This document shows, one piece after another, positions 1 to 64,000 of a stretch of DNA of 64,000 bases. The notes under the pieces are model-generated. The model searched no databases, had not been told where the DNA came from, and worked only from the letters and a program-made list of their open reading frames with translations. The translations under genes were made by a program, and so were the position numbers. Each line of letters starts with the position of its first letter. The first letter of the stretch is position 1. Source of the stretch: Dehalococcoidia bacterium (lineage in GTDB: Bacteria; Chloroflexota; Dehalococcoidia; Lucifugimonadales; UBA3495); NCBI GenBank assembly GCA_965204685.1, contig OZ242004.1, forward strand, positions 79,091 through 143,090, read 5' to 3'.

Positions 1-129
1 GACAATGCCGCCGACCCCAGGTACATCTTTACCGAGCCCCGGGTGGGCTACCGGATGGCGGGGGACGCGGAGAACCTCTTCCATGCGCCTCAAGGTGGGA
101 CTGCCCCCGGCGCGGATGATGTCCTCTGA
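1..129 (+). CDS. 3' terminal fragment (cut by window edge) of an OmpR/PhoB-type winged-helix output domain; paralog of the C-terminus of the fused kinase-regulator 36255..38690
   Basis: Frame 1 reads DNAADPRYIFTEPRVGYRMAGDAENLFHAPQGGTAPGADDVL, then TGA at 127-129. It aligns with ANPRYIVTEPRVGYRMAAEM...APGADGVI-stop at the end of 36255..38690. Confidence 0.75.
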   Translation, partial: DNAADPRYIFTEPRVGYRMAGDAENLFHAPQGGTAPGADDVL

Positions 130-163
130 CTGAGCGCCGGGTTTGAGTTCCTTGCCACGGGAT

Positions 164-193
164 GCGGGCGTCCGACCGTGGTCGGACGCCCGC
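164..193. terminator. GC-rich hairpin between convergent genes (candidate bidirectional intrinsic terminator)
   Basis: Perfect 13-bp inverted repeat GCGGGCGTCCGAC / GTCGGACGCCCGC with a 4-nt loop CGTG. No U-tract. Related hairpins at 16363, 25196, 38725 and 59818. Confidence 0.5.
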
Positions 194-333
194 GTCGTCG
201 GGTTTGGCGCGTCGGGGGACGTTGGCCGGTCCCCCGTCCTATGGTCCTGCTCCGCCCGGCCCCGGCGGAGAATGCCGTCCTGGTTACAGGCGCGGAGCCG
301 GACCCGGCGGTCCCGGATTCGACTGACCCCGTA

Positions 334-789
334 TCAGCTGCCGGCCAGGGTAACCTGCACTGCGTCGGACCAGGGGCCCAGTTCCCCGATCAGGTTCCTG
401 GCCCGCACCTTCACGTCATAGGTCCCGCCGCTGCTCAGGCCGGAGACGCTGCACGCCAGTTCCTCGGGGGACGGGTTGGGGCCGGAGGTGGTTACCGTCT
501 CCGTCTCGTCGGCCGCGTTCACCACGAACACTATGTAGTCCGTGATGGGGGACGCTCCGGGCGTGGCGGCGTCCCAGGTGACGTCGATGCTGCCCGAAAT
601 CTCCTGGTTCTCGGAGGCGGCGACGCCGGCGACCTTGCCGGGAGCGTCCCCGGGGGAGTTGTGCGACGCGTCCGCCGCCGCAGGCCCTCCCAGGAGCGGC
701 AGCGCAGTCGCCAGTGCAAGCATGACGGCGGCCAGCAGGGCAAGGAAAGCCAGGGTGTGGCGGGAGTGAAGTGTAATTTTGTTGAACAT
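334..789 (-). CDS. small secreted fibronectin type III domain protein
   Basis: ORF track gives 334..798. The paralog 38914..39369 starts MFNK, so ATG 789 is preferred (AAGGTG 6 nt upstream). Hydrophobic signal LAFLALLAAVMLALA is followed by an FN3-like pattern IDVTWDAA..SPITDY..TYDVKVRARN..GELGPWS. Stop is TGA. Confidence 0.8.
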   Translation of the reverse strand: MFNKITLHSRHTLAFLALLAAVMLALATALPLLGGPAAADASHNSPGDAPGKVAGVAASENQEISGSIDVTWDAATPGASPITDYIVFVVNAADETETVTTSGPNPSPEELACSVSGLSSGGTYDVKVRARNLIGELGPWSDAVQVTLAGS

Positions 790-1352
790 TTGGGGCACCT
801 TGTATCTTGGGAAATTGACCGGGATGCGGCAGGCCGATATGCACCCAGGTCAGGAAAGACCGTCAAGGAGCCGGGGTCGCCGCGTCCCTTCGGCAGAGCC
901 CGAACGGTTGCCTGGACCAGCCGCAGCGCGTACAGATATGACGGCATTGCCACCGGTATGCTGATCCCGTATGACGGTTGGACATACAGCGAAAATGCGA
1001 CGGCAACTCCTTCCTCGGGATTGTTCGTGTTGCCAGGAATGGGATTGAGCAGGTGAACCGTCTCGTGGGACATCTCGAAGACCACCGTTGGCCAGTAATA
1101 CTGTCCGTTCCGGCTCAATTCCACGTAGGCTCCGTCCAGATCTGGGGTATTTCGGAGTTGAGGACCATCGCTGGTGAACTGCGGCTGGTAGATCGTTTTT
1201 GACGCATCGCGAGGCCCCAGCAGCGACTCCGCCATCGCCAATAGCTCCAGCTGTAGTGACCACAGTCCAGCCGGGTCGTTCACGGGTTGCGTTGCCGGCA
1301 ATCGCATGGCACTCAACGTCCTATAAACTGGTGGACCGGACAATTCGGCCAC
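531..1352 (-). CDS. HExxH (zincin-like) hypothetical protein; last ~90 codons run out of frame through the FN3 gene, so the C-terminus is probably not native
   Basis: Motif VVFEMSHETVHLLNP (HETVH). Downstream of about nt 800 the translation turns R/P/S/T-rich (RRRTRRTTPPGTLPARSPASPPPRTRR). That part overlaps 334..789 on the same strand in another frame. Confidence 0.45.
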   Translation of the reverse strand: MAELSGPPVYRTLSAMRLPATQPVNDPAGLWSLQLELLAMAESLLGPRDASKTIYQPQFTSDGPQLRNTPDLDGAYVELSRNGQYYWPTVVFEMSHETVHLLNPIPGNTNNPEEGVAVAFSLYVQPSYGISIPVAMPSYLYALRLVQATVRALPKGRGDPGSLTVFPDLGAYRPAASRSISQDTRCPKCSTKLHFTPATPWLSLPCWPPSCLHWRLRCRSWEGLRRRTRRTTPPGTLPARSPASPPPRTRRFRAASTSPGTPPRPERPPSRTT

Positions 1353-1410
1353 GCGGTATCCTGTGGCCTGCGCGGAGTTTACGGCCGGGAGGACGCACCC
1401 TACAAGGCAC

Positions 1411-2297
1411 TCAGCATGGCGAAGTTGCTGGAACCGTCGGGCTGGATCGCGTACCGGACCCGCAATTCATCGCCGTCGTCGCCTCGAGTGTCGTCCTTAT
1501 CACGCCGACGTCGTACTCGTCCTCAACCGCCAGCTTCACGAAGTCAACGGCCAGGGCGACATCGACGTCTTTCTCCTGGACGGGCGCCGCTGGCCGCCCG
1601 GCGGGCAACGAAGGACTCGGGTGATCACCGTCGCTCCATCCAATGCCCAGTGCTGGGTTTGCCTTCGGTGAGCCGCGTAGATGCGAAGATCCCGCCTCGC
1701 GTCCGGTCCTCCGGAGTAAATCCGCACCTCCGACAGCGCGCAGGGAAAACCGTTCGGGCCGCCTCTGCTTGCGATCAGGCGCCCCAGATCCATGGGGCTG
1801 AACTGTCCGTCTCTGCCGGACTGAGCGTCGGGGAAAAGAAGGCCCACGCTCGCCGGTATGCATTCTGTCCATCTATGAACAGGGCCATGCGAAGGGGCGT
1901 GGTCATCAATGGCACCGCTCTGAGGGCAAAAATAATCCCCGCGATCGGCCCGGCTCGAAGCCGAGTGGATCACGAGGGGGAGTGGTTCCACGGTGGGAGA
2001 AACGCCCAGACCTGTCAAGGATCTTTGGCCGAGATCCAGGGCTATCGCATCCGGATGTTGGCGAATTGGGATAGGATGTTGATCCGGTCGACGGCCTCCG
2101 TCCTGCGGGTCAGCGCAACCCATCGTATGATCGCCATCGTGAGCGCACTCAACAATCGGCGCTGGCGTCCACCCCACCTCCGCCGCATGGAGAACCATGG
2201 GCATCTGGACAGTGGCGGCTTCGGTGATGTTCAGGGCGGTCATGGCGTTCTCCGATTGACTTACTCTCCCGGTTGGATATACGCTTGCCTGGACCAA
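1411..2297 (-). pseudogene. possible NYN/LabA-like gene split over two reading frames
   Basis: ORFs 1536..2297 and 1411..1872 overlap in different frames. The second carries EKDVDVALAVDFVKLAVEDEYDVGVI, resembling the NYN/LabA core (GVDVALAVD..YD). The first carries a possible upstream part (EVRIYSGG..). At least one frameshift is needed to join them. Confidence 0.3.
2011..2156. repeat. left copy of a 146-bp direct repeat bracketing the TA cassette
   Basis: Hand alignment with 2981..3126 gives equal length and 10 mismatches in 146 bp. On the minus strand it contains an ORF 3' end: ..LLSALTMAIIRWVALTRRTEAVDRINILSQFANIRMR-stop. Confidence 0.9.
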
Positions 2298-2298
2298 T

Positions 2299-2349
2299 AT
2301 GGCAAGGAGCCGATCATGGCAAGGAGCCGATCATGGCAAGGAGCCGATC
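2299..2349 (+). repeat. perfect tandem triplication of a 17-bp unit ATGGCAAGGAGCCGATC (start codon + Shine-Dalgarno + spacer)
   Basis: Units start at 2299, 2316 and 2333. A fourth partial unit starts at the ATG at 2350 (ATGGCAACGG...). Confidence 0.95.
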
Positions 2350-2589
2350 ATGGCAACGGTGAGCCTGGACGAAGCGGAGGTCAGCCTGCATAACTTGCTG
2401 GAGCGGGTCGAGGCTGGCGAGGAAGTGACCATCGTCCGCCACGGTGAGACAGTGGCCAAACTGGTGAGCGTCCCGAAACGAAAGTGGGGCCAACGGGAAT
2501 TCGGCTCCATGAAAGGGCTGATCAAGCTTGACGACAGTTTCTTTGACCCGCTGCCTGATGAAGAATTGGCCGCATGGGAGGGCGCGTAA
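2350..2589 (+). CDS. type II antitoxin, Phd/YefM (prevent-host-death) type
   Basis: MATVSLDEAEVSLHNLLERVEAGEEVTIVRHGETVAKLV.. matches the Phd/YefM N-terminal pattern. AAGGAG lies 6 nt upstream. An in-frame alternative ATG is at 2299. TAA at 2587-2589 is 3 nt before the toxin start. Confidence 0.85.
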   Translation: MATVSLDEAEVSLHNLLERVEAGEEVTIVRHGETVAKLVSVPKRKWGQREFGSMKGLIKLDDSFFDPLPDEELAAWEGA

Positions 2590-2592
2590 ATC

Positions 2593-2979
2593 GTGCGGTT
2601 GTTGCCGGACACCCATACACTCATCTGGTGGTTTGAAGGCAGCAGACGGCTATCTCCGCAGGCCCAGCGGGCGATAGCGGATGAAGAGAATGACGTGCTA
2701 ATAAGCGCAGCGTCCGCCTGGGAGATTGCCACCAAGTATCGGCTCGGCAAATTGCCGAGCGCGGAAGCTCTGGCCCGAGACATGCCCGGGGCAATAGCAT
2801 CCCAAGGCTTTGCAGAACTGTCGATATCCGTGGCCGATGCCGTCTGCGCCGGAGCCCTGCCCGGCCCACACCGTGACCCCTTTGACCGGATGCTCATCGC
2901 CCAAGCCCAAGCGCGCGACCTCGTTCTCGTATCCAACGAGACGCTTTTCGACGAGTACGGCGTTCGCCGCTTATGGTAG
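2593..2979 (+). CDS. vapC: PIN-domain toxin, VapC family
   Basis: GTG start. MRLLPDTHTLIWW..SAASAWEIATKYRLGKL..HRDPFDRMLIAQA..LVSNE are typical VapC/PIN motifs. Stop is TAG at 2977-2979. Confidence 0.9.
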   Translation: MRLLPDTHTLIWWFEGSRRLSPQAQRAIADEENDVLISAASAWEIATKYRLGKLPSAEALARDMPGAIASQGFAELSISVADAVCAGALPGPHRDPFDRMLIAQAQARDLVLVSNETLFDEYGVRRLW

Positions 2980-2980
2980 G

Positions 2981-3126
2981 CCTGTCAAGGATCTTTGGCC
3001 GAGATCCAGGGCTATCGAATATGGATGTTGGCGAATTGGGACAGGATGTTGATCCGGTCGACGGCGTCCGTCCCGCGGGTCAGCGCAACCCAACGGATGA
3101 TCGCTATCGTGAGCGCACCCAACAAT
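2981..3126. repeat. right copy of the 146-bp direct repeat bracketing the TA cassette
   Basis: See 2011..2156. On the minus strand it encodes ..LLGALTIAIIRWVALTRGTDAVDRINILSQFANIHIR-stop, contiguous with the coding sequence at 3127 and upward. Confidence 0.9.
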
Positions 3127-3168
3127 TGACGTGCGATAGGCTCTCCGGTGTTCGACAACGGGAATTCG

Positions 3169-3516
3169 TCAGGGACTTCCAGCGCCATCGGCCAGTTGCT
3201 GTCCCATCCTCTCGTCGAACATCCGGGAGTTCGCCACCGCGGCGAAGTTGGCATCGACGAAGTAGCTCTGCAACGGGCTGTTGGCCGCCACCGGCCGCGT
3301 CAGCGCTAGACCCCGTTCCCGCTGGAACCTCCTCAGCGCATGTCCCATTCGCATCAGCAGTGAGCGCAACTCCGCTGGCGTCAGCTCCACACGCTGGCAC
3401 AGGGCACTCCGGTGGATGCCAATCTCACCGGCTCGCCACACGTGCAGCGCCATCCGCCTGGCCACCGGTTCCAGCCCAGCCAGGAACTCGCCGGCCAGGG
3501 CCTCCGTCCACTCCAC
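3169..3516 (-). CDS. hypothetical protein (possibly part of a larger frameshifted gene)
   Basis: GTG-start ORF with G/C-rich third positions. Upstream ORF 3381..3710 (MAHMRVEIEGSADEVVRVLRELG..) overlaps it in another frame, and downstream ORF 3012..3188 continues in a third frame. No family recognised. Confidence 0.4.
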   Translation of the reverse strand: MEWTEALAGEFLAGLEPVARRMALHVWRAGEIGIHRSALCQRVELTPAELRSLLMRMGHALRRFQRERGLALTRPVAANSPLQSYFVDANFAAVANSRMFDERMGQQLADGAGSP

Positions 3517-4197
3517 GGGAGCCGTGTCATGGGATCCCGAAGCGTTGGTGTCCCGGTGGCCGGCGTCGCACCATCACCGGCGCCCGCCGGCGTCGCCATT
3601 GACCCGCCATCGCCGCCCGCAGGTGCATGCCACCCCGCGCTCCCAAGCTCCCGCAGGACCCGAACCACCTCGTCAGCGCTACCCTCAATTTCCACGCGCA
3701 TATGTGCCACGGTTACACTCCCCTATCGTCGCTATCGTATTCGCAGCCGCGCCACAGAGAGTGCAGGGTGAAGTTGACCAGGCAACTTTCTACGTTGCCA
3801 TGGCGGTTCCGCACCCCTGCGCCTGGGCAGGCTTCGAGTATATGGTCGACCGCGGAGTCAGCCGGTGAAGTCATTGCCCTTTCATCTCTCCATTGCGTGC
3901 CGCAGTCGGGAGCGTGGATCGAAGGCGACGCCAGCAGGAACCATGGCACTGTTCTGCAGATGCCGGACTTCGGTCATTCGCCAGAGCCCTCACCGCAGCC
4001 ATGGCCTCTGCCCCGGGCGCTATCCATGCGCCAGTACCGGGTTTGACGCGGGCCCGTCGCTGAACCCCAGCGCGCGTCGCGCCGTCAACCAGGATCCTAT
4101 TGAGCGTCAGTTTGCGGTTAAGGGCGGCGCATCCTGTCGTATGGTTGCAGCTACCTTGCCATAACCGAGGAACAATTCTCATCGCCCAGTGACAGCC

Positions 4198-4569
4198 ATG
4201 ACTTACGTCCACAACACCACCGTCAGCGCGATCCGCACTCGCAACGAGATCGAGGAAACCCTAGAGCGCTACGGCGCCGACGGCTTCGCCTACGCCGCCT
4301 AGGGCAACCTGGCCACCGTCATCTTCGCCATGGAGAACCGCCGCATCCGCTCGTCCTGGAGCTGCCCGATCCCGAGGATTTTTCGCTACACCAACCACAG
4401 CCCACCCCGGGAACGTAGCTAAAGGGCCCAGCAGGAGGCCCTGCTGCTGGTCATCCAGGCCAAGCTGGAGGCCGTAACCGCCGGCATCTCCACCATCGAG
4501 ACCGAGTTCCCGGCCAAGGTTGAGCCGTTACCGGTCGCCAAGACTGGGCCGAGTCGGCTGAGCGCTGCC
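4198..4569 (+). pseudogene. decayed conserved-hypothetical gene with in-frame TAG and TAA
   Basis: ATG 4198 opens MTYVHNTTVSAIRTRNEIEETLERYGADGFAYAA, then TAG (4300). The same frame continues GNLATVIFAMENRRIR.., then TAA (4420), then AQQEALLLVIQAKLEAVTAGISTIETEF... The segment 4350-4385 reads better in another frame (VLELPDPEDF), implying additional indels. Confidence 0.5.
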
Positions 4570-4770
4570 TTACTTACCGCCCAATTTCGTCCGCACTTCT
4601 TCAACTTCGGCGTTGCCCAGGATGCGGAACACGTTGATGCTCCGATCCTCCACGGCTATGCCCCTGATGGCGTGGCGGCCGTTCTTCATCGTGACCAACT
4701 CCATGGAGTCCTCGGCGATGTCGACCTTCCGCTTGAGTTTGACCGAGTAGGCTTGCAGGGGCCATTCCAT
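4570..4770 (-). CDS. small DUF5679-like protein lacking the usual zinc-ribbon cysteines
   Basis: MEWPLQAYSVKLKRKVDIAEDSMELVTMKNGRHAIRGIAVEDRSINVFRILG. The TMKNGR..VFRI core recalls DUF5679 from memory. AAGGAGTG lies 7 nt upstream of ATG 4770. The 221-aa ORF-track extension upstream looks non-coding. Confidence 0.65.
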   Translation of the reverse strand: MEWPLQAYSVKLKRKVDIAEDSMELVTMKNGRHAIRGIAVEDRSINVFRILGNAEVEEVRTKLGGK

Positions 4771-4999
4771 GATTTTCACTCCTTCAGTGGGGTGGGTTTC
4801 GCGCCGTCCGGAGCAACGACTTCCCCAGCGGCATCGCGGTCTGCTTTGCCGCCGGGAGCGGGTTCCCCCGGGAGCCGCAAGCCGTTTTACGCCAACCCTT
4901 GCTGACTCGTCAACGTGGCCGCGCTCCGCCACGCTCTGGCGCGGTTTGCCACGGTTGCAAAGATAAAACATAGCGTCCGGGAAGGAATGCGACGCCAGC

Positions 5000-5137
5000 G
5001 TGTACAGGAAATTCAAGGAATCATTCAACGAGGCCCTGGATGCAAAGAATGTCGCGGCACTCCTGCTGTGGACCATCGCGTGGGCGTCGGGAGGGTTCGA
5101 AGTATTCTTCCTGATCAAGGCCATCGAAATGTGGTGA
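5000..5137 (+). CDS. candidate 45-aa small membrane protein (not in the ORF track)
   Basis: GTG 5000 to TGA 5135-5137: VYRKFKESFNEALDAKNVAALLLWTIAWASGGFEVFFLIKAIEMW, an amphipathic N-terminus plus one hydrophobic helix. No convincing RBS. Confidence 0.25.
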   Translation: MYRKFKESFNEALDAKNVAALLLWTIAWASGGFEVFFLIKAIEMW

Positions 5138-5338
5138 ATGCGGCGGTGGTTTGAAAGCCGCCCGGTCAGCTGAACAGGTGGGATGGGGCCGGCCAGCAAT
5201 GGCTGGCTTCCAACGCCGTCCTCCCCTGGCGGCACTCCCAGCGCCTTATCGCTGCCGTGGGTTCAGCCCTATACTCTTCATCAGGAGGTCCGCAGTATCC
5301 GAAGCCAATGCCCCGCCGACGAGACGACCGACCGATCG

Positions 5339-7081
5339 ATGGCCATGTCAGAAACCGTCACCGCAATGAACTCGGAAACCGTAGCAGCCTGGGCGGGCTC
5401 ACGGAGCTTCCAACTCGGTCGCAGCTACTTCGAGAATGGGGCCGTCTTCGACCTTCGCCGCCAGGGCAGTTCCCTCAAAGCCCGCTGCCAGGGCTCCATG
5501 CCCCAGCCCTACCGCCTGCGTGTCACCTTCGGCGCCCAGGGCATCGAGGAGGCCCATTGCTCCTGTCCGGTGGGCCGCGGGGGACGTTGCAAGCACGTCG
5601 GGGCGCTCCTGCTGGCCTGGCTGGACCAGCCCGATGCCTTCCGGACGGTGCCGGAACTGGATGTCGACCTGGAGCGACGCGGCAAGGATGAGCTGATTGC
5701 CCTGATCAAGCGGATGCTGCGCCTTGAGCCCGACCTGGAGACCCTGCTGGAGGAGACTCCGCCCGGGGGCGACCGGCGGAGCGCTCCGGTCGATCCGGAA
5801 ACCTACCGTCGCCAGGTGTCATCCGCCTTTCGGCGCAGCGGGAACGACTGGATTGCGTACCGGCGCATAGCCGAGGACGTTGACGGCATCGTGAGCGCCG
5901 GCGACGATTTCCTTGCCCTAGATGACGGCGCCAGCGCCAGCGTGGTGTACCAGGCGGCGGCCCGGGGGATACTGGAACACTATGACCCTGGATACGACGA
6001 GGAATGGAACCTGGGCGACGTGGTGGACCGGTGCGTGGAGGGGCTGGGCGACTGCCTGGCCAGTATGGATGACGACGGCCTGGGTCGGGAACAAACTCTG
6101 CAGGCCCTATTCGAGATCTACCGCCACGACGTGGACTGCGGGGGGATTGGCTTGGGAGAAGCCGCGCCGGTCCTGATCTTGGAACACGCCACCGACGAGG
6201 AGAGGCGCGCCGTCTCCGGTTGGGTGCGCGCCGCCATGGGCAGGGGCGACGACTATCACCGCCGGGCGCACGGCCGTTTCCTGCTGGAGCTGGAATCGGA
6301 CGACCTGGACGACGACGCCTTCCTGGGCATCTGTCGCGAGGTCGGCCTGATGACCAAGCTGGTGGACCGACTGCTGACCCTGGGACGGCTGGACGAGGCG
6401 TTGTCCGAAGCCAGGCGGGCCGGGGATTACCAGCTGCTCATTCTGGCGGACGTATTCCTCAGGCACGGCTGCTCCCCAAGCGTGGAACCGCTGCTGGTCA
6501 GGAGAATGGAAACCAGCCAGGACCACCACCTGGCGGAGTGGCTCAAGGCACGCCACCGGGAACGGGGCGAACTGCCCGAAGCCCTCGCCCTCGCCAAACG
6601 GCTGCTCCTGGCACGCCCCCATCTCGCCGGGTATCAGGAGGTCAGGGAGCTGTCTCTGCAACTGGGCGTCTGGCGGGAACTGCGTCCGGACCTCCTGGCC
6701 CAGTGGTCCGCCGCCGGACGGCACGATCTGCTCACCGACATTCACCTGGAGGAGGGCGACATCGACCTGGCCCTGAGATCGGTGCGGCAGAGGCAACGCC
6801 GTTTCCCCCAACAGGCTGAGCAACTGATCCGGGTGGCCCAGGCCGCCTCGCAGACGCATCCCCACGCCGCCGTCGACATCTACCTGCAGCAGGCGGAGGT
6901 TCTGATCGAGGGCCGCGGCCGGGAAAACTACCGGCGGGCGTGTGATTGCCTGACCCGGGTGCGGGACATCCACCGGAAGCTCGGGGAGGAATCGGCGTGG
7001 AACGACCTCATCGCCCGGCTGCGGGAACGCCATCGGCGGTTGCCGGCGCTGCGAGAGGAGCTGGACAGTTCCGGGCTGTGA
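5339..7081 (+). CDS. SWIM zinc-finger domain protein with long helical-repeat C-terminal region
   Basis: CSCPVGRGGRCKHVGALLL is the CxC..CxH SWIM signature near the N-terminus. The rest is Leu/Arg/Glu-rich and helical. The ORF track starts at 5183; the in-frame ATG 5339 (MAMSETV) is chosen because the upstream part looks non-coding. Confidence 0.85.
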   Translation: MAMSETVTAMNSETVAAWAGSRSFQLGRSYFENGAVFDLRRQGSSLKARCQGSMPQPYRLRVTFGAQGIEEAHCSCPVGRGGRCKHVGALLLAWLDQPDAFRTVPELDVDLERRGKDELIALIKRMLRLEPDLETLLEETPPGGDRRSAPVDPETYRRQVSSAFRRSGNDWIAYRRIAEDVDGIVSAGDDFLALDDGASASVVYQAAARGILEHYDPGYDEEWNLGDVVDRCVEGLGDCLASMDDDGLGREQTLQALFEIYRHDVDCGGIGLGEAAPVLILEHATDEERRAVSGWVRAAMGRGDDYHRRAHGRFLLELESDDLDDDAFLGICREVGLMTKLVDRLLTLGRLDEALSEARRAGDYQLLILADVFLRHGCSPSVEPLLVRRMETSQDHHLAEWLKARHRERGELPEALALAKRLLLARPHLAGYQEVRELSLQLGVWRELRPDLLAQWSAAGRHDLLTDIHLEEGDIDLALRSVRQRQRRFPQQAEQLIRVAQAASQTHPHAAVDIYLQQAEVLIEGRGRENYRRACDCLTRVRDIHRKLGEESAWNDLIARLRERHRRLPALREELDSSGL

Positions 7082-7221
7082 GTTCACGCCGGCGACGGCA
7101 ATATCGCGCCCTGGCAGGCTGCCGGATCCCGTTTCGCTCGTCTCGGAGAGACACCCAACGCCGGATTGTGTCCCGGCCCCGGCGTCTCGTGACAGGTCAC
7201 TCCACCAACTCTTCCCGGCGC

Positions 7222-7491
7222 CTATTCGCAGTGGCGGGCGTGGTCGGCCCGGATCTCCGCCATGGTGACCTCCCCTCGCTCCAGTTGAGCGCGCGTCCGC
7301 GCCGCCACGGCCTCGGCGCTCAAAGGCACGGTCCCCACCGCTCCGGACACCCTCAACCGATGCAGGGTGGTGTTGGGGTCCGCCATGCACTCCGCGTACC
7401 GGCGCACCATGCGTTCTTCGGCGTCCACCCCGCAGGCTAACGCAACCCACAGGCAGACCATCATAGTGGACGCTTTCCACCACCGATGCAC
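7222..7491 (-). CDS. small hypothetical protein, possible short signal peptide
   Basis: 89-aa ORF downstream of the Calx-beta gene on the same strand, with MMVCLWVALACG near the N-terminus. No homology recognised. Confidence 0.3.
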   Translation of the reverse strand: MHRWWKASTMMVCLWVALACGVDAEERMVRRYAECMADPNTTLHRLRVSGAVGTVPLSAEAVAARTRAQLERGEVTMAEIRADHARHCE

Positions 7492-7610
7492 AGCCGGCTC
7501 CCCCAGACGCCTGCGACAATGATCCGTCAGGGGCGCCCCGCGCCTGTCCCAGGTCGCCGTGAGCGTCGCTTCGCCGGCCGCGCCGGACCGGCCGACGTTT
7601 AACCGCCCTG

Positions 7611-10225
7611 CTAATCGGCGTCATCGTCCAGGACCCGGATCACCACGTCGTTGGGGTATTCGCTGGAGTAGAGCCTCACATTCACCTCCAGGGGCACTCT
7701 CGTGTCGTCGATCTCCACGATGAGCGTCTCGTTGTTGGTGTCCGCGTCCTGTTCGGTGGGGATGTCGCCCGTTGCGCTGGTCTGCCCTGCGGCAATGGTG
7801 ACCTCATAACCGGTCGCGGTACCGTGGTTGAACGCCGCTTTCAGCGGGATCGTCACATCCTTGTTCAGCGCCGCCGTGAGCCACACCGCAACCGTCGCAG
7901 ACTCTCCCTCGGCCACCGTTTTCTTCGCCGTCGTCAGCCACACCGTCGGGATGTCGGCGGGCGCGATGGTCATCAGCAGAGACTTCCGCGTGCCCTGCTG
8001 CACTACCGCCGGCAGGTTGCCGAGACTCACCCTGAAACGCTCGTAGTCGGGGTCGGCATCCTTACGAGTGGTGATGGTCCCGGTGCCGCTGGTTGCGCCG
8101 GCGGCGATCCGGATGCTCGAAAGCGTGCCGTAGTCGTCGCTGCCGGTTCCCCATTCCGGCGTGAGGGTCAGCGGGATGGTCACGTCGCCGGGCAACGCCG
8201 CCGAGAGTTTCGCCTTGATGGTCACGCTCTCCCCCGCCATCACCCAGCCCGACGAGGCCGACAGATTCACCGTCGGGGTGTCGTCGTCGTCGATGGTGAT
8301 GCTCGCCGAGGTCGTCCCGCCGGCCAGCAGGGTTTCCGGCAGGTTCGCCGTGTCGATGGCCACCGTGAAGGTCTCGTCGTCGGTGTCGTCGTCCTGGCGG
8401 GTTGCGATGCGGCCCGTGCCGCTGACGCTGCCCCGGGAAACCCGGATGCCCGTGAGCGTCCCCAGGTCCCCGGCCTCCGCCGTGCCGGTGGTCACCGTAA
8501 TCGGAACGGCCACCGATCGCGACGCCGCCCTGGAGAGGGTTGCCGTGACCGTCACGGTCCCGCCCTCCGCCACCGGGTTGGGCGAAGCCGACAGCGACAC
8601 CCTGGCGTCGTCGTCAACGATGGTGATTTCCATCGAAGTCGTCGCGCCCTGTTTCACCGTGGCGGGCAGCGCGCCCAGGGCCACCGTGAAGGTTTCGTCG
8701 TCCGTGTCGTCGTCCTGGGCCGTGGTGACCACGCCGGTGGCGCTGGTCCGGCCGGCGGTGATCGTGATGCCCGCAAGCGCGCCGTAGTCGCCGGACTCCG
8801 CCGTGCCCCGCGTCAGTGTCAGCGGGACCGTCACGTCGCCGGTCAGCCGCCGGTTGAGCCGCGCCGTGACCGTCACGCTGCGGCCCTCCGCCACCTGGGT
8901 CGGGGAGGCCGACAGCGTCACACCCGCGTCGTCGTCGGTGATGGTGATCTGGACGGAGGACGGGCTGCCCGCGAGGAGGGTTCCCGGCAGGTTCGCCGTG
9001 TCCAGCGCCACCGTGAAGGTCTCGTCGTCCGTGTCGTCGTCCTGGGCCGTCGTGACCACGCCGGTGGCGCTGGTGCCGCCGGCCGTGATCGTGATCGATG
9101 CCAGCGAGCCGTAGTCACCGGAATCCGCCGTGCCGTCCGTCAGCGTCAGCGGGATCGTCACGTCGTTGGCCAGTGCCGCCGACAGTTTCGCCGTGACCGT
9201 CACGCTCTCCCCCTCCGCCACCCTGCGCGGCGAGGCCGACAGCGACACCCTCGGAGTGTCGTCGTCGTCGATGGTGATGTCCACCGAGGTCGTCGCGCCG
9301 GTAAGGAGGGTGTCCGGCAGGTTCGCCGTGTCCAGGGTCACCGTGAAGGTCTCGTCATCGGTGTCGGCGTCCTGGCGGGTTGCGATGCTCGCCGTCCCGC
9401 TGACTCTGCCCCTGGCGACCCGGATGCCCGTGAGAGCGCTCAGGTCCCCCGCCTCCGCCGTGCCGGTGGTCACCGTAACCGGGACCGTTACCGCACGCGA
9501 CGCGGGCCTGGAGAGCGTCGCCGTGATCGTCACGCTGCGACCCTCCACCACCGGGTTCGGCGAGGCCGATAGCGACACCCTGGCGTCGTCGTCGGTGATG
9601 GTGATCTCCACCGTCCTCGTCGTGCCCTCCTTCACCCCGGCGGGCAGAGCGCCCAGCGACACCGTGAAGGTCTCGTCGTCTGTGCCGGCGTCCTGCGCCG
9701 TGGTGATCTCGCCGGTAGCGCTGCCGCGGCGGGCCGGGATCGTGATCGACGCCAGCGAACCGTGGTCGCCGGACTCCGCCGTGCCGTCCGACAGCGTCAG
9801 CGGAACCGCCACGGCGCCGGGCAGCGTCCGGTTGAGCCGCGCCGTGACCGTCACGCTGTGGCCCTCCAACACCGGGTTCGGGGAGACCGACAGCGTCACC
9901 CTGGCGACGTCGTCATCGGCGATGGTGACCTCTACGGAGGACGTGCTGCCGGCCCCCACCCCGGCGGGCAGGGCGCCCAGGGCCACGGTGAAGGTTTCGT
10001 CGTCGCTGTCCGTGTCCTGGTTCGTTCGGATCCGGCCCGTGAACCGGAGCGAACCGGCTCGGATCGGGATGTTCGCCAGCGTCCCGTAGTCGCCGGCCTC
10101 CGCCGTCCCCGGCGTCAGAACAATCGGGATCACCGCGGCCTCCTCCACCGCCTCCGAGAGATCGATGGTCACGGTTACGGTCCCGCCCTCCGGGACCGGA
10201 TTGGGCGACACCGAGAGCGTGGCGG
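7611..10225 (-). repeat. array of 8 tandem ~108-aa Calx-beta units at the C-terminus, with a 3-unit higher-order period
   Basis: Units begin ATLSVSPNPV, RVTLSVSPNPV, RVSLSASPNPV, RVSLSASPRRV, VTLSASPTQV, RVSLSASPNPV, TVNLSASSGW and TVWLTTAKKT. Each ends ..DTDDETFTV....ITI.DDD. Units 2-4 resemble units 5-7 in order. Confidence 0.8.
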
Positions 10226-13200
10226 TGGCCACCGCCGCCACCGTGACGGCGACGTCGGCGACGCTCAGAGACGAGTAGGCCGAACCGCCGCCGCTGATCG
10301 CGTGGGTGATGGTCGCGCTGCCCTCCGCCACGCCGGTCACCGTGACCGTCTGCGCCTGTTGATAGTTGCCAGGCGTGAAGGTCAGCGCGCCGGATACGGT
10401 GGCCTTGTCGGTGTCGCCGCTGGTCGGGGTGATCGTCACGTTGGATGACGGCGTCGCCCCCCTCAGCACGATGGTGTATTCGGCCGCCTCGCCCGGCTTG
10501 ACCGGCAACGCGGTCGTGCTCACCGCCACGGCGCCGTCATCGTCGGTGATGGTCAGCGTGGCGCGGGAACCGTTGGGGTCCCGCTGGTAGTGGTCGCCCA
10601 GGTCGTTGACCGGAGTGTCGGCCGCGGCGATGCGCAGCTGGATGGTCTCGTCGCCCTCCGCGTCGGTGTCCCCGGTGATCGTAATGGTCACGTTCTCCGT
10701 CAGGTCGCCGTCCGACGGGCCAAAGGTCACCGACTTGGTGGCGATGCTGTAGTCGGAGCCCTCCGTTGCCGTCGCGCCGCTGCTCACCACCTCGATGTTG
10801 AACGTCGTGGACGACTTGGGCCGGGCGGTGATGGTGACCGGCACGGTCAGCGTGCCGGCGCCCTCGCCCACCGAGGCCGTGTGGACCGCCGTGGTGCCTG
10901 CGGCGCTGCCGAAGGCGATCTTCGCGTCCGCCGCGTCCGGGTCGGTGATGGTCACCCGGGCGCAGACATCGTTCTGGGCGCAGGTCCTGGATGCCGCCGG
11001 GTGGCTCGGGCGGTTGCCCTCCGCCGGCTCCCATCCCGTCTCGGTGGTCGAGATCACGACGTAGTAATGCTCGTCGCCCTCGACCAGGTCGTCCTCCGCG
11101 ATGGGATCGCTCAGCGTGGCCGTGCGCTCCCCGACCGTAACGGTCAAGGTGCTCGGCGGCGACGCGCCCAGATCGGTGGACACGTCGGCCAGGGCGTCAT
11201 CCTGACTATGCGCGAAGGCGTCGCCCTGGAGTTTCTCCTCGTTGTGCCGGCGGCTGCGGTCCACGGTAAAGTTGGGGTTGTCCGTTGACGGCGCCCTGGC
11301 GCCCAGGGTGACCGTCAACTCGGCAGTCTCGCCCTCGGCGGCCGTCGCAACCGGAGAGATCCGGTAGCTGTTCTCCGGCTCGCTCACCGTCACCTTCACC
11401 CGGCCGAGTACCGACGACGACAGGCTGTACCTGGCGTCGGTCGATGTGGACGTATGGGTAATCGTCGCCGTGCCCGCGGCCACGGCGGTGACCGTCACCT
11501 CCTGCGGTTCCGCATAGTTCTCGGGGGTGAAGGTCAACGCGCCGGACACGGTCGCCTTGTCGGTGGCGCTGCTGGCGGGGGTGACCGTCACGTTGGCGGT
11601 CGGGGCGGTGTCGCCGCTCAGTGCGACCGTGTAGGTCGCCGTGTCGGTGGCGAGCAGGCCGTCGAGCGCGGTCTCGCTCAGAATAATGCCCGTGCCGGCA
11701 TCCCTGAGGTACAGGTTAAGGGTATTGCTGGTCCTGGTCACACCTTTGCGGCTCGCATTGGCGTGCACGGACAGCCGCTCCTGGGTGGCTTCCACCGTGT
11801 TGTCGCGACGGATGGACAGATAACCCGTCGCTTCCGTCTGACCCTCTCGAATGGTGAACGCTGACGGCAGGGTCACGTCGTTCGGGCAGGCATATCCTAC
11901 GGTAAGATCATGCCGATTTCCTTCGCAGTAAGGTCTGAACACCATTTCGCCTTTTAGATACAGGTCGGTCGGAGCGCGTTTCACCTCGACCGTCCAGCCG
12001 CCCGGCCCCACCGGGATGTCCGCCGTGACCGTCATCTCCAGCCGGCCGCCCTCGTAGGCGGGGAACACGCCGCCCGGTAGGGAAGCAACGTTCGTCTTCA
12101 GCGTCACCGTTGACACCGCGTCCTCGCTGGTGAGGGTGAGGGTGGACGCGGAACCGTCCGCGTGCCGGACGTAGTGGTCGCCAAGGTCGTCCTTCGGATT
12201 GTCCGACCTGACGATGCGCAGCTGGATGGTCTCGTCGTCCTCCTCCACGTTGTCGTCCGCGATGTTGACGGTCAGGTCCATGGATTTGTCGCCCGTACTG
12301 GTGAACGTCACCTCCTTGGAGACGAAGTCGTAGTCCTTGGGGTTGCCCGCGGCGTTGTTGGCGTCGTCGCTGTCCCGGGCCGTGGTGCCGGAGGACAGCA
12401 CCTCCACGGCGAAGGTGGTGGAACTCTCCGGCAGGTGGCTGATGGTGATGGGCACGGTCAGCGTGCCGTCGCCCTCCGCGCCGGATTTCGTGTGTTTCGT
12501 GGTTGACGCCGCGCTGGGGCCGATGGCGATCTTCGCGTCGGGCCGCTCGTCGTCCTTGATGGTCACCTCGGCCAGCTTGCCCTGGGCGTGGCGCGCGTAC
12601 TTGCTGAAAAAGCCGTCGCCCGAGGCGATTTCCAGCTCGATGGTCTGGTCTTCCTCCACCAGCATGTCGTTGGTCAGCGTGATGGTCAGGTTCTGGGTCA
12701 GGGCGCTGGCACTGTTGAAGGTGAACGTCTCCGCCGAGAGGCTGTAGTCCGTGTCCTTCGTGGCCGTCCCGCTCACCGAGACCGTGAAGTCGGATTCCTC
12801 CTCGGGCAGGGCGCTGACGGTGATGGGGACGGTCAGCGTGCCGGCCGTCTCCAACGGCGACTCCGTAATTTTGGCGGTCGCGCTCGCGTTGGGGCCGAAG
12901 GCGATCTTGGCCTGGGGCGCCTCATCGTCCACGATGGTCACCCGGGCCTGCGAACCGTCCGCGTGCCGGGCGTAGTAGTCGCCCAGGTCGTTGGGAGCAG
13001 CGTCGGCCGCGACGATGCGCAACTCGATGGTCTGGTCATCCTCCACCAGGCTGTCGTTGTTGAAGGCGATGGCCACGTCCCGGTACTTGCTGCCGGTGCG
13101 GCCGAAGGTCACCGGCTTGTCGGCGATGTGGAAGTCGCCCGAGCCCATGGCGCTGGCTTGTTCCGAGGCGGTGCCGGCGCCGGCCCCACTGGTCACCGTC

Positions 13201-15683
13201 TCGACCGTGAAGGTCGTGTCGGCGTCCGGCAGGTGGCTGACGGTGACCCGCACGGTGGCGGAGGCCGTTTCATTGTGGCTGCGCGTGTACTTCGCGGTTC
13301 CCGCGGCGTCGGTCCCGAAGGCGATCTTGGCAACGTCCACCTCGTCGTCCTCGATGGTCAGCGTGGCCGTGGAGGACGACGCATTGCGCGCGTAGTGACC
13401 GCCCAGGTCGCCGGAGGACGGGTGCTCGAAGCCATTGACGCGGAGAAGTATGTTATTGGCGTAATTACTCCACCAAGTCCCGGTCGGTTGATTGCTGTTG
13501 ACCCAGCGGGGTACATCCGCGATCGACCAGCCGGGTTGTCCGCCGGTGTCCTCCGCCTGGCTCGACGTCACGCTTATTTGCGCATTGTAGCTGCCCACCG
13601 TGTACAGGACTAAGTGATAGGTCGTGTTCGCCGACAGCACGACGCTCGACGGCGCCGCGAACGACACGATGCCCGGCGACCAGGTCGCCGGGACCGTCAG
13701 GTCCGCCAACTTCGAACTCGGCTGGTTGGAAGCGTCCGACCACAGCTCCGCCCGGAAGGTTGCGGCCTGGGCGGCGTTCGCCCCGCTTTGCAGATTCGCT
13801 TCGATGCTGGTCAGGGTGAATCCCGTGGCCCCGTTTCCCGTGGTGAAACCCTGGGTGAAAACCTGCCCGACGGTGGTGACAAGAAAAACCGTTGTACCGT
13901 GGAAGTTGCCCACCAGATGTTGCGTCGGCCTCGCCTTGATCTTCAGCTTGATCGTCTCGTCGTTCTCGACGAAGGCGTCGTTGGTGAGCGCGACGCTCAC
14001 GTTCTTGGTCAGGTTGCCGGTGTTGCCGAAGGTAACCGACTTCGTTCCGATGCGGTAGTCCTGGGTCTCCGTCGCCGTCGCGCCGCTGCTGACCACCTCG
14101 ACGTCGAATCGCGCACTCGACTGGGGCAGCGCGCTGATGGTGACCGGCACGGTCAGCGTACCGCCCGTGACGTCCTCATCCGCGGAAGCGGTGTAGGCCG
14201 CCGTCGCCGCCGCGTTGCTGCCGAAGGCGATCCTGGCGTTGGCCGCCTCGTCGTCGATGATCGTAATGGTGGCAACGTTGGCGCCGGTCGAGGCCGGGTT
14301 CCACCCGGAGGCGGTGGTGCTGATGGTGACCGTGAAGGTCTCCGCGCCCTCCACCAGGGCGTCCTGGGCGATGGGCACCGTCAGCGTCGCGGTGGTGGCG
14401 TTCTGGGCCACCGTAACCGTCGAGGGCGTCGTGCCCGTGTCGGCGGCGGTCGCCGTGCTGCTGCCCGAGTAGCCGTAGTTCACGTTGACGGTGTGGCCGG
14501 CCGTGTCCGTGGGCGCTCGGCCCAGGGTCACGGTCAGCTCGGCGTTCCCGCCCTCGCTGGCCTGTGCGGTCTGGGTAATCCGGAGGGTCTTGGTGGATGC
14601 GCTCACCGTCACGCCCACCTGGCTGATGGACATGGACGTGGGATACTTCGCGTCCGAGCCGCCGGTCACCGCGTGGGTGACGTTCAGCGTACCCGTTCCT
14701 CTGCCGGTGACGGTGACCGTCTGCGGCGTATTCCAGTTGCCGCTGGACCCGCCGGTGAAGCTCATCGCGCCCGACACCGTGGCCTTGCCGGTATCGCTGC
14801 TCGTGGGCGTGATGGTCACGGTGGACGTCGGCTGCGTGTCCAGCTTGACGGTGTAGGTGGTGGTTTCGCCCACCTCCACCGTGCGCGTGGACTGGCTGAC
14901 GGTAACGCCGGCGTCGTCGTTGTCCTTGATGGTCAGGGACAATCTACCCGAAGCGCCGCCCGCTTCGATATGCTTGGTAGCGCTGGTACTGAGGACCAGC
15001 GTTTCATCATCCTCGTCCACATCGTCATCCACGATGCTGAGGGACGTCGTCCCGGCAGTGTCGCCCGAGGCGATGGTGATACTACCTATTGAACCTATGT
15101 CACTACTGGCGGCGGTCGAATTACTCGCTCTCGCCACCGTCACCGTCACGCCGTCCTGGTCCGCCGCCGCGCTCAGCGTGGCGGTCAGCGTCAGCGCCGC
15201 GTCCCCCTCAGTCACCATGCCGTTGGAGGCGTCGCTGGTCAGCGTGATCGTCGGCAGCGGCGTGAAGAAATTGCCGTTTCCTGCGTGTTTCCAGCCGCCG
15301 TCGCCATCGTTGTTCGTCGCGCGCACCCGCACCCGGTACTGCTCGTCGTTGGTCAGGCCGGTGATGGACGCCGAGGTCGTCGTGCCGCTATGGGAGGCGT
15401 CCACCCACTCCATGTCCACGTCGCTGCCGACGGCGGCACTACCACCCACCGTTGCACTGGCCGTATAGTGCACGTCATAGCCGGTGGGCGTTCCGCCACT
15501 CGTTCTCGGCACCCACGTCACGTCCAGCTTCTGATGGCCCGGCTGAACTGTTACGCTCAGTAGCGTGTGGGGTGCCTGCGCCGCCGCCGGTGGCGCGTCG
15601 TGAAAGAAGAAGACGGCCAGCCCGGTCAGGACGGCGGCCATGAGCAGGGGCAGCGACCAAATGCTGCGGCGTCCGGTCAGCAT
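7611..15683 (-). CDS. giant (2690 aa) secreted Calx-beta / Ig-like repeat protein with N-terminal FN3
   Basis: Uninterrupted ORF. Signal-anchor is LPLLMAAVLTGLAVFFF. FN3 reads KLDVTWVP..YDVHY..YRVRVRATN. There are many Calx-beta-like units (..GTA..G.DY.....TF..G......V.I.DD...E.DETI.L) and Ig-like units (TYTV.L...PT..VT.TP.SS.TDKATVSGAL.FT). Stop is TAG at 7611. Confidence 0.9.
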   Translation of the reverse strand: MLTGRRSIWSLPLLMAAVLTGLAVFFFHDAPPAAAQAPHTLLSVTVQPGHQKLDVTWVPRTSGGTPTGYDVHYTASATVGGSAAVGSDVDMEWVDASHSGTTTSASITGLTNDEQYRVRVRATNNDGDGGWKHAGNGNFFTPLPTITLTSDASNGMVTEGDAALTLTATLSAAADQDGVTVTVARASNSTAASSDIGSIGSITIASGDTAGTTSLSIVDDDVDEDDETLVLSTSATKHIEAGGASGRLSLTIKDNDDAGVTVSQSTRTVEVGETTTYTVKLDTQPTSTVTITPTSSDTGKATVSGAMSFTGGSSGNWNTPQTVTVTGRGTGTLNVTHAVTGGSDAKYPTSMSISQVGVTVSASTKTLRITQTAQASEGGNAELTVTLGRAPTDTAGHTVNVNYGYSGSSTATAADTGTTPSTVTVAQNATTATLTVPIAQDALVEGAETFTVTISTTASGWNPASTGANVATITIIDDEAANARIAFGSNAAATAAYTASADEDVTGGTLTVPVTISALPQSSARFDVEVVSSGATATETQDYRIGTKSVTFGNTGNLTKNVSVALTNDAFVENDETIKLKIKARPTQHLVGNFHGTTVFLVTTVGQVFTQGFTTGNGATGFTLTSIEANLQSGANAAQAATFRAELWSDASNQPSSKLADLTVPATWSPGIVSFAAPSSVVLSANTTYHLVLYTVGSYNAQISVTSSQAEDTGGQPGWSIADVPRWVNSNQPTGTWWSNYANNILLRVNGFEHPSSGDLGGHYARNASSSTATLTIEDDEVDVAKIAFGTDAAGTAKYTRSHNETASATVRVTVSHLPDADTTFTVETVTSGAGAGTASEQASAMGSGDFHIADKPVTFGRTGSKYRDVAIAFNNDSLVEDDQTIELRIVAADAAPNDLGDYYARHADGSQARVTIVDDEAPQAKIAFGPNASATAKITESPLETAGTLTVPITVSALPEEESDFTVSVSGTATKDTDYSLSAETFTFNSASALTQNLTITLTNDMLVEEDQTIELEIASGDGFFSKYARHAQGKLAEVTIKDDERPDAKIAIGPSAASTTKHTKSGAEGDGTLTVPITISHLPESSTTFAVEVLSSGTTARDSDDANNAAGNPKDYDFVSKEVTFTSTGDKSMDLTVNIADDNVEEDDETIQLRIVRSDNPKDDLGDHYVRHADGSASTLTLTSEDAVSTVTLKTNVASLPGGVFPAYEGGRLEMTVTADIPVGPGGWTVEVKRAPTDLYLKGEMVFRPYCEGNRHDLTVGYACPNDVTLPSAFTIREGQTEATGYLSIRRDNTVEATQERLSVHANASRKGVTRTSNTLNLYLRDAGTGIILSETALDGLLATDTATYTVALSGDTAPTANVTVTPASSATDKATVSGALTFTPENYAEPQEVTVTAVAAGTATITHTSTSTDARYSLSSSVLGRVKVTVSEPENSYRISPVATAAEGETAELTVTLGARAPSTDNPNFTVDRSRRHNEEKLQGDAFAHSQDDALADVSTDLGASPPSTLTVTVGERTATLSDPIAEDDLVEGDEHYYVVISTTETGWEPAEGNRPSHPAASRTCAQNDVCARVTITDPDAADAKIAFGSAAGTTAVHTASVGEGAGTLTVPVTITARPKSSTTFNIEVVSSGATATEGSDYSIATKSVTFGPSDGDLTENVTITITGDTDAEGDETIQLRIAAADTPVNDLGDHYQRDPNGSRATLTITDDDGAVAVSTTALPVKPGEAAEYTIVLRGATPSSNVTITPTSGDTDKATVSGALTFTPGNYQQAQTVTVTGVAEGSATITHAISGGGSAYSSLSVADVAVTVAAVATATLSVSPNPVPEGGTVTVTIDLSEAVEEAAVIPIVLTPGTAEAGDYGTLANIPIRAGSLRFTGRIRTNQDTDSDDETFTVALGALPAGVGAGSTSSVEVTIADDDVARVTLSVSPNPVLEGHSVTVTARLNRTLPGAVAVPLTLSDGTAESGDHGSLASITIPARRGSATGEITTAQDAGTDDETFTVSLGALPAGVKEGTTRTVEITITDDDARVSLSASPNPVVEGRSVTITATLSRPASRAVTVPVTVTTGTAEAGDLSALTGIRVARGRVSGTASIATRQDADTDDETFTVTLDTANLPDTLLTGATTSVDITIDDDDTPRVSLSASPRRVAEGESVTVTAKLSAALANDVTIPLTLTDGTADSGDYGSLASITITAGGTSATGVVTTAQDDDTDDETFTVALDTANLPGTLLAGSPSSVQITITDDDAGVTLSASPTQVAEGRSVTVTARLNRRLTGDVTVPLTLTRGTAESGDYGALAGITITAGRTSATGVVTTAQDDDTDDETFTVALGALPATVKQGATTSMEITIVDDDARVSLSASPNPVAEGGTVTVTATLSRAASRSVAVPITVTTGTAEAGDLGTLTGIRVSRGSVSGTGRIATRQDDDTDDETFTVAIDTANLPETLLAGGTTSASITIDDDDTPTVNLSASSGWVMAGESVTIKAKLSAALPGDVTIPLTLTPEWGTGSDDYGTLSSIRIAAGATSGTGTITTRKDADPDYERFRVSLGNLPAVVQQGTRKSLLMTIAPADIPTVWLTTAKKTVAEGESATVAVWLTAALNKDVTIPLKAAFNHGTATGYEVTIAAGQTSATGDIPTEQDADTNNETLIVEIDDTRVPLEVNVRLYSSEYPNDVVIRVLDDDAD

Positions 15684-15689
15684 TTTGGA

Positions 15690-15708
15690 CCCCCCAAGTC
15701 GGGGGGGG
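15690..15708 (-). promoter_or_regulatory. C8/G6 hairpin in the 5' leader covering the presumptive Shine-Dalgarno of the Calx-beta gene
   Basis: mRNA sense reads CCCCCCCC-GACUU-GGGGGG-UCCAAA-AUG. The G-run is the only purine-rich element at SD distance (6 nt) from the AUG at 15683. Confidence 0.4.
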
Positions 15709-16117
15709 CTGACACAGGCAGGTATTTTCGCATCATGTTAATGAACCTCATTTTTCACAATAGACCCGGGTGACAGTCGCCAGTACGCGCGATGGCCTGC
15801 CGGCATGCAGATCCGAACAAAACAGTTGCAAACGGCGACCGCTTCGAACTGTCCGGAGAAGTTCGACATTTGCCGGAGCGGCAGGCCACCGCGGCGGAGG
15901 AGTTTCGCACCGCGTCCACGTGTGTGGTCTCCCCGCAGTCGTCGCATCGGAATTCCAGGTAGTGGCTCCAACTACTGACCAGTTGCATGGTTTGCCGTTG
16001 CATCCTTCTTTTTCGTATTTAGAGCCTTTCCTAATGACCAGGCGGCGCTGCTGTTGCTTTTGCCGACGGTTCGGGTCGGTCGCCGACTGACAGTTCCGGC
16101 GCAAAAAGCCGGGAAAC

Positions 16118-16197
16118 CTTACACCATAATCCGTATTTTAGTCCGTATTTTTAGATCTTCTTTTATATGGGTTCTTGTATGCTTGCGCTTGATCAAC
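16118..16197. promoter_or_regulatory. conserved AT-rich control block, copy 1
   Basis: CTTACACCATAATCCGTATTTTAGTCCGTATTTTTAGATC..TATATGGGTTCTTGTATGCTTGCG. Homologous blocks at 24974, 36105 and 59669. Lies 435 bp upstream of the start at 15683 and 62 bp upstream of the stub ORF. Confidence 0.5.
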
Positions 16198-16258
16198 CAT
16201 GAAGTCGGGCCCGGACCCGCAATGCAGTCGTTGCTGGGGATCCGGGTCGGAGAAAGGC

Positions 16259-16360
16259 ATGGGCCAGCCCTGCCGGGAGATCGGGGTCCTGCGGGAATGC
16301 CTGCCCCGCCTGAGCCGGGCCAGCCGGCGCATCAACTCAATCGCCGCCAATCTGGACTGA
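16259..16360 (+). CDS. 33-codon kinase-stub ORF (homolog of the N-terminus of 36255..38690)
   Basis: MGQPCREIGVLRECLPRLSRASRRINSIAANLD versus kinase MDQPEQPYREIQALQERLSRLSEASRRINESLD. G/C-rich third positions. It may be a relic rather than a gene. Confidence 0.35.
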   Translation: MGQPCREIGVLRECLPRLSRASRRINSIAANLD

Positions 16361-16362
16361 GA

Positions 16363-16390
16363 CGGGTGTCCAATCGCAGCCAGACGCCCG
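16363..16390. terminator. kinase-type hairpin after stub 1
   Basis: CGGGTGTC..GACGCCCG (one G-U pair), related to the hairpins at 164 and 38725. Lies between the stub stop and the stop of 16434..24863. Confidence 0.45.
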
Positions 16391-16433
16391 CCTAAATAAG
16401 TCCATGATTCGGAAGCTCCACCCGGCCTGCACC

Positions 16434-19400
16434 CTACGAGGCCGGCGTCACCGTAACCTGGAAGGCGTCGCTGACCTGGTTGCCGTCGGGGTCCTCCGCC
16501 GTGACCGTGATGGTGGCCGTGCCCGTGCCGGTTCCCACCACCGTCAGGGTGGAGCCGTTCACATGCAGGGTGGCCGCCACGGCGTAGTTGGACGATGTGG
16601 CGCTGAAGGTCAGGTCGTCGCCGTCGGGGTCGTGGAACACGCCGGACAGGGAGATCTCCCGATGTCCCGGCAACTCCAGGCTGATGTCGGCCAGGGGCGA
16701 GACCACCGTGGGTGAGCCGTCAGAGGCTTCCCGCCCTGGGTCCTCTTCCTCCGGCTCCGCTTCCACCGATACGTCGAAGCTGTCGCTGACCCGGTTGCCA
16801 TCGCTGTCCTGGGCCGTAACGGTGATGGTGGACGTGCCCTCGGCGACACCCGCCAGCGTAATCTTGGATTGGTCCGCAACCACGGTTACGGTGGCCTTGG
16901 CGTCGTCTGACGAACTGGCCGTGATGGTCAGATTGTCGCCGTCGGCGTCGCGGAAGACGCCGGACAGGGAGACGTCCTGCGACGAACCCGCCTCCAGGCC
17001 GCTCACGTCGGCCAGGGGCTGGGCCACCACCGGCGCAGACTTCACCCTGACGGTGAACTCATCCGATACCGTTCCGCCCTCGTCGTCGTTCGCGGTGACC
17101 GTGATAGTCGCCGTACCACGGCTCTGGGCGCTCACCGTCAGGCCGGAGTAGTCGGCGGACACCGACACCGTGGCCACGGCGTCAGTGGACGAACCGGCGG
17201 TGATGGTCAGCGCGTCGTTGTCGGCGTCGTCGAACACCCCGGACAGGGAGACTTGGTGGGCGCCGCTCTGGTTGACGATGGTTACGTCGTCAATGGCAGA
17301 GGCCACCGTGGGCGCCCGGTTGGGCTGCTCCGGCTCCGGGACCACCGACACCTCGAATTCATCGCTGATCCGGTTGCCGTCGGCGTCCTCCGCGGTTACG
17401 GTGATAGTCCCCGACCCTTCCGAAACTCCTGCCACGGTCAGCGTGCCGTGGAACAGGAAGGCATCCACCACGGCGTCGTCCGACGACGCGGCGCTGAAGG
17501 TCAGGCTGTCGCCGTCGGCGTCGCGGAACACGCTGGACAGGGACACGTCCTTTCCGTCTCCCACCTCCAGGCCGGACACGTCGCCGATGGCCGCGGCCAC
17601 CACCGGGGCGGCCTTCACCTTCACGGTGAAAGCGTCCGATACCGTGCCGCCGTTGCCATCGTCGGCCGTTACGGTGATGGTCGCCGTACCCCGGGCCTGG
17701 GCGGATACCGTCAGGCCGGAGTAATCGGCGGCAACCGACACGGTTGCTTTGGTCTCATCCGAGGACGCGGCGGTGATGGTCAGGTCGTCGTTGTCGGCGT
17801 CGCTGAACACCCCGCTAATGGAGACCGTCCGCGTCCCGCTCTGGTTGACGATGGCGGCGTCGGCGATGGCGGCGGCCACCGTGGGAGATTGGTTGGGCGT
17901 TGCCTGCTGTTGCTGTGGCGCGGCCTCGATCTCCTTCAGGGCGGCGGCCACCTCCACCCAGCGGGACCAGCCCCTATCGGCGAAGTCCTGAGCCTCAGCC
18001 GCCGTCATCGGAGTGAGAGATGCGTCGGACACCGTCTCGCCGAGGGCCAGGAGCGCCCGGTCCCAGCGGTCGGTGTGGGCCTTGTAGCTGCTCCACTGGG
18101 GGTCGTTGCGCCACTGGTACATCTTTGCGATCAGCGCGGCGTACTGCTTCGCCACCGACACGTCGAAGGCGTCGCTGACCCGGTTGCCGTCGGCGTCCTG
18201 GGCCGTGACCGTGATGGTCGCCGCGCCCTCGGCGACCCGCGCCACCGTCAGCTTGGAGCCGTCGGACGCCACGGATACCGTGGCGATGGTTTCATCCGAG
18301 GATGCGGCGGTAATGGTCAGGGCGTCGCCGTCGGCGTCGCGGAACGCGCCGGACAGGGACACCTCCTGCGTTGCTCCCACCTCCAGGCCGCTCACGTCGC
18401 TGATGGCCGCGGCCACCACCGGCGCGGCCTTCACCGTCACCGTGAACGTGTCCTCAACCGTCCCGCCGTTGCCGTCGTCCGCCGTCACCGTGATGGTCGC
18501 CGTGCCCCGGGCCTGGGCCGTAACCGTCAGCGTGGAGTGGTCCGACGCCACCGACATCGTGGCTTTCGTCTCATCGGACGATGTGGCGGTGACAGTCAGG
18601 CTGTCCCCGTCCCCGTCGCTGAAGGTGCCGGACAGGGAGACCCGCTTGGTCCCGCTCTCGTTGACGATGATTGCGTCTCCCAAGGCGGCAGACACCGTGG
18701 GCGCCTGGTTGGGCGTTCCCTGCTGTTGCTGCGGGTCCGGCTCCGCCGCCGCCTCGATCTCCTTCAGCGCGGCCGCCACGTCGACCCAGCGGGTGCCCCA
18801 GGCCGTGTCGGCGTAGCCCTGGGCCTCAGATGCCGTCATCGCCGTCAGCGTCGTGTCGGAAACGGTCTCCCCGAAGGCCAGCAAGGCCCGGTCCCAGCGG
18901 TCGGTGTGCGCCTGGTAGCTCACCCACTGCGGGTCGTTCCGCCACTGGTACATCCGCGCGATCAGTTCCGAGTAATCCCCGGAGGTATCCGGCCCCGGCT
19001 CCTGCGCCTGGGGCGCTTCCTCCGACACCGTCGCCGCAAAGTCAACCAGCGCCGTGCCCCCCTTGCCGTCGTTGGCCGTCACCGTTACCCTCGCCACGCC
19101 CGGGATCAGCCCGGTCAGGGTCAGGGTGGATTGGTCCGACGACACCGCCGCCGTGACCACCTGGATGTACGAGGAACCGTCGTGGCCCGGCGGCGGCTCC
19201 GCCGTGATGGTCAGCGTGTGGGCCGTGACGGTCAGGCTGTCGCCGTCGGCGTCGTCGAACAGCCCGCTCAGCGACACGTCCTTGATCCCGCCCCGGGCCG
19301 CCACGGTGACGTCGTCCAGGGAGCCGGTCGCCGTGGGCGCCTGGTTGGGCGCCGCCGGCGCGGCATCGACCACCTGCGGCAGGTTCAGGGGTACGGCCGT

Positions 19401-22400
19401 GAAGGGCGCGCGCTGGGCTGCCGGGCTGAGACCGCCGTGCTGCAGCACGGGATACTGGCTGGCCGTGCCGAAGTCCCAGGGGTCGTCGCCGCTGCCGTCC
19501 AGGTCCAGGTCCGCGTTCCAGTCGGCGTAGATGCCGGCGTAGCCCGTGGGCCCTTGCAGCCCCGCAGTGGTCTGCCCCACGCCGGCCGGGCTGCTGCTCA
19601 AGCCGGAGGTTTGGGTATCCCAGTAGGCGGCGTCCACCGCGCCGGAGACGTGCGCGCCGGTCAGGCCGCCGGCCGCGCCGCCTTCGGCCGTGGCCGACCC
19701 GGTCGCGTAGCTGGCGGTTACGCTGCCATTGTTGTCGCCCACCAGTCCGCCGGCCCGCTGGCCGGCGCTGGACACCGGCCCGGTGGCGTAGCTGGTCTTG
19801 ATGGAACCGCCGGCTGCGTTGCGGCCCACCAACCCGCCGGTGTTGTCGGCCCAGCCCGAAACCGCGCCCCGGGCGTAGCTGGCCTGGATGAGGCCCTGGT
19901 TGGCGCCCGCCAGGCCCCCCACGCCCTGACCTCCGACCTTTCTCCCGGCCACGTTGGCCCGGGACGAACTGCCCGTGATGAAACTCCCTGACCTGGCCTC
20001 CCCCACCAGGCCGCCCACGTTGCTGATCCCGGACACCGCCCCGGTCACGTGGACGTTGCTGATGATGCCGTGGCTGTACCCGGCCAGGGCGCCGATATAC
20101 CCCTTGCCCGACACGTTGACGTTCTCCAGCCGCAGGTTGCGCACGATGCCGTTGTAGGCAATGATATAGAAGAGGCCCTTATCGTCGTGCTTGCCGTCCC
20201 CCGCATCGGTGGGCAGTCCGTAGATGTTGACCCGGTTCAGCACTTCGTCGGTGAAGGGCGTGTCCAGCGTGTTGATGTACAGGTTCCGTATGGCGTGCCC
20301 GTTGCCCTCGAAGATGCCGCGCCAGTAGTTCCCTCCCTCTATGTCCTGCGCTATGGGTCGCCATCCCTCGCCGTCGTTGCCAAAGTAGTCGTCGCACGCG
20401 CCGGGACCCTGCGCTCCTCCCGGGTGCCCCCCGTACCAACTCCGGCACCTGGCGGAGCCGTCGGGATTATGCGACCCGTTCCAGTAGTGGTCGCCGGGGT
20501 CGGCCCGGCCGTTGCCGTTGGTGTCGAAGTCCAGGTCGGCCATCAGCTCGTAACCCATGCAGCCATCCCCGGGACAGCCCATCCCACGTCTGGCGTTGGG
20601 GTATGCCGATTGGTAAGCGTTCCGGGCACTGTTGGGATAGGGGTTGTGGTCCCAACCATAGGCGCCCCTGCCGTCCTCGTCATAGCGGATGGCATAGAGC
20701 TGGTCCAGGCTGTGCACCTCGATGAGGCCGTCGTCGTCACGATCGTAGTCGATGCCCTGGGCCGGCTGCTGGTTGGAGGGCCTCGTGACCGGCTCGGTGG
20801 ACTCCGGAGGGTCGGGCATCGCCGCCCGCTGGGCCGCCACGCTGGGGCCGGTGTCCCGCAGCACCGGGAAGTCCAGCGACGTGCCGAAGTCCCAGACGTG
20901 GGAGTCGCCGCTGCGGTCCCTGAGATCGTCCCAGAGAGCGTAGATGCCCGTGTAGCCCGTGGGCCGCCGCAGCTCGGCGGTGGTGAGACGCCTGCCGGCT
21001 TGACCGGCGGCTCGGCTGTTCAACCAGTAGCTGGCGGTGATATTGCTTCTGTCGGCGTGTCCCGGCCTTACGTTCGGGAGCGTGCAGCCGATACACCGAT
21101 GGCCATTTTTGGTGCTTACGGACCTGTGATTACCAGCCAGCCCCCCCACGTAACCGTCGCCGGACACCGCTCCCAGGGCGTAGCTGGCCGAGATGGGCGC
21201 ACCGTTATCGCCGACCAATCCCCCGATATATCTTCGGCCGGACACGTCGCCGGTGGCGTAACTGGCGAAGATCTCGCCTGCGTTATCGCCCACCAGGCCG
21301 CCCATGAAATTCGCATTGCCCGATACCCGGCCCGTGGCGTAACTGGCCACGATGCTGGCCCGGATGGGGGCGCTGTCCCAGCCGATGCGGCGAGTGGTGC
21401 TGTAGCCAACCAGGCCGCCGTAATAATCGGTCCCGGATGCGACTGCGGTTACGTCAGCCGTGGAGTAGCTGCGCACGATGCGACCGCCATAGTTCGACCC
21501 GACCAGTCCTCCCACAAAACTGTTCGTGCTCCAGACCTCGCCAGAGGAATGACTGTCTGTGATTGCACCGCGGTTCTGCCCCACCAGCAAGCCGGTCACC
21601 CGCCCGTCGGATACCGACCCGGTCACGCTGGCGTTGCTGATCGCGCCGCGGTTCTTCCCCACCAGAGCGCTCACGTATATTCCTTTGCCGCTACCGCGAA
21701 CTTGCGCGTTCTCCAGCGCCACGTTGCGGATGACGCCGGTCTCTCCAAGCTCCCGAAACAACGCCTGATACCGGTCATCTCTACTGATGTACAGGTAGCT
21801 GATGGCGTGGCCGTTGCCGTCAAAGACAGCGGCGTATTCGCCGATGGGCAGCCAGCCCTGGCCGTCGTTCACGTGCCCGCCGTCAACCGCTCTTGGATAG
21901 TCGCCGGCGTCGGCCCGGCCGTTGCCGTTGCGGTCAAAGTCCAGGTTGGCGGCCAGCTCGTAGCCCTTGCAACCGCTCTGGGGACAGCCCGCCCCGTTGG
22001 CAGTGATGCCGGGGAAGGCCCCTTCGTACTTGTCGTTGGCATCCGCAATGGCGGAACCGCTGGCGGAGCCGTCGCCGTCAAGGTCAAAGCGGATGGCGTC
22101 CAGCTGCGCCAGGCTGCACACCTCGATGAGACCGTCGTCGTCATCGTCGTAGTCGTCGCCGGCCTCCGGCTGGCAGCCGCCCGCGAAGGAGTCCGCCCCC
22201 GTCACCACCGTAACCGCCTGCGACCAGTCGCTTACGCCGCCGTCGTTGCCGGAACGCACGCTCACCGTGTAGGTCGCGCCGCTCTCCAGGCTCTCGAACG
22301 TCGCCGTCCGCGCGTCGGCGCCCAGCCGCTGCTCGGTGGCGTCGCCGTCGGCGTTTTCCAGCCGGGCCACGTAGTAGTCGGGCAGATCGCCGCTGCCCGG

Positions 22401-24863
22401 CCCCCGCCAGGTGACGGTGATGCTGTCCGCCTGCACCGTCAGCCGGAGATCTCCCGACGGGTTGGGCCGAGTGGGGAAGGTCCGGTTCACCGTTACCGCG
22501 TAGGTCTGCGTGGCCACGCCGTCGGGGGCCGTCACCACCACGTTGACCGGGTTCGACGCGTTGTAGTCCAGCGCCACCGGCGACGCCGGGTCTCCGCCGT
22601 TCACGGCAACGGCGGCATTGGGGTGAAACGGCACGGCCGTGAAAACAACGCTCTCCGTGGTGTACGGCACGTCCACCGTGTAGGCGGTGTTGTCCGGGTC
22701 GAAGTCGAGCGTTCCCTCCGAGACGGTCAGGTCGTGCAGGGTGGCGTCGTTGTCGGCGGGCAGACCACGGGTCACCGTCAGCGTGTAGACCTGCTTGTAG
22801 GTGTTTTCCGCGAAACCAGACTTTACAGAGCGGCTCTTCCACTTGTAGATGCCGACCTGCGCCGTCGTGGCCGCTCCCTGTTCCAAGGTGATGGTCTGGG
22901 GCCTTGGATTGTCATTCCTGTGCAGAATGCTGACCAAATCCCGAGGCCAATCCTCGGGCTCTCTGTTATCCCAGTCAATTTCGGCCTGGGCTAGGTCTTC
23001 GGAAACCAGGACGTACGCAGTGTTGCCGCTCCCGTATCGATAGGGGGTGGTGAACCGACCGATAACGACCAACTCGGTCAAGTCCCCCGGCGCCACCAGC
23101 CGGTAGCTGTAGTGGTTGCGACGGAACTCCGGATGGACGGTGATGCCCTCGGGCGTCGCCAGCCCCGTCAGGGCCAGGTCCCGGTTGCCCGGCGCCGCCA
23201 GGTCCACCACCGCAGTGAACCGGACGTTCTCGCTCCGGGGACGGGTCACCGTCACCACGTAGGTCTCCGTGGCCACCCCGTCCACCGCCGTGACCGCCAC
23301 GCTGATGACGTTCGCGCCGTAGTCCAGCGACACCGGCCCGGCCGGGTCGCCGCCGTTCACCGTGACGGCGGCGTGGGGATGGTTGGCGGCCGGCGTGAGG
23401 GTCACCCGGCCCACCGTGGCCGCCACGTCCACCGCGTAGGCGGTGGTGCCGGGAGCGAAGTCCAGCGAACCCGCCGAGATGGCCAGGGCCTTCAGCGTGG
23501 CGTCGTCCGCCGCCTGCGTCGGCTGCGGTGTCGGCGCCGGCGTGGGCGTGGGCGTGGGAGCCGGCTCCAGCCGAGGCGCCGGCTGCGGCCCAAGCGCCGT
23601 GCCCGGGCTGGATGCGTCCCGGATCTCGCCGTGCAGGGTGGCGCTGACGACAGATGGTGACAGCGTGTAGTTGCCCGCCTTGAACGCCCCATGGTCCTGC
23701 AACGAGTAGGTCACGCTCAGGTCATGGGAACCCGCCTCCGCCGACGGGAACTGCCCGCTCACCACCAGCCCCCCGGCCCGCAGGTCCGCCAACTCCCCCG
23801 CCAGCGCCCCGATCACCCGGACCCGGCCCGTGTCGAAGGTGGCGTCCGTGGTCCCGTCGGCCACCCGCGAGTTCACCCGCACCCCGCTGATGGTCGTTAT
23901 CTCCAGGGGCGTGATGGCTCCGCTCACGCTGAAGGTCACGTCGTAGTTGCCCGCGTCCGCTCCGCCGACAGATACTCCGGTGACGGCGATGCCCGTACCG
24001 GCGTCCGCCGCGGCGTAGCTTCCGCCGCTGACCGTCACCACGTCCCCGTTCACGATGTCCCCGGCGGCAAAGCTTCCACTCAAAGCTCCCACGAGCGTCG
24101 CCGTGCCGTCGTAGGCCCTGGCGGGCGCCGTGCCGGTCCAGGTCACCGCCCTGGGCGTGATGGTGTAGGCTGTCGCCGCCGTGAAATCGGCCGGCAGGGC
24201 GTACTTGGTGGCGTAGGCCGGCGCGATGGCCAGGGTGCCCAGGTTGATGGCGTAGCTGCCCGCGTCGTCTCCCGGCGCCCGGCCCAGGCTGCCCGACACC
24301 ACGTTGCTGGCCGCATCGCCGTCCACCAGCCCGCTCACCGTGTGGCTCAGGGCGTCGGTCCCGCCGTACTTCCGCGTGGTGTTCCCCGCCTTGATCGCCA
24401 AAACCCGCGCTCCCCCGATGTAGCAGGTCAGCGTCGCCTGGGCGCTGCTCACCCGGCCTCCCTCGGCGGTTTCGTAGTTCGCCTTGACGCTGAGGCTGAC
24501 CGGCTTCCCCGACGGGTAGCTGCCCCGCCGCAACAGCGTCTGGCCCTTGACGTTGCCCTGCTCCCGCCGGCCGTCCGGCAGTGACAGCTCGTAGTCGTAG
24601 GAAACCGCCTCCTCTCCTGCCCACTCGGGAACGTCCCACATGAACCACACTGCATCCGTTCTGGTAGTGCATTGCAGGTTCGACGGCGGCGGCGGTTCGG
24701 CGCCCTGGGCCTGGACGGGCCCCGATGACAGCAGCGCCAGCGCCGCCACACCGGCAGTCAATGCCACCGTCAGCAGCGCCAGCGCGCACAGCGCCCGGCG
24801 GCCTCGGGACGTGAGGGCAGCGTGAAGCGGGTGAAGGGGACTGGACGGGGGCGTGAATTTCAT
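16434..24863 (-). CDS. giant (2809 aa) modular surface protein, A-type (A1)
   Basis: GGAGGT lies 7 nt upstream of the ATG. Domain order, N to C:
- signal-anchor MKFTPPSSPLHPLHAAL..ALLTVALTAGVAALALL
- FN3-like domain
- MBG/YDG repeats (TPRAVTWTG..AYDGTA..AGNYDV)
- PT linker
- cadherin-like beta-sandwich units (DATLKALAISAGSLDF..TYVVTVTR)
- FN3
- two supermodules of DYD.DDDGLIEV..DLDGDG..GCP..GC.GYEL..DLDFD.NGNGRAD.GD followed by GLUG arrays (GGLVG.N.G.I)
- 8 Ig/cadherin-like repeats (VSLSGVF.DADGD.LT..A.SSD..ATV....LTV....GTATITVTA.D..G..VSD.F.V.V), interrupted twice by a Trp-rich module. Confidence 0.92.
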   Translation of the reverse strand: MKFTPPSSPLHPLHAALTSRGRRALCALALLTVALTAGVAALALLSSGPVQAQGAEPPPPSNLQCTTRTDAVWFMWDVPEWAGEEAVSYDYELSLPDGRREQGNVKGQTLLRRGSYPSGKPVSLSVKANYETAEGGRVSSAQATLTCYIGGARVLAIKAGNTTRKYGGTDALSHTVSGLVDGDAASNVVSGSLGRAPGDDAGSYAINLGTLAIAPAYATKYALPADFTAATAYTITPRAVTWTGTAPARAYDGTATLVGALSGSFAAGDIVNGDVVTVSGGSYAAADAGTGIAVTGVSVGGADAGNYDVTFSVSGAITPLEITTISGVRVNSRVADGTTDATFDTGRVRVIGALAGELADLRAGGLVVSGQFPSAEAGSHDLSVTYSLQDHGAFKAGNYTLSPSVVSATLHGEIRDASSPGTALGPQPAPRLEPAPTPTPTPAPTPQPTQAADDATLKALAISAGSLDFAPGTTAYAVDVAATVGRVTLTPAANHPHAAVTVNGGDPAGPVSLDYGANVISVAVTAVDGVATETYVVTVTRPRSENVRFTAVVDLAAPGNRDLALTGLATPEGITVHPEFRRNHYSYRLVAPGDLTELVVIGRFTTPYRYGSGNTAYVLVSEDLAQAEIDWDNREPEDWPRDLVSILHRNDNPRPQTITLEQGAATTAQVGIYKWKSRSVKSGFAENTYKQVYTLTVTRGLPADNDATLHDLTVSEGTLDFDPDNTAYTVDVPYTTESVVFTAVPFHPNAAVAVNGGDPASPVALDYNASNPVNVVVTAPDGVATQTYAVTVNRTFPTRPNPSGDLRLTVQADSITVTWRGPGSGDLPDYYVARLENADGDATEQRLGADARTATFESLESGATYTVSVRSGNDGGVSDWSQAVTVVTGADSFAGGCQPEAGDDYDDDDDGLIEVCSLAQLDAIRFDLDGDGSASGSAIADANDKYEGAFPGITANGAGCPQSGCKGYELAANLDFDRNGNGRADAGDYPRAVDGGHVNDGQGWLPIGEYAAVFDGNGHAISYLYISRDDRYQALFRELGETGVIRNVALENAQVRGSGKGIYVSALVGKNRGAISNASVTGSVSDGRVTGLLVGQNRGAITDSHSSGEVWSTNSFVGGLVGSNYGGRIVRSYSTADVTAVASGTDYYGGLVGYSTTRRIGWDSAPIRASIVASYATGRVSGNANFMGGLVGDNAGEIFASYATGDVSGRRYIGGLVGDNGAPISASYALGAVSGDGYVGGLAGNHRSVSTKNGHRCIGCTLPNVRPGHADRSNITASYWLNSRAAGQAGRRLTTAELRRPTGYTGIYALWDDLRDRSGDSHVWDFGTSLDFPVLRDTGPSVAAQRAAMPDPPESTEPVTRPSNQQPAQGIDYDRDDDGLIEVHSLDQLYAIRYDEDGRGAYGWDHNPYPNSARNAYQSAYPNARRGMGCPGDGCMGYELMADLDFDTNGNGRADPGDHYWNGSHNPDGSARCRSWYGGHPGGAQGPGACDDYFGNDGEGWRPIAQDIEGGNYWRGIFEGNGHAIRNLYINTLDTPFTDEVLNRVNIYGLPTDAGDGKHDDKGLFYIIAYNGIVRNLRLENVNVSGKGYIGALAGYSHGIISNVHVTGAVSGISNVGGLVGEARSGSFITGSSSRANVAGRKVGGQGVGGLAGANQGLIQASYARGAVSGWADNTGGLVGRNAAGGSIKTSYATGPVSSAGQRAGGLVGDNNGSVTASYATGSATAEGGAAGGLTGAHVSGAVDAAYWDTQTSGLSSSPAGVGQTTAGLQGPTGYAGIYADWNADLDLDGSGDDPWDFGTASQYPVLQHGGLSPAAQRAPFTAVPLNLPQVVDAAPAAPNQAPTATGSLDDVTVAARGGIKDVSLSGLFDDADGDSLTVTAHTLTITAEPPPGHDGSSYIQVVTAAVSSDQSTLTLTGLIPGVARVTVTANDGKGGTALVDFAATVSEEAPQAQEPGPDTSGDYSELIARMYQWRNDPQWVSYQAHTDRWDRALLAFGETVSDTTLTAMTASEAQGYADTAWGTRWVDVAAALKEIEAAAEPDPQQQQGTPNQAPTVSAALGDAIIVNESGTKRVSLSGTFSDGDGDSLTVTATSSDETKATMSVASDHSTLTVTAQARGTATITVTADDGNGGTVEDTFTVTVKAAPVVAAAISDVSGLEVGATQEVSLSGAFRDADGDALTITAASSDETIATVSVASDGSKLTVARVAEGAATITVTAQDADGNRVSDAFDVSVAKQYAALIAKMYQWRNDPQWSSYKAHTDRWDRALLALGETVSDASLTPMTAAEAQDFADRGWSRWVEVAAALKEIEAAPQQQQATPNQSPTVAAAIADAAIVNQSGTRTVSISGVFSDADNDDLTITAASSDETKATVSVAADYSGLTVSAQARGTATITVTADDGNGGTVSDAFTVKVKAAPVVAAAIGDVSGLEVGDGKDVSLSSVFRDADGDSLTFSAASSDDAVVDAFLFHGTLTVAGVSEGSGTITVTAEDADGNRISDEFEVSVVPEPEQPNRAPTVASAIDDVTIVNQSGAHQVSLSGVFDDADNDALTITAGSSTDAVATVSVSADYSGLTVSAQSRGTATITVTANDDEGGTVSDEFTVRVKSAPVVAQPLADVSGLEAGSSQDVSLSGVFRDADGDNLTITASSSDDAKATVTVVADQSKITLAGVAEGTSTITVTAQDSDGNRVSDSFDVSVEAEPEEEDPGREASDGSPTVVSPLADISLELPGHREISLSGVFHDPDGDDLTFSATSSNYAVAATLHVNGSTLTVVGTGTGTATITVTAEDPDGNQVSDAFQVTVTPAS

Positions 24864-24877
24864 TGGGGACCTCCGCA

Positions 24878-24907
24878 GTGCGTTATGAAAGAGAGTGCGT
24901 TATGAAA
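24878..24907 (-). promoter_or_regulatory. two perfect 13-bp direct repeats in the A1 leader
   Basis: GTGCGTTATGAAA at 24878-24890 and 24895-24907 (plus-strand reading), 15-44 nt upstream of the start at 24863. A further 12-bp direct repeat TTCCCGGCGCGG lies at 24928 and 24949. Confidence 0.4.
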
Positions 24908-24973
24908 CTTCCTGATTGGATCGGGTCTTCCCGGCGCGGTGGCTGCTTTTCCCGGCGCGGAAAGCGGCGCCAA

Positions 24974-25056
24974 CTTACACCAGAAACGGTATTTCAGTCC
25001 GTATTTTTAGACCATCTTTTGTATGGGTTAATGTATGCTTGCGGTTGGTCAGCTAT
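24974..25056. promoter_or_regulatory. conserved AT-rich control block, copy 2
   Basis: CTTACACCAGAAACGGTATTTCAGTCCGTATTTTTAGACC..TTTGTATGGGTTAATGTATGCTTGCG. Lies 111 bp upstream of the A1 start and 36 bp upstream of stub 2. Confidence 0.5.
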
Positions 25057-25091
25057 GCAGTCGTTGCTGGTGGTCCGGTCCGGAGAAAGGC

Positions 25092-25193
25092 ATGGACCAG
25101 CCCTGCCGGGAGATCGGGGTCCTGCGGGAATGCCTGTGCCGCCTGAGCCAGGACAGTCGTCGCATCAACTCACTCGTCGGCAAGCTGAACTGA
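25092..25193 (+). CDS. 33-codon kinase-stub ORF, copy 2
   Basis: MDQPCREIGVLRECLCRLSQDSRRINSLVGKLN. Same length and same stop position as stub 1. GAGAAAGG lies just upstream. Confidence 0.35.
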   Translation: MDQPCREIGVLRECLCRLSQDSRRINSLVGKLN

Positions 25194-25195
25194 GA

Positions 25196-25223
25196 CGGGC
25201 GTCCAACCGCAGTCGGACGCCCG
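25196..25223. terminator. kinase-type hairpin after stub 2
   Basis: CGGGCGTCC-aaccgcagtc-GGACGCCCG. Lies between the stub 2 stop (25193) and the B1 stop (25252). Confidence 0.5.
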
Positions 25224-25251
25224 CTTGGATCAGCCTGTGGTTCCGCAGCCG

Positions 25252-28200
25252 TTACCCGGACTGGGCCGCCTCGATTTCCTTCAGGGCGGCGGCCACCGGC
25301 ACCCAGCGGACCCAGGCGCTCCCCCGGTCCGCCAGTTCCTGCGCCTCCGCCGCCGTCATCGGCGTCAGCGACCCGTCGGAGACGCTCTCCCCAAAGGCCA
25401 ATAGCGCCCGGTCCCAGCGGTCGGTGTGGGCCTTGTAGCTCACCCACTGCGGGTCGTTGCGCCATTGGTACATCTGCGCGATGAGCGCCGCGTACTTCCT
25501 CGCCACCGGCGCGTCGAAGGTGTCGCTGACCCGATTGCCGTCGCTGTCCTGGGCCGTGACCGTAATCGTCGCCGTGCCCACGGACACTCCGGCAAGCGTC
25601 AGCCTGGAGAAGTCCGACGCAACGGACACCGTGGCAATGGCGTCGTTCGAGGACGCGGCGGTGATGGTCAGCGTGTCGCCGTCGGCGTCGCTGAACACAC
25701 CCGAAAGGGACACGTCCTGTGTAGATCCGACTTCCAGCCCGGACCGGTCGTCGATGGCCGACGCTACCACCGGCGCGGCTTTCACCGACACCATGAACGT
25801 GTCCGCGCCGGTGCCGCCGTTGCCGTCGTCGGCAGTGACCGTGATGCTCGCCGTCCCACGGGCCTGCGCACTCACCGTCAACGTGGAGTAGTTGGGCGCC
25901 ACGGAGACGGTAGCCACGGCCTCGTCGGAGGAGGCGGCGGTGATGGTCAGGCTGTCGCCGTCGGCGTCGGTGAACACGCTGGACAGGGAAACCTGCTTGG
26001 TCCCGCTCTCGTTGACGATGGTGGCCTCGCCGATGGCGTTGTATACCGTGGGCGGCCGCTCAGAAATGTCCTCGATCAGCGCGCGCTGGGTCGCCGGGGT
26101 GATGCTGTTAATTTTCAGCACCGGGTACTGGCTATCCGTGCCAAAGTCCCAAGGGTCGTCGGCGCTGCTGTCGCCGTCCAGGTCCACGTTCCAGTCGGCG
26201 TAGATGCCGGTGTAGCCGGTGGGTTGCCGCAACTGGTCCAGACTCACGGTTGCCCCGAATTCCGGGCCGGACCACTCGGTCTTCGTTCGGTATGAGTAAC
26301 CGGCAATGATCCGGCTGGCACCGCCCACGACCGATCCAACTAGGACCCCGTCCGGTCGGCCCACAGCGTAGGTGGCCTCGACGACATTGCTATTGTACCC
26401 AATCAAGGACCCCAACGCTCCGATGTTTCTGAGCGCCACCGGGCCGGAGCCAGTGACGCTGCCGGCGGCGTAGGCGGCTGTTACCGTCCCCGCGTTCCGC
26501 CCCACCAGACCGCCGATGTAATAGCCGTCTCCCTCGACGCTGCCGGTGGCGAAGCTGGCGGTGATGGTGCCCCTGTCGGTGTTGAACCCAACCAGGCCGC
26601 CAAAGTTCCTGCCCTCGCCGGTTACGACGCCGGTGGCGTAGCTCTCCCTGATGACGCCATCATTCTTTCCAACCAAGCCGCCGACATTGCTGTGAGGGCT
26701 ACGACCTCTGTAGGGTTGGGTTTCTTCAATCCCGGTGACGCTGGCCGTGGCATAGCTGCCTTGGATGGCGCCATAGTTGGTTCCCACCAGTCCGCCCAGG
26801 ACGGAGCCCCGGTTGGAGACCGCGCCGGTAACGTAGCTGTTGCGGATTTCACCGTGGTTCGTTCCGGCCAGTCCGCCCGCGTTTACACGCGCGCAGCCGT
26901 CCTGCGCCGGGCACCGGGACACGTTCACCGCTTCCAGACCGAGGTTGCGGATAACCCCGCCGGAGGCGACTCCCTCGAACATTCCTACGGAAGCCTGATC
27001 CATGGAATATGAGCCATTTATCCTGTAGTCGGTTGCGACGGACTGCTTCTCTATCGTCGAGTCGATGTAGAGGTTTCGGATGATGTGCCCGTTGCCTTCG
27101 AACACGGCGTTGTAGTCGTGGGTGTCGATGCCGATGGGCAGCCAGCCGTAGCCGGAGTTCCAGTAAGCGTCGCCGGCGTCAGCGCGGCCGTTCCCGTTGG
27201 TGTCGAAGTCCAGGTCCGTAGTCAATTCGTAACCGATGCAGCCCGTCTGAGGACAGCCCATGCGCTCCAGCGGGTTGAGGAAGCCCTCGTGGAGCGGGCC
27301 GCCATGGTCGCTGTATCCGTCGCCATCCACATCCCAGCGCATGGCGTCCAGCTGGGCCAGACCGGATATTTCGATGAGGCCGTCGTCGTCAGTGTCGTAG
27401 TCCACGGTCCGCGGCGGAGCGAGCGGCTCGACGGGAGCCTCCAGCGCCGTGGACGGTGATCGCCACACCAGTTGCAGAGTGTAGGTTTTCTTTGCCATTT
27501 TTGCGCTGTCCAAAAGCCATTCTGAGCCAGTTTCTGACCGAGCAGACCCCATTCCTTTGAACCATTGTGACCCGCCGATTTCAATGGTGGTCACGCCCGG
27601 GCTCAGATTAATGGACAAAGACCTGGGGGTGTAGCGATCCACGTTGTTCTGCATCGCGCCATCCAAAGGCATAGGACCAGGGTACACAACCGCCTGGCCA
27701 CGCACAAAAGCCCACGCAAAGCCGGCGCCGTATCTATAAGTAGTTAGCGGGTACCCGGCCTTGAAGCCCCCGGTGACCTGCAACTCCGTGACGCTGTCCG
27801 CCACATGCACCACGTAGTGGTGCCGGTCGGGTGTGAACCCCGGATAGAACGTGATGTCCGATGCCGTCGAAACGCTCTCGACCGTCAGGTGGTCTTCGCA
27901 CATGATGAACGCGATCACGCCAGCTTTGGGGGCGGGCCGGCGGTCGGGGTCCGGCTCGCAGGGAGGCATCAGAAGCTCTTTGCCCGTGCTGGCCGGCGTC
28001 GCAGCCGCGGCCGGCGTGCATGGCGCGCGCTGGTCGTCCGGATTCAGGCCGCCGTACTTCAGCACGGGATACTGGCACGACGTGCCGAAGTCCCAGGGGT
28101 CGTCGGCGTTGCCGTCGCCGTCCAGGTCCACGTTCCAGTCAGCGTAGATGCCGGCGTATCCGGTGGGCGACTGCAACTCGGAGGTGGTCTTACCTGCACC

Positions 28201-31200
28201 CACTCCGCTGGCGCCTTGGCCAGAGGCGCGGGTGTCCCAGTAACTGGCTGAGGCCCTGCCCTGGCTATGATTGAATCCGACCAGTCCGCCAACGTTTTTG
28301 CCGCCGCCCGACACCGGGCCGGCAGCATAACTAGCCGTAATGACGCCGAGGCCATCGTTATAACCGACCAGTCCGCCTATGTTTTCGCCCCCCCTCATGA
28401 CATCGTTTATGCGAACGCCATCTCCACCCGCGACGCGGCCTGTGGCATAACTGGCGATGATCTTGCCGACGTTGAATCCGACCAGTCCGCCTACGTCCCG
28501 CCCGTCGCCGGACACCTGCCCTGCGGCGTAGCTGGCGATGATCTTGCCTCCGGCTGCGTTGACCCCGACCAACCCGCCGACATCAAACCCCCCGCTGACT
28601 GAACCGGTCATGTACGCGCCGGCAATCACGCCCGAGTTCTGCCCCACCAGCGCGCCGACCTGCCGGTTATTTGTGAAATCGTCTGTGACGGACGCGGAAA
28701 CCAGCCCAACATCGCGCACCACGCCCGGATGAACGATAGTGTGGAACAGACCAACACGCGAGGCCACCACATCATTGATGTAGAGGTTGCTGATGGTGTG
28801 ACCGTTACCGTCGAATGTAGCCCGGAAGCCCGATCCATCGTCGTGCATGGGCGTCCAGCCGTTTCCGCCGTTCCAATAGGCATCGCCGGCGTCGGCTTTG
28901 CCGTTCCCGTTGGTGTCGAAGTCCAGGTCGGTGACCAGCTCGTAGCCAATGCAGCCGTTCTGGGGACAGCCCATGGCGCGGGCGGGATCGGGGAAGGCGG
29001 CCGCGTAGTGTTTCCGGTATTCAGCGCGGTTGGGGCTGCCGTCCCCGTTGACGTCCCAGCGGATGGCGTCCAACTGCGCCAGGTTGGAGATTTCGATCAG
29101 ACCGTCGTCGTCAGTGTCGTAGTCGACGCCCCCGGAGTCGCCGCCGACGGTTGGCGTGTCAGCCCGGCTGCGGTGCTTCAACATTGGATATTCGCTTGAC
29201 GTACCGAAGTTCCAAGGATCGTCAGCATTGCCGTCTCCGTCCAGGTCCACGTTCCAGTTGGCGTAGATGCCGGTGTAGCCGGTGGGTTGCTGCAGCGTCG
29301 CAGTGGGATGGCCGGCGCCCGCGTGGAACTGATGGGATCCGGGCGCTGGAACGGTCCCGAAGGGACTGCGATCTGGGAGATGGCCGGTAACATCGGTGTT
29401 CCAGTACGAGTCTGTCGTGGTGCTATCGTCGTAGCCGAGCAGGCCGCTGACGTAGTAGCGACCGCCGGACACAGTGCCAATGGCGTAACTCGCCGTGACC
29501 GGCGTGCGACTGAACCCAATCAGACCCCCAACGTAGTCGGCCCCGCTGGGAGAGGTGACGTTGCTGGATGAGTGACTGGCAATCACGTAGCCCGGAGAGT
29601 CGGAGGCGCCGACCAATCCACCGGCCCTCGAGTCGTAAGCGCCAACTGTGTTGACCACCCTTCCCGCCGAGCACCCGGTGATGACGGCTCCTACATTGTC
29701 AGCTACCAACCCGCCGACGGTGTTGTTGCCCGTTACGTTGCCGTTGAAGGAACTGGCTATGACGACGCTGGTTGACCTGGTCGATCCCACCAATCCACCG
29801 ACCAGATTCCGCCCGCTTACCGAACCGGTGGCGTAGCTGTCAGTGATTTTGCCGGCGTTGTGGGCCGACAGCGCGCCCACTGTGTAGCCTCCGGTCACGT
29901 TAACGGATTCCAGACTGAGATTGTGAACCTCCGCGCCCAGATCTACGTGACTGAACAACCCCAGAGAACCCCTGCCACTGTTGATGTAAAGATTGCTGAT
30001 GGTGTGGCCGTTGCCGTCGAAGATGCCGCTGAGCCTAGGCGGGTCCCAACCCTCGCCGCCGTTCCAATAGGCATCGCCGGCATCTGCCCTGCCGTTGTCA
30101 TTGGTGTCAAAGTCCAGATCGGCCATCAGTTCATAGCCTTTGCCCGGATCCGAATGCAGGTAGTTGTACAACTCAGCCAACGTGTTGATGTTAGTCAAGT
30201 TCGGGTCGTCAGTTGTGTCCTCGTAACCTACTGGAGCGCAACCCGGCTGGCCCGCCACCACCGTATTGAGCGATGTGGCGTCGTCGTTGTCGATGATGGC
30301 CAGTGTCAGCGGCACAGCCGTCAGGGAAGACGCGCTGGCCGCGGCGTTCAGGATGATGGTCTCGTCGTCATCGTCAACGGCGTCATCCACCACGGTGATA
30401 GTGGACACGCCGGCCGTGGCGCCGGCCGTGATGTTGACGGTGGCCGGCGCCAGGGTGTAGTCATCTCCCGCCGTGGCCGTGCCGCCGGTGGTCAACGCAA
30501 CGCTCACCCCGCCCGGCCCGGCCGGACTGGACAGCCCGGCGGTAACGGTAACTGCGGGGCCGCCCTCCGCCGGCGTTCCGTCGGCAGCCAGCATGAGCGC
30601 GGAGCCGCAGGCGGCCACTGCGGTGAGTTCGCCCTGGAGGGTGTCGGTACTTGCCAACAGGGTGTAGTTGGCCGCCTTGAAGCCGCCGTGATCCCGCAGC
30701 GAGTAGGTCACGCTCAGGGTGTGCCTTCCCGGCGTGGCCGCCGGGAAGGCTCCGCCCACCACCAGGCCGCCGGCCCGAAAGTCCGAAAGCTCCGAGGACA
30801 GCACGCCCACGCCCGTGGCGGCGGACGTGTCAAAGGTCGCCGCCACGCTCCCATCGGCGGGACGGCTGACCACCGTCACCCCGCCGATGGCTGTGATGGG
30901 TCTGGGCGTGATGGTGTAGGACGCCACCGCCGGACGCGACGGCAACGTGTACTTGTCCGCGTAGGCCGCAGCGACCGCCAGCGTCCCCATGTTGATGGCG
31001 TAGCTCCCCGCATCATTCCCCGCCGCCCGGGACAGCGCTCCCGCAACCACGTCTGCCGCCGCGTCGCCGTCCACCAGCCCGCTCACCGTGTAGCTGAGAT
31101 CGTCGGCGCCCCCGTACTCCCGGCTGGGACTGCTGGGCGTGATCGTCAGCGTGCGCGTCTGCGCCGCCGGCTGCCCCGGCGTTCCCTTCACCGCGACCCA

Positions 31201-33168
31201 CCGGCTCTCCAGCCAGTCGGTCCGGTGGCCCGCGCGGGTCCCGCCGCCCCGGGTGCGCCGCAGTTCCACCTCGTACTCCCTGCCGTTGGTCAGCCCCGTG
31301 ATGACGTGGCTGTTCCCGAAAACCTGCTCCCCTTCCGCCGCCGTGGCCTCCGGCGCGTCCTCCCCGTAGCCGATCTTCCAGCCCGGCAGCCCCACCTGGT
31401 TCAGCCAGGCGGTCGTCCCCGCCTCCCGCCACCGCGCCCAGTACAGGTTCGGCGCGCGCGTATCCGTATGGGCCTCCCAGCTCAGGGTCAGTTGCCCGTC
31501 CCCCAGCGTCAGGTCCACCCCCCTGGGGTCCTCCACCGTCCCCTGCTCCACGATCACCCGGTAGGTCTTGGTGTCCTTCCCGTCCAGGGAGGTCACCTCG
31601 ATGGTGATCAGACCGTAGCCCACGAAGGCCCGCCAGGGGCCGCTGGCCTCCCCGCTCACCAACTCCCCCTTGGCGCGCCGGACCTCACCCTGGGCCTCGG
31701 TACCCTTCACCACGATGGACTTGGCCCCGGGCGCCGCCGTCGTCACCACCGCCGTCAGGTAGAGCGTCCCATCCTCTTCCACACCTTCCTCCGGCCCCAG
31801 CATCGGCACCCGCACCCGGTAGTCGTACACCCCGGCCGTCAGCGCCGGACGCAGCTGGTAGGCCGGACCGGCGTAGGGCACCAGGTGATCCAGGTCCGGC
31901 TGCCGGCCGGTGGCACGGTGCACCGCCAGGCCCTGCAGCGTCGCGTCCCCCGACGCCGCCGCCGACGCCCGCACCACCGTCACTGTGTAGCTCCGGCTGG
32001 TGTAGTCGTCCGGCGCCGTGGCCTTCACCCTGATTACGTTCTCCCCCTCCGACAGCGGGATGGCCCCGCTGGCCTGACCGCTGACCACCACCGCCCCATT
32101 CACCGTGATGGTCCCCTTGTCGTACCGGTTGGTGGCGGTCACCCGCACCTCCGCCACGCTGTAGGGCGCCCACCCCCGGTACTCGCCCTGGCTCCCGAAG
32201 AAGACCGGATGCAGCTTCACCTGGGACACCCTCAGGTCCGACAGCTTCGCCAACGGCGCGTGGGTCGCCGTCACCCCGTAGACCCGCCGGGTCTGACCGT
32301 CCTCGGCGGTGACCACCACCTCAACCCGCAGCGGCGTGTTGTCGTGCAGGAAGAACCGCTCGCTCTTGGACCCGCTCCCCACCGCCTTGCCGTCCACCGT
32401 GATGGTGGCCCCGGCGTGGCTGGCCGTGGGCCGCAGACTGGCCCAGCCGTAGCCCAGCGCCAACGTGGCCCCGTACTCCCCGGTCTGGGGCGCAAAGGCC
32501 GGCCGCAGCGCGATGCTGCCGCTCCGCAGCAGCTCCAGCCCGCTGAGGGTGGCGTCCGAGGACACCGCCCGCTGCGGCTGCGGAGCCGGCTGCTGCGGCG
32601 CTGGCGTCGGCGTGGGCGTTGGAGTTGGCGTGGGTGTCGGCGTGGGCGTGGGTGTCGGCGTGGGTGTTGGCGTGTGAGTAGGGGTAGGAGTGGGCGTCTC
32701 CTCCTCCGGCTCTCCTCCCACGTAGCACGCCAGCTCCGCCTCCGTACCGGCCACCTCCCTGCCCTCGGCAGTCTCGTAAATGGTCTTGACCCGGAACCGG
32801 GTCTCCTTCCCCCTCTGGTAACTCCCCGGCCGGTACACCAGCGTGCTCCCCCGCAGCCGCGAGCTCTCCTCCTTCCCGTTCGGCAGCTTCAATGCGTAGT
32901 CGTAGGCGTACACCTCCCCGCCGGACCACTCCGGCGCGTCCCACAAGAAGGCCACCCGCTCCGTCTCCGCGATGCAGCGCAGGTTGGACACCGCCGGCGG
33001 CGCATCCTCCTGGGCCTGGACCAGCCCCGACGACCACAGCGCCAGCCCCGCCAGCCCTACGGCCACCAGCCCCGCCAGCAACAGCAGCGCGCTAAGCCGG
33101 TGCAACGGAGAAAGAGAACGGGAGATTCCGGCCAACTTTGCTTTCAGCTCGGGACTTGCTTTCAACAT
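25252..33168 (-). CDS. giant (2638 aa) modular surface protein, B-type (B1)
   Basis: The ORF track starts at 33273. ATG 33168 (MLKASPELK) is preferred: AAGGAT lies upstream and the start sits 23 nt after the stop of the preceding gene. Domain order, N to C:
- signal-anchor LSPLHRLSALLLLAGLVAVGLAGLALW
- FN3-like domain
- long (PT)n linker
- cadherin-like units
- FN3
- MBG/YDG
- one Calx-beta
- three Ca-loop+GLUG supermodules
- 2 Ig-like repeats
- C-terminal Trp-rich module. Confidence 0.9.
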   Translation of the reverse strand: MLKASPELKAKLAGISRSLSPLHRLSALLLLAGLVAVGLAGLALWSSGLVQAQEDAPPAVSNLRCIAETERVAFLWDAPEWSGGEVYAYDYALKLPNGKEESSRLRGSTLVYRPGSYQRGKETRFRVKTIYETAEGREVAGTEAELACYVGGEPEEETPTPTPTHTPTPTPTPTPTPTPTPTPTPTPTPAPQQPAPQPQRAVSSDATLSGLELLRSGSIALRPAFAPQTGEYGATLALGYGWASLRPTASHAGATITVDGKAVGSGSKSERFFLHDNTPLRVEVVVTAEDGQTRRVYGVTATHAPLAKLSDLRVSQVKLHPVFFGSQGEYRGWAPYSVAEVRVTATNRYDKGTITVNGAVVVSGQASGAIPLSEGENVIRVKATAPDDYTSRSYTVTVVRASAAASGDATLQGLAVHRATGRQPDLDHLVPYAGPAYQLRPALTAGVYDYRVRVPMLGPEEGVEEDGTLYLTAVVTTAAPGAKSIVVKGTEAQGEVRRAKGELVSGEASGPWRAFVGYGLITIEVTSLDGKDTKTYRVIVEQGTVEDPRGVDLTLGDGQLTLSWEAHTDTRAPNLYWARWREAGTTAWLNQVGLPGWKIGYGEDAPEATAAEGEQVFGNSHVITGLTNGREYEVELRRTRGGGTRAGHRTDWLESRWVAVKGTPGQPAAQTRTLTITPSSPSREYGGADDLSYTVSGLVDGDAAADVVAGALSRAAGNDAGSYAINMGTLAVAAAYADKYTLPSRPAVASYTITPRPITAIGGVTVVSRPADGSVAATFDTSAATGVGVLSSELSDFRAGGLVVGGAFPAATPGRHTLSVTYSLRDHGGFKAANYTLLASTDTLQGELTAVAACGSALMLAADGTPAEGGPAVTVTAGLSSPAGPGGVSVALTTGGTATAGDDYTLAPATVNITAGATAGVSTITVVDDAVDDDDETIILNAAASASSLTAVPLTLAIIDNDDATSLNTVVAGQPGCAPVGYEDTTDDPNLTNINTLAELYNYLHSDPGKGYELMADLDFDTNDNGRADAGDAYWNGGEGWDPPRLSGIFDGNGHTISNLYINSGRGSLGLFSHVDLGAEVHNLSLESVNVTGGYTVGALSAHNAGKITDSYATGSVSGRNLVGGLVGSTRSTSVVIASSFNGNVTGNNTVGGLVADNVGAVITGCSAGRVVNTVGAYDSRAGGLVGASDSPGYVIASHSSSNVTSPSGADYVGGLIGFSRTPVTASYAIGTVSGGRYYVSGLLGYDDSTTTDSYWNTDVTGHLPDRSPFGTVPAPGSHQFHAGAGHPTATLQQPTGYTGIYANWNVDLDGDGNADDPWNFGTSSEYPMLKHRSRADTPTVGGDSGGVDYDTDDDGLIEISNLAQLDAIRWDVNGDGSPNRAEYRKHYAAAFPDPARAMGCPQNGCIGYELVTDLDFDTNGNGKADAGDAYWNGGNGWTPMHDDGSGFRATFDGNGHTISNLYINDVVASRVGLFHTIVHPGVVRDVGLVSASVTDDFTNNRQVGALVGQNSGVIAGAYMTGSVSGGFDVGGLVGVNAAGGKIIASYAAGQVSGDGRDVGGLVGFNVGKIIASYATGRVAGGDGVRINDVMRGGENIGGLVGYNDGLGVITASYAAGPVSGGGKNVGGLVGFNHSQGRASASYWDTRASGQGASGVGAGKTTSELQSPTGYAGIYADWNVDLDGDGNADDPWDFGTSCQYPVLKYGGLNPDDQRAPCTPAAAATPASTGKELLMPPCEPDPDRRPAPKAGVIAFIMCEDHLTVESVSTASDITFYPGFTPDRHHYVVHVADSVTELQVTGGFKAGYPLTTYRYGAGFAWAFVRGQAVVYPGPMPLDGAMQNNVDRYTPRSLSINLSPGVTTIEIGGSQWFKGMGSARSETGSEWLLDSAKMAKKTYTLQLVWRSPSTALEAPVEPLAPPRTVDYDTDDDGLIEISGLAQLDAMRWDVDGDGYSDHGGPLHEGFLNPLERMGCPQTGCIGYELTTDLDFDTNGNGRADAGDAYWNSGYGWLPIGIDTHDYNAVFEGNGHIIRNLYIDSTIEKQSVATDYRINGSYSMDQASVGMFEGVASGGVIRNLGLEAVNVSRCPAQDGCARVNAGGLAGTNHGEIRNSYVTGAVSNRGSVLGGLVGTNYGAIQGSYATASVTGIEETQPYRGRSPHSNVGGLVGKNDGVIRESYATGVVTGEGRNFGGLVGFNTDRGTITASFATGSVEGDGYYIGGLVGRNAGTVTAAYAAGSVTGSGPVALRNIGALGSLIGYNSNVVEATYAVGRPDGVLVGSVVGGASRIIAGYSYRTKTEWSGPEFGATVSLDQLRQPTGYTGIYADWNVDLDGDSSADDPWDFGTDSQYPVLKINSITPATQRALIEDISERPPTVYNAIGEATIVNESGTKQVSLSSVFTDADGDSLTITAASSDEAVATVSVAPNYSTLTVSAQARGTASITVTADDGNGGTGADTFMVSVKAAPVVASAIDDRSGLEVGSTQDVSLSGVFSDADGDTLTITAASSNDAIATVSVASDFSRLTLAGVSVGTATITVTAQDSDGNRVSDTFDAPVARKYAALIAQMYQWRNDPQWVSYKAHTDRWDRALLAFGESVSDGSLTPMTAAEAQELADRGSAWVRWVPVAAALKEIEAAQSG

Positions 33169-33191
33169 GGCGTTGTATCCTTGCGGGTAGG

Positions 33192-35990
33192 TTACGGGTG
33201 GGTGGATTCCGGCAGAGTGATGCTGGCGTGCACTCGCTCGCCTTTGCCGGCCTCGTTTTTGGCCCGCACCCAAACTCTGTAGCTCGTGCCCGCTTCCAGC
33301 TTCTTGAAGGTTGCGGTCGTCTTATGGGCCTTGTTGTTCTTGGTCGTGCCCTTGCCGCCGCTTTCGGGCTTGACGTGGGCGATGTAGTGGTTGGGGGCGC
33401 CGCCGCGATCCGGGGCCTCCCAGGTGACGGTTATTGCGTCCGCCGTGGCCGTCAGTTCCAGATTCACCACCGGGCCGGGCCGGGTTGCCGCATCTTGCGT
33501 GACCACCGACGCGTCGAATTCATCGCTGATCCGGTTGCCGTCGGCGTCCTGGGCCGTAACGGTGATGGTCGCCGTGCCTTCGGCCACGCCGGAAAGGGTC
33601 AGCTTGGAGCCGTCGGAGTCCACGGTCGCGGTGGCTACGGCGTCGCTGGAGGAAGCGGCGGTGATGGTCAGGGCGTCACCGTCAGCGTCGCTGAAAACGC
33701 CGGACAGAGACACGTCCTGCGTGGCATCCACCTCCAGGCCGCTCACGTCGGCCAGGGGCCGGGCCACCACCGGCGTAGCCTTCACCGTGACGTTGAAAGC
33801 ATCCGAAACTGAGCCGCCTCTGCCGTCGGCGGCGGTGACCGTGATGGTTGTCGTTCCCCGGGTCTGGGCGCTCACCGTCAGCGTGAGGTAGCCGGGGGCG
33901 ATGGACACCGTGGCCCTGGCTTCATCCGAGGATACGGCGGTGATAGTCAGGTTATCGTAGTCGGCGTCGCTGAACACGCCGGACAGGGAAACCGTCTGCG
34001 TACCGCTCTCGTGAAGGATGGTGGCGTCTGAGATGGCGCTGGACACCGTGGGCGCCCGGTTGGGCGCGGCCTGCTGCTCCTGCGGTGGCGTGCAGGTAGC
34101 GCGCTGGTCGTCCGGGTCCAGGCTGCCGTATTTCAGGACGGGGTACTGGCAGGCGTTGCCGAAGTCCCAGGGGTCATCGCTGCTACCGTCGTCGTTCAGG
34201 TCCACGTTCCAGTTGGCGTAGATGCCGTCATATCCGGTGGGCTTCTGGAGCTGGGCGGTGGTTTTGCCGGTTCCGCCATTGGGCTTGGATATGCCCGAGG
34301 TATCGACGTCCCAGTAGCTGTCGGTAGTAGCGCCTTGGGGCACATGATAATTTCCGATCAGTCCGCCAATTTTGCCGTCGCGGCCGCCGGAGGGCTGGCC
34401 GGTGGAGTAACTGGCAATTATGGTTCCTCTGGCATATCCGATCAGACCGCCGGCTGCATCACTGTGGAGGGGGGTTTCGGGAAAGGCGGGGTCGGCGATC
34501 TCGCCGGCGGCGGATGGGTTGCCGGTAGCGTAACTGGCAACGACTGTGCCGGACGGGTAATTTTCCTCGTGGGGCATATATCCAATCAGACCGCCGACGT
34601 TGTAACTGCCGGACACGTTGCCGGTGGCGTAACTGGCGGCAGTGAAGTCTCCCTTTGAGCTCAGTCCTACCAGGCCTCCAATCCCGCGGCCGGCGGAGGA
34701 CACGTCGCCTGTGGCGTAGCTGGAGATGATGGAGCCGCCTTCGTTGGTACCGACCAGCCCGCCCACGTCATCGGTTTCTCCGGTCACGCCGGCCGTGGAG
34801 TGGCTGTCAACTATCAGACTGGATTCCAGGGCGGCTCCAACCAGCCCGCCAACGCTGTTGATGCCGGACACCGTGCCGGTTGCGTAGCTGTCGCGGATGG
34901 TTCCGTAATTTCTCCCGACCAGGCCGCCGACGTGAGCGCTCTTGCTGGATACGTTCACGGCTTCCAGCCCCACGTTGCGAATTATGCTGCCGTCTCTGGC
35001 AAACTCAAACAAACCGACCGCCCAATAATATTCAAGGCGGATATGCAGGTTACTGATGGTGTAGTCGTTTCCCTCAAAGATGACCTCGGTTCCCTGGGTT
35101 CCAAACTCCAAGGGCAGCCAGCCTTGACCGTCGTTCCAGTAGGCGTCATCTGCGTTGACCTCCCCGTCCTCGTTGGTGTCGAAGTCCAGGTCGGCGGTCA
35201 GTTCATAGCCCTTGCATCCCGTCTGGGGGCAGCCCATGCCGGCCACGGCGTTGGAAAAGGCGGCGGCGTAGCGGTTGGCGTCCTTGGCAGCGCCGTCGCC
35301 GTCCGGGTCCCACCGGATGGCGTGCAACTGGGGCAGACAGGACACTTCAATGAGGCCGTCGTCGTCGGAATCATAGTCGCCGCTGCCGGGCGTATCAGTG
35401 CAGAGAGTATCAACAATCGTGGGTTCCGGGGGTTCCGTGGGCTCGTCGTTGTCCTTGATGGTAAGGGTAAGGGGTGACGCGGTGAGGGAGAGGGCGGCAA
35501 CCGTGGCGTTGAGGACGATGGTCTCGTCATCATCGTCAGTCCCGTCGTCGATGATGGCGATGTAGGTGAAGCCGGCTGTCGCGCCGGCTGGGATCTTGAT
35601 GGGATCGGACGACAGGTTGTAGTCGGCGTTGATGGTGGCGGTGCCGCCGGCGGTCAGGGGAACGGTGACGCCGTCCGAGCCGGCCGGGCTGTCCAGGACG
35701 GCGACCACGGTAATCCAGGGTTTCATCCCCTCGGCCGGCGCTCTGCTGGCGCCCAGCATGAGCGTGGAGGGCGCGGCCGGGGTCACAGCAAGCTGGCCTT
35801 GCGGCGTGACAGGGGTGGGATCGTAGCCCGCTCCCCGGGCGGTTCCGGACGGGTACAGCAGCAGCCCTGCCAGCAGCACGACGGCCAGCAGCAGCGCCGC
35901 GCCGTAGCAGCGCCGGGGCGGTGGGGGCCAACGAAGTCGATGAAGCGAGAGAGCAGGACGGAGAATCAGGGGCGGCTTTGCTTTCAACAT
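33192..35990 (-). CDS. 932-aa family member C (Calx-beta + one Ca-loop/GLUG supermodule + 2 Ig-like repeats + C-terminal FN3)
   Basis: ATG 35990 (MLKAKPPLIL) has AAGGAA upstream; its leader and first codons parallel those of B1. Signal-anchor is ALSLHRLRW..AALLLAVVLLAGLLL. Motifs seen: GGTATINADYNL..DDDDETIVLNA; DYDSDDDGLIEVSCLPQLHAIRWDPDGDG; GLUG repeats; FN3 ITVTWEAPD..YRVWVRAKN. Confidence 0.9.
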   Translation of the reverse strand: MLKAKPPLILRPALSLHRLRWPPPPRRCYGAALLLAVVLLAGLLLYPSGTARGAGYDPTPVTPQGQLAVTPAAPSTLMLGASRAPAEGMKPWITVVAVLDSPAGSDGVTVPLTAGGTATINADYNLSSDPIKIPAGATAGFTYIAIIDDGTDDDDETIVLNATVAALSLTASPLTLTIKDNDEPTEPPEPTIVDTLCTDTPGSGDYDSDDDGLIEVSCLPQLHAIRWDPDGDGAAKDANRYAAAFSNAVAGMGCPQTGCKGYELTADLDFDTNEDGEVNADDAYWNDGQGWLPLEFGTQGTEVIFEGNDYTISNLHIRLEYYWAVGLFEFARDGSIIRNVGLEAVNVSSKSAHVGGLVGRNYGTIRDSYATGTVSGINSVGGLVGAALESSLIVDSHSTAGVTGETDDVGGLVGTNEGGSIISSYATGDVSSAGRGIGGLVGLSSKGDFTAASYATGNVSGSYNVGGLIGYMPHEENYPSGTVVASYATGNPSAAGEIADPAFPETPLHSDAAGGLIGYARGTIIASYSTGQPSGGRDGKIGGLIGNYHVPQGATTDSYWDVDTSGISKPNGGTGKTTAQLQKPTGYDGIYANWNVDLNDDGSSDDPWDFGNACQYPVLKYGSLDPDDQRATCTPPQEQQAAPNRAPTVSSAISDATILHESGTQTVSLSGVFSDADYDNLTITAVSSDEARATVSIAPGYLTLTVSAQTRGTTTITVTAADGRGGSVSDAFNVTVKATPVVARPLADVSGLEVDATQDVSLSGVFSDADGDALTITAASSSDAVATATVDSDGSKLTLSGVAEGTATITVTAQDADGNRISDEFDASVVTQDAATRPGPVVNLELTATADAITVTWEAPDRGGAPNHYIAHVKPESGGKGTTKNNKAHKTTATFKKLEAGTSYRVWVRAKNEAGKGERVHASITLPESTHP

Positions 35991-36104
35991 GGTGTTGTTT
36001 CCTTGTGGGTAGATTCCGGCTGCTGGCGAACTTCGATCCATATCCGGACACTGACAGTCCCCAAGGGGAACCACGACCTCCAGCGGAGCGGAAAGCGGCG
36101 CAAA

Positions 36105-36185
36105 CTTACACCAGCAACGGTATTTCAGTCCGTATTTTTAGAGCCTCTTTTGTATGGGTTGGTGTATGCTTGCGCCTGATCAGCC
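36105..36185. promoter_or_regulatory. conserved AT-rich control block, copy 3 (between gene C and the fused kinase-regulator)
   Basis: CTTACACCAGCAACGGTATTTCAGTCCGTATTTTTAGAGCCTCTTTTGTATGGGTTGGTGTATGCTTGCG. GTAT-core boxes at 36120, 36132, 36152 and 36164. Confidence 0.55.
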
Positions 36186-36254
36186 ATACAGTCGGGCCCG
36201 GACCCCGAAGGCCGTTGCCACAACGCCGGCGGCAGTCCGGGCCGGGAGGAATAC

Positions 36255-38690
36255 ATGGACCAGCCGGAACAGCCATACCGGGAGATCCAGGCGCTTCAGG
36301 AGCGTCTGTCCCGCCTGAGTGAGGCCAGCCGCCGCATCAACGAGAGCCTGGACTTCGACGCCGTGCTCCAGGGGGTCCTGGACTCGGCCCGCTCCCTGAC
36401 CGCCGCCCGCCACGGGGTGATGATCCTCTTCGACGAAGGGGGACAGGTCCAGGACTTCCTGTCCTCGGGGTTGACCGGGGAGGAGTCCGGGCGGCTCTGG
36501 CTGATGCCCGAGGGACTGCGCATCTTCCAGGCTCTCACCGACATCTCCGAACCGGTGCGGCTGCCCGACCTGACGGCCCACGTCCACGCCCTGGGCTTCA
36601 CGGACTTCACCATTCCCATGGCGGTGGGCCCGGTCTTCCGCTTCCTGGCGGCGCCCATGTTTCACCAGGGAGTGCGGGTGGGCCACGTGTTCGTGGGCGG
36701 CAAGGACGATGGTGAGGAGTTCACCCAGGCCGATGAGGAGACGTTGGTGATGTTCGCGTCCCAGGCGGCCCTGGTCATCGCCAACGCCGGCGCCCACCGG
36801 GAGGAACGACGGGCCCGGGCCGACCTGGAGACCCTGGTGAACACGTCTCCGGTGGGCGTGGTGGTCTTCGACGCCCAGACGGGTCTGCCGGCGTCGGTGA
36901 ACCGGGAGGCCGTGCGCATCGTGGACGGCCTGCGGGAGGAAGGTCAGCCGGTCGAGGACCTGCTGGAGGTGTTGACCTGCGTGCGGGGCGACGGCCGGGA
37001 GGTCTCCCTGCGGGACTTCACCCTGGCGGAGTTGCTCAGCTCCGGGGAGACGGTCAGGTCCGAGGAGATCACGCTGCGGGTCCCCGATGGTCCCAGCATC
37101 GGCGTGCTGCTCAACGCCACCCCCATCCAGGGTGAGGACGGAGGGGTGACGTCGTTCGTGGTGACCCTGCAGGACCTGACTCCGCTGGAGGAACAGGAGC
37201 GGCTGCGGGCCGAGTTCCTGGCCATGGTCAGCCACGAGCTCAGGACCCCATTGGCGGCGGTGAAGGGGTCGGTGGACACGCTGCTGGAGGCGGCGGGGGA
37301 GCTGGACCCGGCGGAGACGGCCCAGTTCCACCGCATCATCCGGGACCAGTCGGACCGGATGCGCCACCTGATCGGCGACCTCCTGGATGTGGCGCGCATC
37401 GAGACCGGCCACCTGCCGGTGACGCCCGAGCCCTCGGAGTTGTCAACCCTGGTGGAGGAGGCGGTGAGCCGGTTCACGGCCGGAGGAGACAGGAACCCGC
37501 TGAGCGTGGAGTTGGCGGAGGACCTGCCCCTGGTGCTGGCCGACAAGCTGCGCGTCCTCCAGGTGTTGGGCAACCTGCTCTCCAACGCCGCCGGCTACTC
37601 GCCGGAGGGTTCACCCATCGTGGTGAGCGCGGTGCGCGATGGGGTGCACGTGGCGGTGTCGGTTACCGACCGGGGCCGGGGCATACCGGCGGAGTTGCTG
37701 CCGGAGCTGTTCCGCAAGTTCTCGCGGGCTTCTGAACGGGACACGGCATCGGCCGTGGACGGGTCGGGGCTGGGTCTCGCCATCTGCCGGGGGATCGTGG
37801 AAGCCCACGGGGGCCGCATCTGGGCCGAGAGCGACGGCCCGGGGCTGGGGGCCCGGTTCACCTTCACCCTGCCGGCTTCGGAGACCGCGGCCTTTGTCGC
37901 TACGGCTCCCGCCTCCGGCGGCTCCCGGCGGCAGGCCCGGGGCCGGGTGCGCGTGCTGGCCGTGGACGACGACCCCCAGGCTTTGCGCTACGTGCGGGAC
38001 GTGCTCACCCGGGCCGGCTACGCGGCCGTGGTCACCGGCGACCCGGCCGACGTGCCCCGGCTCATGTCCGAACACAAGCCCCACCTGGCCCTGCTGGACC
38101 TGGTGCTCCCGGACACCGACGGCATCGAGCTGATGCACCAGGTCCACCGCATCGCGGAGGTGCCGGTGATCTTCCTGTCGGAATACGGCCAGGGCGACAC
38201 CGTGGCCCGGGCCTTCGACATGGGAGCGACGGACTACGTGGTCAAGCCCTTCTCGCACACCGAGCTGGCGGCCCGGATAAGGGCGGCGCTGCGCCGGGGG
38301 GTGGAACCCTCCCCGGGGGAGCCATCGGCGCCCCACGTCCTGGGGGAGCTGAGCATCGACTACGCCCGGCGCCAGGCGACCCTGGCCGGGGAGCCGGTGG
38401 AGCTGACGGCCACGGAGTACGCGGTGCTGTACCAGCTGGCGGTGCAGGCCCCCAACGTGCTGACCCACGGCCTGCTGCTCCGGCGGGTGTGGGGGCCGGA
38501 GCGGGTGGGCGAGGGCTGGCTGCTGCGGGACGTGGTGAAGCGGCTGCGCCGCAAGCTGGGGGATTCCGCCGCCAACCCCAGGTACATCGTCACCGAGCCC
38601 CGAGTGGGGTATAGGATGGCGGCGGAGATGGAGGAGCCATCGTCGTCCTATCCAGGGAACGTGGCGCCCGGCGCGGATGGTGTTATCTGA
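36255..38690 (+). CDS. cytoplasmic fused two-component protein: GAF-PAS-HisKA-HATPase_c-REC-OmpR/PhoB winged helix (811 aa)
   Basis: GGGAGGA RBS. No TM segment. The GAF-like region runs LDFDAVLQGVLDSARSL..VFVGGKD and is followed by a PAS-like region. H-box: FLAMVSHELRTPL. ATPase motifs: NLLSNAAGYSP, DRGRGIP, GSGLGLAICRGIVEAHGG. Receiver: RVLAVDDDP..LALLDLVLPDTDG..DYVVKPF. wHTH: ELTATEYAVLYQLA..YIVTEPRVGYRM. Confidence 0.92.
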   Translation: MDQPEQPYREIQALQERLSRLSEASRRINESLDFDAVLQGVLDSARSLTAARHGVMILFDEGGQVQDFLSSGLTGEESGRLWLMPEGLRIFQALTDISEPVRLPDLTAHVHALGFTDFTIPMAVGPVFRFLAAPMFHQGVRVGHVFVGGKDDGEEFTQADEETLVMFASQAALVIANAGAHREERRARADLETLVNTSPVGVVVFDAQTGLPASVNREAVRIVDGLREEGQPVEDLLEVLTCVRGDGREVSLRDFTLAELLSSGETVRSEEITLRVPDGPSIGVLLNATPIQGEDGGVTSFVVTLQDLTPLEEQERLRAEFLAMVSHELRTPLAAVKGSVDTLLEAAGELDPAETAQFHRIIRDQSDRMRHLIGDLLDVARIETGHLPVTPEPSELSTLVEEAVSRFTAGGDRNPLSVELAEDLPLVLADKLRVLQVLGNLLSNAAGYSPEGSPIVVSAVRDGVHVAVSVTDRGRGIPAELLPELFRKFSRASERDTASAVDGSGLGLAICRGIVEAHGGRIWAESDGPGLGARFTFTLPASETAAFVATAPASGGSRRQARGRVRVLAVDDDPQALRYVRDVLTRAGYAAVVTGDPADVPRLMSEHKPHLALLDLVLPDTDGIELMHQVHRIAEVPVIFLSEYGQGDTVARAFDMGATDYVVKPFSHTELAARIRAALRRGVEPSPGEPSAPHVLGELSIDYARRQATLAGEPVELTATEYAVLYQLAVQAPNVLTHGLLLRRVWGPERVGEGWLLRDVVKRLRRKLGDSAANPRYIVTEPRVGYRMAAEMEEPSSSYPGNVAPGADGVI

Positions 38691-38724
38691 CTGGGTGTCA
38701 GGTTCAAGTTCCTTGCCAAAGGAT

Positions 38725-38754
38725 GCGGGCGTCCGGACACGGCCGGACGCCCGC
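38725..38754. terminator. GC-rich hairpin after the fused kinase-regulator
   Basis: GCGGGCGTCCGG-acacgg-CCGGACGCCCGC, between convergent genes. Homolog of 164..193. Confidence 0.5.
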
Positions 38755-38913
38755 GTTATCGGGCTTGGCGCGCCGGAGGGCCGTTGGCCGCTTCCGCCGT
38801 CTTATGGTCTTGTTCTGCCAGGCCCCGGCAAGGGGATGCCGGCTTGGGATCCGCTCCTGCCTGCCGTTCCGGTTACGGACGCGGAGCCGGAACGGGCTTC
38901 CGACGGTGCCGCA

Positions 38914-39369
38914 TCAGTTGCCGGACAGGGTGACCTGGACGGTGTCCGACCAGGGGCCCAGTTCCCCGGTCAGGTTCCTGGCCCGCACCTTCACTTCATA
39001 GGTCGCCCCGCTGCTCAGGCCGGCGACGCCGCACGCCAGTTCCTCGGGGGCCGGGTCGGGGCCGGAAGTGGTGACCGTCTCCGTTTGGTGATCCGTGTCG
39101 TCGGCCGCGTTCATCACGAACACTATGTAGTCGGTGATGGGGGACGCTCCGGGCGTGGCAGCGTCCCAGGTGACGTCTATGCTGCCCGAAATCTCCTGGT
39201 TCTCGGCGGCGGCGACGCCGGCGACCTTGCCGGGAGCATCCTCGGGGGAACTGTGCGAAGCCTCCGCCGTAGCAGGCACTCCCAGGAGGGGTAGCGCAAG
39301 CATGACGGCGGCCAGCAGGACAGAGAAAGCCGGGACGCGCCGGACGGGGAGCGTTGCTTTGTTGAACAT
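38914..39369 (-). CDS. small secreted fibronectin type III domain protein (paralog of 334..789)
   Basis: AAGGAGG lies 7 nt upstream. MFNKATLPVRRVPAFSVLLAAVMLALPLLG is the signal. SIDVTWDAATPGASPITDYIVFVMNAADD..TYEVKVRARNLTGELGPWSD. Confidence 0.8.
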   Translation of the reverse strand: MFNKATLPVRRVPAFSVLLAAVMLALPLLGVPATAEASHSSPEDAPGKVAGVAAAENQEISGSIDVTWDAATPGASPITDYIVFVMNAADDTDHQTETVTTSGPDPAPEELACGVAGLSSGATYEVKVRARNLTGELGPWSDTVQVTLSGN

Positions 39370-39668
39370 GGGAGTACCTCCTTGACAGGGTATTGTGAAC
39401 GGTCTTCAGCAGCCTGCCGCCGGCCTGGGGTTGCGACGGCTACTGATAATTAGTATTACGTTGCATGATTTATCTCGGTTTCATCGCCGCCCCCGCCAGC
39501 CCGCCAGCGCCCCGCTTGCTCCTGGACCACTTTGGGCGTTGCGACGCAATCGTATATCTGGACGTCCACACTGTCCGATTCTCCGCTGCATCGTTCGTCT
39601 ATCCTGCGTCCATCAAGGCCGCCGACCACTGAAAAATCTCATCACCGGCGGCGGCGCAGGAGGGAACA

Positions 39669-40310
39669 ATGTTCAACGGGATGCGCAACATCAGGAGACG
39701 CTGGTTCGCGGTCGCCGGCGCGGTGGCGCTGCTGTCGGTCGGGCTGGTGACCGGCAGCGTCGTGGCTGCCGGCGCCGGGGTCGGTGCGGAAGGTGGGCCG
39801 TTCCATCGCGGCGACGGGCCTCAAGAAAACGGGGGCGGCCACGGCGACCCCGACGCGCTGATGGCCCGGGTGGCCGAGCTACTGGGCGTGGAACCGGCCG
39901 CCCTGGAGGCTGCCTTCGTAACCGCAATGGACGAGCAGAGCGAAATCATATTCGACGCCCATATCGACGGCCTGGTCACCGATGGCGTCCTGACCGGCGA
40001 TCAAGGCAACGAGGGCAGGACTTGGTTCCAGTCCCGCCCGGAGGGCGCCGGCGCCCTGGGTCTCCACTTCTCTGATGGAGCCGACTCTGATTCCGATTCC
40101 GACCCGGTCGATCTGTGGCTGTCCATGCTGGTGGAGACGGGACAACTGACCCAGGAAGAGGCCGCCGGTATCAGGGCGTGGTTCGATGATCGCCCTGCCT
40201 TCCTGGTCAATGCCGACGGCGGGCCCATCGGGGATGGCCCTGGCCATGAACGCTGCCATGACGACGATGGCGGTTCCGCAAGCATCAGCAACGACGACCC
40301 CGAAGCCTAG
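39669..40310 (+). CDS. secreted hypothetical protein
   Basis: AGGAGGG RBS. Signal-like RRRWFAVAGAVALLSVGLVTGSVVAAGAG. Acidic, helical remainder. No family recognised. Confidence 0.6.
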   Translation: MFNGMRNIRRRWFAVAGAVALLSVGLVTGSVVAAGAGVGAEGGPFHRGDGPQENGGGHGDPDALMARVAELLGVEPAALEAAFVTAMDEQSEIIFDAHIDGLVTDGVLTGDQGNEGRTWFQSRPEGAGALGLHFSDGADSDSDSDPVDLWLSMLVETGQLTQEEAAGIRAWFDDRPAFLVNADGGPIGDGPGHERCHDDDGGSASISNDDPEA

Positions 40311-40375
40311 CGCAGTGGCCTACAGTCCTCCACCCCAATGGCTCACGTCGACGTGAACCATCCCTCGGCTGGAGC

Positions 40376-40780
40376 GGTGTGGGAGTACGAACAGAGAGAG
40401 GAATACCAGGAGGTTGAGGCTGCACTCGGCCAGGAGAGCGGCGCCGTCACTGAGCGGCGCTGCTCTCCTATTCGGGAGTGGATACCCAGAGGCGGTGGTC
40501 AAACCTGTCCGTAACTCGCACCGACCCTATCCTGCTGGGTCTCGCCTCTTGGACCACGCTGGCGCCCCATGCCTTGCAGAAACATCGTCCCATTACCCAG
40601 CGCACCACGGTCTGGTACGAGAAACCGTCGCCGACCTTCGTGGACACCATCGCCTTGGAGCGACGCCACCTGTTGCTGATCTCGGAAGATTTCTCACTGT
40701 CGGTCGGCAACCCCGACACGCAGGAATTCCCCGTCGCTCGGTACCACCGAATGGTGGACCCCCTCGGTTACGTGGTTTGA
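40376..40780 (+). pseudogene. C-terminal relic of a DDE transposase (IS701-like by motif)
   Basis: VDTQRRWSNLSVTRTDPILLGLASWTTLAPHAL..TTVWYEKPSPTFVDTIALERRHLL..PVARYHRMVDPLGYVV-stop. This resembles, from memory, the ETQRQWS..LLGLFSLVTL..AWY.K..PTF.D.LA.VRR.LW..L..TLCYA tail. The upstream part (EEYQEVEAALGQE) is in another frame, separated by a 35-nt palindromic insert. No N-terminal or catalytic part is present. Confidence 0.5.
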
Positions 40781-40875
40781 ATTGGGCAAAGCGCAACTCT
40801 AGAATATGAGCTACAAGCAGTTTTTCCGTCTATGCGATTCATAGCAGGGTCGGGTGGCTCGCTAGAGGAGAGTTT

Positions 40876-42660
40876 GTGGCTGGCGGAACCGTCGAGTGCC
40901 ACCGTGATGGCTTTGCGATTTCTTTGCGGGGCGTTGCAGTCCTGGTCTTGGCGCTACTGGTCGTGGTTTCAACTGCCTGCGGGCGCGAGGATTCGCCCGA
41001 CGGCGTAGGGCAAGATGGCAAGTTCAGGGCGGAGGCTACGGAGGAAACGGGAAGCGCCACGCCCCAGCATGCAGGAGATGGTGAGACAGGGCAAATCAAG
41101 TTCCTCTCTGTCAGCGTCGGCTCACGCCACGCCTGCGCGGTGCGGGCGGACAGGTCTGTACTCTGCTGGGGCTACGACGATGATGGCCAGTCCGCTGCCC
41201 CGGATGGGGAGTTCGCCTCGGTCAGTGCCGGAACCAACCACACCTGCGGGGTAAAGACGGACAGCGCCGTAGTCTGCTGGGGCCTTGATTATGACGGTAG
41301 GGCCACGTCGCCAGCCGGGGTGTTCGCCTCCGTCAGCGCCGGGGGCCCTCTTACCTGCGGGGTGAGGATGGACGGCTCTCTCGCCTGCTGGGGCCCAAAC
41401 GACTATGGACAGGCTACGCCGCCGGACGGGGAGTTCGCTTCCGTCAGCGCTGGCTGGTACCACGCCTGCGGGGTGAAACGGGATGGCTCTGTGGAATGCT
41501 GGGGCGATGATGAGGATGGCCAGGCTACTCCCCCGGACGGGGAGTTTGCCTCCGTCAGCGCCCATTCCACACACACCTGTGGGGTGAAGGTGAACGGCTC
41601 CGTCACCTGCTGGGGTTATGATGGATTCACCCAGCCACCCGGGGAATTCGCCTCAGTCAGCTTTGGGCAATTCCAAACCTGCGGGGTGAGGGTCGACGGC
41701 ACCGTCGCCTGTTGGGACTATATTCGCGGTGGCCAAGCCACGCCGCCGGACGGAGAGTTCGCATCTGTCAGCGCCGGGTGGAGCCACACCTGCGGGGTGA
41801 TGTTGGACGGCTCCCTCGCCTGCTGGGGTGAAAAGCCCGAAGAGTTTAACCCGGTTGTGCCGCCGGACGGGGAGTTCGCCTCCGTCAGCGCCGGGACAGA
41901 CCACACCTGCGGGATAAGGACAGACGGCTCCCTCGCCTGCTGGGGCACTGATGATGGACAGGCCACGCCCCCGGCTGGTGAGTTCGCATCCGTCAGCTCA
42001 GGGTTCTTCCACACCTGCGGGGTGAGGACGGACCGCTCCGTTGCCTGCTGGGGGGATGATTTCGAGGATGTTGGACAGATCACGCCGCCGGGTGGGGAAT
42101 TGGCATCCGTCAGCTCAGGGGCGTTCCACACCTGTGGGGTGAGGATGGACGGCTCTCTCGCCTGCTGGGGCCTTAGCGATGGCCTTCTCGATGATGGACA
42201 GGCTACGCCGCCACAGGGGAAGTTTGCTTCCGTCAGCGCCGGATGGGACCACACCTGTGGGGTGAGGACGGACGGCTCCATCGCCTGCTGGGGCGATGAC
42301 GTTCAATCGGATGCGACGCCATCCGGGAAGTTCGCATCTGTCAGCGCAGGTCAGGTCCACACCTGCGGCGTGAAAGTGGACGGCTCCGTAATCTGCTGGG
42401 GCGTTGGTGGCGATGGCCGGACTATGCCGCCGGGTGGAGAGTTCACTTCCGTCAGCACTGGGAGTTATCACGCCTGCGGAGTGAAGGCGGACGGCTCTGT
42501 CGCCTGTTGGGGCTATAATGCCGATGGCCAGGCCACGCCGCCGGAGGGGAAGTTCACCTCCGTCAGCGCAGGACAGGACCACACCTGCGGGGTGAAACGG
42601 GATGGCTCTGTGGAATGCTGGGGGCCGCCGATTGTATTGCCCCCGTGGTTCGGCAAATAA
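40876..42660 (+). CDS. RCC1-like repeat (beta-propeller) protein, probable lipoprotein or secreted
   Basis: GTG start with GAGGAG 5 nt upstream. LALLVVVSTACG is signal/lipobox-like. About 14 repeats of DGEFASVSAG..HTCGV..DGS..CWG.....GQATPP. Confidence 0.85.
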   Translation: MAGGTVECHRDGFAISLRGVAVLVLALLVVVSTACGREDSPDGVGQDGKFRAEATEETGSATPQHAGDGETGQIKFLSVSVGSRHACAVRADRSVLCWGYDDDGQSAAPDGEFASVSAGTNHTCGVKTDSAVVCWGLDYDGRATSPAGVFASVSAGGPLTCGVRMDGSLACWGPNDYGQATPPDGEFASVSAGWYHACGVKRDGSVECWGDDEDGQATPPDGEFASVSAHSTHTCGVKVNGSVTCWGYDGFTQPPGEFASVSFGQFQTCGVRVDGTVACWDYIRGGQATPPDGEFASVSAGWSHTCGVMLDGSLACWGEKPEEFNPVVPPDGEFASVSAGTDHTCGIRTDGSLACWGTDDGQATPPAGEFASVSSGFFHTCGVRTDRSVACWGDDFEDVGQITPPGGELASVSSGAFHTCGVRMDGSLACWGLSDGLLDDGQATPPQGKFASVSAGWDHTCGVRTDGSIACWGDDVQSDATPSGKFASVSAGQVHTCGVKVDGSVICWGVGGDGRTMPPGGEFTSVSTGSYHACGVKADGSVACWGYNADGQATPPEGKFTSVSAGQDHTCGVKRDGSVECWGPPIVLPPWFGK

Positions 42661-42845
42661 CTGCTGGCCAGTTTTTGAGCCGCGGCGGTGACGGCCTTGG
42701 TGGCATCCAGCTGGTCCTTCTTTCGTCGCAGGGAAGCGTCCAGAGCACAGTCGGAGCGGTGCAGCGCGTTGGCGGCCAGACCCAGCGCCGTCATCCCAGG
42801 GTTGGTACTGGGTTTGTTTTTCAGCTCATGTAGGGTGAACGTCCC
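42661..42845 (-). pseudogene. possible IS110-family transposase C-terminal relic
   Basis: Minus-strand reading LHELKNKPSTNPGMTALGLAANALHRSDCALDASLRRKKDQLDATKAVTAAAQKLASSYL resembles the ..LR.AL..AA..A.R....L..FY.R....GK....A..AVARKL tail. Motif-level only. Confidence 0.3.
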
Positions 42846-42962
42846 CATACAGATGGGGGAGTTTGGCTGCGAGCGGTCGCTGCGAACCCTGCGTCTCGGC
42901 AACGGGTTGGGCGGGAATCTGGTACATTGCGCCGGCGATTTCGGGATGATGTTCACAGTGTG

Positions 42963-44360
42963 ATGATCGACACGGGACAACCGCCAGTGCGTCTGCCGCT
43001 GGTCAATAAACTGCTGTTTGCCGCCGACCATGTCGGCTTGCAGGCCATGTCCTACTTCCGGCAGCAGTGGGTGCTGTTCTTTCTGGCGCCGCCGGCCGTG
43101 GCGGGCTTTAGCCGTGTTCCCGACGTGGCGCTGTTGGGCTTTGACATTGACGCCCGGGTGGTGGCCGGGGTTTTGATCTTCGCCGGCCGATTCGTCGACG
43201 CGTTCACGGACCCGCTGATCGGCTGTGGAGCGACCGGACACGGAGCCGTTGGGGACGGCGGATACCGTTCATCCTGTTCAGCACGCCGTTTTACGCGGCG
43301 TTCGGGGCGCTGGTGTGGTTTCTGCCCACGGAGGGAAGCAGCTGGTGGAACGCGCTGTACTTCGTGCTGATGCTCGAATTGTTCTTCACGGCGGCGACCA
43401 TGTCCAGCGGAGCGCTGGAGGCGCTGGTGCCGGAGCTGACCAGGACGGCGCAGGACCGGATGAACGTGGTGTGCCTGATCTTCTTGTTTGCGGTGGCCGG
43501 AGCGGGGGCTGGGGCTGGTGATGGGCGGTTTCATCAAGGATGCCTACGGGCTCCAGGTCGCAGGGACGGTCTTTGCATTGCTGGCGCTGGTGTTCAGGTA
43601 TCTGTCGCTGCGGGCGGTGTGGAACCGCGCGCCGCGCGACACTGCGCCGGCGCAGGTTTCCTTTTGGAGCGGGCTGAAGGACACGCTGCAAAATTCGCAG
43701 TTCGTGGCGTTTCTGCCGACCTTCGTGATGTTCACCACTGGGGTCGGGCTGCTGCAGGGCTGGGTGCCGTTTTTCGCGGTGGCAGTGCTGCGGCAGGACC
43801 GGGACGGGGCGGCGTCGGGTTTGCTGTCCATGAGCGTCATCGCCGGCGTGGTGGTGGCCGGAGTCGTTTTCTGGGGCCTGCTCAGGGCTGGACGGGTCAG
43901 TAAGCGGCGCATGTACGGGGTGTGCTTGGTGGCGAGCGGCCTGCTGTTCCCGCTGTTGGGACTGGTTGGCCTGGCACTGCCCGGCGGCCTGCTGCTGCAG
44001 GGACTGGCGTTCATGTTCATCGCCGGCATGCCCATGGCGGCGGTGTTCCTGCTGCCCAAGGGACTGACCGCCGACATCGCCGACTACGACGCTCTGGTCA
44101 GGGGAGAGCGCAGGGAGGCGATGTTCTACGCGACGCAGAACTTCTTCGAGAAGGTGACCTACGCGCTGCCGCCGCTGCTGCTGAGCCTGGTGTTGCAGTT
44201 GGGAGACTCGGCGGAGCATCCGTTGGGGATCAGACTGGCGCCCCTGCTGGCCGGCGGGCTGGTGCTGCTGGGGTTTGCGCTGTGGCCGCGCTACCGGCTG
44301 CCCGACACCATCAATCGGGAGACGGTGACGGCGGTGGGGCTGCTGCGGCCGGCGGTTTGA
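42963..44360 (+). pseudogene. MFS/GPH-family transporter disrupted by two frameshifts (or assembly indels)
   Basis: The protein is readable across three ORF-track pieces:
- 42927..43370: ..FAGRFVDAFTDPLIG
- 43313..43903: LWSDRTRSRWGRRIPFILFSTPFYAAF..
- 43488..44360: GLVMGGFIKDAYG.. through TM segments to the stop
Frame changes lie near 43223 and near 43505 (a G-run). Confidence 0.65.
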
Positions 44361-44678
44361 GGGCAACGAAAAGCTGCCGTATGGGAGTTCCCCAATTCGG
44401 GGTTGAGGATGGCGCAGTTCCATATGGCGGGATATTGCTGCGTCTCGGTCTCTGTTGACGTATCCTCCGGCGGTTCCTATACTCGGCCCACTCGGTTTTA
44501 GGCTGGTGAAAATTATCACATTGGCGGTTCGCTTTCGGACTGTGTGGAGACGTCGAGCTCTCCAATGGGCGTTGGCAACTACCGGTATCGCTCGGGCATC
44601 AGTCTTGGCCGCTCGTCAATAGGCTGGTACGCGTCTATTGAGTTACCCCAAAGGAAACGGAACGATTGGGTACAATGT

Positions 44679-45167
44679 ATGAGCGATGGCACACTCAGCT
44701 TGGACGACTTCAGGGCCCGTTACTCGTTGAGGCCGCCTCAAAAGGAGGCGCTCGTTCGTGAAACCAAGCGTCTCGGAGAAGTCCGATTCTTGGAGGGAGC
44801 TCCGGCGACTGATGTATCTTTCGGTGCCCCGCCTCGCACTGCGGGAAAGGGTTTCAACACGTACCTCTGGGTAATCGATCAGCGAGGTGTTCCCTACATT
44901 TTGGAGGAGGAGTTGCCGGAACTTTGCGGGGAGAAGCCGAAACACACCAACCTGACCGAGGGGCGCTCGGCGTACATGGGTGGAGAGTTGTGGTTCCAGA
45001 CACACTCTTCGCTGTGGTTATCCGGTAAGTCAGGGCGGTACGGCCCTCAGACGTCGGTTGAGCTTGATGATTCGGTCGCGGTTTTCCGGTGGTTTGGCTA
45101 CACGGTCCGATCACTGGGTTGGGACGATGCCGCTGGATGGTCCAAGGCGATATTGGAGGAGCCATGA
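44679..45167 (+). CDS. uncharacterised 162-aa protein, translationally coupled to the downstream HTH-ImmA-like gene
   Basis: ATG 44679 (MSDGTLSLDDF). Its TGA overlaps the downstream ATG as ATGA at 45164-45167. Contains KHTNLTEGRSAYMGGELWF..LSGKSGRYGP. No family recognised. Confidence 0.6.
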   Translation: MSDGTLSLDDFRARYSLRPPQKEALVRETKRLGEVRFLEGAPATDVSFGAPPRTAGKGFNTYLWVIDQRGVPYILEEELPELCGEKPKHTNLTEGRSAYMGGELWFQTHSSLWLSGKSGRYGPQTSVELDDSVAVFRWFGYTVRSLGWDDAAGWSKAILEEP

Positions 45168-46582
45168 CGCCAGGTTTGCGTTTTGTATTTGGTCCGGATT
45201 CTGATGACCAATCTTGGCGCGACGCGGTAAAACGGTGTTCGCAGGAATTTGTCCGAAGCCGGACGCAGTTGGCCCTGTACGAGCCGGAACGCAGGCCCAC
45301 CGGGCACCGGCTCACCGCTTGGGAAGTTTGGCATGCGTACGGTTCTGATGTGGTAGAGGAGGCGGTTGAAAACGGTGTTGCCGTGCTCAAGGAAACCGAG
45401 GACGCCCCTGAAGCGGGTTTGCTAGGTTACTGGAAGGAATTGGGCGTCTCTTCTTCAGCGGTGGCTGAAGTGACGGGGCTGAGTGAAGAAGAGGTTTCGG
45501 CATGTGGGGTGAACCTGCGGGAACTCCCGATCAGGTCGTTGGAATCCATCGCGTTTGCGTTGGGACTGGACGAGAGGCTCTTGTCGTTCAAGGCTGATTG
45601 CGGGCCCGCTCCCGGATTGGCGGATCGATTGAATGAGTTATGGCGGGCGCCGTGCCGGGCTCCGGAGCGAGTTTCAGAAACGGCAACGTCTTCCTTGGCT
45701 GAAGCAGTTTCGGTGATGCGTGCCCAGACCAGGCTTGAGGGTTGGCTATCCGAGGACAGCGAGGTTCCTCGGTTCGAGACGACGGACGACTACGGAACGG
45801 AACCTTGGAGGGCTCGCCAAGAAGGGTACGCTCTGGCCGACAAAGTCAGAACGGAATTGAAAATTGGAAGCGGACGCATCGCCTCCATGCGTGACTTGGT
45901 TACGGATCGTTTGAGGATGCCCGTGGTTTGGACCAACTTGTCAGAAGGCGTCTCCGGAGCTACGGTATCCTGCCTGGACCATGATGGAAAAGAATTTCGC
46001 GGCGTTGCGGTCAATTCTGATGGTGGGAATGCCGATGTTTGGGTAAGGCGCGTCACATTGGCCAGGGAGTTGGGACACGTTCTGTTTGACCCTCCGGAGA
46101 GGATCGATTGTGTCCGGGTAAATCGCCATTTGAGTGGCGGTCTTCAAGAGGCACCGAGCGATGATCTCGTGGAGCAGAGGGCTGATGCCTTTGCTCTGGC
46201 GTTCCTAGCGCCACTGACAGGAGTCAGGGAGCGAGTACTGAAATTGCCGGCCAGTCAAGATGACGTTGGCCGGGTGATGAAAGATTTCGGGATGTGTGAG
46301 TCAGCGGCACGGCGAAGGATTGCGAGCTGTTTCGATTGGGAATCCTCATATGTTATGACCGCCCCGTCGTGGGCGCGACCATTGCGCGCTGATCGTGTCG
46401 CAGAAGAATTGATCACGGAAAAGACGTTGCCCTGTAGCGTGAGGGAGTCTCGTCGTGGAAAGTTCGCCGAGGTGGTGAGTGATTGCTACAGGAACAGCCT
46501 GATTACTGATGATACAGCGGCGTTGTACTTCGGTTGTTCAGCCGAGGAGGTGGCAGTGGGCAACGCCGCGACGGGTGTGTAG
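45164..46582 (+). CDS. XRE-type HTH + ImmA/IrrE-like (COG2856-type) domain protein with degenerate metal-binding motif
   Basis: HTH-like region: LLGYWKELGVSSSAVAEVTGLSEEEV..SLESIAFALGLD. ImmA-like core: GVAVNSDGGNADVWVRRVTLARELGHVLFDP..EQRADAFALAFLAP. The expected HExxH reads RELGH (AGG at 46064-46066). Confidence 0.75.
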   Translation: MTPGLRFVFGPDSDDQSWRDAVKRCSQEFVRSRTQLALYEPERRPTGHRLTAWEVWHAYGSDVVEEAVENGVAVLKETEDAPEAGLLGYWKELGVSSSAVAEVTGLSEEEVSACGVNLRELPIRSLESIAFALGLDERLLSFKADCGPAPGLADRLNELWRAPCRAPERVSETATSSLAEAVSVMRAQTRLEGWLSEDSEVPRFETTDDYGTEPWRARQEGYALADKVRTELKIGSGRIASMRDLVTDRLRMPVVWTNLSEGVSGATVSCLDHDGKEFRGVAVNSDGGNADVWVRRVTLARELGHVLFDPPERIDCVRVNRHLSGGLQEAPSDDLVEQRADAFALAFLAPLTGVRERVLKLPASQDDVGRVMKDFGMCESAARRRIASCFDWESSYVMTAPSWARPLRADRVAEELITEKTLPCSVRESRRGKFAEVVSDCYRNSLITDDTAALYFGCSAEEVAVGNAATGV

Positions 46583-46585
46583 GCG

Positions 46586-46792
46586 TCAATCTTCGGACCG
46601 CGTGGCGGGCTCTGACGCCGGTAGCTGGGTGGTGCCGAGTCCCAGGTCGATGTTGAAACCGGCGACGGTGACCCCTTCCAGGATCTGCACTACCTTGACG
46701 CTGCTCCCCACGGCGGCCATCAACAGGGCCGAGATGGTGGCCAGCGCCAGGTTGCAGGCCATCAGGTCGTAACGGGCGGGAGTTCGGTTCAA
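46586..46792 (-). CDS. small hypothetical ORF
   Basis: TTG start. MNRTPARYDLMACNLALATISALLMAAVGSSVKVV.. has a hydrophobic N-terminus. A perfect TATAAT lies about 40 nt upstream on the minus strand. Ends 3 nt from the stop of the convergent gene. Confidence 0.25.
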   Translation of the reverse strand: MNRTPARYDLMACNLALATISALLMAAVGSSVKVVQILEGVTVAGFNIDLGLGTTQLPASEPATRSED

Positions 46793-46859
46793 GGTTTAGG
46801 ACACTCGTTGGGACCCGTCGTATTATATCAACGCGCTGGCTTCACTCGGCAGTGTTGAC

Positions 46860-47378
46860 GCTGTTTCCGGAGCAGCCCTTTTGCGACTGGCGCCGTGACG
46901 ATGTTGTCATGCCGGAAGAATGGCAAGCAAGGGCTGTCTTGCACCATGGACGAGGTTGCTGGCCTGCTGGAGGAGAACGCCGGCCTGGTGTTCAGCTCTG
47001 TTTGACCTTGGCCTGCTGGGCATGATGGTGGGCGGCGGCATCGCGTACTGGCTTGGCTACGTGCTGCACGACCAGTACCTGACCCTTGGCTCCACCGAGG
47101 GCGCGCTGGCAGCCATCGTGGCGGTCCAGGACGGCCGGGAGGAGAGCCTGTCGTCGGACAGCGAGTACCGGCGGGCTGCCGGCAGTCTGGCAGCGGGCGG
47201 GCAGTTTCTGGGCTACGTCGACGCGCAGCGCGTTGCGGAACAGCTGGATGCGGACGACCTGGGCTTGGAGCCGGACGAACACCGCATCTTGCACGAAGGG
47301 CTCGGCGTGGCGATATTCGCGCCCACTGTTGGTGAGGGCTACAGCCGGGGCAGGGCGGTGCTGACGCTTCTTCCCTAG
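46860..47378 (+). pseudogene. C-terminal fragment of a DUF3352-like protein, internally frameshifted, ending at the IS insertion site
   Basis: DEVAGLLEENAGLVFSSV-stop, then in another frame ..YLTLGSTEGALAAIVAVQDGREESLSSDSEYRRAAGSL..FLGYVDAQRV..GYSRGRAVLTLLP-stop. Family call is from memory of the pattern only. Confidence 0.3.
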
Positions 47379-48217
47379 GGGCTGTCGTCAAAAGAGTTTG
47401 CTCCAGATCATAGTTGCTCGGAGTTGGCAGGCGGCCAAGTATGATGTCGCCCGCTTGGCGTAGCGGGTCGCTATCCCGCGCCACTGCTTGAATTCCAGAA
47501 ACCCGTTCTCCACCAAGTGCCGCAGCTTGTACAGCGCCCGGTCGTATTCTCGCTTCTTCTTCCGGTTGCTCTTGGGCGGTATCACCGGCTCTATTCCCAT
47601 CCTCTGGGCCGCGGCTATGATTTCATTGGTGTCATAGGCTTTGTCCGCCAGCAGGCACCCGGCCGCAATGCCCTCGATCAAAGACAGCGCTTGGGAGCAG
47701 TCGGCCACCGTGCCCTCGGTCAGCGCCAGTCTGACCGGCATTCCGTGGGCATCCACTGCCAGATGCAGCTTGCTGTTCAGCCCCCTTTGGTGCGGGCAAT
47801 GGACTGGCTTCCACCCTGGGCCCCGGTGCTGTGCGGATGGGCCTTGATATAGCTGGCATCGATCATCAGCCATTCGAAATCAGGATCATCCATGACTGCT
47901 TCCAACAGCCCAGCCCACACGCCTCGGTCCCGCCAGCGGCAGAAGCGCCGATGGGTGTTCTTCCAGTCCCCGTAGTCCGGAGGCAGATCGCGCCAAGGAG
48001 CGCCAGTGCGCAAAATCCAGCACACGGCGTCGACGAACCGGCGGTTGTCATGGGCCGGTCTTCCCTGCTTGCCCGCTCCCCCCGGCAGATGCGGCCTGAG
48101 CCGCTCCCAAACCGCGTCGGTCATATCGTGGCGTCGATGCGCTGCCGTCATACTTCCCCCTGCCGCACTCTCACGTTCACAGCAATCTACCATCTCTCTG
48201 TTGTTTTGACGACACTA
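47379..48217 (-). mobile_element. IS5-family insertion sequence (IS427-group-like), apparently intact
   Basis: Terminal inverted repeats have the core TGTCGTCAAAA (47383-47393) and TTTTGACGACA (48204-48214). CCTAG is present on both flanks (47374-47378 and 48218-22). Two overlapping transposase ORFs. Length about 840 bp. Confidence 0.8.
47388..48151 (-). CDS. IS5-family DDE transposase, two ORFs joined by a -1 programmed frameshift
   Basis: OrfA: MTAAHRRHDMTDAVWERLRPHLPG..NRRFVDAVCWILRTGAPWRDLP..W.NTHRRFCRW, with GGGGGA RBS before ATG 48151. OrfB: GLNSKLHLAVDAHGMPVRLALTEG..LADKAYD..RHLVENGFLEFKQWRGIATRYAK. The frames overlap at the slippery AAAGGGGG (47781-47790). Confidence 0.8.
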
Positions 48218-48350
48218 CCTAGCGACGAATGACTATGAGTGGTGTTATCCGCCGGGGTCGGAGCCGACTACAGCCCATAAACTTGCAGCTAGTTGCTCGA
48301 CTGGTGGAAGCGAGTACGACTGTTCCGTTGATGAAGACGCAATCTCGACG

Positions 48351-48680
48351 TTGAATTTGCCGAGCCATCTAGTGGTTTTGGGTTGCCATTTGACTTGGAC
48401 AGGGATTGGTGCCGACTATCTCGATCAGAGCTCCAAACTAGCGGCGTTCGACCCATCCACTCACGAGCCTGGTCCCGACGCGCTGCTACTGCGTTTGGAC
48501 TTGCTTGAGAGGTACCTCTCTGAGCATGACTTGGAACTGTGCTGGGCTGTCACCGGAGAAAAGCGGTCGATGGGTACCTTTGGACAACCACATGTTTGGC
48601 TCCAATTTCAAGGGGCGTACGTGTTGCGGGACGGAAAACCGGTCGGGAAATCAACTTGCTTCCACATCCGTCCGAATTGA
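48351..48680 (+). CDS. hypothetical protein or fragment next to the IS
   Basis: TTG-start ORF. The frame stays open back to the IS boundary without an ATG. Lower G+C than the surroundings. No family recognised. Confidence 0.3.
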   Translation: MNLPSHLVVLGCHLTWTGIGADYLDQSSKLAAFDPSTHEPGPDALLLRLDLLERYLSEHDLELCWAVTGEKRSMGTFGQPHVWLQFQGAYVLRDGKPVGKSTCFHIRPN

Positions 48681-48880
48681 GTCAAACCAGTCCTCGTGCA
48701 TTCGACGAGTCTCAAACCCCATGCGGGCGTAGGCTTGTGGGAGCGTCTTCGAGAGTCGTCGACCAGTTACCTATAGACGTACCTCCCAGCGGAAAGTTCC
48801 CGGTATGGTATGCTTAGGGGCAGTCAGATAGACGGCCAATTACACCGCCATCGAAAACCTGAACCGAAAGGTTCTGTATT

Positions 48881-49144
48881 TTATCCAGTTTGGTGGAGTA
48901 TTTGCCTGGTTGCCAGAACTTCCGGTCCCGTTCCAAGTAGGACGGGACGCCGGCCAAGGAAAGCAAGATGTGGTGCTTGGGCGCAATCCGGGTACTGATC
49001 GGCTAGGCGGCGGTATCGGGTGAGTTGGTTGCTCTGCTCTTGGGAGAAGGTCTTGTTCTCGATGGCGATGAGGTTCCGATAGTCCCGGTTCAGGATCAGG
49101 ATGTCTAGGTAGCCCCGCTGTTCGTCTACGACGCTCGGCCTCTC
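48881..49144 (-). pseudogene. relic of a PD-(D/E)xK nuclease-family (PDDEXK_4-like) gene
   Basis: Minus frame reads ERPSVVDEQRGYLDILILNRDYRNLIAIENKTFSQEQSNQLTRYRRLADQY.. (D..IENK..QL.RY pattern). It is preceded by an in-frame TAG at 49145-49147 and has no start codon. Confidence 0.4.
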
Positions 49145-49501
49145 CTAGCGGGCCTGAGCACACTGTAGGTGGAACCTTCTTCAAGATGTGGCTGCGGGCT
49201 CCGTGACCCTCAGCTGGTGTCCGAGCTTTTCCGGTGGACCATTCTGTACCGCTTCCGCGCTGAACTTAGGAATTCATCCCATTTCCGCTGAGCGCAGCAT
49301 CATTGGATTACGAGCCCGGTCCTGTCAGCGACCTGACTAACCCCGTTGGCACCAGTGTCCGGGGAATGGAAAGCTATATTGCGGATATCCACAAGGCGAC
49401 CGGGCCAAGGGGAGGGAACCCTGCGAACCAACCAACGAGAAATATGTCCCAGCGCCAAAGGGATAGACCGCCGTTGCTGAATTGGGGAACGCCGACCGGC
49501 A

Positions 49502-49849
49502 TCAGAACCAATCCAAGACCTTTTCTGCTGACACGGGCGTATAAATTGATATGTAGAGCTTCTCGGTTTGGGGATCGAACGAACATTCACGAAGTGAACA
49601 GGGACTTATCGTCGGTTCCCCCTCGACCTCGACCGCAAATTCTTGCAGGAATTTGTGCCACGGCGAAAGCTTGCGAAACAGTTTTCTCGGGTGGTCGTCT
49701 TTCTCTCCGAATGCAAACCGTACCACAGATTCCCCATTGCGCCGCTCGCTTGTGCCTGTGGCGGTTATTTCGATGGGCTTGCTCTTAGGCAGAACTTCGA
49801 CAATCTCATCCCGAACCAAACTGACTTGACGTATATCTTGCTTTTCCAT
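49502..49849 (-). CDS. hypothetical protein
   Basis: GGAGGT lies 8 nt upstream of ATG 49849, which is 17 nt downstream of the preceding gene's stop. Lower G+C. No family recognised. Confidence 0.55.
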   Translation of the reverse strand: MEKQDIRQVSLVRDEIVEVLPKSKPIEITATGTSERRNGESVVRFAFGEKDDHPRKLFRKLSPWHKFLQEFAVEVEGEPTISPCSLRECSFDPQTEKLYISIYTPVSAEKVLDWF

Positions 49850-49866
49850 GGACCTGAACCTCCGGG

Positions 49867-50373
49867 TTACTCTGCCTTCAACGAACCCTCGTCAATCTCA
49901 TGCCAATGCACCAATCGCTGTTCGACCTGCTGGCTCACGTGGCGATCATTCTTGACGCTGGCCACCACAGGTTTGGCCTCACGTCCGGTGACTTGACGTA
50001 GGAATTCGGCGTTCCGTATCACCCTTTCTGTGTCCCTATGGTCCGCTGTGTACGACACCTCGACGACAACGTACACGCTCTCGTCGCCTCTGCTGGCTTC
50101 AATCACCAAGTCCGCTTTCCGGAAACTGCGCAAAGCCCGAGTTTCGACTCCCTTATGGGAAAGTTCCTGCGCCCATCTTGCCAGTTCGTCTCTTTCAATT
50201 TCGCGCAGGTACTGCACACCGAGGTCAAAAGTAATCAATCTGGCGTCACGCGCCACCTCGTACTTGGCAATGTTGCCCTTGATGTCGCCCACATCAACAA
50301 CCAAGCCGGATACGATTCGCTCGATGCGGCCAAGGCGGTCGTCGTTGAACTCCTGATCACTTGGCGTGCCCAT
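49867..50373 (-). CDS. PD-(D/E)xK-like (DUF3782-type by pattern) hypothetical protein
   Basis: N-terminal coiled-coil-like region, then KADLVIEASRGDESVYVVVEVSYTADHRDTERVIRNAEFL (D..E.S/K nuclease-fold-like pattern). ATG 50373 is chosen; the ORF track starts at TTG 50391. Confidence 0.5.
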   Translation of the reverse strand: MGTPSDQEFNDDRLGRIERIVSGLVVDVGDIKGNIAKYEVARDARLITFDLGVQYLREIERDELARWAQELSHKGVETRALRSFRKADLVIEASRGDESVYVVVEVSYTADHRDTERVIRNAEFLRQVTGREAKPVVASVKNDRHVSQQVEQRLVHWHEIDEGSLKAE

Positions 50374-50758
50374 TCTTGGCCTCGGCAACAATTCAATTGC
50401 ATACTGAAATCGGCTTTACGTTGGCCGAGTGTTATCCTCTATCATACCAGACCGAGTATCGCACCAGACCCTGGCGAGTTGGCCGATTTCTCCGTAATCG
50501 TTCACGCTTCGTGAGTCGGTCTGGCCCTAAACCGGCATTCCCGGCCTTGGCTGGAACCTGGAGAATCCGCTAGCTATTGTATTTTTGCCGGTACCAAGGA
50601 CTGCTGGATTTCCGTTCTCGGGCTTATCCGGTGGGCCTAAAGAGGTTGCACTGTAAAGAACCTTCTGCCCTGCCGACCAAGTTTAGCGCAACCGAACATT
50701 GGCGTCCAACCGCAGCCGGACCCCAGCGCGAAAAAGGCCCTGCCTCGAGATCCCTAAC

Positions 50759-51172
50759 CTACTGCGTCCTCTCGCCAACCCGCTCGAAGACCAGTGCCTG
50801 CCCATCTTCGCTATGAAGCGTGAGTTGTTCCCCCGAGACCTCGAACCGCCCTACCGTCGCCAACGAGTCCTGCATCCGTTGCTCCTGCCGGAACAGTGCC
50901 TGGGTGGGGCAGCCCGCTTCCGTCCACGTCAGGTCGGCAAGGCGCAGTTCTGCCTCCTGCACACTGTATCTCGCTGCGTAGGAATTGCAGCCCGTCCACC
51001 CGGTCATATCCGTAGCGGTCGTGAACTTGGCAGTTGCGTTGCCCACCACCTCGGCGGGAGCGTCGGCATTGCCCAGCGCGACCAGTCGCCACTCCGTATC
51101 GGCCAACGGATTGCCTGCGCTGCCACAGGCCACCAGAAGAAACACGGAGCTGAGTAGAAGCCAGCGCATCAT
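50759..51172 (-). CDS. META-domain (HslJ-like) lipoprotein
   Basis: MMRWLLLSSVFLLVAC is a lipobox. W.L..LG......ATAKFT....TGWTGCNSYAARYSV....L.L..LT.TEAGC......QEQ.....L..V..FEVSG..L.L. AGGAGAA RBS overlaps the end of A2. Start lies 15 nt after the A2 stop. Confidence 0.85.
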   Translation of the reverse strand: MMRWLLLSSVFLLVACGSAGNPLADTEWRLVALGNADAPAEVVGNATAKFTTATDMTGWTGCNSYAARYSVQEAELRLADLTWTEAGCPTQALFRQEQRMQDSLATVGRFEVSGEQLTLHSEDGQALVFERVGERTQ

Positions 51173-51187
51173 TCTTCTCCTTTCCTC

Positions 51188-54100
51188 CTACGAGGCCGGC
51201 GTCACCGTCACCTGGAAGGCGTCGCTGACCTCGTTGCCGTCGGGGTCCTGGGCCGTGACCGTGATGGTGGCCGTGCCCGTGCCGGTCGCCACCACCGTCA
51301 GGGTGGAGCCGTTCACATGCAGGGTGGCTGCCACGGCGTAGTTGGACGATACGGCGCTGTAGGTCAGCGCGTCGCCGTCGGGGTCGCGGAACACGCCGGA
51401 CAGGGAGATCTCCCGATGTCCCGGCAACTCCAGGCTGATGTCGGGCAGGGGCGAGACCACCGTGGGCGAGCCGTCGGAGGTTTCCCGCTCCGGTTCCTCT
51501 GTCTCCGGCTCCACCGACACGGTGAAGGTGTCGCTGACCCGGTTGCCGTCGGCGTCCCGGACCGTGACCGTGATGGTGGCCGTGCCCTCGGCCACTCCCG
51601 CCAGCGTCAGCCTGGAGCCGTCGGAGGCCACGGTTACCGTGGCTATGCTGTTGCCCGAGGACGCGGCGGTGATGGTCAGGCTATCGCCGTCGGCGTCGCC
51701 GAAGACGCCGGACAGGGACACGTCCTGTGACGAACCCGTCTCCAGGCCGCTCACGTCGGCCAGGGGCTGGGCCACCACCGGCGCAGACTTCACCCTGACG
51801 GTGAACTCATCCGATACCGTTCCGCCCTCGTCGTCGTTCGCGGTGACCGTGATAGTCGCCGTCCCACGAGCCTGGGCGCTCACCGTCAGGCCGGAGTAGT
51901 CGGCGGACACCGACACCGTGGCCACGGCGTCATTGGAAGAAACCGCCGTGATGGTCAGGCTGTCGCCGTCGGCGTCGCTGAAAACCCCGCTAAGGGAGAC
52001 CTGCCTGGTCCCGCTCTCGTTGACGATGGTGGCGGCGTCAATGGCGCTGGCCACCGTGGGCGCCCGGTTGGGCTGCTCCGGCTCTGGGACCACCGACACG
52101 TCGAAGGCGTCGCTGACCCGGTTGCCGTCGGCGTCCTCCGCGGTTACGGTGATAGTCCCCGACCCTTCCGAAACTCCTGCCACGGTCAAAGTGCCGTGCA
52201 ACAGGAAGGCATCCACCACGGCGTCATTGGACGATACGGCGCTGAAGGTCAGGCTGTCGCCGTCGGCATCGCTGAAGACACCGGACAGGGACACGTCCTC
52301 AGCATCTCCCACCGCCAGGCCGGATACGTCGCCGATGGCCGAAGCCACCACCGGCACGGCCTTCACCTTCACGGTGAACGTGTCCGATACCGTGCCGCCG
52401 TTGCCGTCGGCGGCGGTCACCGTGACGGTGGCCGTGCCACGGCTCCGGGCGCTCACCGTGAGCGTGGAGTAGTCCGCCGCCACCGACACCGTGGCCACGG
52501 CGTCATTGGACGATACGGCGGTGACGGTCAGCGCGTCGTTGTCGGCGTCGCTGAACACTCCCGACAGGGAAACTTGCTGTGTCCCGCTCTGGTTGACGAT
52601 GGTGGCGTCGGCGATGGCGGCGGACACCGTGGGAGATTGGTTGGGCGTTCCCTGCTGTTGCTGTGGGGCCGCCTCGATTTCCTTCAGGGCGGCGGCCACG
52701 TCCACCCAGCGGGACCAGCCCCGGTCGGCGAAGTCCTGAGCCTCCGCCGCCGTCATCGGCGTCAGCGTCGTGTCGACCACCGTCTCGCCGAAGGCCAATA
52801 GCGCCCGGTCCCAGCGGTCGGTGTGCGCTTTGTAGCTCGACCACTGGGGGTCGTTCCGCCATTGGTACATCTGCGCGATCAGCGCGGCGTACCGCTTTTC
52901 CATCGAAACGTCAAAGGCGTCTCTGACCCGGTTGCCGTCGGCGTCCTGGGCCGTGACCGTGATGGTCGCCGTGCCCTCGGCAACCCGCGCCACCGTCAGC
53001 TTGGAGCCGTCGGATGCTACCGACACCGTGGCGACGTTTTCATCCGAGGATGTCGCCGTAATGGTCAGGGCGTCGCCGTCGTCATCGCTGAAGACGCCGG
53101 ACAGGGATACGTCCCGCGTGTCTCCCGCCTCCAGGCCGCTCACGTCGCTGATGGCCGAGGCCACCACCGGCGCGGCCTTCACCGTCACCGTGAAGCTGTC
53201 CTCAACTGTGCCTCCCCTGCCGTCGGCGGCGGTCACCGTGATGGTCGCCGTACCGCGGGCCTGGGCCGTAACCGTCAGCGTGGAGTGGTCGGCTGCCACC
53301 GACACCGTGGCTTTGGCTTCATCTGACGACACGGCGGTGACACTCAGGCTGTCGTTGTCGGCGTCGCTGAAGGTGCCGGACAGGGAGACCTGCCTGGTGC
53401 CAGTCTGGTTGACAATGGTGGCGTCCCCCAGGGCAGAGGCCACCGTGGGCGCTTGGTTCGGCGTTCCCTGCTGCTGCTGTGGGGCGGCCTCGATCTCCTT
53501 CAGGGCGGCGGCCACCTCCACCCAGCGAGACCAGCCCCGGTCGGCGAAGTCCTGTGCCTCCGCCGCCGTCATCGGCGTCAGCGTCGTGTCCGATACCGTC
53601 TCCCCGAAGGCCAGCAGCGCCCGGTCCCAGCGGTCGGTGTGCGCCTGGTAGCTCACCCACTGCGGGTCGTTGCGCCACTCGTACATCCGCGCAATGAGCT
53701 CCGAGTAATCCCCGGACGGCTCCTGCGCCTGGGGCGCTTCCTCCGACACCGTCGCCGCGAAGTCAACCAGCGCCGTGCCGCCCTTGCCGTCGTTGGCCGT
53801 CACCGTTACCCTCGCCACGCCCGGGATCAGGCCGGTCAGGGTCAGGGTGGATTGGTCCGACGACACCGCCGCCGTGACCACCTGGATGTACGAGGAACCG
53901 TCGTGGCCCGGCGGCGGCTCCGCCGTGATGGTCAGCGTGTGGGCCGTGACGGTCAGGCTGTCGCCGTCGGCGTCGTCAAACAGCCCGCTCAGCGACACCT
54001 CCTTGATCCCGCCCCGGGCCGCCACGGTGACGTCGCCCAGGGAGCCGGTCGCCGTGGGCGCCCGGTTGGGCGCCGCCGGCGCGGCATCGACCACCTGCGG

Positions 54101-57100
54101 CAGGTTCAGGGGTACGGCCGTGAAGGGCGCGCGCTGGTCTGCCGGGCTCAGGTCGCCGTACCGCAGCACGGGATACTGGCTGGCCGTGCCGAAGTCCCAG
54201 GGGGCGTCGCCGCCGCCGTCCAGGTCCAGGTCCGCGTTCCAGTCGGCGTAGATGCCCGTGTAGCCCGTGGGCCCCTGCAGCTCCGCCGTGGTATGCCCCA
54301 CGCCGGACGCGCTGTTCCCCTGGCCGCTGGCCTGGGTATCCCAGTAGGCGGCGGTCACCGCGCCGGAGACGTGCGCGCCGGTCAGGCCGCCGGCCGCGCC
54401 GCCTTCGGCGGTGGCCGACCCGGCGGCGTAGCTGGCGGTTACGCTGCCGGCGTTGCGCCCCACCAGGCCGCCGGCCCGCTGTCCACTGGTGGATACCGGC
54501 CCGGAGGCGTAGCTGGTCTTGATGGAACCGCCGGCTGCGTTGCGGCCCACCAGGCCGCCGGTGTTGTCGGCCCAGCCCGAAACCGCGCCCCGGGCGTAGC
54601 TGGCCTGGATGAGACCCTGGTTGGCGCCCGCCAGGCCGCCCACGCCCTGACCCCCGACCTTTCTCCCGGCCACGTTGGCCCGGGAAGAACTGCCCGTGAT
54701 GAAACTCCCTGACCTGGCCTCCCCCACCAGGCCGCCCACGTTGCTGATCCCGGACACCGCCCCGGTCACGTGGACGTTGCTGATGATGCCGCGGTTCTCT
54801 CCGGCCAGGGCGCCGATATACCCCTTGCCCGACACGTTGACGTTCTCCAGTCGAAGGTTGCGCACGATGCCGGTGGAGCCGATGTACTTGAAGATCCCCG
54901 CGTTGTTGTGGTAACCGTCACCCGCCCCGGTGGGCAGTCCGTAGATGTTGACCCGGTTCAGCACTTCGTCGGTGAAGGGCGTGTCCAGGGTGTTCATGTA
55001 CAGGTTGCGGATGGCGTGCCCGTTGCCTTCGAAAATGGCTGCCCAATAGAAGTTGGTCATGATCCTGCCCATGGGTCGCCAGCCCTCGCCGTCGTTCCCC
55101 CAGTAGTTGTCGCACGCGCCGGGACCTTGCGCTCCTCCCGGGTGCCCCCCGTACCAACTCCGGCACCTGGCGGAGCCGTCGGGATAATGGACGCCGTTCC
55201 AGTAGTGGTCGCCGGGGTCGGCCCGGCCGTTGCCGTTGGTGTCGAAGTCCAGGTCGGCCATCAGCTCGTAGCCATTGCAGCGATCCCCGGGGCAGCCCAT
55301 CCCGCGTCTGGCGTTGGGGTACCCCATTTGGTAGTGAGTCTGGACCGAGTTGAGATAGCCGTCGTCGTCCTTGTCCCAACCGGCCCAGCCGCTGCCGTAC
55401 CGGTCATAGCGGATGGCGTTGAGCTGGTCCAGGCTGTACACCTCGATGAGGCCGTCGTCGTCACGGTCATAGTCGATGCCCTGGGCCGGCTGTTGGTTGG
55501 AGGGCCTCGTGACCGGCTCGGTGGACTCCGGCGGGTCCGGCAGCAGCGCCCGCTGACCCGCCACGCTGGGGCCGGTGTCCCGCAGCACCGGGAAGTCCAG
55601 CGACGTGCCGAAGTCCCAGGCGTAGGAGTCGCCGCTGCGGTCCCTGAGGTTGTCCCAGTGGGCGTAGATGCCCGTGTAGCCCGTGGGCCGCCGCAGCTCG
55701 GCGACGGTGAGGCCCCTGCCGGCTTGACCGGCGGGTCGGCTGTTCAGCAAGTAGCTGGCGGTGATACCGCTTCGGTCAGCATGCCCGGGTCTTACGTTGG
55801 GAATCGAGCATCCAAAGCACCGGTGTGCAGTGCTTCCGAAGGTATTATTGTTGCCGACCAGTCCTCCCACGTAACTGTCGCCGGACACGGCGCCCAGGGC
55901 GTAGCTGGCCGAGATGGGCCCCCTGTTTCTGCCCACCAGTCCCCCGATTTGGCTTCCGCTGCTGGACACGTCGCCGGTGGCGTAACTGGCGAAGATCTCG
56001 CCCACATTGCTTCCCGCCAGGCCGCCTATCCGGTTGGCATTGCCAGTCACGCGTCCCGTGGCATAACTGGCCACGATGCTGGGTGCGGTTTCTCCGAAAT
56101 AGATGCTCCGGCCTACCAGGCCGCCATAATAATCGGTCCCGGCCACGGTTGCGGTTACGTCAGCCGTGGAGTAGCTGCGCACAATGCGCCCGCCGTAGTT
56201 CTGTCCGACCAATCCCCCCACGCGGTCGCCCGTGCCCGAGACCTCGCCGGAAAAATAACTGTCCGTGATGGTGCCCGTCTTGTTAAACCCCACCAGCCCA
56301 CCAAGATGATACCAACCGGACACCGCCCCGGATGCGCCGGCGTTGCTGATGGTGCCATGGTTCTCCCCGACCAGAGCCCCCACGCGATGCCCATCGCCGG
56401 TCACGTTCACGTTCTTGATTACCACGTTGCGGAGGACGCCGTCCTCCGCAAGCTCGTCGAACAACCCCCGACGCGCGCTATCTTCAGGCCACGGTCGTGC
56501 CCGAGATTTAAAGTACAGGTTGCTGATGGCGTGGCCGTTGCCGTCAAAGACGGCGGCGTATTCGCCGATCGACAGCCAGCCCTGGCCGTCGTTCACGTGC
56601 CCGCCGTCAACCGCTCTTGGATAGTCGCCGGCGTCGGCCCGGCCGTTGCCGTTGCGGTCAAAGTCCAGGTCGGCGGTCAGCTCGTAGCCCTTGCAGCCGC
56701 TCTGGGGACATCCCGCCCCGTTGGCTACTATCCCCGGGAAGGCGGCTTCGTAGCTGTCGCCGGCATCGGCAATGGCGGAGCCGTCGCCGTCAAGGTCGAA
56801 ACGGATGGCGCTCAGCTGCGCCAGGCTGCACACCTCGATGAGGCCGTCGTCGTCAGCGTCGTAATCGTCGCCGGACTCGGGCTGACAGCCGGCGTCGAAG
56901 GAGTCCGCCCCTGTCACCACCGTAACCGCCTGCGACCAGTCGCTCTCCCCGCCGTCGTTGCCGGAACGCACGCTCACCGTGTAGGTCCCGCCGCTCTCCA
57001 GGTTTTCGAACGTCGCCGTCCGCGCGTCAGCGCCCAGCCGCTGGTCGGTGGCGTCGCCGTCGGCGTCTTCCAGCCGGGCCACGTAGTAGTCCGGCAGGTC

Positions 57101-59557
57101 GCCGTTGCCCGGCCCCCGCCAGGTGACGGTGATGCTGTTCGCCTGCACCGTCAGCCGGAGGTCGCCCGAGGGGTTGGGACGGGTGGGGAAGGCCCGGTTC
57201 ACCGTTACCGCGTAGGTCTGCGTGGCCACGCCGTCGGGAGCCGTCACCACCACGTTGACCGGGTTCGGCGCGTTGTAGTCCAGCGCCACCGGCGACGCCG
57301 GGTCTCCGCCGTTCACGGCAACGGCGGCGTCGGGATGGGAGGGTACGGCCGTGAAGACAACGCTCTCCGTGGTGTAGGGCACGTCCACCGTGTAGGCAAA
57401 GGCACCGGAGTCGAAGTCGAGCGTTCCCTCCGAGACGGTCAGGTCGTACAGGGTGGCGACGTCGTCGCCGGGCAGACCCCGGGTCACCGTCAGCGTATAG
57501 ACCTGCTTGTGGGTGTTTTCCGCGAAACCGCGGCTCGTATAGTGGAACTTCCACTTGTAGATGCCGATCTGCGCCGTCGTGGCCGCATCGGAGTTCAGGG
57601 CGATGGTCTCGGGATATTCCCAATCCTTATCGTGCAGAATGCTGACCAGGTGCGCGGGCCCATTCCGGTCCGGGGAATACTTGTAAAAGCCGGCCTCGGC
57701 CTGGGCCAAGTCTTCGGAAACCAGGACGTACGCAGTTTGTCCACCACCAGTGGGACGATAGGGGGTAGTGAACCGGCCGGTAACGACCAGCTCGGTCAGG
57801 TCCTCCGGCGCCGCCAGCCAGTAGTTGTAGCGGTCGCGACGGAACTCCGGATAGACGGTGATGCCCTCGGGCGTCGCCAGGCCGGTCAGGGCCAGGTCCC
57901 GGTTGCCCGGCGCCTCCAGGTCCGCCACCGCAGCGAACCGGACGTTCTCGCTCCGGGGACGGGTCACCGTCACCACGTAGGTCTCCGTCGCCACCCCGTC
58001 CACCGCCGTGACCGCCACGCTGATGACGTTCGCGCCGTAGTCCAGCGACACCGGCGCCGCCGGGTCGCCGCCGTTCACCGTGACGGCGGCGTTGGGATGA
58101 TTGGCGGCCGGCGTGAGGGTCACCCGGCCCACCGTAGCCGGCACGTCCACCGCGTAGGCGGTGGTGCCGGGAGCAAAGTCCAGCGAACCCGCCGAGATGG
58201 CCAGGGCCTTCAGCGTGGCGTCGTCCGCCGCCTGCGTCGGCTGCGGTGTCGGCGCCGGCTCCAGCCGGGGCGCCGGCTGCTGCGCAGGTACGCCGCTCTG
58301 GGCGGATGCGTCCCGGATCTCGCCGTGCAGGGTGGCGCTGACGACAGATGGTGACAGCGTGTAGTTGCCCGCCTTGAACACTCCATGATCCTGCAAGGAG
58401 TAGGTCACGCTCAGGTCATGGGAACCCGCCTCTGCCGACGGGAACTGCCCGCTCACCACCAGCCCGCCGGCCCGCAGGTCCGCCAACTCCCCCGCCAGCG
58501 CCCCGATCACCCGGACCCGGCCCGTGTCGAAGGTGGCGTCCGTGGTTCCGTCGGCCACCCGCGCGTTCACCTTCACCCCGCTGATGGTCGTGATCTGCAA
58601 GGGCGTGATGGCTCCGCTCACGCTGAGGGTCACGTCGTAGTTGCCCGCGTCCCCTCCTCCCACGCTGGACCCGGTGATGGCCAGGCCCGTTCCGGCGTCC
58701 GCCGCGGCGTAGCGTCCCCCGCTGACCGTCACCACGTCCCCGCTGACGATGTCCCCGGCGGCGAAACTTCCACTCAAAGCTCCCACGAGCGTCGCCGTGC
58801 CGTCGTACGCCTTGCCGCGCGCCGTGCCGGTCCAGGTCACCGCCTTGGGCGTGATGGTGTAGGCCGTCGCCGCCGTGAAATCGGCCGGCAGAGCGTACTT
58901 GGTGGTATATGCCGGCGCGATGGCGAGCGTGCCCAGGTTGATGGCGTAGCTGCCCACGTCCTCCCCCGCCGTCCGGCCCAGCCCGCCCGACACCACGTCC
59001 CCCGCCGCGTCACCGTCCACCAGCCCGCTCACCGTGTGGCTCAGGGCGTCGGTCCCGCCGTACACCCGCGTGGTGTTGCCCGCCTTGATCTCCAAAACCC
59101 GCGCTCCCCCGATGTAGCAGGTGAGCGTCGCCGCTGCGCTGCTCGCCCGGCCTCCCTCGGCGGTTTCGTAGTTCGCCTTGACGCTGAGGCTGACCGGCTT
59201 CCCCGACGGGTAGCTGCCCCGCCGCAACAGCGTCTGTCCCTTGACGTTGCCCTGCTCCCGCCGGCCGTCCGGCAGCGCCAGCTCGTAGTCGTAGGAAACC
59301 GCCTCCTTTCCTTCCCACTGGGGTACGTCCCACATGAACCACACTGCGTCCGTTCTGGTGGTGCATTGCAGGTTCGGCGGCGGCGGCGGCTCGGCCCCCT
59401 GGGCCTGGGCCGGCCCTGAGGACAGCAGCGCCAGCGCGGCCGCACCGGCAGTCAATGCCACCGCCAGCAGCGCCAGCGCGCACAGCGCCCCGCGGCGCCG
59501 GTTCGTCAAGGCGGCGTGAAGCGGGTGAAGGGGGCTGGACGGGGGCGTGAATTTCAT
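51188..59557 (-). CDS. giant (2789 aa) modular surface protein, A-type (A2), paralog of 16434..24863
   Basis: ATG 59557 (MKFTPPSSPLHPLHAAL) has the same GGAGGT leader as A1; the ORF track starts at 59668. Collinear with A1 over the whole length. Same module order, including two Trp-rich modules. Confidence 0.92.
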   Translation of the reverse strand: MKFTPPSSPLHPLHAALTNRRRGALCALALLAVALTAGAAALALLSSGPAQAQGAEPPPPPNLQCTTRTDAVWFMWDVPQWEGKEAVSYDYELALPDGRREQGNVKGQTLLRRGSYPSGKPVSLSVKANYETAEGGRASSAAATLTCYIGGARVLEIKAGNTTRVYGGTDALSHTVSGLVDGDAAGDVVSGGLGRTAGEDVGSYAINLGTLAIAPAYTTKYALPADFTAATAYTITPKAVTWTGTARGKAYDGTATLVGALSGSFAAGDIVSGDVVTVSGGRYAAADAGTGLAITGSSVGGGDAGNYDVTLSVSGAITPLQITTISGVKVNARVADGTTDATFDTGRVRVIGALAGELADLRAGGLVVSGQFPSAEAGSHDLSVTYSLQDHGVFKAGNYTLSPSVVSATLHGEIRDASAQSGVPAQQPAPRLEPAPTPQPTQAADDATLKALAISAGSLDFAPGTTAYAVDVPATVGRVTLTPAANHPNAAVTVNGGDPAAPVSLDYGANVISVAVTAVDGVATETYVVTVTRPRSENVRFAAVADLEAPGNRDLALTGLATPEGITVYPEFRRDRYNYWLAAPEDLTELVVTGRFTTPYRPTGGGQTAYVLVSEDLAQAEAGFYKYSPDRNGPAHLVSILHDKDWEYPETIALNSDAATTAQIGIYKWKFHYTSRGFAENTHKQVYTLTVTRGLPGDDVATLYDLTVSEGTLDFDSGAFAYTVDVPYTTESVVFTAVPSHPDAAVAVNGGDPASPVALDYNAPNPVNVVVTAPDGVATQTYAVTVNRAFPTRPNPSGDLRLTVQANSITVTWRGPGNGDLPDYYVARLEDADGDATDQRLGADARTATFENLESGGTYTVSVRSGNDGGESDWSQAVTVVTGADSFDAGCQPESGDDYDADDDGLIEVCSLAQLSAIRFDLDGDGSAIADAGDSYEAAFPGIVANGAGCPQSGCKGYELTADLDFDRNGNGRADAGDYPRAVDGGHVNDGQGWLSIGEYAAVFDGNGHAISNLYFKSRARPWPEDSARRGLFDELAEDGVLRNVVIKNVNVTGDGHRVGALVGENHGTISNAGASGAVSGWYHLGGLVGFNKTGTITDSYFSGEVSGTGDRVGGLVGQNYGGRIVRSYSTADVTATVAGTDYYGGLVGRSIYFGETAPSIVASYATGRVTGNANRIGGLAGSNVGEIFASYATGDVSSSGSQIGGLVGRNRGPISASYALGAVSGDSYVGGLVGNNNTFGSTAHRCFGCSIPNVRPGHADRSGITASYLLNSRPAGQAGRGLTVAELRRPTGYTGIYAHWDNLRDRSGDSYAWDFGTSLDFPVLRDTGPSVAGQRALLPDPPESTEPVTRPSNQQPAQGIDYDRDDDGLIEVYSLDQLNAIRYDRYGSGWAGWDKDDDGYLNSVQTHYQMGYPNARRGMGCPGDRCNGYELMADLDFDTNGNGRADPGDHYWNGVHYPDGSARCRSWYGGHPGGAQGPGACDNYWGNDGEGWRPMGRIMTNFYWAAIFEGNGHAIRNLYMNTLDTPFTDEVLNRVNIYGLPTGAGDGYHNNAGIFKYIGSTGIVRNLRLENVNVSGKGYIGALAGENRGIISNVHVTGAVSGISNVGGLVGEARSGSFITGSSSRANVAGRKVGGQGVGGLAGANQGLIQASYARGAVSGWADNTGGLVGRNAAGGSIKTSYASGPVSTSGQRAGGLVGRNAGSVTASYAAGSATAEGGAAGGLTGAHVSGAVTAAYWDTQASGQGNSASGVGHTTAELQGPTGYTGIYADWNADLDLDGGGDAPWDFGTASQYPVLRYGDLSPADQRAPFTAVPLNLPQVVDAAPAAPNRAPTATGSLGDVTVAARGGIKEVSLSGLFDDADGDSLTVTAHTLTITAEPPPGHDGSSYIQVVTAAVSSDQSTLTLTGLIPGVARVTVTANDGKGGTALVDFAATVSEEAPQAQEPSGDYSELIARMYEWRNDPQWVSYQAHTDRWDRALLAFGETVSDTTLTPMTAAEAQDFADRGWSRWVEVAAALKEIEAAPQQQQGTPNQAPTVASALGDATIVNQTGTRQVSLSGTFSDADNDSLSVTAVSSDEAKATVSVAADHSTLTVTAQARGTATITVTAADGRGGTVEDSFTVTVKAAPVVASAISDVSGLEAGDTRDVSLSGVFSDDDGDALTITATSSDENVATVSVASDGSKLTVARVAEGTATITVTAQDADGNRVRDAFDVSMEKRYAALIAQMYQWRNDPQWSSYKAHTDRWDRALLAFGETVVDTTLTPMTAAEAQDFADRGWSRWVDVAAALKEIEAAPQQQQGTPNQSPTVSAAIADATIVNQSGTQQVSLSGVFSDADNDALTVTAVSSNDAVATVSVAADYSTLTVSARSRGTATVTVTAADGNGGTVSDTFTVKVKAVPVVASAIGDVSGLAVGDAEDVSLSGVFSDADGDSLTFSAVSSNDAVVDAFLLHGTLTVAGVSEGSGTITVTAEDADGNRVSDAFDVSVVPEPEQPNRAPTVASAIDAATIVNESGTRQVSLSGVFSDADGDSLTITAVSSNDAVATVSVSADYSGLTVSAQARGTATITVTANDDEGGTVSDEFTVRVKSAPVVAQPLADVSGLETGSSQDVSLSGVFGDADGDSLTITAASSGNSIATVTVASDGSRLTLAGVAEGTATITVTVRDADGNRVSDTFTVSVEPETEEPERETSDGSPTVVSPLPDISLELPGHREISLSGVFRDPDGDALTYSAVSSNYAVAATLHVNGSTLTVVATGTGTATITVTAQDPDGNEVSDAFQVTVTPAS

Positions 59558-59571
59558 TGGGGACCTCCGCA

Positions 59572-59602
59572 GTGCGTTATGAAATCGAGTGGCGTTATGA
59601 AA
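59572..59602 (-). promoter_or_regulatory. direct repeats in the A2 leader (counterpart of 24878..24907)
   Basis: GTGCGTTATGAAA at 59572-59584 and GTGGCGTTATGAAA at 59589-59602 (one inserted G). Confidence 0.4.
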
Positions 59603-59668
59603 CTTCCTGACTGGACCGGGTCTTCCCGGCGCGGTGGCTGCTTTTTCCGGCGCGGAAAGCGGCGCCAA

Positions 59669-59748
59669 CTTACACCAGAAACGGTATTTCAGTCCGTATT
59701 TTTAGACCGTCTTATGTATGGATTTGCGTGTATTTATACCTGGTCAGC
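59669..59748. promoter_or_regulatory. conserved AT-rich control block, copy 4
   Basis: CTTACACCAGAAACGGTATTTCAGTCCGTATTTTTAGACCGTCTTATGTATGGATTTGCGTGTATTTATACC. Lies 112 bp upstream of the A2 start. Confidence 0.5.
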
Positions 59749-59749
59749 T

Positions 59750-59815
59750 ATGCCGCCGCGGCCGGCCCCCCAGGCCAGCCGGCGCGTCAACTCACTCGTT
59801 GGCAAGCTGGACTGA
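59750..59815 (+). pseudogene. internally deleted kinase stub, copy 3 (21 codons)
   Basis: MPPRPAPQASRRVNSLVGKLD. The C-terminal 12 codons match stub 2 (SRRINSLVGKLN). About 60 bp of the N-terminal part are missing relative to 25092..25193. Confidence 0.3.
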
Positions 59816-59817
59816 GA

Positions 59818-59845
59818 CGGGCGTCCAACCGCAATCGGACGCCCG
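59818..59845. terminator. kinase-type hairpin after stub 3
   Basis: CGGGCGTCC-aaccgcaatc-GGACGCCCG, between the stub stop and the B2 stop (59874). Confidence 0.5.
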
Positions 59846-59873
59846 CTTGGATCAGCCGGTGGTTCCGCAGCCG

Positions 59874-62800
59874 TTACCCGGACCGGGCCGCCTCGATCTC
59901 CTTCAGGGCAGCGGCCACCGGCACCCAGCGAACCCAGGCGCTGCCCCGGTCCGCCAGTTCCTGCGCCTCCGCCGCCGTCATCGGCGTCAGCGACGCGTCG
60001 GAGACGGTCTCGCCGAAGGCCAGCAAAGCCCGGTCCCAGCGGTCGGTGTGAGCCTTGTAGCTCACCCACTGCGGGTCGTTCCGCCACTCGTACATCTGCG
60101 CGATGAGCGCGTTGTACTTCCTCGCCACCGGCGCGTCGAAGGTGTCGCTGACCCGGTTGCCGTCGCTGTCCTGGGCCGTGACCGTAATCGTCGCCGTGCC
60201 CACGGACACTCCCGCCACCGTCAGCTTGGAGAAGTCCGACGCAACGGACACCGTGGCCACGGCGTCGTTCGAGGACATGGCGGTGATGGTCAGGGGGTCG
60301 CCGTCGGCGTCGCTGAACACCCCGGACAGGGACACGTCCTGTGTAGATCCGACTTCCAGCCCAGTCAGGTCGGCGATGGATGAGGCCACCGTTGGCGCCC
60401 GGTTGGACGCGGCCTGCTGCTGCTGTGGTGGCGTGCAGGCCGCGCGCTGGTCGTCCGGGTTCAGGCTGCCGTACTTCAGTACGGGATAATGGCACGACGT
60501 TCCGAAGTCCCAGGGGTCGTCGGCGTTGCCGTCGCCGTCCAGGTCCACGTTCCAGCCGGCGTAGATTCCGGTGTAGCCCGTGGGGGATTGCAACTCCGCC
60601 GTGGTCTTGCCCACGCCGGCCGGGCTGCTGCTCGAGCCGGAGGTTTGGGTGTCCCAGTAGGAGTTGGTGACCACGCCAGATTCGTGACGGCCCACCAGCC
60701 CGCCGGCATTGCCGCCGGTCGCCAATGTTTCACCAACAGCGTAGCTGGCGGTGATGTCTCCACCGTTTTTGCCCACCAGGCTGCCGGCGTCCTTGCCTCC
60801 GGCGACCGACGCGGAAGCGTAGCTGGCCACGATGGAACCTCCGTAGTTGTAACCCACCAGGCCACCAGTGTTGACCGTGCCCGAAACCGCGCCGGTAGCG
60901 TAGCTGCCCCGGATGCTGCCATAGTTGATTCCGGCCAGTCCTCCAACTTGATTACTGCCCTTTATTACGCCGGAAACATAGCTGTGACTGATCGTGCCGT
61001 GGTTTCGCGCCACCAAGCCGCCGACATCGCTGAAGCCGGCGATATACATCGATTCCATGTTCAAGTTGCGAATTACCCCGGCGGTGGATACGCCCAAGAT
61101 GAGCCCGCTGGTGGCGGCCTGATATTTGCTATAGAGGGGATGGTGGTAGTTGATGTAGAGGTTGCGGATGGTATGGCCATTGCCGTCGAGCACGCCGCTG
61201 AAATAGACTCGCACGGTAGCAGTGCCAGTATTACCAGTGGTCCGGTACGAGGATTTGGCTCCGATGCCCCACCAGCCCACTCCCGCGTTCCAGTAGGCGT
61301 CGCCGGCGTCGGCTTTGCCGCTGCCGTTGGTATCGAAGTCCAAGTCGGCGGTCAGCTCGTAGCCTTTGCATCCCGACGACGGGCAGCCCATGCCCGGCGC
61401 CGCGTCGGGGAAAGCGGCGGCGTAGTCGGCGGCAAAACTGCTCCCTTTCTCCTGGGAGAGTAGGCCGGTCTGACTGTTCGCGCGGGGCCCGTATTTCTGG
61501 TTTGTGACGCCGTCGCTGTCCAGGTCCCATCGGATGGCGTGGAGCTGAGCCAGGTTGGATACCTCGATCAGGCCGTCGTCGTCCGTGTCGTAGTCGGTAT
61601 TGCCGGCCACTGCGCAGGGCGCGCGCTGGTCGTCAGGATTCAGGCCGCCGTACTTCAGCACGGGATACTGGCACGACTCGCCGAAGTCCCAGGGGTCATC
61701 GGCGCTGCCGTCGCCGTCCAGGTCCACGTTCCAGTCGGCGTAGATCCCGGCGTAGCCCGTTGGGGATTGCAGCTCGGCAGTGGTCTTGGGTTGGCCCTGG
61801 GAGCTGACGGAGACGCCCGAGGCGGTCGTGTCCCAGTAGCTGAGGCCGGCGGCCTCCCCCGAGACCCAGGTGGTGTCGCTGTAGGCCAGGCCGCTCACGT
61901 CCTCGAGGCCGGACACCGCGCCGGTGGCGTAGCTGGCGGTGATGCTCCCCTGGTTGTAGCCCACCAGGCCGCCAACCTTCTCGCCATTGGGCGCGGACAC
62001 CGCCCCGGTGGCGTAGCTGGCGATGATCTTCTGGCCCGCGTAGTTCAGGCCGACCAGGCCTCCGGTGGCGTAGCCCTTGCCGTCGTAGGTGCTGGGGACG
62101 TAGTTGCCGTTGGAGTCGCCGGCGCCGGTGACGTTTCCGGTGGCGTAGCTGGCGACGATGGTGCCCTCGTTGCCGCCCACCAGACCGCCCACGTCATCGC
62201 GGGTGCCGGTCACCGTGGCCGTGGAGTAGCTGCCAATGATCATGCTGGTGTCATGGGAACCACCGACGAGGCCGCCCACTCCGCTCGTGCCGGACACGGC
62301 GCCGGTGGTGTAGCTGTTGATGATAGTACCGGCGTTTTCGCCGACCAGACCGCCGGCGTGCACGTTGCCCTCCAGCAGCACGCCTTCCACTCCGACGTTG
62401 CGGATAATGGCGGAGGCCCCGGTGGTCCCGAATAGCCCGTTGTAAGCGAAGTTCCCCCCTATGTAGAGGTTCCGGATCACATGGCCATTGCCTTCGAAGA
62501 CCGCGGTAAACTCAACGGTAGTCCTCAGATACTCGTAATAACCCCCAAAACCGCCCCATGTCACTTTCGAGGAGAAGGGCCCGCCCAGGCCGATGTGCCG
62601 GTCGCCGGCGTCGGCCCGACCGTTGCCATTGGTGTCGAAGTCCAGGTCGGCGGCCAGTTCGTAGCCTAGGCAGCCCGTCTGCGGGCAGCCCATGGGAGGT
62701 CCGGACTTGGGACCTCGGAAAACATCGGCGTTGGGGAAAGCGGCGCCGTAGGCGCTACCGTAGCGGTTGATGGGGGAGCCGTCACCGTCCAGGTCCCAGT

Positions 62801-64000
62801 GAATGGCGTTGAGCTGTTCGCGGGTGCACACTTCGATGAGTCCATCGTTGTCGGCGTCGTAGTCGCCGTCGGCGGGCGTAGTGCAGCCGGAGTCGGCCAC
62901 GGGCGTGGATGTGGGCGACGTGGCGTCGTCGTTGTCGATGATGGCCAGGGTCAGCGGCGCAGCCGTCAGGGAAGACGCGCTGGCCGCGGCGTTGAGGATG
63001 ATGGTCTCGTTGTCATCGTCAACCGAGTCATCGACGACGGTGATGGTTGTCGTGCCGCCGGTGGCGCCGGCCGCGATATTGACGGTGGCGGATGAGAGGG
63101 TGTAATCATCGCCCGCCGTGGCCGTGCCGCCGGTGGTCAACGCAACGCTCACACCGCCCGGGCCGGCCGGACTGGACAGCCCAACCAGCACGGTAACCGG
63201 GCTGCCGCCCTCGGCCGGCAGTCCGTCGGCAGCCAGCATGAGCGCGGAGCCGCAGGCGGCCACTGCGGTGAGTTCGCCCTGGAGGGTGTCGGTGATTGCC
63301 AACAGGGTGTAGTTGTTCGCCTTGAAGCCGCCCCGATCTTGGAGGTGGTAGGCCACGGCCACGTCGTGGGTCCCCGGCGTGGCCGCCGGGAAGGCTCCGC
63401 CCACCACCAGGCCGCCGGCCCGAAAGTCCGAAAGCTCCGAGGACAGCACGCCCGCGCCCGTGGCGGCGGACGTGTCAAAGGTCGCCGCCACGCTCCCATC
63501 GGCGGGACGGCTGACCACCGTCACCCCGCCGATGGCTGTGATGGGTCTGGGCGTGATGGTGTAGGACGCCACCGCCGGACGCGACGGCAACGTGTACTTG
63601 TCCGCGTAGGCCGCAGCGACCGCCAGCGTCCCCATGTTGATGGCGTAGCTCCCCGCATCATTCCCCGCCGCCCGGGACAGCGCTCCCGCAACCACGTCTG
63701 CCGCCGCGTCGCCGTCCACCAGCCCGCTCACCGTGTAGCTGAGATCGTCGGCGCCCCCGTACTCCCGACTGGGACTGCTGGGCGTGATCGTCAGCGTGCG
63801 CGTCTGCGCCGCCGGCTGCCCCGGCGTTCCCTTCACCGCGACCCACCGGCTCTCCAGCCAGTCGGTCCGGTGGCCCGCGCGGGTCCCGCCGCCCCGGGTG
63901 CGCCGCAGTTCCACCTCGTACTCCCTGCCGTTGGTCAGCCCCGTGATGACGTGGCTGTTCCCGAAAACCTGCTCCCCTTCCGCCGCCGTGGCCTCCGGCG
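59874..64000 (-). CDS. giant modular surface protein, B-type (B2), 5' end beyond the window
   Basis: The frame is open to nt 64000 (the ORF-track M at 63914 is internal). Domain order matches B1:
- MBG/YDG
- Calx-beta
- two Ca-loop+GLUG supermodules
- one Ig-like repeat
- C-terminal Trp-rich module (KYNALIAQMYEWRNDPQW..EIEAARSG-stop). Confidence 0.9.
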   Translation of the reverse strand, partial: PEATAAEGEQVFGNSHVITGLTNGREYEVELRRTRGGGTRAGHRTDWLESRWVAVKGTPGQPAAQTRTLTITPSSPSREYGGADDLSYTVSGLVDGDAAADVVAGALSRAAGNDAGSYAINMGTLAVAAAYADKYTLPSRPAVASYTITPRPITAIGGVTVVSRPADGSVAATFDTSAATGAGVLSSELSDFRAGGLVVGGAFPAATPGTHDVAVAYHLQDRGGFKANNYTLLAITDTLQGELTAVAACGSALMLAADGLPAEGGSPVTVLVGLSSPAGPGGVSVALTTGGTATAGDDYTLSSATVNIAAGATGGTTTITVVDDSVDDDNETIILNAAASASSLTAAPLTLAIIDNDDATSPTSTPVADSGCTTPADGDYDADNDGLIEVCTREQLNAIHWDLDGDGSPINRYGSAYGAAFPNADVFRGPKSGPPMGCPQTGCLGYELAADLDFDTNGNGRADAGDRHIGLGGPFSSKVTWGGFGGYYEYLRTTVEFTAVFEGNGHVIRNLYIGGNFAYNGLFGTTGASAIIRNVGVEGVLLEGNVHAGGLVGENAGTIINSYTTGAVSGTSGVGGLVGGSHDTSMIIGSYSTATVTGTRDDVGGLVGGNEGTIVASYATGNVTGAGDSNGNYVPSTYDGKGYATGGLVGLNYAGQKIIASYATGAVSAPNGEKVGGLVGYNQGSITASYATGAVSGLEDVSGLAYSDTTWVSGEAAGLSYWDTTASGVSVSSQGQPKTTAELQSPTGYAGIYADWNVDLDGDGSADDPWDFGESCQYPVLKYGGLNPDDQRAPCAVAGNTDYDTDDDGLIEVSNLAQLHAIRWDLDSDGVTNQKYGPRANSQTGLLSQEKGSSFAADYAAAFPDAAPGMGCPSSGCKGYELTADLDFDTNGSGKADAGDAYWNAGVGWWGIGAKSSYRTTGNTGTATVRVYFSGVLDGNGHTIRNLYINYHHPLYSKYQAATSGLILGVSTAGVIRNLNMESMYIAGFSDVGGLVARNHGTISHSYVSGVIKGSNQVGGLAGINYGSIRGSYATGAVSGTVNTGGLVGYNYGGSIVASYASASVAGGKDAGSLVGKNGGDITASYAVGETLATGGNAGGLVGRHESGVVTNSYWDTQTSGSSSSPAGVGKTTAELQSPTGYTGIYAGWNVDLDGDGNADDPWDFGTSCHYPVLKYGSLNPDDQRAACTPPQQQQAASNRAPTVASSIADLTGLEVGSTQDVSLSGVFSDADGDPLTITAMSSNDAVATVSVASDFSKLTVAGVSVGTATITVTAQDSDGNRVSDTFDAPVARKYNALIAQMYEWRNDPQWVSYKAHTDRWDRALLAFGETVSDASLTPMTAAEAQELADRGSAWVRWVPVAAALKEIEAARSG

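Follow-up and report, generated by a model that had tools for sequence, protein, structure and literature searches.

Giant modular surface-type proteins and a duplicated, mosaic gene pair in a Dehalococcoidia-type bacterium

In uncultured symbionts, giant modular surface proteins composed of cadherin, fn3, Calx-beta, and Ig-like domains are presumed to serve in attachment and in the recognition of hosts, and to our knowledge almost nothing is known of how such symbiont giants are exported, retained at the cell, regulated, or diversified. Among described systems, the giant Ca2+-dependent repeat adhesins (LapA, SiiE, and MpIBP; the NCBIfam 'Ca2+-stabilized repeat-containing adhesin' and 'tandem-95 repeat' proteins) resemble the giants described here in their length of thousands of residues, their tandem Ig-like or cadherin-like repeats, their Asp-rich loops, and their acidic composition; they differ in having a C-terminal RTX/T1SS signal where our proteins have apparent Sec-type N-terminal signals, and in residing in Gram-negative proteobacteria, which the bacterium in question probably is not. 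The variable surface proteins of Mycoplasma, Borrelia, and Neisseria share with the giants an arrangement of co-directional paralogues, tracts of near-identity beside divergent cassettes, and shared upstream sequences, but the giants lack silent cassettes, an invertase, a site-specific recombinase, and signs of programmed switching, and each copy has its own promoter block and start codon. A further resemblance, in GLUG content, profile, and fold, is to the GLUG domain of the M26 IgA1 proteases (Streptococcus pneumoniae ZmpA, 6XJA/6XJB; G. haemolysans, 7UVK/7UVL) and of BACOVA_03286 (3N6Z).

The eukaryotic-like-domain proteins of sponge symbionts contain the same Pfam families as the giants, whose named homologues include proteins of Ca. 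Poriferisodalis. Cadherin, fn3, and Calx-beta classes are reported to be enriched in sponge-symbiotic Actinobacteriota, for which PF12733, PF17892, PF00041, and PF03160 are listed as enriched (PMC11706023). The sponge-symbiont literature counts domains, and neither the duplicated gene pair, the mosaic structure, the supermodule, nor the small helical domain (HTD) discussed below is described there; searches of the literature on Poriferisodalis and on GLUG together with sponge returned nothing relevant.

Six giant genes and their modules

The window, by which we mean the whole 64,000-nt stretch of DNA analysed, contains six giant minus-strand open reading frames with a combined length of 39,716 nt (62% of the window), in agreement with the six frames of 932–2809 codons and about 39.7 kb reported in a first-pass annotation. 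Modules in each protein were counted with local HMMs (SP, putative signal peptide; SM, supermodule).

7611..15683, minus strand: gene X, 2690 aa; SP, fn3, about 18 Calx-beta/LapA-like repeats
16434..24863, minus strand: gene A1, 2809 aa; SP, N-domain, MBG, YDG, CADL, x, CADL, FN3, SM, SM, IG, HTD, IG, IG, HTD, five IG
25252..33168, minus strand: gene B1, 2638 aa counted from the conserved MLKA start; SP, N-domain, PT linker, three CADL, fn3-like, MBG, CALX, SM (short cap), SM, 210-aa CADL-like, SM, IG, IG, C-terminal HTD
33192..35990, minus strand: gene C, 932 aa; SP, CALX, SM, IG, IG, FN3
51188..59557, minus strand: gene A2, 2789 aa; collinear with A1
59874..>64000, minus strand: gene B2, open at the window edge; C-terminal 1374 aa visible, with fn3-like, MBG, CALX, SM, SM, IG, HTD

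Pfam searches above gathering scores recovered the domains that had been named from the sequence (GLUG, Big_2/Big_9, Cadherin-like, fn3, MBG/YDG, and Calx-beta). X also has LapA-domain matches, and the proteins are acidic in composition. The NCBIfam scan gave nothing above cut-off, with weak sub-cut-off matches to tand_rpt_95 and Ca_tandemer, and no Rfam family matched anywhere in the window at its gathering threshold. The earlier counts of three supermodules in B1 against two in B2, and of two terminal Ig-like repeats against one, were correct, as was the description of C as a minimal member of the family. The C stop lies 23 nt ahead of the B1 start, and the two genes have a common RBS/start context.

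The description of these genes as one family of exported, modular giants is supported; the family is a real feature, and of a known kind. The six genes probably encode exported, adhesin-like proteins that bind Ca2+, with motif and fold analogy suggesting both the Ca2+ binding and the adhesive function. That they constitute a lineage-specific expansion, with the full account of export, evolution, and expression developed below, is the explanation we favor, albeit with some reservation. The genome contains at least four A-type paralogues on the 4.28-Mb contig, of which P0003 and P0010 are encoded outside the window; the earlier statement that a B–A pair is present twice stands, although as a measure of family size it is too low. 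P0133 provides a third B-like C-terminus, and three related Dehalococcoidia chromosomes carry co-directional arrays of 5–9 genes that shuffle the same modules. The host, a high-GC bacterium, is placed as Dehalococcoidia-type (Chloroflexota) by the best related loci and is possibly an animal or sponge associate, the only hints of a sponge being related Dehalococcoidia MAGs and a few named homologues from Ca. Poriferisodalis.

Export, retention, and the GLUG supermodule

Each protein whose N-terminus lies in the window has one N-terminal hydrophobic segment of 22–28 residues. The N-termini show an n-region with Arg/Lys, a hydrophobic core within a long h-region, and an AQA/VQA small-x-small motif, features read from the residues themselves. 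The hydrophobic segment is followed by [AVSTG]-Q-A-Q in 32 of 47 homologues, as it is in all five N-termini-like sequences of the window. A small residue-x-Ala directly behind a hydrophobic core is the signature of signal-peptidase-I substrates, and the conserved motif thus fits a cleavable signal-peptidase-I site; judged by sequence, the N-termini resemble Sec signal peptides of the cleavable kind, AQA|Q being the conserved site. The first-pass annotation had described them as signal-anchors, which is doubtful. An uncleaved anchor would tether the giants in a membrane-bound surface coat, and the hydrophobic stretches are single, long enough to span a membrane, and unaccompanied by any other anchor; however, AQA/VQA followed by Q is conserved right behind the hydrophobic core across divergent N-termini, and we regard tethering of this kind as unlikely. 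On the preferred reading, the giants would leave the cell by Sec, with the signal peptide cut after the conserved A-Q-A.

As for retention, the giants contain no LPXTG motif, PEP-CTERM-like tail, RTX run (GGxGxD), lipobox, second hydrophobic segment, or C-terminal hydrophobic segment or sorting motif, and none of the 30 other open reading frames scanned in the window matches sortase, secretion, or transporter families, which bears out the earlier report of no visible sortase, LPXTG, PEP-CTERM, or dedicated secretion genes. Assignment to the sortase-anchored surface proteins was rejected, there being neither an LPXTG-like motif nor a C-terminal hydrophobic segment. Retention may instead be non-covalent, through the conserved HTD.

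17919..18143, minus strand: HTD, second copy in A1; 75-aa four-helix domain
18747–18974, 25264–25494, 52667–52891, 53483–53707, 59886–60116: further HTD copies

The HTD is highly conserved, structurally confident, and unannotated: it has zero matches in a local copy of Pfam at E<=1 and zero among PDB sequences, and Foldseek finds no match to it in the PDB (best E 5, TM 0.3). The presence of the precomputed Pfam family PF27332, which falls on A2 and its relatives, does not parallel that of the domain. A profile search of the word-indexed type yielded no more than 44 short proteins, mostly C-terminal fragments of giants, but an exhaustive search, with about 736 cluster representatives, showed the real spread. 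If the HTD holds cleaved giants on the envelope, or links them to one another, this would explain how they are retained; the domain is small and could be expressed for tests.

Outside the cell, the giants would form a long string of beta-sandwich modules (Big_2/Big_9, cadherin-like, Calx-beta, fn3, and MBG/YDG) interspersed with supermodules of about 440 aa, which occur in one to three copies per protein between Ig-like modules. A1 has two of them.

20850..22175, minus strand: A1 supermodule 1, Asp-rich cap and GLUG beta-helix; the region in which A1 and A2 have diverged most
19434..20771, minus strand: A1 supermodule 2

GLUG (PF07581) scores are 42.8 bits in A1, 81.0 in B1, 55.7 in C, 76.7 in A2, and 67.5 in B2, against a cut-off of 20.5. 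An AF2 model of the supermodule is a right-handed beta-helix (pLDDT 87.5, pTM 0.90), consistent with the solved GLUG members as reference; the best PDB folds in Foldseek are 3n6z (E 1e-6) and 7uvk, 7uvl, and 6xja (E <1e-3), with probability 1.00, and a supermodule profile searched against PDB sequences finds 6xjb at E 1.9e-16. The supermodule models as a beta-helix resembling the non-catalytic N-terminal domain of the IgA1 proteases. In contrast to those proteases, the giants lack the M26 catalytic domain, HExxH (absent from all six proteins), and LPXTG; their helix bears two caps, an Asp-rich one on the N-terminal side that contains a CPxxGC pair and a conserved one on the C-terminal side (YWD...PTGYxGIY...DPWDFG..YPVL), and is repeated one to three times per protein between Ig-like modules. 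Identity as an M26 IgA1-specific metalloprotease was rejected, with no Peptidase_M26_C match and no HExxH, as was ZmpA/ZmpB identity in NCBIfam (20–27 bits against a cut-off of 3000).

Invariant polar residues lie in the cap (DYDxDxDGLIE and CPxxGC), with none in the helix. The supermodule may be viewed as a GLUG beta-helix under an Asp-rich cap that contains a disulfide and presumably binds Ca2+; the helix would serve as a binding surface and not as an enzyme. Were the helices instead polysaccharide lyases, hydrolases, epimerases, or protease-associated enzymes, the giants would be matrix-degrading exoenzymes rather than adhesins, and weak Foldseek matches, at E values from 7e-3 to 1, to the AlgE4 epimerase, polygalacturonases, phage tailspikes, and a fucoidan lyase point that way; however, all of the significant matches are to the non-catalytic IgA1-protease domain and 3n6z, the helix has no conserved acidic or basic residues in 23 aligned modules, and HExxH is missing, such that an enzymatic role seems very improbable.

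Distant MBG/YDG/GLUG homologues that go by the name of filamentous haemagglutinins have a TPS domain, and this, with the LapA-domain matches in X, raises secretion by a type I or two-partner route, as for the RTX/LapA adhesins or FhaB. We consider this scarcely credible, as the TPS domain, RTX nonapeptide runs, and a C-terminal secretion signal are all absent, ABC/MFP/TpsB genes are absent from the window, and Sec-type N-termini are present. Both specific assignments were rejected: LapA/SiiE-type T1SS adhesins because of the missing GGxGxD runs and transporter matches (0 of 30 neighboring frames), and FhaB-like TpsA proteins because PF05860 is absent from all six giants.

Duplication and mosaicism of the B–A pair

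Comparison of 16433–25058 with 51187–59753 by blastn gives a single collinear block of 8,688 columns at 87.2% identity that includes the A–B intergenic region. A1 and A2 had been described as collinear and, by eye, about 90% identical; the collinearity holds, and identity is somewhat lower, at 83.7% for the proteins. It is also patchy (60–98% per 200 nt), with a dS of 0.23 and a dN of 0.098. The similarity sets in precisely at the A stop codon, downstream of which the flanking DNA is unrelated (the region upstream of X in one case and a META gene in the other), and there are many indels between the units. Shared ends in B1 and B2 were also claimed and are present, 25148–25776 being 91.6% identical to 59770–60398, and 30267–31355 being 94.1% identical to 62912–64000. 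With similarity extending across genes and intergenic DNA, between different flanks, and with gene order and intergenic block alike in both copies as previously noted, the B–A pair is a true segmentally duplicated unit. The accompanying proposal of plain module gain or loss is not adequate, because the B genes are mosaics with supermodules closer to those of other genomes.

30814..31353, minus strand: near-identity tract in B1; one mismatch in 540 nt against B2 63459–63998, running off the window

B1 and B2 are 99.8% identical (539/540) over at least 540 nt, and their amino acid identity falls abruptly to about 20–30% exactly at the CALX/SM junction. Compared between B1 and B2, the supermodules are only 44–60% identical, while B1_3, B2_1, and B2_2 have relatives in other genomes at 62–78% (78%, 73%, and 62%), and the B1-specific cassette (the 210-aa module plus SM) is contiguous in P0031, P0014, P0022, and P0040. 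The combination of near-identity, a sharp drop, and closer relatives elsewhere requires gene conversion and/or cassette replacement, and the 540-nt tract is a candidate for recent gene conversion, although consensus building or polishing across paralogues might in principle have produced it artefactually. That the two units, or at least this tract, reflect collapsed or chimeric repeats would be most surprising: internal repeats at 70–80% identity make the DNA highly repetitive, and the single-mismatch tract lies at the window edge, but about 13% divergence separates the units over 8.7 kb (thus not a duplicated assembly), with many indels and different flanks, the contig is 4.28 Mb, and related genomes have arrays of like kind.

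The family would have diversified by B–A segmental duplication, by internal tandem duplication of IG-IG-HTD units, by gene conversion between paralogues, and by exchange of whole cassettes out of a stock of old module subtypes. Because the duplicated copies are recombination mosaics, we view the locus as an ordinary though well-resolved case of a fast-evolving surface-protein family, sharpening current ideas without overturning them and supplying testable parts. Its value lies in a dated duplication (dS ~0.23) apparently overlaid by very recent conversion tracts, in cassette boundaries that are clear at domain junctions, and in a reusable promoter block.

A copied upstream block and a divergent kinase gene

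An AT-rich block of about 130 nt is copied before X, A1, C, and A2 (four copies observed, with zero expected by chance).

16081..16214, minus strand: block before X; core TCTAAAAATACGGACTAAAATACGG at 16131–16155
24936..25069, minus strand: block before A1
36069..36201, minus strand: block in the gap that separates C from the divergent histidine-kinase gene; probably the source of the other copies
59631..59765, minus strand: block before A2; adjoining kinase remnant partly deleted
16259..16360, plus strand: kinase 5' remnant near the X block, 33 codons (MGQPCREIGVLRECL...), copied together with the block
25092..25193, plus strand: kinase 5' remnant between B1 and A1, 33 codons (MDQPCREIGVLRECL...)
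36255..38690, plus strand: hybrid sensor kinase/response regulator, 811 aa; GAF-PAS-HisKA-HATPase-REC-OmpR-type DNA-binding domain
25197..25222: GC-rich palindromic hairpin GGGCGTCC-N10-GGACGCCC after B1; further copies at 166–191, 38727–38752, and 59819–59844

The block probably originated at the promoter shared with the divergent kinase/OmpR-type regulator, and the putative transcription units C–B1, A1, X, and A2 each carry one copy. A direct repeat within it, AAATACGG-N4-AAATACCG, is a candidate site for the REC-wHTH portion of the kinase, which may control these genes. Scans of the block regions for sigma-70 and intrinsic-terminator consensus sequences found none. A more ambitious proposal is that the locus drives surface variation by recombination, with beta-helix cassettes swapped between paralogues with homogenised flanks and expressed from a common regulated block, and with the HTD as a new docking module; we think this distinctly unlikely as a whole.

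The block was not found in related loci by pattern or nhmmer profile and is thus genome-specific. Eight metagenomic loci with kinase orthologues (51–58% identity) have no family modules nearby, so the link to the kinase is weak. Linkage is seen only in OZ242258, where a kinase homologue (58% identity) stands divergently at the head of an array of giant genes; there, four giant genes are each preceded by a block peculiar to that genome, and the same hairpin is present.

Six giant genes and their modules

Six very long ORFs, all on the minus strand, together span 39,716 nt, or 62% of the window (overall G+C ~65%), in agreement with the extent given in the first-pass annotation, whose central observation is real and largely as described. 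Their GC3 values of 0.78–0.89 and their hundreds of homologues show that these are real genes, and as working terms we call the products giant modular adhesin-like exoproteins. Module layouts were derived from HMMs built on the window's own modules.

Giant genes and the module order of their products (SM, supermodule; HTD, 75-aa four-helix domain; other capitals are module names)
X, 7611-15683, minus strand, very long ORF: signal, FN3, ~18 Calx-beta
A1, 16434-24863, minus strand, very long ORF: signal, N-domain, MBG, YDG, CADL, x, CADL, FN3, SM, SM, IG, HTD, IG, IG, HTD, five IG
B1, 25252-33168, minus strand, very long ORF: signal, N-domain, Pro/Thr linker, three CADL, fn3-like, MBG, CALX, SM, SM, 210-aa CADL-like module, SM, IG, IG, HTD
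C, 33192-35990, minus strand, very long ORF: signal, CALX, SM, IG, IG, FN3
A2, 51188-59557, minus strand, very long ORF: layout as A1
B2, 59874->64000, minus strand, very long ORF, open at the window edge (no stop): visible part MBG, CALX, SM, SM, IG, HTD

These layouts bear out the earlier module counts (three SM in B1 and two in B2, with two and one terminal Ig modules respectively) and the description of C as a minimal family member, and the domains named from sequence alone are recovered by Pfam above gathering thresholds (Big_2, Big_9/Cadherin_5, Cadherin-like, fn3, GLUG, MBG_2, YDG and Calx-beta). Straight after the signal peptide there is a ~95-aa domain (NLxCxxxTDxVxFxWDxPEWxGGE...; A1 residues 55-150, window 24414-24701), also present in B1 and in the homologues P0006 and P0038. 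Because it has no Pfam match and recurs at the extreme C-terminus of P0006 and P0038, it is a further unannotated module of the family. The SWIM zinc-finger protein of 632 aa (5183-7081, plus strand) adjoins X.

The supermodule, an Asp-rich cap with a GLUG beta-helix, is ~440 aa long, and alignment of 23 copies reveals an N-terminal part with an invariant DYDxDxDGLIE, a CPxxGC pair and DLDFDTNGNGxADxGD, followed by GGLVG (GLUG) turns, and a C-terminal part of the form YWD...PTGYxGIY...D(L/V)DGD...DPWDFG..YPVL. There are 4–9 DxDxDG-type motifs per SM-bearing protein, and by analogy with the known DxDxDG loop class they would bind Ca2+. The AlphaFold2 model is a beta-helix (pLDDT 87.5, pTM 0.90) whose best Foldseek matches are 3N6Z (E 1e-6) and three structures of IgA1 proteases, 7UVK, 7UVL and 6XJA; the SM profile matches 6XJB (E 1.9e-16) in the N-terminal helix only. 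Since neither an M26 catalytic domain nor HExxH was found in the giant proteins, and the 23-copy alignment has no conserved charged residues in the helix, we read the SM as a putative binding module and not an enzyme.

Export, retention and the HTD domain

The giant proteins are strongly acidic, and the only hydrophobic segment of each is N-terminal. The residues after it are VQA-Q in A1 and B1, AQA-Q in A2, AAA-Q in X and TAR/GTA in C, and [AVSTG]QAQ lies immediately behind the segment in 32 of the 47 top homologues that have one. Conservation of this motif argues for Sec export with cleavage by signal peptidase I, a putative assignment as the h-regions are long (22–28 residues); the segments previously described as signal-anchors are thus probably cleavable signal peptides. 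As had been reported, there are no sortase or secretion genes among the 30 other ORFs scanned in the window, and no LPXTG in a motif scan of the six proteins, all of which also lack an RTX run, a lipobox and a C-terminal hydrophobic tail.

The HTD (consensus YAALIAxMYEWRNDPQWVSxKAHTDRWDRALLAFGETVADTTLTPMTAAEAQxFADRGWTRWVEVAAALREIEAA) is present twice in each of A1 and A2, and both B1 and B2 end with it. Its mean column identity is 79% across 26 copies from several genomes, far above that of neighbouring modules. It has no match in the Pfam copy searched or among PDB sequences, and a Foldseek comparison of its four-helix model (pLDDT 97.8) with the PDB likewise finds none (best E 5). When 1.84 billion cluster representatives were searched exhaustively by HMM, 736 proteins carried the HTD at E<=1e-3, 472 of them at E<=1e-10; among the matches listed it lies at the very C-terminus in 38 of 144 further proteins, next to Ig-like, Calx-beta or more HTD modules. 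Conservation this high suggests that the HTD may have a specific partner, and, with low confidence, it could serve in docking or self-association and so bear on retention. This unannotated domain and a reusable promoter block, described below, are foremost among the useful by-products of the locus. A precomputed Pfam annotation, PF27332.1, falls on A2 and many relatives, not on A1, and does not correlate with HTD presence.

The closest described relatives of the giant proteins are found in three groups: IgA1 proteases, through their GLUG beta-helix; repeat adhesins that depend on Ca2+; and the 'eukaryotic-like domain' proteins known from sponge symbionts. Identity as IgA1 proteases was rejected for want of the M26 domain and HExxH, and the defining features of T1SS/RTX adhesins (an RTX run), TpsA proteins and sortase substrates (LPXTG) were likewise looked for and are absent.

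Duplication and mosaicism of the B-A unit

Self-blastn of the window aligns 16433-25058 with 51187-59753 as a single collinear block (8,688 columns, 87.2% identity) that begins exactly at both A stop codons and extends across the A-B intergenic region. The collinearity noted earlier therefore stands, although protein identity, at 83.7%, is rather lower than the about 90 percent estimated by eye. Overall dS is 0.23, dN 0.098 and dN/dS 0.43, and identity is patchy (55–97 per 100 residues; 60%–98% per 200 nt), with residues ~600-700 and the first SM (~1000-1290) most diverged. It is very unlikely that the two units are a duplicated-assembly artefact, as they differ by 13% and their distal flanks are unrelated. 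Between them is a stretch of lower GC (0.56–0.61, 44–50 kb) that carries a truncated MFS transporter (43488-44360), an IrrE/Peptidase_M78-like ORF (45089-46582) and an IS4/IS5-type transposase (47388-48193, minus strand; two overlapping frames, DUF4096 and DDE_Tnp_1); the units are probably separated here by an insertion that is either mobile or degraded.

The B genes are mosaic. Protein identity is 100% between residues 606-785 of B1 and 1-180 of B2 (one mismatch in 540 nt) and ~90% over the following 180 residues; it drops to 20–30% exactly at the CALX/SM junction (B1 966), and returns above 90% only in the last Ig, the HTD and the intergenic region. The SM of B1 and B2 are 44–60% identical, not above any family pair, and their best relatives are in other genomes (B1_3-P0031 78%, B2_1-P0017 73%, B2_2-P0040 62%, B1_2-P0044 64%). 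The B1-only cassette of 210-aa module and type 3 SM is contiguous in P0031, P0014, P0022 and P0040. The SM subtypes are thus old and common to several genomes, and the sequences point either to cassette replacement or to homogenisation of the B ends by gene conversion. Segmental duplication is upheld, but simple module gain or loss afterwards is not, and the reading should change to duplication, gene conversion and cassette exchange inside a larger family.

Although the B-A pair is indeed present twice, the same contig (4,275,039 bp) encodes two further A-type proteins with N-termini 78–89% identical to A1, namely P0003 (2335 aa, CADL-FN3 block missing) and P0010 (2229 aa, SM missing), and the end of a fragment, P0133, resembles B1 and B2. 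The nearest loci in the species-representative genome set (OZ241880, OZ241962 and OZ242258, labelled 'MAG: Dehalococcoidia bacterium') each have co-directional arrays of 5–9 genes with the same modules reordered. Among the more remote homologues are Candidatus Poriferisodalis (Acidimicrobiia) proteins of GLUG/cadherin-like type, and cadherin, fn3 and Calx-beta domain classes are reported to be enriched in sponge-symbiotic Actinobacteriota (PMC11706023), which together make a host-associated lifestyle plausible. An RCC1-like segment within an OZ242258 giant gene (L003 18243-19040) and RCC1 Pfam matches in P0032, P0039 and P0041 indicate that RCC1 propellers are another module in the family's pool; the window also encodes a 594-aa RCC1-repeat (beta-propeller) protein (40876-42660, plus strand) with strong internal DNA repeats.

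Upstream block, kinase and hairpins

A ~130-nt block with an AT-rich core (...CCCATACAAAAGAnGnTCTAAAAATACGGACTGAAATACCGTTTCTGGTGTAAGTTGGCGCCGCTTTCCGC...) and a direct repeat, AAATACGG-N4-AAATACCG, occurs in four copies, before X, A1, C and A2, with none expected by chance. B1 has no copy, starts 23 nt past the C stop and shares its RBS and start context with C, so that C and B1 are probably a single operon. The copy at C separates this gene from a divergently oriented one for a GAF-PAS-HisKA-HATPase-REC-OmpR-type hybrid regulator (the kinase), and a 33-codon remnant of the kinase 5′ end accompanies the A1 and X copies and is partly deleted at A2; a probable origin of the block is therefore spread from the kinase-adjacent promoter. 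The remnants at 16259-16360 and 25092-25193 (plus strand; MGQPCREIGVLRECLPRLSRASRRINSIAANLD / MDQPCREIGVLRECLCRLSQDSRRINSLVGKLN) each keep an intact ORF, both 33 codons long, that stops shortly before the hairpin described below, and may be either decaying fragments or small expressed peptides.

Control of the giant genes by the kinase is only a hypothesis: a 58%-identical kinase is divergent from the array head in OZ242258, which has its own ~290-nt block 5′ of four giant genes, but family genes are absent near all eight metagenomic kinase orthologues (8/8), and a scan of the block region gave no sigma-70 consensus promoter.

A palindromic hairpin, GGGCGTCC-N10-GGACGCCC, lies 3′ of B1, B2 and two other genes and recurs 3′ of giant genes in OZ242258; it is likely a terminator. 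It follows both genes for paralogous small signal-peptide and fn3 proteins (151–154 aa; 334-798 and 38914-39369, minus strand), and the DNA at 7-789 and 38568-39369 (78.7% nucleotide identity) forms a second, small duplicated unit of the window. A 149-nt repeat of 92.6% identity occurs at 2008-2156 and 2978-3126. The leader between the block and the X start codon is unusually long (~410 nt), and an 82-codon ORF within it (15755-16003, minus strand) shows the pattern CxxC...CxxxxC. Both A1 and A2 keep, immediately 5′ of the ribosome-binding site, the direct repeat TTTCATAACGCAC ... TTTCATAACGCAC at a spacing of ~17 nt (24866-24920 and 59560-59612, minus strand).

Follow-up and report, generated by a model that had tools for sequence, protein, structure and literature searches.

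Three short segments between the giant surface-protein genes of this Dehalococcoidia genome, here called stubs, are very probably non-functional 5' remnants of a paralogous fused sensor-kinase/response-regulator gene, lying passively between elements that belong to their neighbours. They are best read as ordinary genome debris and not as a working peptide. This reading draws on homology to the kinase N-terminus, a junction shared by all copies, neutral divergence, the decay of the third copy, stubs of variable extent in related genomes and a link between the adjoining hairpins and the giant genes. From the same arrangement, a mode of origin for the stubs and a role for a nearby direct repeat can be proposed. 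All positions refer to the window, the 64,000-nucleotide stretch of DNA that was analysed.

Homology and divergence of the stub reading frames

The stubs, the kinase to which they are related and the giant genes around them are located as follows.

16259..16360, + strand: stub1, a 33-codon ORF with translation MGQPCREIGVLRECLPRLSRASRRINSIAANLD; junction and stop position as in stub2
25092..25193, + strand: stub2, a 33-codon ORF with translation MDQPCREIGVLRECLCRLSQDSRRINSLVGKLN; probable 5' remnant of a fused HK-RR gene, with Shine-Dalgarno (SD) sequence and ATG intact
59750..59815, + strand: stub3, a degraded copy in which only the last ~14 codons are recognisable
36255..38690, + strand: full-length parent-type kinase, GAF-PAS-HisKA-HATPase_c-Response_reg-Trans_reg_C, 811 aa
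7611..15683, - strand: giant gene A, 2690 aa, with Calx-beta, LapA and fn3 domains; downstream of control block 1; no similarity to giant genes B-E
16434..24863, - strand: giant gene B, 2809 aa, with Big_2, Cadherin-like, fn3, GLUG and MBG domains; convergent on stub1, divergent from stub2
25252..33273, - strand: giant gene C2, 2673 aa; convergent on stub2
51188..59668, - strand: giant gene D, a paralogue of B (87.7% nucleotide identity over 8.7 kb); intact ORF

The preliminary description of this DNA had aligned the 33-codon frames at both sites with the kinase N-terminus, and this was borne out. With a profile HMM of 67 kinase N-termini and a 1.6-Mb six-frame database, stub1 was recovered at E=3e-8 and stub2 at E=6e-7, while tblastn within the window matched the stubs to the kinase N-terminus at E ~1e-5. 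The homology spans kinase residues 6-29 (..SRRIN) and possibly extends to residue 33 (..LD) past a 9-nt insertion. This insertion, the stop codon and the abutment of a hairpin are common to all three copies. Stub1 and stub2 agree in length and stop position, as had been described, and the distance from stop codon to stem is 2-3 nt, in keeping with a hairpin placed within 3 nt of the stubs. In both, the Shine-Dalgarno sequence GGAG lies 6 nt upstream of the ATG, and the frame is also open 5' of the ATG (52 aa from 25035 in stub2, 53 aa from 16199 in stub1). The third copy, earlier reported to be about 60 bp short, is missing ~66 nt that comprise the Shine-Dalgarno sequence, the ATG and ~19 codons; its tail, hairpin and 3'UTR are identical at 87 of 91 positions. 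Stub3 has decayed while the adjacent giant gene D remains an intact ORF.

The stubs correspond to kinase residues ~6-33 only, a segment preceding the GAF core; residues 5-31 of the kinase are modelled by AlphaFold2 as one long helix in front of that core. A domain check found none of the GAF, PAS, HisKA, HATPase, REC or wHTH domains in the stubs, which are fragments, not members, of the GAF-PAS histidine kinase/OmpR-type response regulator family.

Stub1 and stub2 differ by 12 nucleotide changes (Nei-Gojobori sd=2, nd=10), a recount that agrees with the 2 synonymous and 9 non-synonymous codon changes previously tallied by hand. The dN/dS is 1.8, and the differences fall 3/6/3 over the codon positions, without third-position excess. 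Neutrality fits these changes (P=0.37), whereas an omega of 0.3 (P=0.01) and an omega of 0.1 (P=1e-5) are rejected. Purifying selection on the amino-acid sequence of the stubs is not seen, in a test which, with 33 codons and two intact copies, has little power against weak constraint. Over the same codons, full kinases do show a third-position excess (3/3/8), and dN/dS is 0.25-0.38 for the window kinase against those of L001 and L002, and 0.85 for L001 against L002.

The individual replacements point the same way. R17, invariant in 61 kinases, is Cys in stub1 and stub2. The nearly invariant S19 is Pro in stub1 and Cys in stub2, and has therefore changed independently in the two. A24, also invariant in kinases, is Asp in stub2. 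Two residues lie inside the modelled kinase helix, Gly9 (stub1 and stub2) and Pro16 (stub1 only). On the other side, the hydrophobic heptad positions of that helix (I, L, L, L, I) are kept. At the nucleotide level, the first 24 homologous codons are identical between copies 1 and 2 at 66 of 72 positions, making them the best-conserved segment of the cassette (control block, 81-82%); the difference gives a Fisher P of 0.04-0.07 for segments picked post hoc, and may stem from a degree of constraint on the nucleotides or from nothing more than recent gene conversion. The stubs combine parent homology, missing domains, relaxed selection and independent decay with variable extent, as pseudogene remnants do.

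Control blocks and hairpins that flank the stubs

To the left of each stub lies a copy of a control block, and a further copy precedes the intact kinase.

16096..16207: control block copy 1; precedes giant gene A, a gene with no relation to giants B-E
24952..25063: control block copy 2; left half with the direct repeat and the invariant CTTACACC, right half with the kinase-side leader/promoter region
36084..36194: control block copy 3; flanked by giant gene C1 and the full-length kinase
59647..59758: control block copy 4, beside stub3; left half identical to copy 2 at 60/60 positions, right half at 36/52

The sequence GTATTTcAGTCCGTATTTTTAG is present in 4/4 control blocks of the window and comprises two similar half-sites ~11 bp apart, next to a presumed promoter. 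In copy 2, the direct repeat with its 11-bp spacing occupies 24989-25010 (GTATTTCAGTCCGTATTTTTAG). Analogous 11-bp repeats are visible in L001, L002, L006 and L083, and the control-block pattern GTATTTNAGTCCGTATTTTTAG had 0 matches in GTDB species genomes and JGI metagenomes. The kinase and stub2 likewise had no exact match on record in public assemblies, and no conspecific genome turned up in these look-ups. The OmpR/PhoB-type DNA-binding domain of the kinase itself could plausibly bind at the direct repeat. Beside real kinases, the right half of the block shows conservation between species, and in copies 1 and 2 it is 81-83% identical. In copy 4, the two halves depart from the 87.7% background, each with P=4e-4.

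To the right of each stub lies a hairpin, and related hairpins are found elsewhere in the window.

16363..16390: hairpin after stub1, with one mismatch per arm (16364-16389); distance to the giant gene B stop codon, 44 nt
25196..25223: hairpin after stub2, stem GGGCGTCC/GGACGCCC, loop AACCGCAGTC; distance to the stop codon of giant gene C2 (convergent), 29 nt
59818..59845: hairpin after stub3; distance to the giant gene E stop codon, 29 nt
38725..38754: predicted terminator hairpin of the full-length kinase, same stem, loop GGACACGGCC; ~35 nt past the kinase stop codon
164..193: predicted terminator hairpin of a second kinase, loop GACCGTGGTC; the window holds only the 3' end of that kinase
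50699..50727: degenerate fifth stub-type hairpin, TGGCGTCCAACCGCAGCCGGACCCCA; downstream of giant gene D and a META gene

Neither a control block nor a stub could be recognised to the left of the hairpin at 50699. The exact motif GGGCGTCC-N(2-20)-GGACGCCC occurs four times in the window (166, 25197, 38727 and 59819) and not once in 100 shuffles. The stub hairpins had been called clearly related to those at the kinase ends. This holds for the stem, which is identical, but not for the loop, which is of a different class; the stem alone is common to the two. The stub loop, AACCGCAGYC (AACCGCAG(Y)C), belongs to the same class as the loops of hairpins in giant-gene 3'UTRs, a type that sits 45-60 nt past giant-gene stop codons. 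This loop type also occurs in L001, in hairpins past giant-gene stop codons where no stub is present. Strand preference also differs: the giant-gene strand gives the stub hairpins an extra 1.4-3.7 kcal/mol of stability, while for the kinase hairpins it is the kinase strand that folds better, by 3-7 kcal/mol. For the stub2 hairpin, the energies are -29.7 kcal/mol on the + strand and -31.3 on the - strand. In short windows, the stub hairpins reach -14 to -22 kcal/mol on the + strand and, for stub2, -27.5 on the - strand (z of -3.4 to -4.7); in 61-nt windows the values are -20 to -31 kcal/mol. By loop class, the stub hairpins belong with the 3' ends of the giant genes.

Of the features of an intrinsic terminator, the stub hairpins have the stable GC-rich stem-loop. 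A U-rich tract past the stem is absent, with GCUUGGAUC following on the + strand and GUCUCAGUUCAGC on the - strand; such tracts are often missing in high-GC bacteria. A consensus promoter/terminator scan, uninformative in this high-GC sequence, listed none of these hairpins. They are putative terminators.

Relatives, origin and competing explanations

Five related metagenome genomes share the layout of giant gene, control block and stub, usually followed by a hairpin and the next giant gene.

L082: stub homologous to 10 kinase codons
L006: stub homologous to 13 kinase codons
L083: stub homologous to 14 kinase codons
L084: stub homologous to at least 45 kinase codons, with an in-frame TAG and frameshifts
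L037: two stub copies, of 90-126 kinase codons

Additionally, L083 carries a control block fused to a kinase that lacks residues 1-402, L001, L018 and L047 have orphan control blocks that lack stubs, and the kinase loci L085 and L086 have control blocks and no stubs. In the window and in L083, a full or partial kinase is found at one array end only. The preliminary description had kept a functional peptide in play and had named frame disruption in close relatives as the observation that would tell against it; the stubs of relatives do vary in length, and one of them has a stop codon and frameshifts. A pure relic, then considered at least as likely, has since become the stronger reading given the neutral divergence, the loss of invariant residues, the destruction of copy 3 and the variable relatives.

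As a relic, a stub would consist of the leader, the ribosome-binding site and the first ~29-33 codons of a kinase paralogue, held in place by two flanking elements that are retained for the sake of the neighbouring genes. On its left would be the control block, which carries the direct repeat and the sequences that regulate the divergent giant surface-protein gene; on its right would be a 3'UTR hairpin belonging to the next giant gene, which converges on the stub. All four identical predicted binding sites can be served by the single intact kinase (36255-38690), so that extra kinase copies would be dispensable and the peptide-coding capacity of the stubs would be free to drift. The junction between kinase codon ~33 and the hairpin was probably made once, because all three copies share it. 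In the slightly favoured scheme, a segment comprising hairpin, giant gene, control block and kinase start would have been duplicated in tandem, with the right breakpoint inside the kinase; the other scheme would be an internal deletion of the kinase body. In either case the ~330-bp cassette of control block, stub and hairpin would then have spread by giant-gene duplication or gene conversion.

The deletion scheme, under which the stubs are still relics, supposes that every array unit once had its own full kinase, that one of these lost ~2.4 kb from codon ~34 to its own terminator, and that the resulting allele was copied by gene conversion via flanking homology, with no breakpoint inside the kinase. 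In favour of this scheme, the stub hairpins and both kinase terminators have an identical stem, and CTGGACT (kinase codons 32-34) resembles CTGACT near the kinase stop codon, a possible microhomology. Further, the giant gene that cassette 1 precedes is A, a gene without relation to B-E, and a simple tandem duplication leaves this unexplained; there are also other deletion derivatives, such as the L083 kinase without residues 1-402. However, the loop class of the stub hairpins is that of giant-gene 3'UTRs and not of kinase terminators, no remnant of kinase C-terminal coding sequence or 3'UTR was found between stub and hairpin, and the presence of a full or partial kinase at one array end only is what tandem duplication predicts. 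On balance, the deletion scheme is possible but somewhat doubtful. These loci had previously been pictured as kinase genes collapsed to promoter, first codons and terminator. The kinase derivation stands; the terminator does not appear to be the kinase's own, as its loop is of the giant-gene type, which makes collapse onto the kinase's own terminator only one of two possible origins.

Explanations that give the stubs a function fare worse. The peptides of stub1 and stub2 might mimic the N-terminal amphipathic helix of the kinase, bind it as a decoy or dominant-negative and so tune the giant-gene promoters. The intact Shine-Dalgarno sequence and ATG, the identical length of the two stubs, the modelling of the parent segment as one long helix with its heptad-like hydrophobic spacing kept, and, between copies 1 and 2, a stub core with slightly higher conservation than the control block would all suit such a micropeptide. 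Against it, kinase-like constraint is rejected by the substitutions (dN/dS 1.8, no third-position excess), conserved kinase residues are replaced, helix breakers have entered both stubs, copy 3 is destroyed, and the stubs of relatives range from 10 to 126 codons, one of them with a stop codon and frameshifts. The stop codon is also so close to the hairpin (2-3 nt) that a terminating ribosome would cover its 5' arm, while in real kinase genes the distance is ~35 nt. Finally, a word-indexed protein search with a 47-aa query, the stub extended upstream in frame, returned no homologue, and an exhaustive search of 1.84 billion protein representatives with a two-stub profile found no stub-like family of short proteins, its matches being only one low-complexity protein and three frameshifted or truncated kinases. 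A micropeptide is accordingly regarded as highly improbable.

It is also unlikely, if less so, that the right half of the cassette works without coding, either because promptly terminated divergent transcription is needed for the activity or insulation of the giant-gene promoter, or as a ~150-nt regulatory RNA in which the ORF is incidental. The conservation of the control-block right half beside real kinases across species (81-83% in copies 1 and 2), the 66/72 nucleotide identity of the stub core and the stable hairpin directly after the stub are consistent with such a role. However, the right half has been lost from copy 4 (36/52 identity and a 66-nt deletion), whose left half is intact, as is giant gene D, relatives have orphan control blocks with almost no stub, and the hairpin lacks a U-tract on both strands and fits the opposite strand better. 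Rfam, at the gathering threshold, gave no match in the whole 64-kb window, which also holds no tRNAs, and whole stub RNAs are no more structured than shuffles. The stub as a structured small RNA was dropped, its folding being no more stable than that of shuffles (z ~ -0.65). That stub1 and stub2 are expressed at all, as a 33-aa helix mimic or as a leader RNA of ~150 nt that stops at the hairpin, and feed back on the remaining kinase or giant-gene promoters, is given only a very slight chance.

Significance and comparison with known systems

The stubs should be annotated as a pseudogene remnant and not as a small protein, and in itself this finding matters little. Their shared junction, in turn, marks the copying of a ~330-bp cassette between giant adhesin-like genes, so that one kinase seems to have enlarged its regulon through copies of its own control region; the differing stub lengths in other genomes show that such copying happens repeatedly. 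Of more interest is the context, a very large multi-copy family of fused sensor-regulators paired with giant genes of cadherin, fn3 and Ig domains. Several phyla are represented among the metagenome-assembled genomes with this pairing, and many of these genomes are apparently those of sponge symbionts. If the stubs were expressed after all, they would represent duplication debris that has come to modulate a two-component regulon, here in a Chloroflexota genome of the sponge-symbiont type.

Among known systems, the stubs most directly recall the pseudogene fragments left at duplication or deletion boundaries, with an intact parent nearby, a small 5' part, neutral substitutions, independent decay and a truncation that varies between genomes. 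Unlike ordinary fragments of this kind, the stub has been recopied within a ~330-bp cassette, together with the control block and the giant-gene terminator, and the same layout therefore recurs in several genomes. Small proteins that modulate histidine kinases, for example Sda and KipI (target KinA) and MgrB and SafA (target PhoQ), are under purifying selection and are not pieces of the kinase itself. The stubs resemble them in being short ORFs near a two-component system whose peptide could in principle contact the kinase, and differ in that they are neutral, one copy is destroyed and no homologous peptide family was found in the protein searches. The hairpins are comparable to bidirectional terminators, being GC-rich palindromes between a rightward stub or kinase and a leftward giant gene and stable on both strands, although those of the window lack a U-tract on either side, the stub stop codon lies within 3 nt of the stem and the terminator role is predicted. 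The control block is closest to the pho box of PhoB/OmpR promoters. While its repeat differs in sequence from known pho-type boxes and varies between paralogous kinases, and the site and promoter positions are predicted here, two CCGTAT-like repeats stand 11 bp apart beside a kinase that carries a Trans_reg_C winged-helix domain, as in promoters of the pho type.

Kinase-derived frames among large surface-protein genes

Three short reading frames (stubs 1–3) resembling the start of the fused histidine kinase/response regulator satisfy every gene-remnant test applied and fail the tests for a conserved micropeptide. They lie among large surface-protein genes (giants A–E) and four copies of a control block (CB1–CB4).

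Features of the window
7611–15683 (−), giant A: Calx-beta, LapA, fn3
16096, 24952, 36084 and 59647 (starts), CB1–CB4, ~110 bp, upstream of giants A, B, C1 and D
16133–16154, 24989–25010, 36120–36141 and 59684–59705, CCGTAT-like direct repeat
16259–16360 (+), stub 1: 33-codon ORF, GGAG 6 nt upstream of ATG
16434–24863 (−), giant B: Big_2, Cadherin-like, fn3, GLUG, MBG; paralogue of D
25092–25193 (+), stub 2: 33-codon ORF, GGAG 6 nt upstream of ATG
25252–33273 (−), giant C2
33192–36074 (−), giant C1
36255–38690 (+), kinase, 811 aa: GAF-PAS-HisKA-HATPase_c-Response_reg-Trans_reg_C
50699–50727, degenerate stub-type hairpin after the giant D–META gene pair
51188–59668 (−), giant D: Big_2, Cadherin-like, fn3, GLUG, MBG; paralogue of B; intact ORF
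59750–59815 (+), stub 3: last ~14 codons only; SD, ATG and ~19 codons deleted
59874 to window end (−), giant E

From left to right, the first array runs from leftward giant A through CB1, rightward stub 1 and its hairpin to leftward giant B, CB2, rightward stub 2 and its hairpin, and then to leftward C2–C1, CB3 and the full rightward kinase. The second comprises leftward giant D, CB4, rightward stub 3 with its hairpin, and leftward giant E. No similarity between giant A and giants B–E was detected, so that the unit common to copies 1 and 2 is a ~330-bp cassette of control block, stub and hairpin.

Stubs 1 and 2 match kinase residues 6–29 (QPYREIQALQERLSRLSEASRRIN; tblastn E ~1e-5 within the window), and a profile built from 67 kinase N-termini of related loci and searched against a 1.6-Mb six-frame database recovered them at E=3e-8 and 6e-7, respectively. 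The preliminary description was thus right to align the ORFs at 16259 and 25092 with the kinase N-terminus, as it was in calling the third copy shortened. All three stubs share a 9-nt insertion after ..ATCAAC, the TGA and the abutment on the hairpin; the stub/hairpin junction was therefore made once.

Several other features of the window were recorded. The C1 and C2 ORFs overlap by 82 nt, and a copy of the C1 translation-start region (42 nt, 88% identical) lies at 33156–33197; the C1/C2 split need not, therefore, represent a frameshift, and C2 may stand as its own gene within an operon. Between CB1 and giant A, an 82-aa Cys-rich ORF (15755–16003, −; CDDCGETTH...CRSGKC), zinc-ribbon-like by eye, is a candidate for the first gene under CB1 control. 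An 81%-identical duplication (7–706 and 38568–39298) covers both kinase 3' ends and ~600 bp downstream, each duplicate holding a convergent ORF of ~150 aa with an fn3 domain and coding-type GC3 (334–798 and 38914–39369, both −). A META-domain small gene recurs after giant D (50759–51172, −) and after the kinase in two loci from related genomes (L002, 12484–12894; L083, 8186–8566). The window also encodes a SWIM zinc-finger protein (5183–7081, +), a 594-aa protein with 12–13 RCC1-type repeats of 111-nt DNA period (40876–42660, +), an IrrE/M78-peptidase-domain protein (45089–46582, +) and a DDE transposase fragment (47388–47873, −).

The hairpin and the origin of the junction

As first described, a hairpin follows the stubs within 3 nt. 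The stop codon lies 2–3 nt before the stem, compared with ~35 nt in real kinase genes, a spacing not usually found in a maintained ORF–terminator pair. The window contains four exact matches to GGGCGTCC-N(2-20)-GGACGCCC (166, 25197, 38727 and 59819), against none in 100 shuffles; the hairpin of stub 1 is this element too, with a single mismatch per arm. All copies fold stably, with loops of two classes: AACCGCAG(T/C)C beside the stubs (AATCGCAGCC at stub 1), and GACCGTGGTC and GGACACGGCC at the kinase terminators. The proposed kinship of stub and kinase hairpins holds for the stem, which is identical, and not for the loop. Stub-type loops occur in the related locus L001 at 1306–1331 and 6171–6196, ~55 nt past giant-gene stops and with no stub beyond, and the ~30–45 nt between hairpin and giant stop are homologous between the window and L001. 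Stub hairpins are more stable on the giant-gene strand by 1.4–3.7 kcal/mol, because the stub strand has A–C mismatches where the giant-gene strand has G–U pairs; kinase hairpins favour the kinase strand, by 3–7 kcal/mol. No U-tract is present at the stub hairpins. Loop class and strand stability place the hairpin with the giant genes and not, as had been supposed, with the kinase as its own terminator. We conclude that it is a 3'UTR element of the giant genes and probably their terminator. Near-identical 81-aa ORFs, HTH-like by eye, lie beyond the hairpin after the tandem giants of L001 (1035–1280 and 5900–6145, −), in the position that stub and control block hold in the window.

Two routes to the junction were weighed. 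Tandem duplication of a unit running from hairpin through giant and control block to kinase start, whose right-hand break falls near codon 33 of the kinase, is slightly favoured by the hairpin loop class, by a search for a kinase 3' remnant that found none, and by the intact or partial kinase at one array end only, in both the window and L083. The other route, in which the kinase lost its body to an internal deletion, perhaps at CTGGACT/CTGACT microhomology, and units then underwent conversion with one another, draws on the identical stems of stub and kinase hairpins and on the location of cassette 1 upstream of the unrelated giant A. The earlier picture of a kinase collapsed onto its own terminator survives as this second route, slightly behind duplication given the loop class and the lack of a 3' remnant. 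The functional verdict on the stub is the same under either.

Selection on the stub and constraint along the cassette

Across the two intact copies of 33 codons on which the comparison rests, stubs 1 and 2 show 2 synonymous and 10 non-synonymous differences (dN/dS 1.8; 3/6/3 by codon position); an earlier tally of 2 synonymous against 9 non-synonymous codons was correct on recount. Such a split fits neutral divergence (P=0.37) and would be improbable at an omega of 0.3 (P=0.01) or 0.1 (P=1e-5). At the same codons, intact kinases show a third-position excess (3/3/8), with dN/dS of 0.25–0.38 for the window kinase versus L001 and L002, and 0.85 for L001 versus L002. In a 61-kinase alignment L14, R17, L18, S22, A24, R27, I28 and N29 are invariant and S19 nearly so; both stubs have Cys for R17 and either Pro or Cys for S19, and stub 2 has Asp for A24. 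AlphaFold2 modelled kinase residues 5–31 as a single long helix ahead of the GAF core (pLDDT 59–72 there, 80.7 overall), a segment in which stub 1 carries a proline and both stubs a glycine. No stub-like peptide family was found: a word-indexed protein search returned no homologue, and an exhaustive search of 1.84 billion representatives gave frameshifted or truncated kinases only.

Cassette 2 versus cassette 4, judged against the giant B/D background (87.7% identity over 8.7 kb)
Control block, left half: 60/60 identical, P=4e-4
Control block, right half: 36/52 identical, P=4e-4 in the opposite direction (below background)
SD, ATG and ~19 codons: deleted in cassette 4
Stub tail, hairpin and 3'UTR: 87/91 identical

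With giant D still intact, these identities indicate that the giant-side control block and the hairpin were kept, and that the kinase side and the stub were not. A complex indel, or patchy conversion templated by an unseen copy, could account for the right half of CB4 (59707–59758 versus 25012–25063) having outpaced the duplicated DNA around it in divergence. One comparison runs counter to the pattern of a kept giant side and a lost stub: in cassettes 1 and 2, identity is 66/72 over the first 24 homologous codons (16265–16336 versus 25098–25169) and 81–82% over the control blocks, a difference with Fisher P=0.04–0.07 for segments picked post hoc. The better conservation of these codons may be due to recent gene conversion or to weak nucleotide-level constraint.

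Relatives and a proposed working

The relatives are MAGs, partly from error-prone long-read assemblies. Their stub frames are disrupted, of other lengths or absent, the outcome named at the outset as counting against a functional peptide. In L083 a control block is followed by MDQSEQRDREFAAL (14 homologous codons), unrelated sequence, a canonical terminator, the GGGCGTCC hairpin and a convergent giant 3' end. The same locus joins a control block to a kinase lacking residues 1–402 (GAF, PAS, HisKA) and left with HATPase-REC-wHTH (8603–9940, −), a deletion derivative of the converse type. L082 has a control block, 10-codon stub, hairpin and giant gene; the stub of L084, homologous to about residue 45, is interrupted by frameshifts and, at codon 15, by an in-frame TAG; and the 13-codon stub of L006 abuts a convergent 1446-aa gene. 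An Acidobacteria MAG (L037) carries two extra copies of control block plus 90–126 codons, 93–97% identical to its own kinase 5' region. Orphan control blocks without stubs are also present, and control blocks further precede non-giant genes, for example an MMPL transporter (L084) and an LRR protein (L086).

The kinase has >7,900 homologues, several in many genomes (for example, three on one 2.06-Mb contig), and is divergent from large Big_2/cadherin genes in L001 and L002 and from the LRR gene in L086. Its best matches among species-representative genomes are MAGs labelled Dehalococcoidia, Caldilineaceae, Latescibacterota, Acidimicrobiia, Gemmatimonadota, Ca. Spongiisociaceae and Ca. Marinacidobacterales. 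Many of the isolate names are ones used in sponge-microbiome studies, and many kinase-bearing MAGs appear to be sponge symbionts. Full-length identity of 50–70% in several phyla, Acidobacteria included, together with partial matches of 33–46% in non-sponge Chloroflexota, suggests lateral spread of the family within this habitat. Robbins et al. 2021 (PMC8163846) describe cadherin and fn3 genes as over-represented in sponge MAGs and as having undergone lateral transfer. In relatives, kinase loci are flanked by a CD-NTase with Cap15 (CBASS-like; L002, 13224–14722), BrxC/BrxD-like genes and an SNF2 helicase (L085, 6277–11680) and a Cas12f1/TnpB-like gene (L083, 6401–7858), defence and mobile genes consistent with a variable genomic island.

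Direct repeats spaced by 11 bp are typical of OmpR/PhoB-type winged-helix regulators, and the kinase C-terminus is a winged-helix (Trans_reg_C) domain. The repeat GTATTTcAGTCCGTATTTTTAG, so spaced, is identical in all four control blocks. Analogous 11-bp repeats of other sequence precede paralogous kinases (L001, ~9905–9930; L002, ~9855–9880; L006, ~3960–3985; L083, ~16645–16620), which would fit private winged-helix binding sites. In the working that we propose, the single intact kinase would regulate itself and giants A, B, C and D via the repeat boxes. Additional kinase bodies, since lost, would have been dispensable, and the stub would be what remains between two elements retained for neighbouring genes. 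If rightward transcription persists at all, its product would extend ~150 nt into the hairpin. Co-option of stubs 1 and 2 as a peptide or leader-RNA modulator is considered highly improbable. The likeness of the stub to Sda, MgrB and similar small kinase modulators is one of size and location only.

Follow-up and report, generated by a model that had tools for sequence, protein, structure and literature searches.

A repeated AT-rich block, probably a divergent promoter with operator boxes for the adjacent fused kinase-regulator, beside giant surface-protein genes of a Dehalococcoidia bacterium

An AT-rich block that recurs four times beside giant surface-protein genes is, judged by its sequence conservation, a real and selected cis-regulatory module, and we consider it probable that this module is a divergent promoter combined with an operator, whose boxes 1-3 would be read by the winged-helix (wHTH) domain of the adjacent kinase-regulator and which would drive both the giant genes and the kinase gene. 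The sponge-associated Chloroflexota are uncultured, and their giant "eukaryote-like" proteins with cadherin-, fn3- and Ig-like domains are thought to mediate contact with the host; we know of nothing on how these proteins are controlled in sponge symbionts. In this report, we describe the block and its genes in a 64-kb stretch of Dehalococcoidia DNA (GCA_965204685.1 OZ242004.1:79091-143090), referred to below as the window, and compare them with homologous loci of related genomes.

The 23-nt core GTATTTNAGTCCGTATTTTTAGA is found exactly at 16133, 24989, 36120 and 59684, in all cases on the plus strand, which confirms the four locations (16118, 24974, 36105 and 59669) that an earlier note on this DNA had assigned to the block; allowing up to three mismatches yielded zero additional sites in the window, with 0 expected from 100 shuffles, and the direct repeat GTATK-N7-GTATK was observed six times against an expectation of 0.06. 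The length of ~80 bp proposed in the note proved too short, as a four-way alignment and nhmmer both place the conserved unit at ~120 bp. The 72-bp cores of the blocks have a GC content of 35-46%, compared with 65.8% for the window as a whole; no 72-bp stretch of the window is richer in A+T than those of three copies, and the remaining copy ties with several others for fourth place. Boxes 1 and 2 are identical in all four copies. Box 3 of copy 1 is ATATGG and not GTATGG. Copy 4 has an intact left half (the -10 hexamer and boxes 1-2) and a decayed right half, in which the fourth box has moved by 2 bp, as the slightly shifted spacing reported earlier for this copy had indicated. The resident copy 3 aligns with the three other copies and also with the kinase-upstream regions of three related loci (L001-L003). 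The coordinates of all features are collected in Table 1.

Table 1. Positions of the block copies, their predicted elements and the neighbouring genes in the window
Feature	Position	Strand	Remarks
Calx-beta, LapA, fn3 giant protein (2690 aa)	7611..15683	-	
Block copy 1	16096..16221		435 bp upstream of Calx-beta gene; -10 TAAGGT 16116-16121; boxes 16133, 16145, 16165 (ATATGG), 16177
Kinase 5' stub by copy 1 (33 codons)	16259..16360	+	
Giant surface protein (2809 aa)	16434..24863	-	Big_2, cadherin-like, fn3, Glug, MBG_2, He_PIG; N-terminus resembles signal peptide
Block copy 2	24952..25071		111 bp from start of giant gene 16434-24863; -10 24972-24977; boxes 24989, 25001, 25021, 25033
Kinase 5' stub by copy 2 (33 codons)	25092..25193	+	
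g3a, giant-family gene	25252..33168	-	ATG ~20 nt past g3b stop; no own block
g3b, giant-family gene (932 aa)	33192..35990	-	First gene behind copy 3; signal-peptide-like N-terminus
Block copy 3 (resident)	36084..36209		Between giant-gene operon (-) and kinase-regulator gene (+); best nhmmer match, 124 bits
Predicted -10 TAAGTT, giant-gene promoter	36103..36108	-	Predicted start near 36096
Box 1, GTATTT	36120..36125	+	Core co-varies with helix position 11
Box 2, GTATTT	36132..36137	+	12 bp after box 1; conserved T run follows
Box 3, GTATGG	36152..36157	+	20 bp after box 2; conserved TCTTTT run before; co-varies with helix
Box 4, GTATGC	36164..36171	+	Overlaps -10-like TATGCT 36166-36171 for kinase gene
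Alternative kinase -10, TACAGT	36187..36192	+	18 bp after box 4
Sensor kinase + response regulator (811 aa)	36255..38690	+	Pfam GAF-PAS-HisKA-HATPase_c-REC-Trans_reg_C; recognition helix GEGWLLRDVVKRLRRKL
Giant surface protein (2789 aa)	51188..59557	-	Closest paralog of 16434-24863
Block copy 4	59647..59770		112 bp upstream of giant gene 51188-59557; -10 59667-59672; boxes 59684, 59696 (left), 59716, 59730 (right)
Kinase-stub remnant by copy 4, start-less (..ASRRVNSLVGKLD*)	59774..59815	+	

The giant genes in the window are all on the minus strand and are all paralogs. The distances from the block to their starts agree with those given before: the block precedes the ATGs at 24863, 35990 and 59557 by 111, 115 and 112 bp, respectively, and for the Calx-beta ATG at 15683 the distance is 435 bp. 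GGAGG precedes the ATGs at 24863 and 59557, and AAGGAAAC precedes that at 35990. The region 25252-36074, which had been taken for one gene, holds two, and a single frameshifted gene was rejected here, as a clean stop is followed by a new ribosome-binding site and ATG. The second of the two, g3a, is probably co-transcribed with g3b, because it starts so closely behind the g3b stop and has no block of its own. On the other side of the block, the claim that a kinase start or kinase stub is always adjacent is borne out by the kinase at copy 3 and by the 33-codon stub ORFs beside copies 1 and 2 (MGQPCREIGVLRECLPRLSRASRRIN.. and MDQPCREIGVLRECLCRLSQDSRRIN..), and copy 4 retains only a start-less remnant. 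An 82-aa CxxC ORF, which begins at a distance of exactly 115 bp from copy 1, is unsupported as a gene, with neither a Pfam match nor a relative among 82 loci.

The outer parts of the block carry the features of two outward-facing promoters. At the aligned giant-side position, 31 of 33 block copies read TAnnnT on the minus strand, and within this hexamer those three positions alone are strongly conserved (A...TA on the plus strand); clades B and C have TGnTAnnnT at the same position. The left-edge sequence CTTACACC, considered as a further box, was discarded, as it is the reverse complement of the conserved giant-facing -10 (TAAGTT). On the kinase side, box 4 has the consensus TGTATAAT in relatives, a conservation profile (T, A, T, -, -, T; 33 clade-A copies) of the -10 type and the clade-A motif TG-TATAAT. 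Because of this profile, and because box 4 stays static while boxes 1-3 change with the recognition helix, box 4 appears less likely in this clade to be a fourth half-site than to belong to the promoter of the kinase gene. The hexamer TACAGT further downstream is positionally homologous to the TACAAT/TATAAT of clades B and C and of four loci (L003, L007, L015 and L016) that have a perfect TATAAT at this position, and the predicted kinase-side -10 is for this reason ambiguous between 36166-36171 and 36187-36192. The kinase side of clades B and C is canonical, with TTGTGA, 17 bp and then TAcAAT or TATAAT, and box 4 there occupies the -35 position. A simple sigma-70 consensus promoter and terminator scan of 35800-36400 returned no site, and no -35 hexamer is conserved for either promoter in clade A, the expected columns being low in information. 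A sigma-54 reading of GGTTGGTGTATGCTTGC was also rejected by eye, since GG and GC are spaced by 10 or 12 instead of 11 and the GG is missing from copy 1.

The arrangement of these two -10 regions bears directly on whether the block could act as RNA, that is, as a leader element, a riboswitch or a small RNA. Such a role might be read from an imperfect inverted repeat (36097-36112 / 36161-36176) and from single-sequence fold z-scores of -2.6 and -2.9; however, the arms of this repeat coincide with the two outward-facing -10 regions, so that the interior would not be transcribed from them, and the single-sequence fold is explained by these inverted regions. In addition, the whole window has no Rfam match at gathering thresholds, RNAalifold on 20 block homologs gave zero conserved pairs on either strand, and the conserved features are direct repeats, not paired ones, all of which makes an RNA function very improbable. 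For the kinase leader, RNAalifold gave no consensus that could be aligned, although a GC-rich hairpin is present there in every sequence.

The kinase-regulator gene encodes the candidate reader of the boxes. Its output domain matches PF00486 (Trans_reg_C) with 60.2 bits (cut-off 26.2; residues 712-788) and its receiver PF00072 with 83.2 bits (residues 567-676), and the closest solved structures over the full REC-wHTH part are KdpE (E = 5e-33), MtrA, RegX3, BaeR and PrrA. By these comparisons the output domain is a bona fide OmpR/PhoB-type wHTH, as the earlier note had proposed. H327, D571, D572, D615, S642 and K664 are invariant among 17 homologs. The protein appears to be cytoplasmic, with GAF and PAS sensor domains and no membrane part predicted in Pfam; Pfam likewise gave no match to an AraC-type output. 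No equivalog model of NCBIfam reaches its cut-off for the kinase, those of KdpE and MtrA included, and the YycF model scores 122 bits against a cut-off of 340. The best 120 database relatives are 73-83% identical, all have this domain architecture and often occur as several on one contig, and a scan of species-representative genomes retrieved >535 relatives, of which the best 79 loci are nearly all from Dehalococcoidia/SAR202 metagenome-assembled genomes (MAGs), with a few from Acidimicrobiia (including Ca. Poriferisocius) and one from Latescibacterota. Two of the records, MPNA bin76 and MPNC bin87, represent symbionts of the sponge Aplysina aerophoba (PMC5649159). In the literature on sponge Chloroflexi, cadherin, histidine kinases and fused OmpR-type kinases, we found no description of this kinase family or of the block.

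Conservation of the boxes in related genomes, on which the earlier proposal depended, was borne out. An iterated nhmmer profile located the block on the plus strand, ending ~50-60 bp before the kinase start, in ~26 loci, and with a small upstream-only database it was found on the plus strand 50-170 bp upstream of the kinase in ~40 of 80 homologous loci of sponge-type Dehalococcoidia MAGs, the other half or so giving no profile match, though several look alike in architecture by eye. The orientation relative to the kinase is identical in all profile matches. The gene across the block often encodes a surface protein with cadherin, fn3, Calx-beta or Ig-like domains: in three loci that were retrieved by exact protein matches, the gene divergent from the kinase encodes a large protein with Big_2, cadherin or fn3 domains, and the block between the two genes can be aligned with that of the window; the divergent neighbours in L001, L003, L005 and L007 are homologs of the giant family (63-73% identity); that in L021 has 10 cadherin domains; and fn3/He_PIG, Calx-beta/He_PIG and DUF11/fn3 proteins occur at further loci. 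Some divergent neighbours are unknown proteins, one is a TnpB and one a histidine kinase. Extra block copies away from the kinase lie in part by kinase stubs (L011, L025 and L006) and in part before surface-protein genes, and their tandem arrangement is the same as in the window.

These loci also allow the block to be weighed as a miniature mobile element or recombination site that lies near these genes by chance. It is ~120 bp long, AT-rich and multi-copy, with imperfect terminal inverted repeats, and some of the related loci are rich in transposases and defence genes; against this, in ~1.1 Mb of related loci every copy is upstream of a kinase or stub or beside the divergent gene, the orientation is constant, and no target-site duplications were seen. 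The exact core is absent from public genome and metagenome contig collections, which do not include the source genome or very close relatives, and the block is thus not a widespread repeat. An element placed here by chance is therefore an extremely improbable explanation.

An indication of what may read the block comes from the variation of the boxes among loci. In 33 clade-A copies the most conserved interior segment is the box 3 region, TTnTTTTGTAT, and the cores of boxes 1-2 are weaker and GTAT-like. Successive repeats are 12 bp apart in this clade but 11 bp apart in its sister clades B and C; the boxes of clade B are CTGTGAG-N4-CTGTGAG plus TTGTGAG, those of clade C are, as read by eye from the alignment, sets of GTGAC, ATGAT, GTAAC or GTAAG that match within a locus, and L003 has GTC in three boxes. 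The boxes of one locus thus change in concert: within-locus similarity exceeds that of permuted boxes for boxes 1-2 and 1-3 in clade A (p<0.0001 for both) and for boxes 1-2 (p=0.006) and 1-4 (p=0.0014) in clade C, although these p-values, like those of the k-mer test described below, overstate the significance, since the members of a clade inherit their helix class as well as their upstream sequence and the co-variation amounts to ~5-7 independent events. Four classes of recognition helix go with four types of box: GxWL[VL]R[DN]VVK (W-type) with GTAT, SRRVRTAAKQ with TGTGAG, RPMRT.. with [GA]TGA[CT] or GTAAC, and GPVRNIVK with TGTAA. An alignment-free count of k-mers per 200-bp upstream region on the plus and minus strands gave the same picture, with GTAT at 2.06 (+) versus 0.67 (-) in W-helix loci, GTGAG at 2.79 versus 0 in RR-helix loci, [GA]TGA[CT] at 2.35 versus 0.47 in RPM-helix loci and TGTAA at 1.83 versus 0.17 in GP-helix loci; each k-mer is enriched in its own helix class only, and on the plus strand only.

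Within clade A the association can be followed to a single position of the helix. The 19 loci with K at helix position 11 have box 1-3 cores that are mostly rTAT, several being of the GTGT type, and the cores are changed in 6/6 loci with R or S at this position (for example, ATCG/GTGG/GTGG-, GTCG/GTCT/GTCT- and ATCG/GTAG/ATAG-). Box 4 in the R/S loci is GTAT in 5/6, with ATAT in L020 and L071. In the kinase tree, the R/S loci do not form one group but occur in at least two separate places. In KdpE, R193 and R200 are needed for DNA binding (PMC3264566), and the arginines aligned with them are invariant in the kinase family; position 11 sits between the two equivalents and, being four residues after that of R193, is on the same helix face. 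Half-site sequence thus tracks the recognition helix across 25 clade-A loci, a correlative observation that suggests that boxes 1-3 are half-sites read by the kinase's own DNA-binding domain.

The same evidence can be set against another possibility, in which the block would be a conserved divergent promoter, its boxes would serve a different transcription factor with a gene of its own, or solely RNA polymerase and nucleoid proteins drawn to AT-rich DNA, and the kinase would act elsewhere. The -10 signatures are indeed the strongest conserved features, box 4 is independent of the helix, and an AT-rich tract in a GC-rich genome is often a generic promoter or an UP-like element. Yet the boxes track the helix of the neighbouring kinase across the four classes and at least two independent K-to-R/S changes, oriented direct repeats at 11-12 bp are the site type expected for this domain family, and the block and the kinase gene are inseparable in ~40 loci. 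We therefore regard control by another factor as unlikely. As for the operator of direct repeats that had been proposed for the fused OmpR-type domain, what stands is its presence in the same place in ~40 loci, the concerted change of its boxes and their tracking of the helix; what probably does not is the inclusion of box 4, which behaves differently.

The history of the four copies provides a further view of selection on the block. Copies 1, 2 and 4 share a common junction, at which the kinase stub directly adjoins a terminator-like hairpin that belongs to the upstream giant gene, and these copies therefore descend from one tandem duplication. The duplicated unit was a giant gene with its promoter and ~100 bp of the kinase gene, in tandem; selection would afterwards have kept the promoter-operator part while the kinase stubs decayed. 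Could the similarity of the copies then reflect nothing but recent tandem duplication or gene conversion, with the block a mere basal promoter? The duplication origin is clear from the hitch-hiking kinase stubs and the common hairpin junction, and copies 2 and 4 are a young pair with leaders 93% identical. The identity between copies, however, is 74-90% in the block core against 20-66% in the flanks on the stub side and, apart from the young pair, 21-40% on the giant-gene (leader) side. Moreover, the two blocks of the young pair do not differ in the half towards the giant gene, yet the kinase-side half of copy 4 has decayed despite the 93% leader; this looks like selection on one half, as would be expected if selection there now acts solely on the part that serves the giant gene. 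Since the block is also conserved in genomes whose kinases are only 70-82% identical, we hold duplication without such selection to be quite improbable.

Together, these observations lead us back to the divergent promoter and operator read by the adjacent kinase-regulator, for which the following sequence of events may be proposed. The sigma-70-type -10 at the left edge (TAAGTT, minus strand) would fire into the giant surface-protein gene, the right part would carry the -10 of the kinase-regulator, either in box 4 (TATGCT) or at TACAGT 18 bp on, with a predicted plus-strand start near 36178 or 36199, and boxes 1-3, with GTAT cores in the same direction and spacings of 12 and 20 bp, would lie within the ~57 bp between the two -10s. 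The GAF-PAS part would sense a cytoplasmic signal that leads to phosphotransfer from His327 to Asp615, in the same protein or within a dimer, after which the REC-wHTH part would dimerise and bind the boxes. The most likely outcome would be that the phosphorylated regulator activates the giant gene in a class-II-type manner, which is favoured by the position of boxes 1-2 ~11 bp upstream of the -10, by the missing conservation of a -35 and by the geometry of a pho box. Box 3, ~10 bp upstream of the -10 in box 4, would provide autoregulation, which is likely because the regulator gene adjoins its targets; if TACAGT is the real kinase -10, boxes 3-4 would be at -47 to -30. Because four block copies have been retained, one regulator would now control four transcription units, namely g3b-g3a, the genes behind copies 2 and 4 (g2 and g4) and, from 435 bp off, the Calx-beta gene. 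The distance of copy 1 from its gene was counted against the operator/promoter model.

A close parallel to such an operator is that of PhoB. The pho boxes of E. coli are tandem direct repeats that start ~10-11 bp upstream of the -10 and replace the -35. Similarly, the kinase-regulator has a REC-wHTH part, its boxes may be bound as tandem direct repeats by a head-to-tail dimer, and the site begins ~10-11 bp upstream of a -10, where it would replace the missing -35. With regard to the OmpR/PhoB type of repeat architecture, the direct repeats are present and non-random, box 4 is probably a promoter element, and the period is 12 bp here, compared with 11 bp for PhoB and 10-11 bp for characterised OmpR/PhoB sites. 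Further differences from PhoB are the GTAT core of the half-site, the direction of the boxes, which is away from the giant-gene promoter, the spread of three boxes over 38 bp in place of two tandem 11-bp units, and the fusion of the regulator to its kinase.

Other members of the family resemble the module in part. WalR/YycF/VicR sites have the form TGTWAH-N5-TGTWAH, which the half-site TGTAT(G/A) of boxes 3-4 resembles as a direct hexamer repeat, and these regulators are also tied to envelope or surface functions; the spacer here is N6 instead of N5, there is no orthology, and the sensor architecture is another one. KdpE (4KNY/4KFC, 3ZQ7) is the closest solved relative of the REC-wHTH part and matches it in the DNA-binding arginines; unlike the kinase here, it is a separate protein that is phosphorylated by membrane-bound KdpD and controls a K+ pump. 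The KdpE half-sites are AT-rich 6-bp direct repeats, TTTATA and TTTACA, 5 bp apart (11-bp period), and the half-site rule has been formulated for the OmpR/PhoB family in general (PMC3264566). The union of kinase, receiver and DNA-binding domain in one polypeptide that controls adjacent genes is shared with the hybrid two-component systems of Bacteroides and with ChiS of Vibrio cholerae, a sensor kinase that itself binds DNA (bioRxiv 10.1101/2020.01.10.902320). Those systems are membrane-bound with periplasmic sensors, and their DNA-binding domains are of the AraC type (Bacteroides) or non-canonical (ChiS), whereas the kinase described here is apparently a cytoplasmic GAF-PAS protein with an OmpR-type winged helix.

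More broadly, we can offer only tentatively, as a possibility that we would not yet favour, the view that this kinase family is large and fast-diversifying, that its helices and operators co-diversify so that each paralog has a private regulon of giant adhesin-like ("eukaryote-like") surface proteins, and that the module may serve sponge symbionts as a switch for host interaction and has been passed from one phylum to another. Up to five or more kinase paralogs are present per genome. The proposed transfer of the module involves Chloroflexota, Acidimicrobiia and Latescibacterota. The helix and box variants represent a natural specificity map for the OmpR/PhoB-type winged helix (K versus R with GTAT versus GTGG; W versus RR versus RPM), which could serve to predict regulons in metagenome-assembled genomes. 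The proposed link joins a soluble GAF-PAS sensor-regulator, a ~60-bp operator and four target transcription units in one locus, and the module would thus be the first concrete handle on the regulation of giant "eukaryote-like" proteins in uncultured sponge symbionts.

The interval 25252-36074 was considered as one frameshifted giant gene, and this candidate was rejected because the reading frame resolves into two genes: g3b ends in a TAA stop codon and is followed by a new start for g3a. The region around this start is nearly a copy of the g3b ribosome-binding site and first codons (CAAGGAwACAACrCCATGTTGAAAGCAAG). Since g3a lacks a block, the AT-rich candidate promoter and operator element, of its own, g3b and g3a probably form an operon.

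Block copies 1, 2 and 4 share a common junction, in which the 3' end of the upstream giant gene is followed by a terminator-like hairpin without a T run that abuts the kinase stub, a 5' remnant of the kinase gene; at copy 2 this hairpin reads GGGCGTCC-N10-GGACGCCC. Beside copy 3, the leader of the intact kinase gene contains a GC-rich hairpin ending immediately 5' of the Shine-Dalgarno sequence. A GC-rich hairpin of some sort occupies the equivalent leader position in all relatives; their leader sequences are not alignable, and RNAalifold returned no consensus structure for these hairpins. Between copy 1 and the Calx-beta gene lies an 82-aa ORF with a CxxC..CxxxxC motif, whose start is exactly 115 bp from the block, the same distance as that between giant gene and block; this ORF had no Pfam match and no relative among 82 loci. 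The plus-strand island also encodes a SWIM zinc-finger protein, an M78/IrrE-like peptidase-domain protein and an RCC1-like protein, which is a repeat protein of eukaryote-like kind; an LRR+RCC1 protein is likewise found close to the kinase in the related locus L002. Neither of the two ORFs immediately 3' of the kinase matched Pfam.

Features in the window and at related loci
Feature	Position	Strand	Remark
End of second kinase paralog	1-126	+	last 42 codons, at window start
SWIM zinc-finger protein	5183-7081	+	
C8-GACTT-G6 inverted run	15690-15712		just ahead of Calx-beta ATG
82-aa CxxC ORF	15755-16003	-	
Terminator-like hairpins	16375-16400, 25195-25235, 59820-59860	-	
g3b	33192-35990	-	
g3a	start ATG 33168	-	~20 nt past g3b end
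Kinase-leader hairpin	36196-36204 / 36236-36244		arms GGCCCGGAC..GTCCGGGCC
ORFs 3' of kinase	38677-39294, 39395-40075		
RCC1-like protein	40876-42660	+	11 repeats
M78/IrrE-like peptidase-domain protein	45089-46582	+	
G run, L001	~7665-7680		between block and giant-gene ATG; equivalent place in L002, L003
Extra block copy, L001	13652-13763		
Extra block copy, L007	12488-12597		

At three related loci (L001, L002 and L003), the divergent giant genes carry homopolymer G runs of 9-15 nt, either in their leader or at their extreme 5' end. These runs could be slipped-strand phase-variation tracts, or they could reflect homopolymer errors in long-read assemblies. L001 and L007 each carry an extra block copy, and the two resemble each other (boxes CCGTGTAA / GAG[CT]AATT / TTGTAT / ..); no kinase stub follows these blocks, and in its place is a short conserved ORF (..AYGHIMDGRW..), which another paralog may control as part of its regulon.

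The 42 C-terminal codons of the second kinase-regulator paralog, with which the window starts, share 59.5% identity with residues 770-811 of the main kinase, and therefore at least two members of this family flank the gene cluster. In one MAG, isolate 507f7452, at least five paralogs were found (L002, L009, L018, L028 and L043); their recognition helices differ (GWLLRNVVK, SWLVRDVVK, GWLVRDVVK, PWLVRDMVR and LRPMRTAVR), as do their box sets wherever a block is detectable, a pattern of sequence divergence that would fit parallel regulons insulated from one another. The boxes of L005 and L007, two loci that likewise come from a single genome, are by contrast nearly identical. Kinase homologs at 60-72% identity (L022, L026, L029 and L049) also occur in Acidimicrobiia (Ca. 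Poriferisocius and OM1 bin76, which derives from the sponge Aplysina aerophoba) and in one MAG of the Latescibacterota. Because such homologs exist, and because GTAT/TGTA-type boxes are still present upstream of those in L029 and L022, sequence comparison suggests that the module has been transferred between sponge-symbiont phyla.
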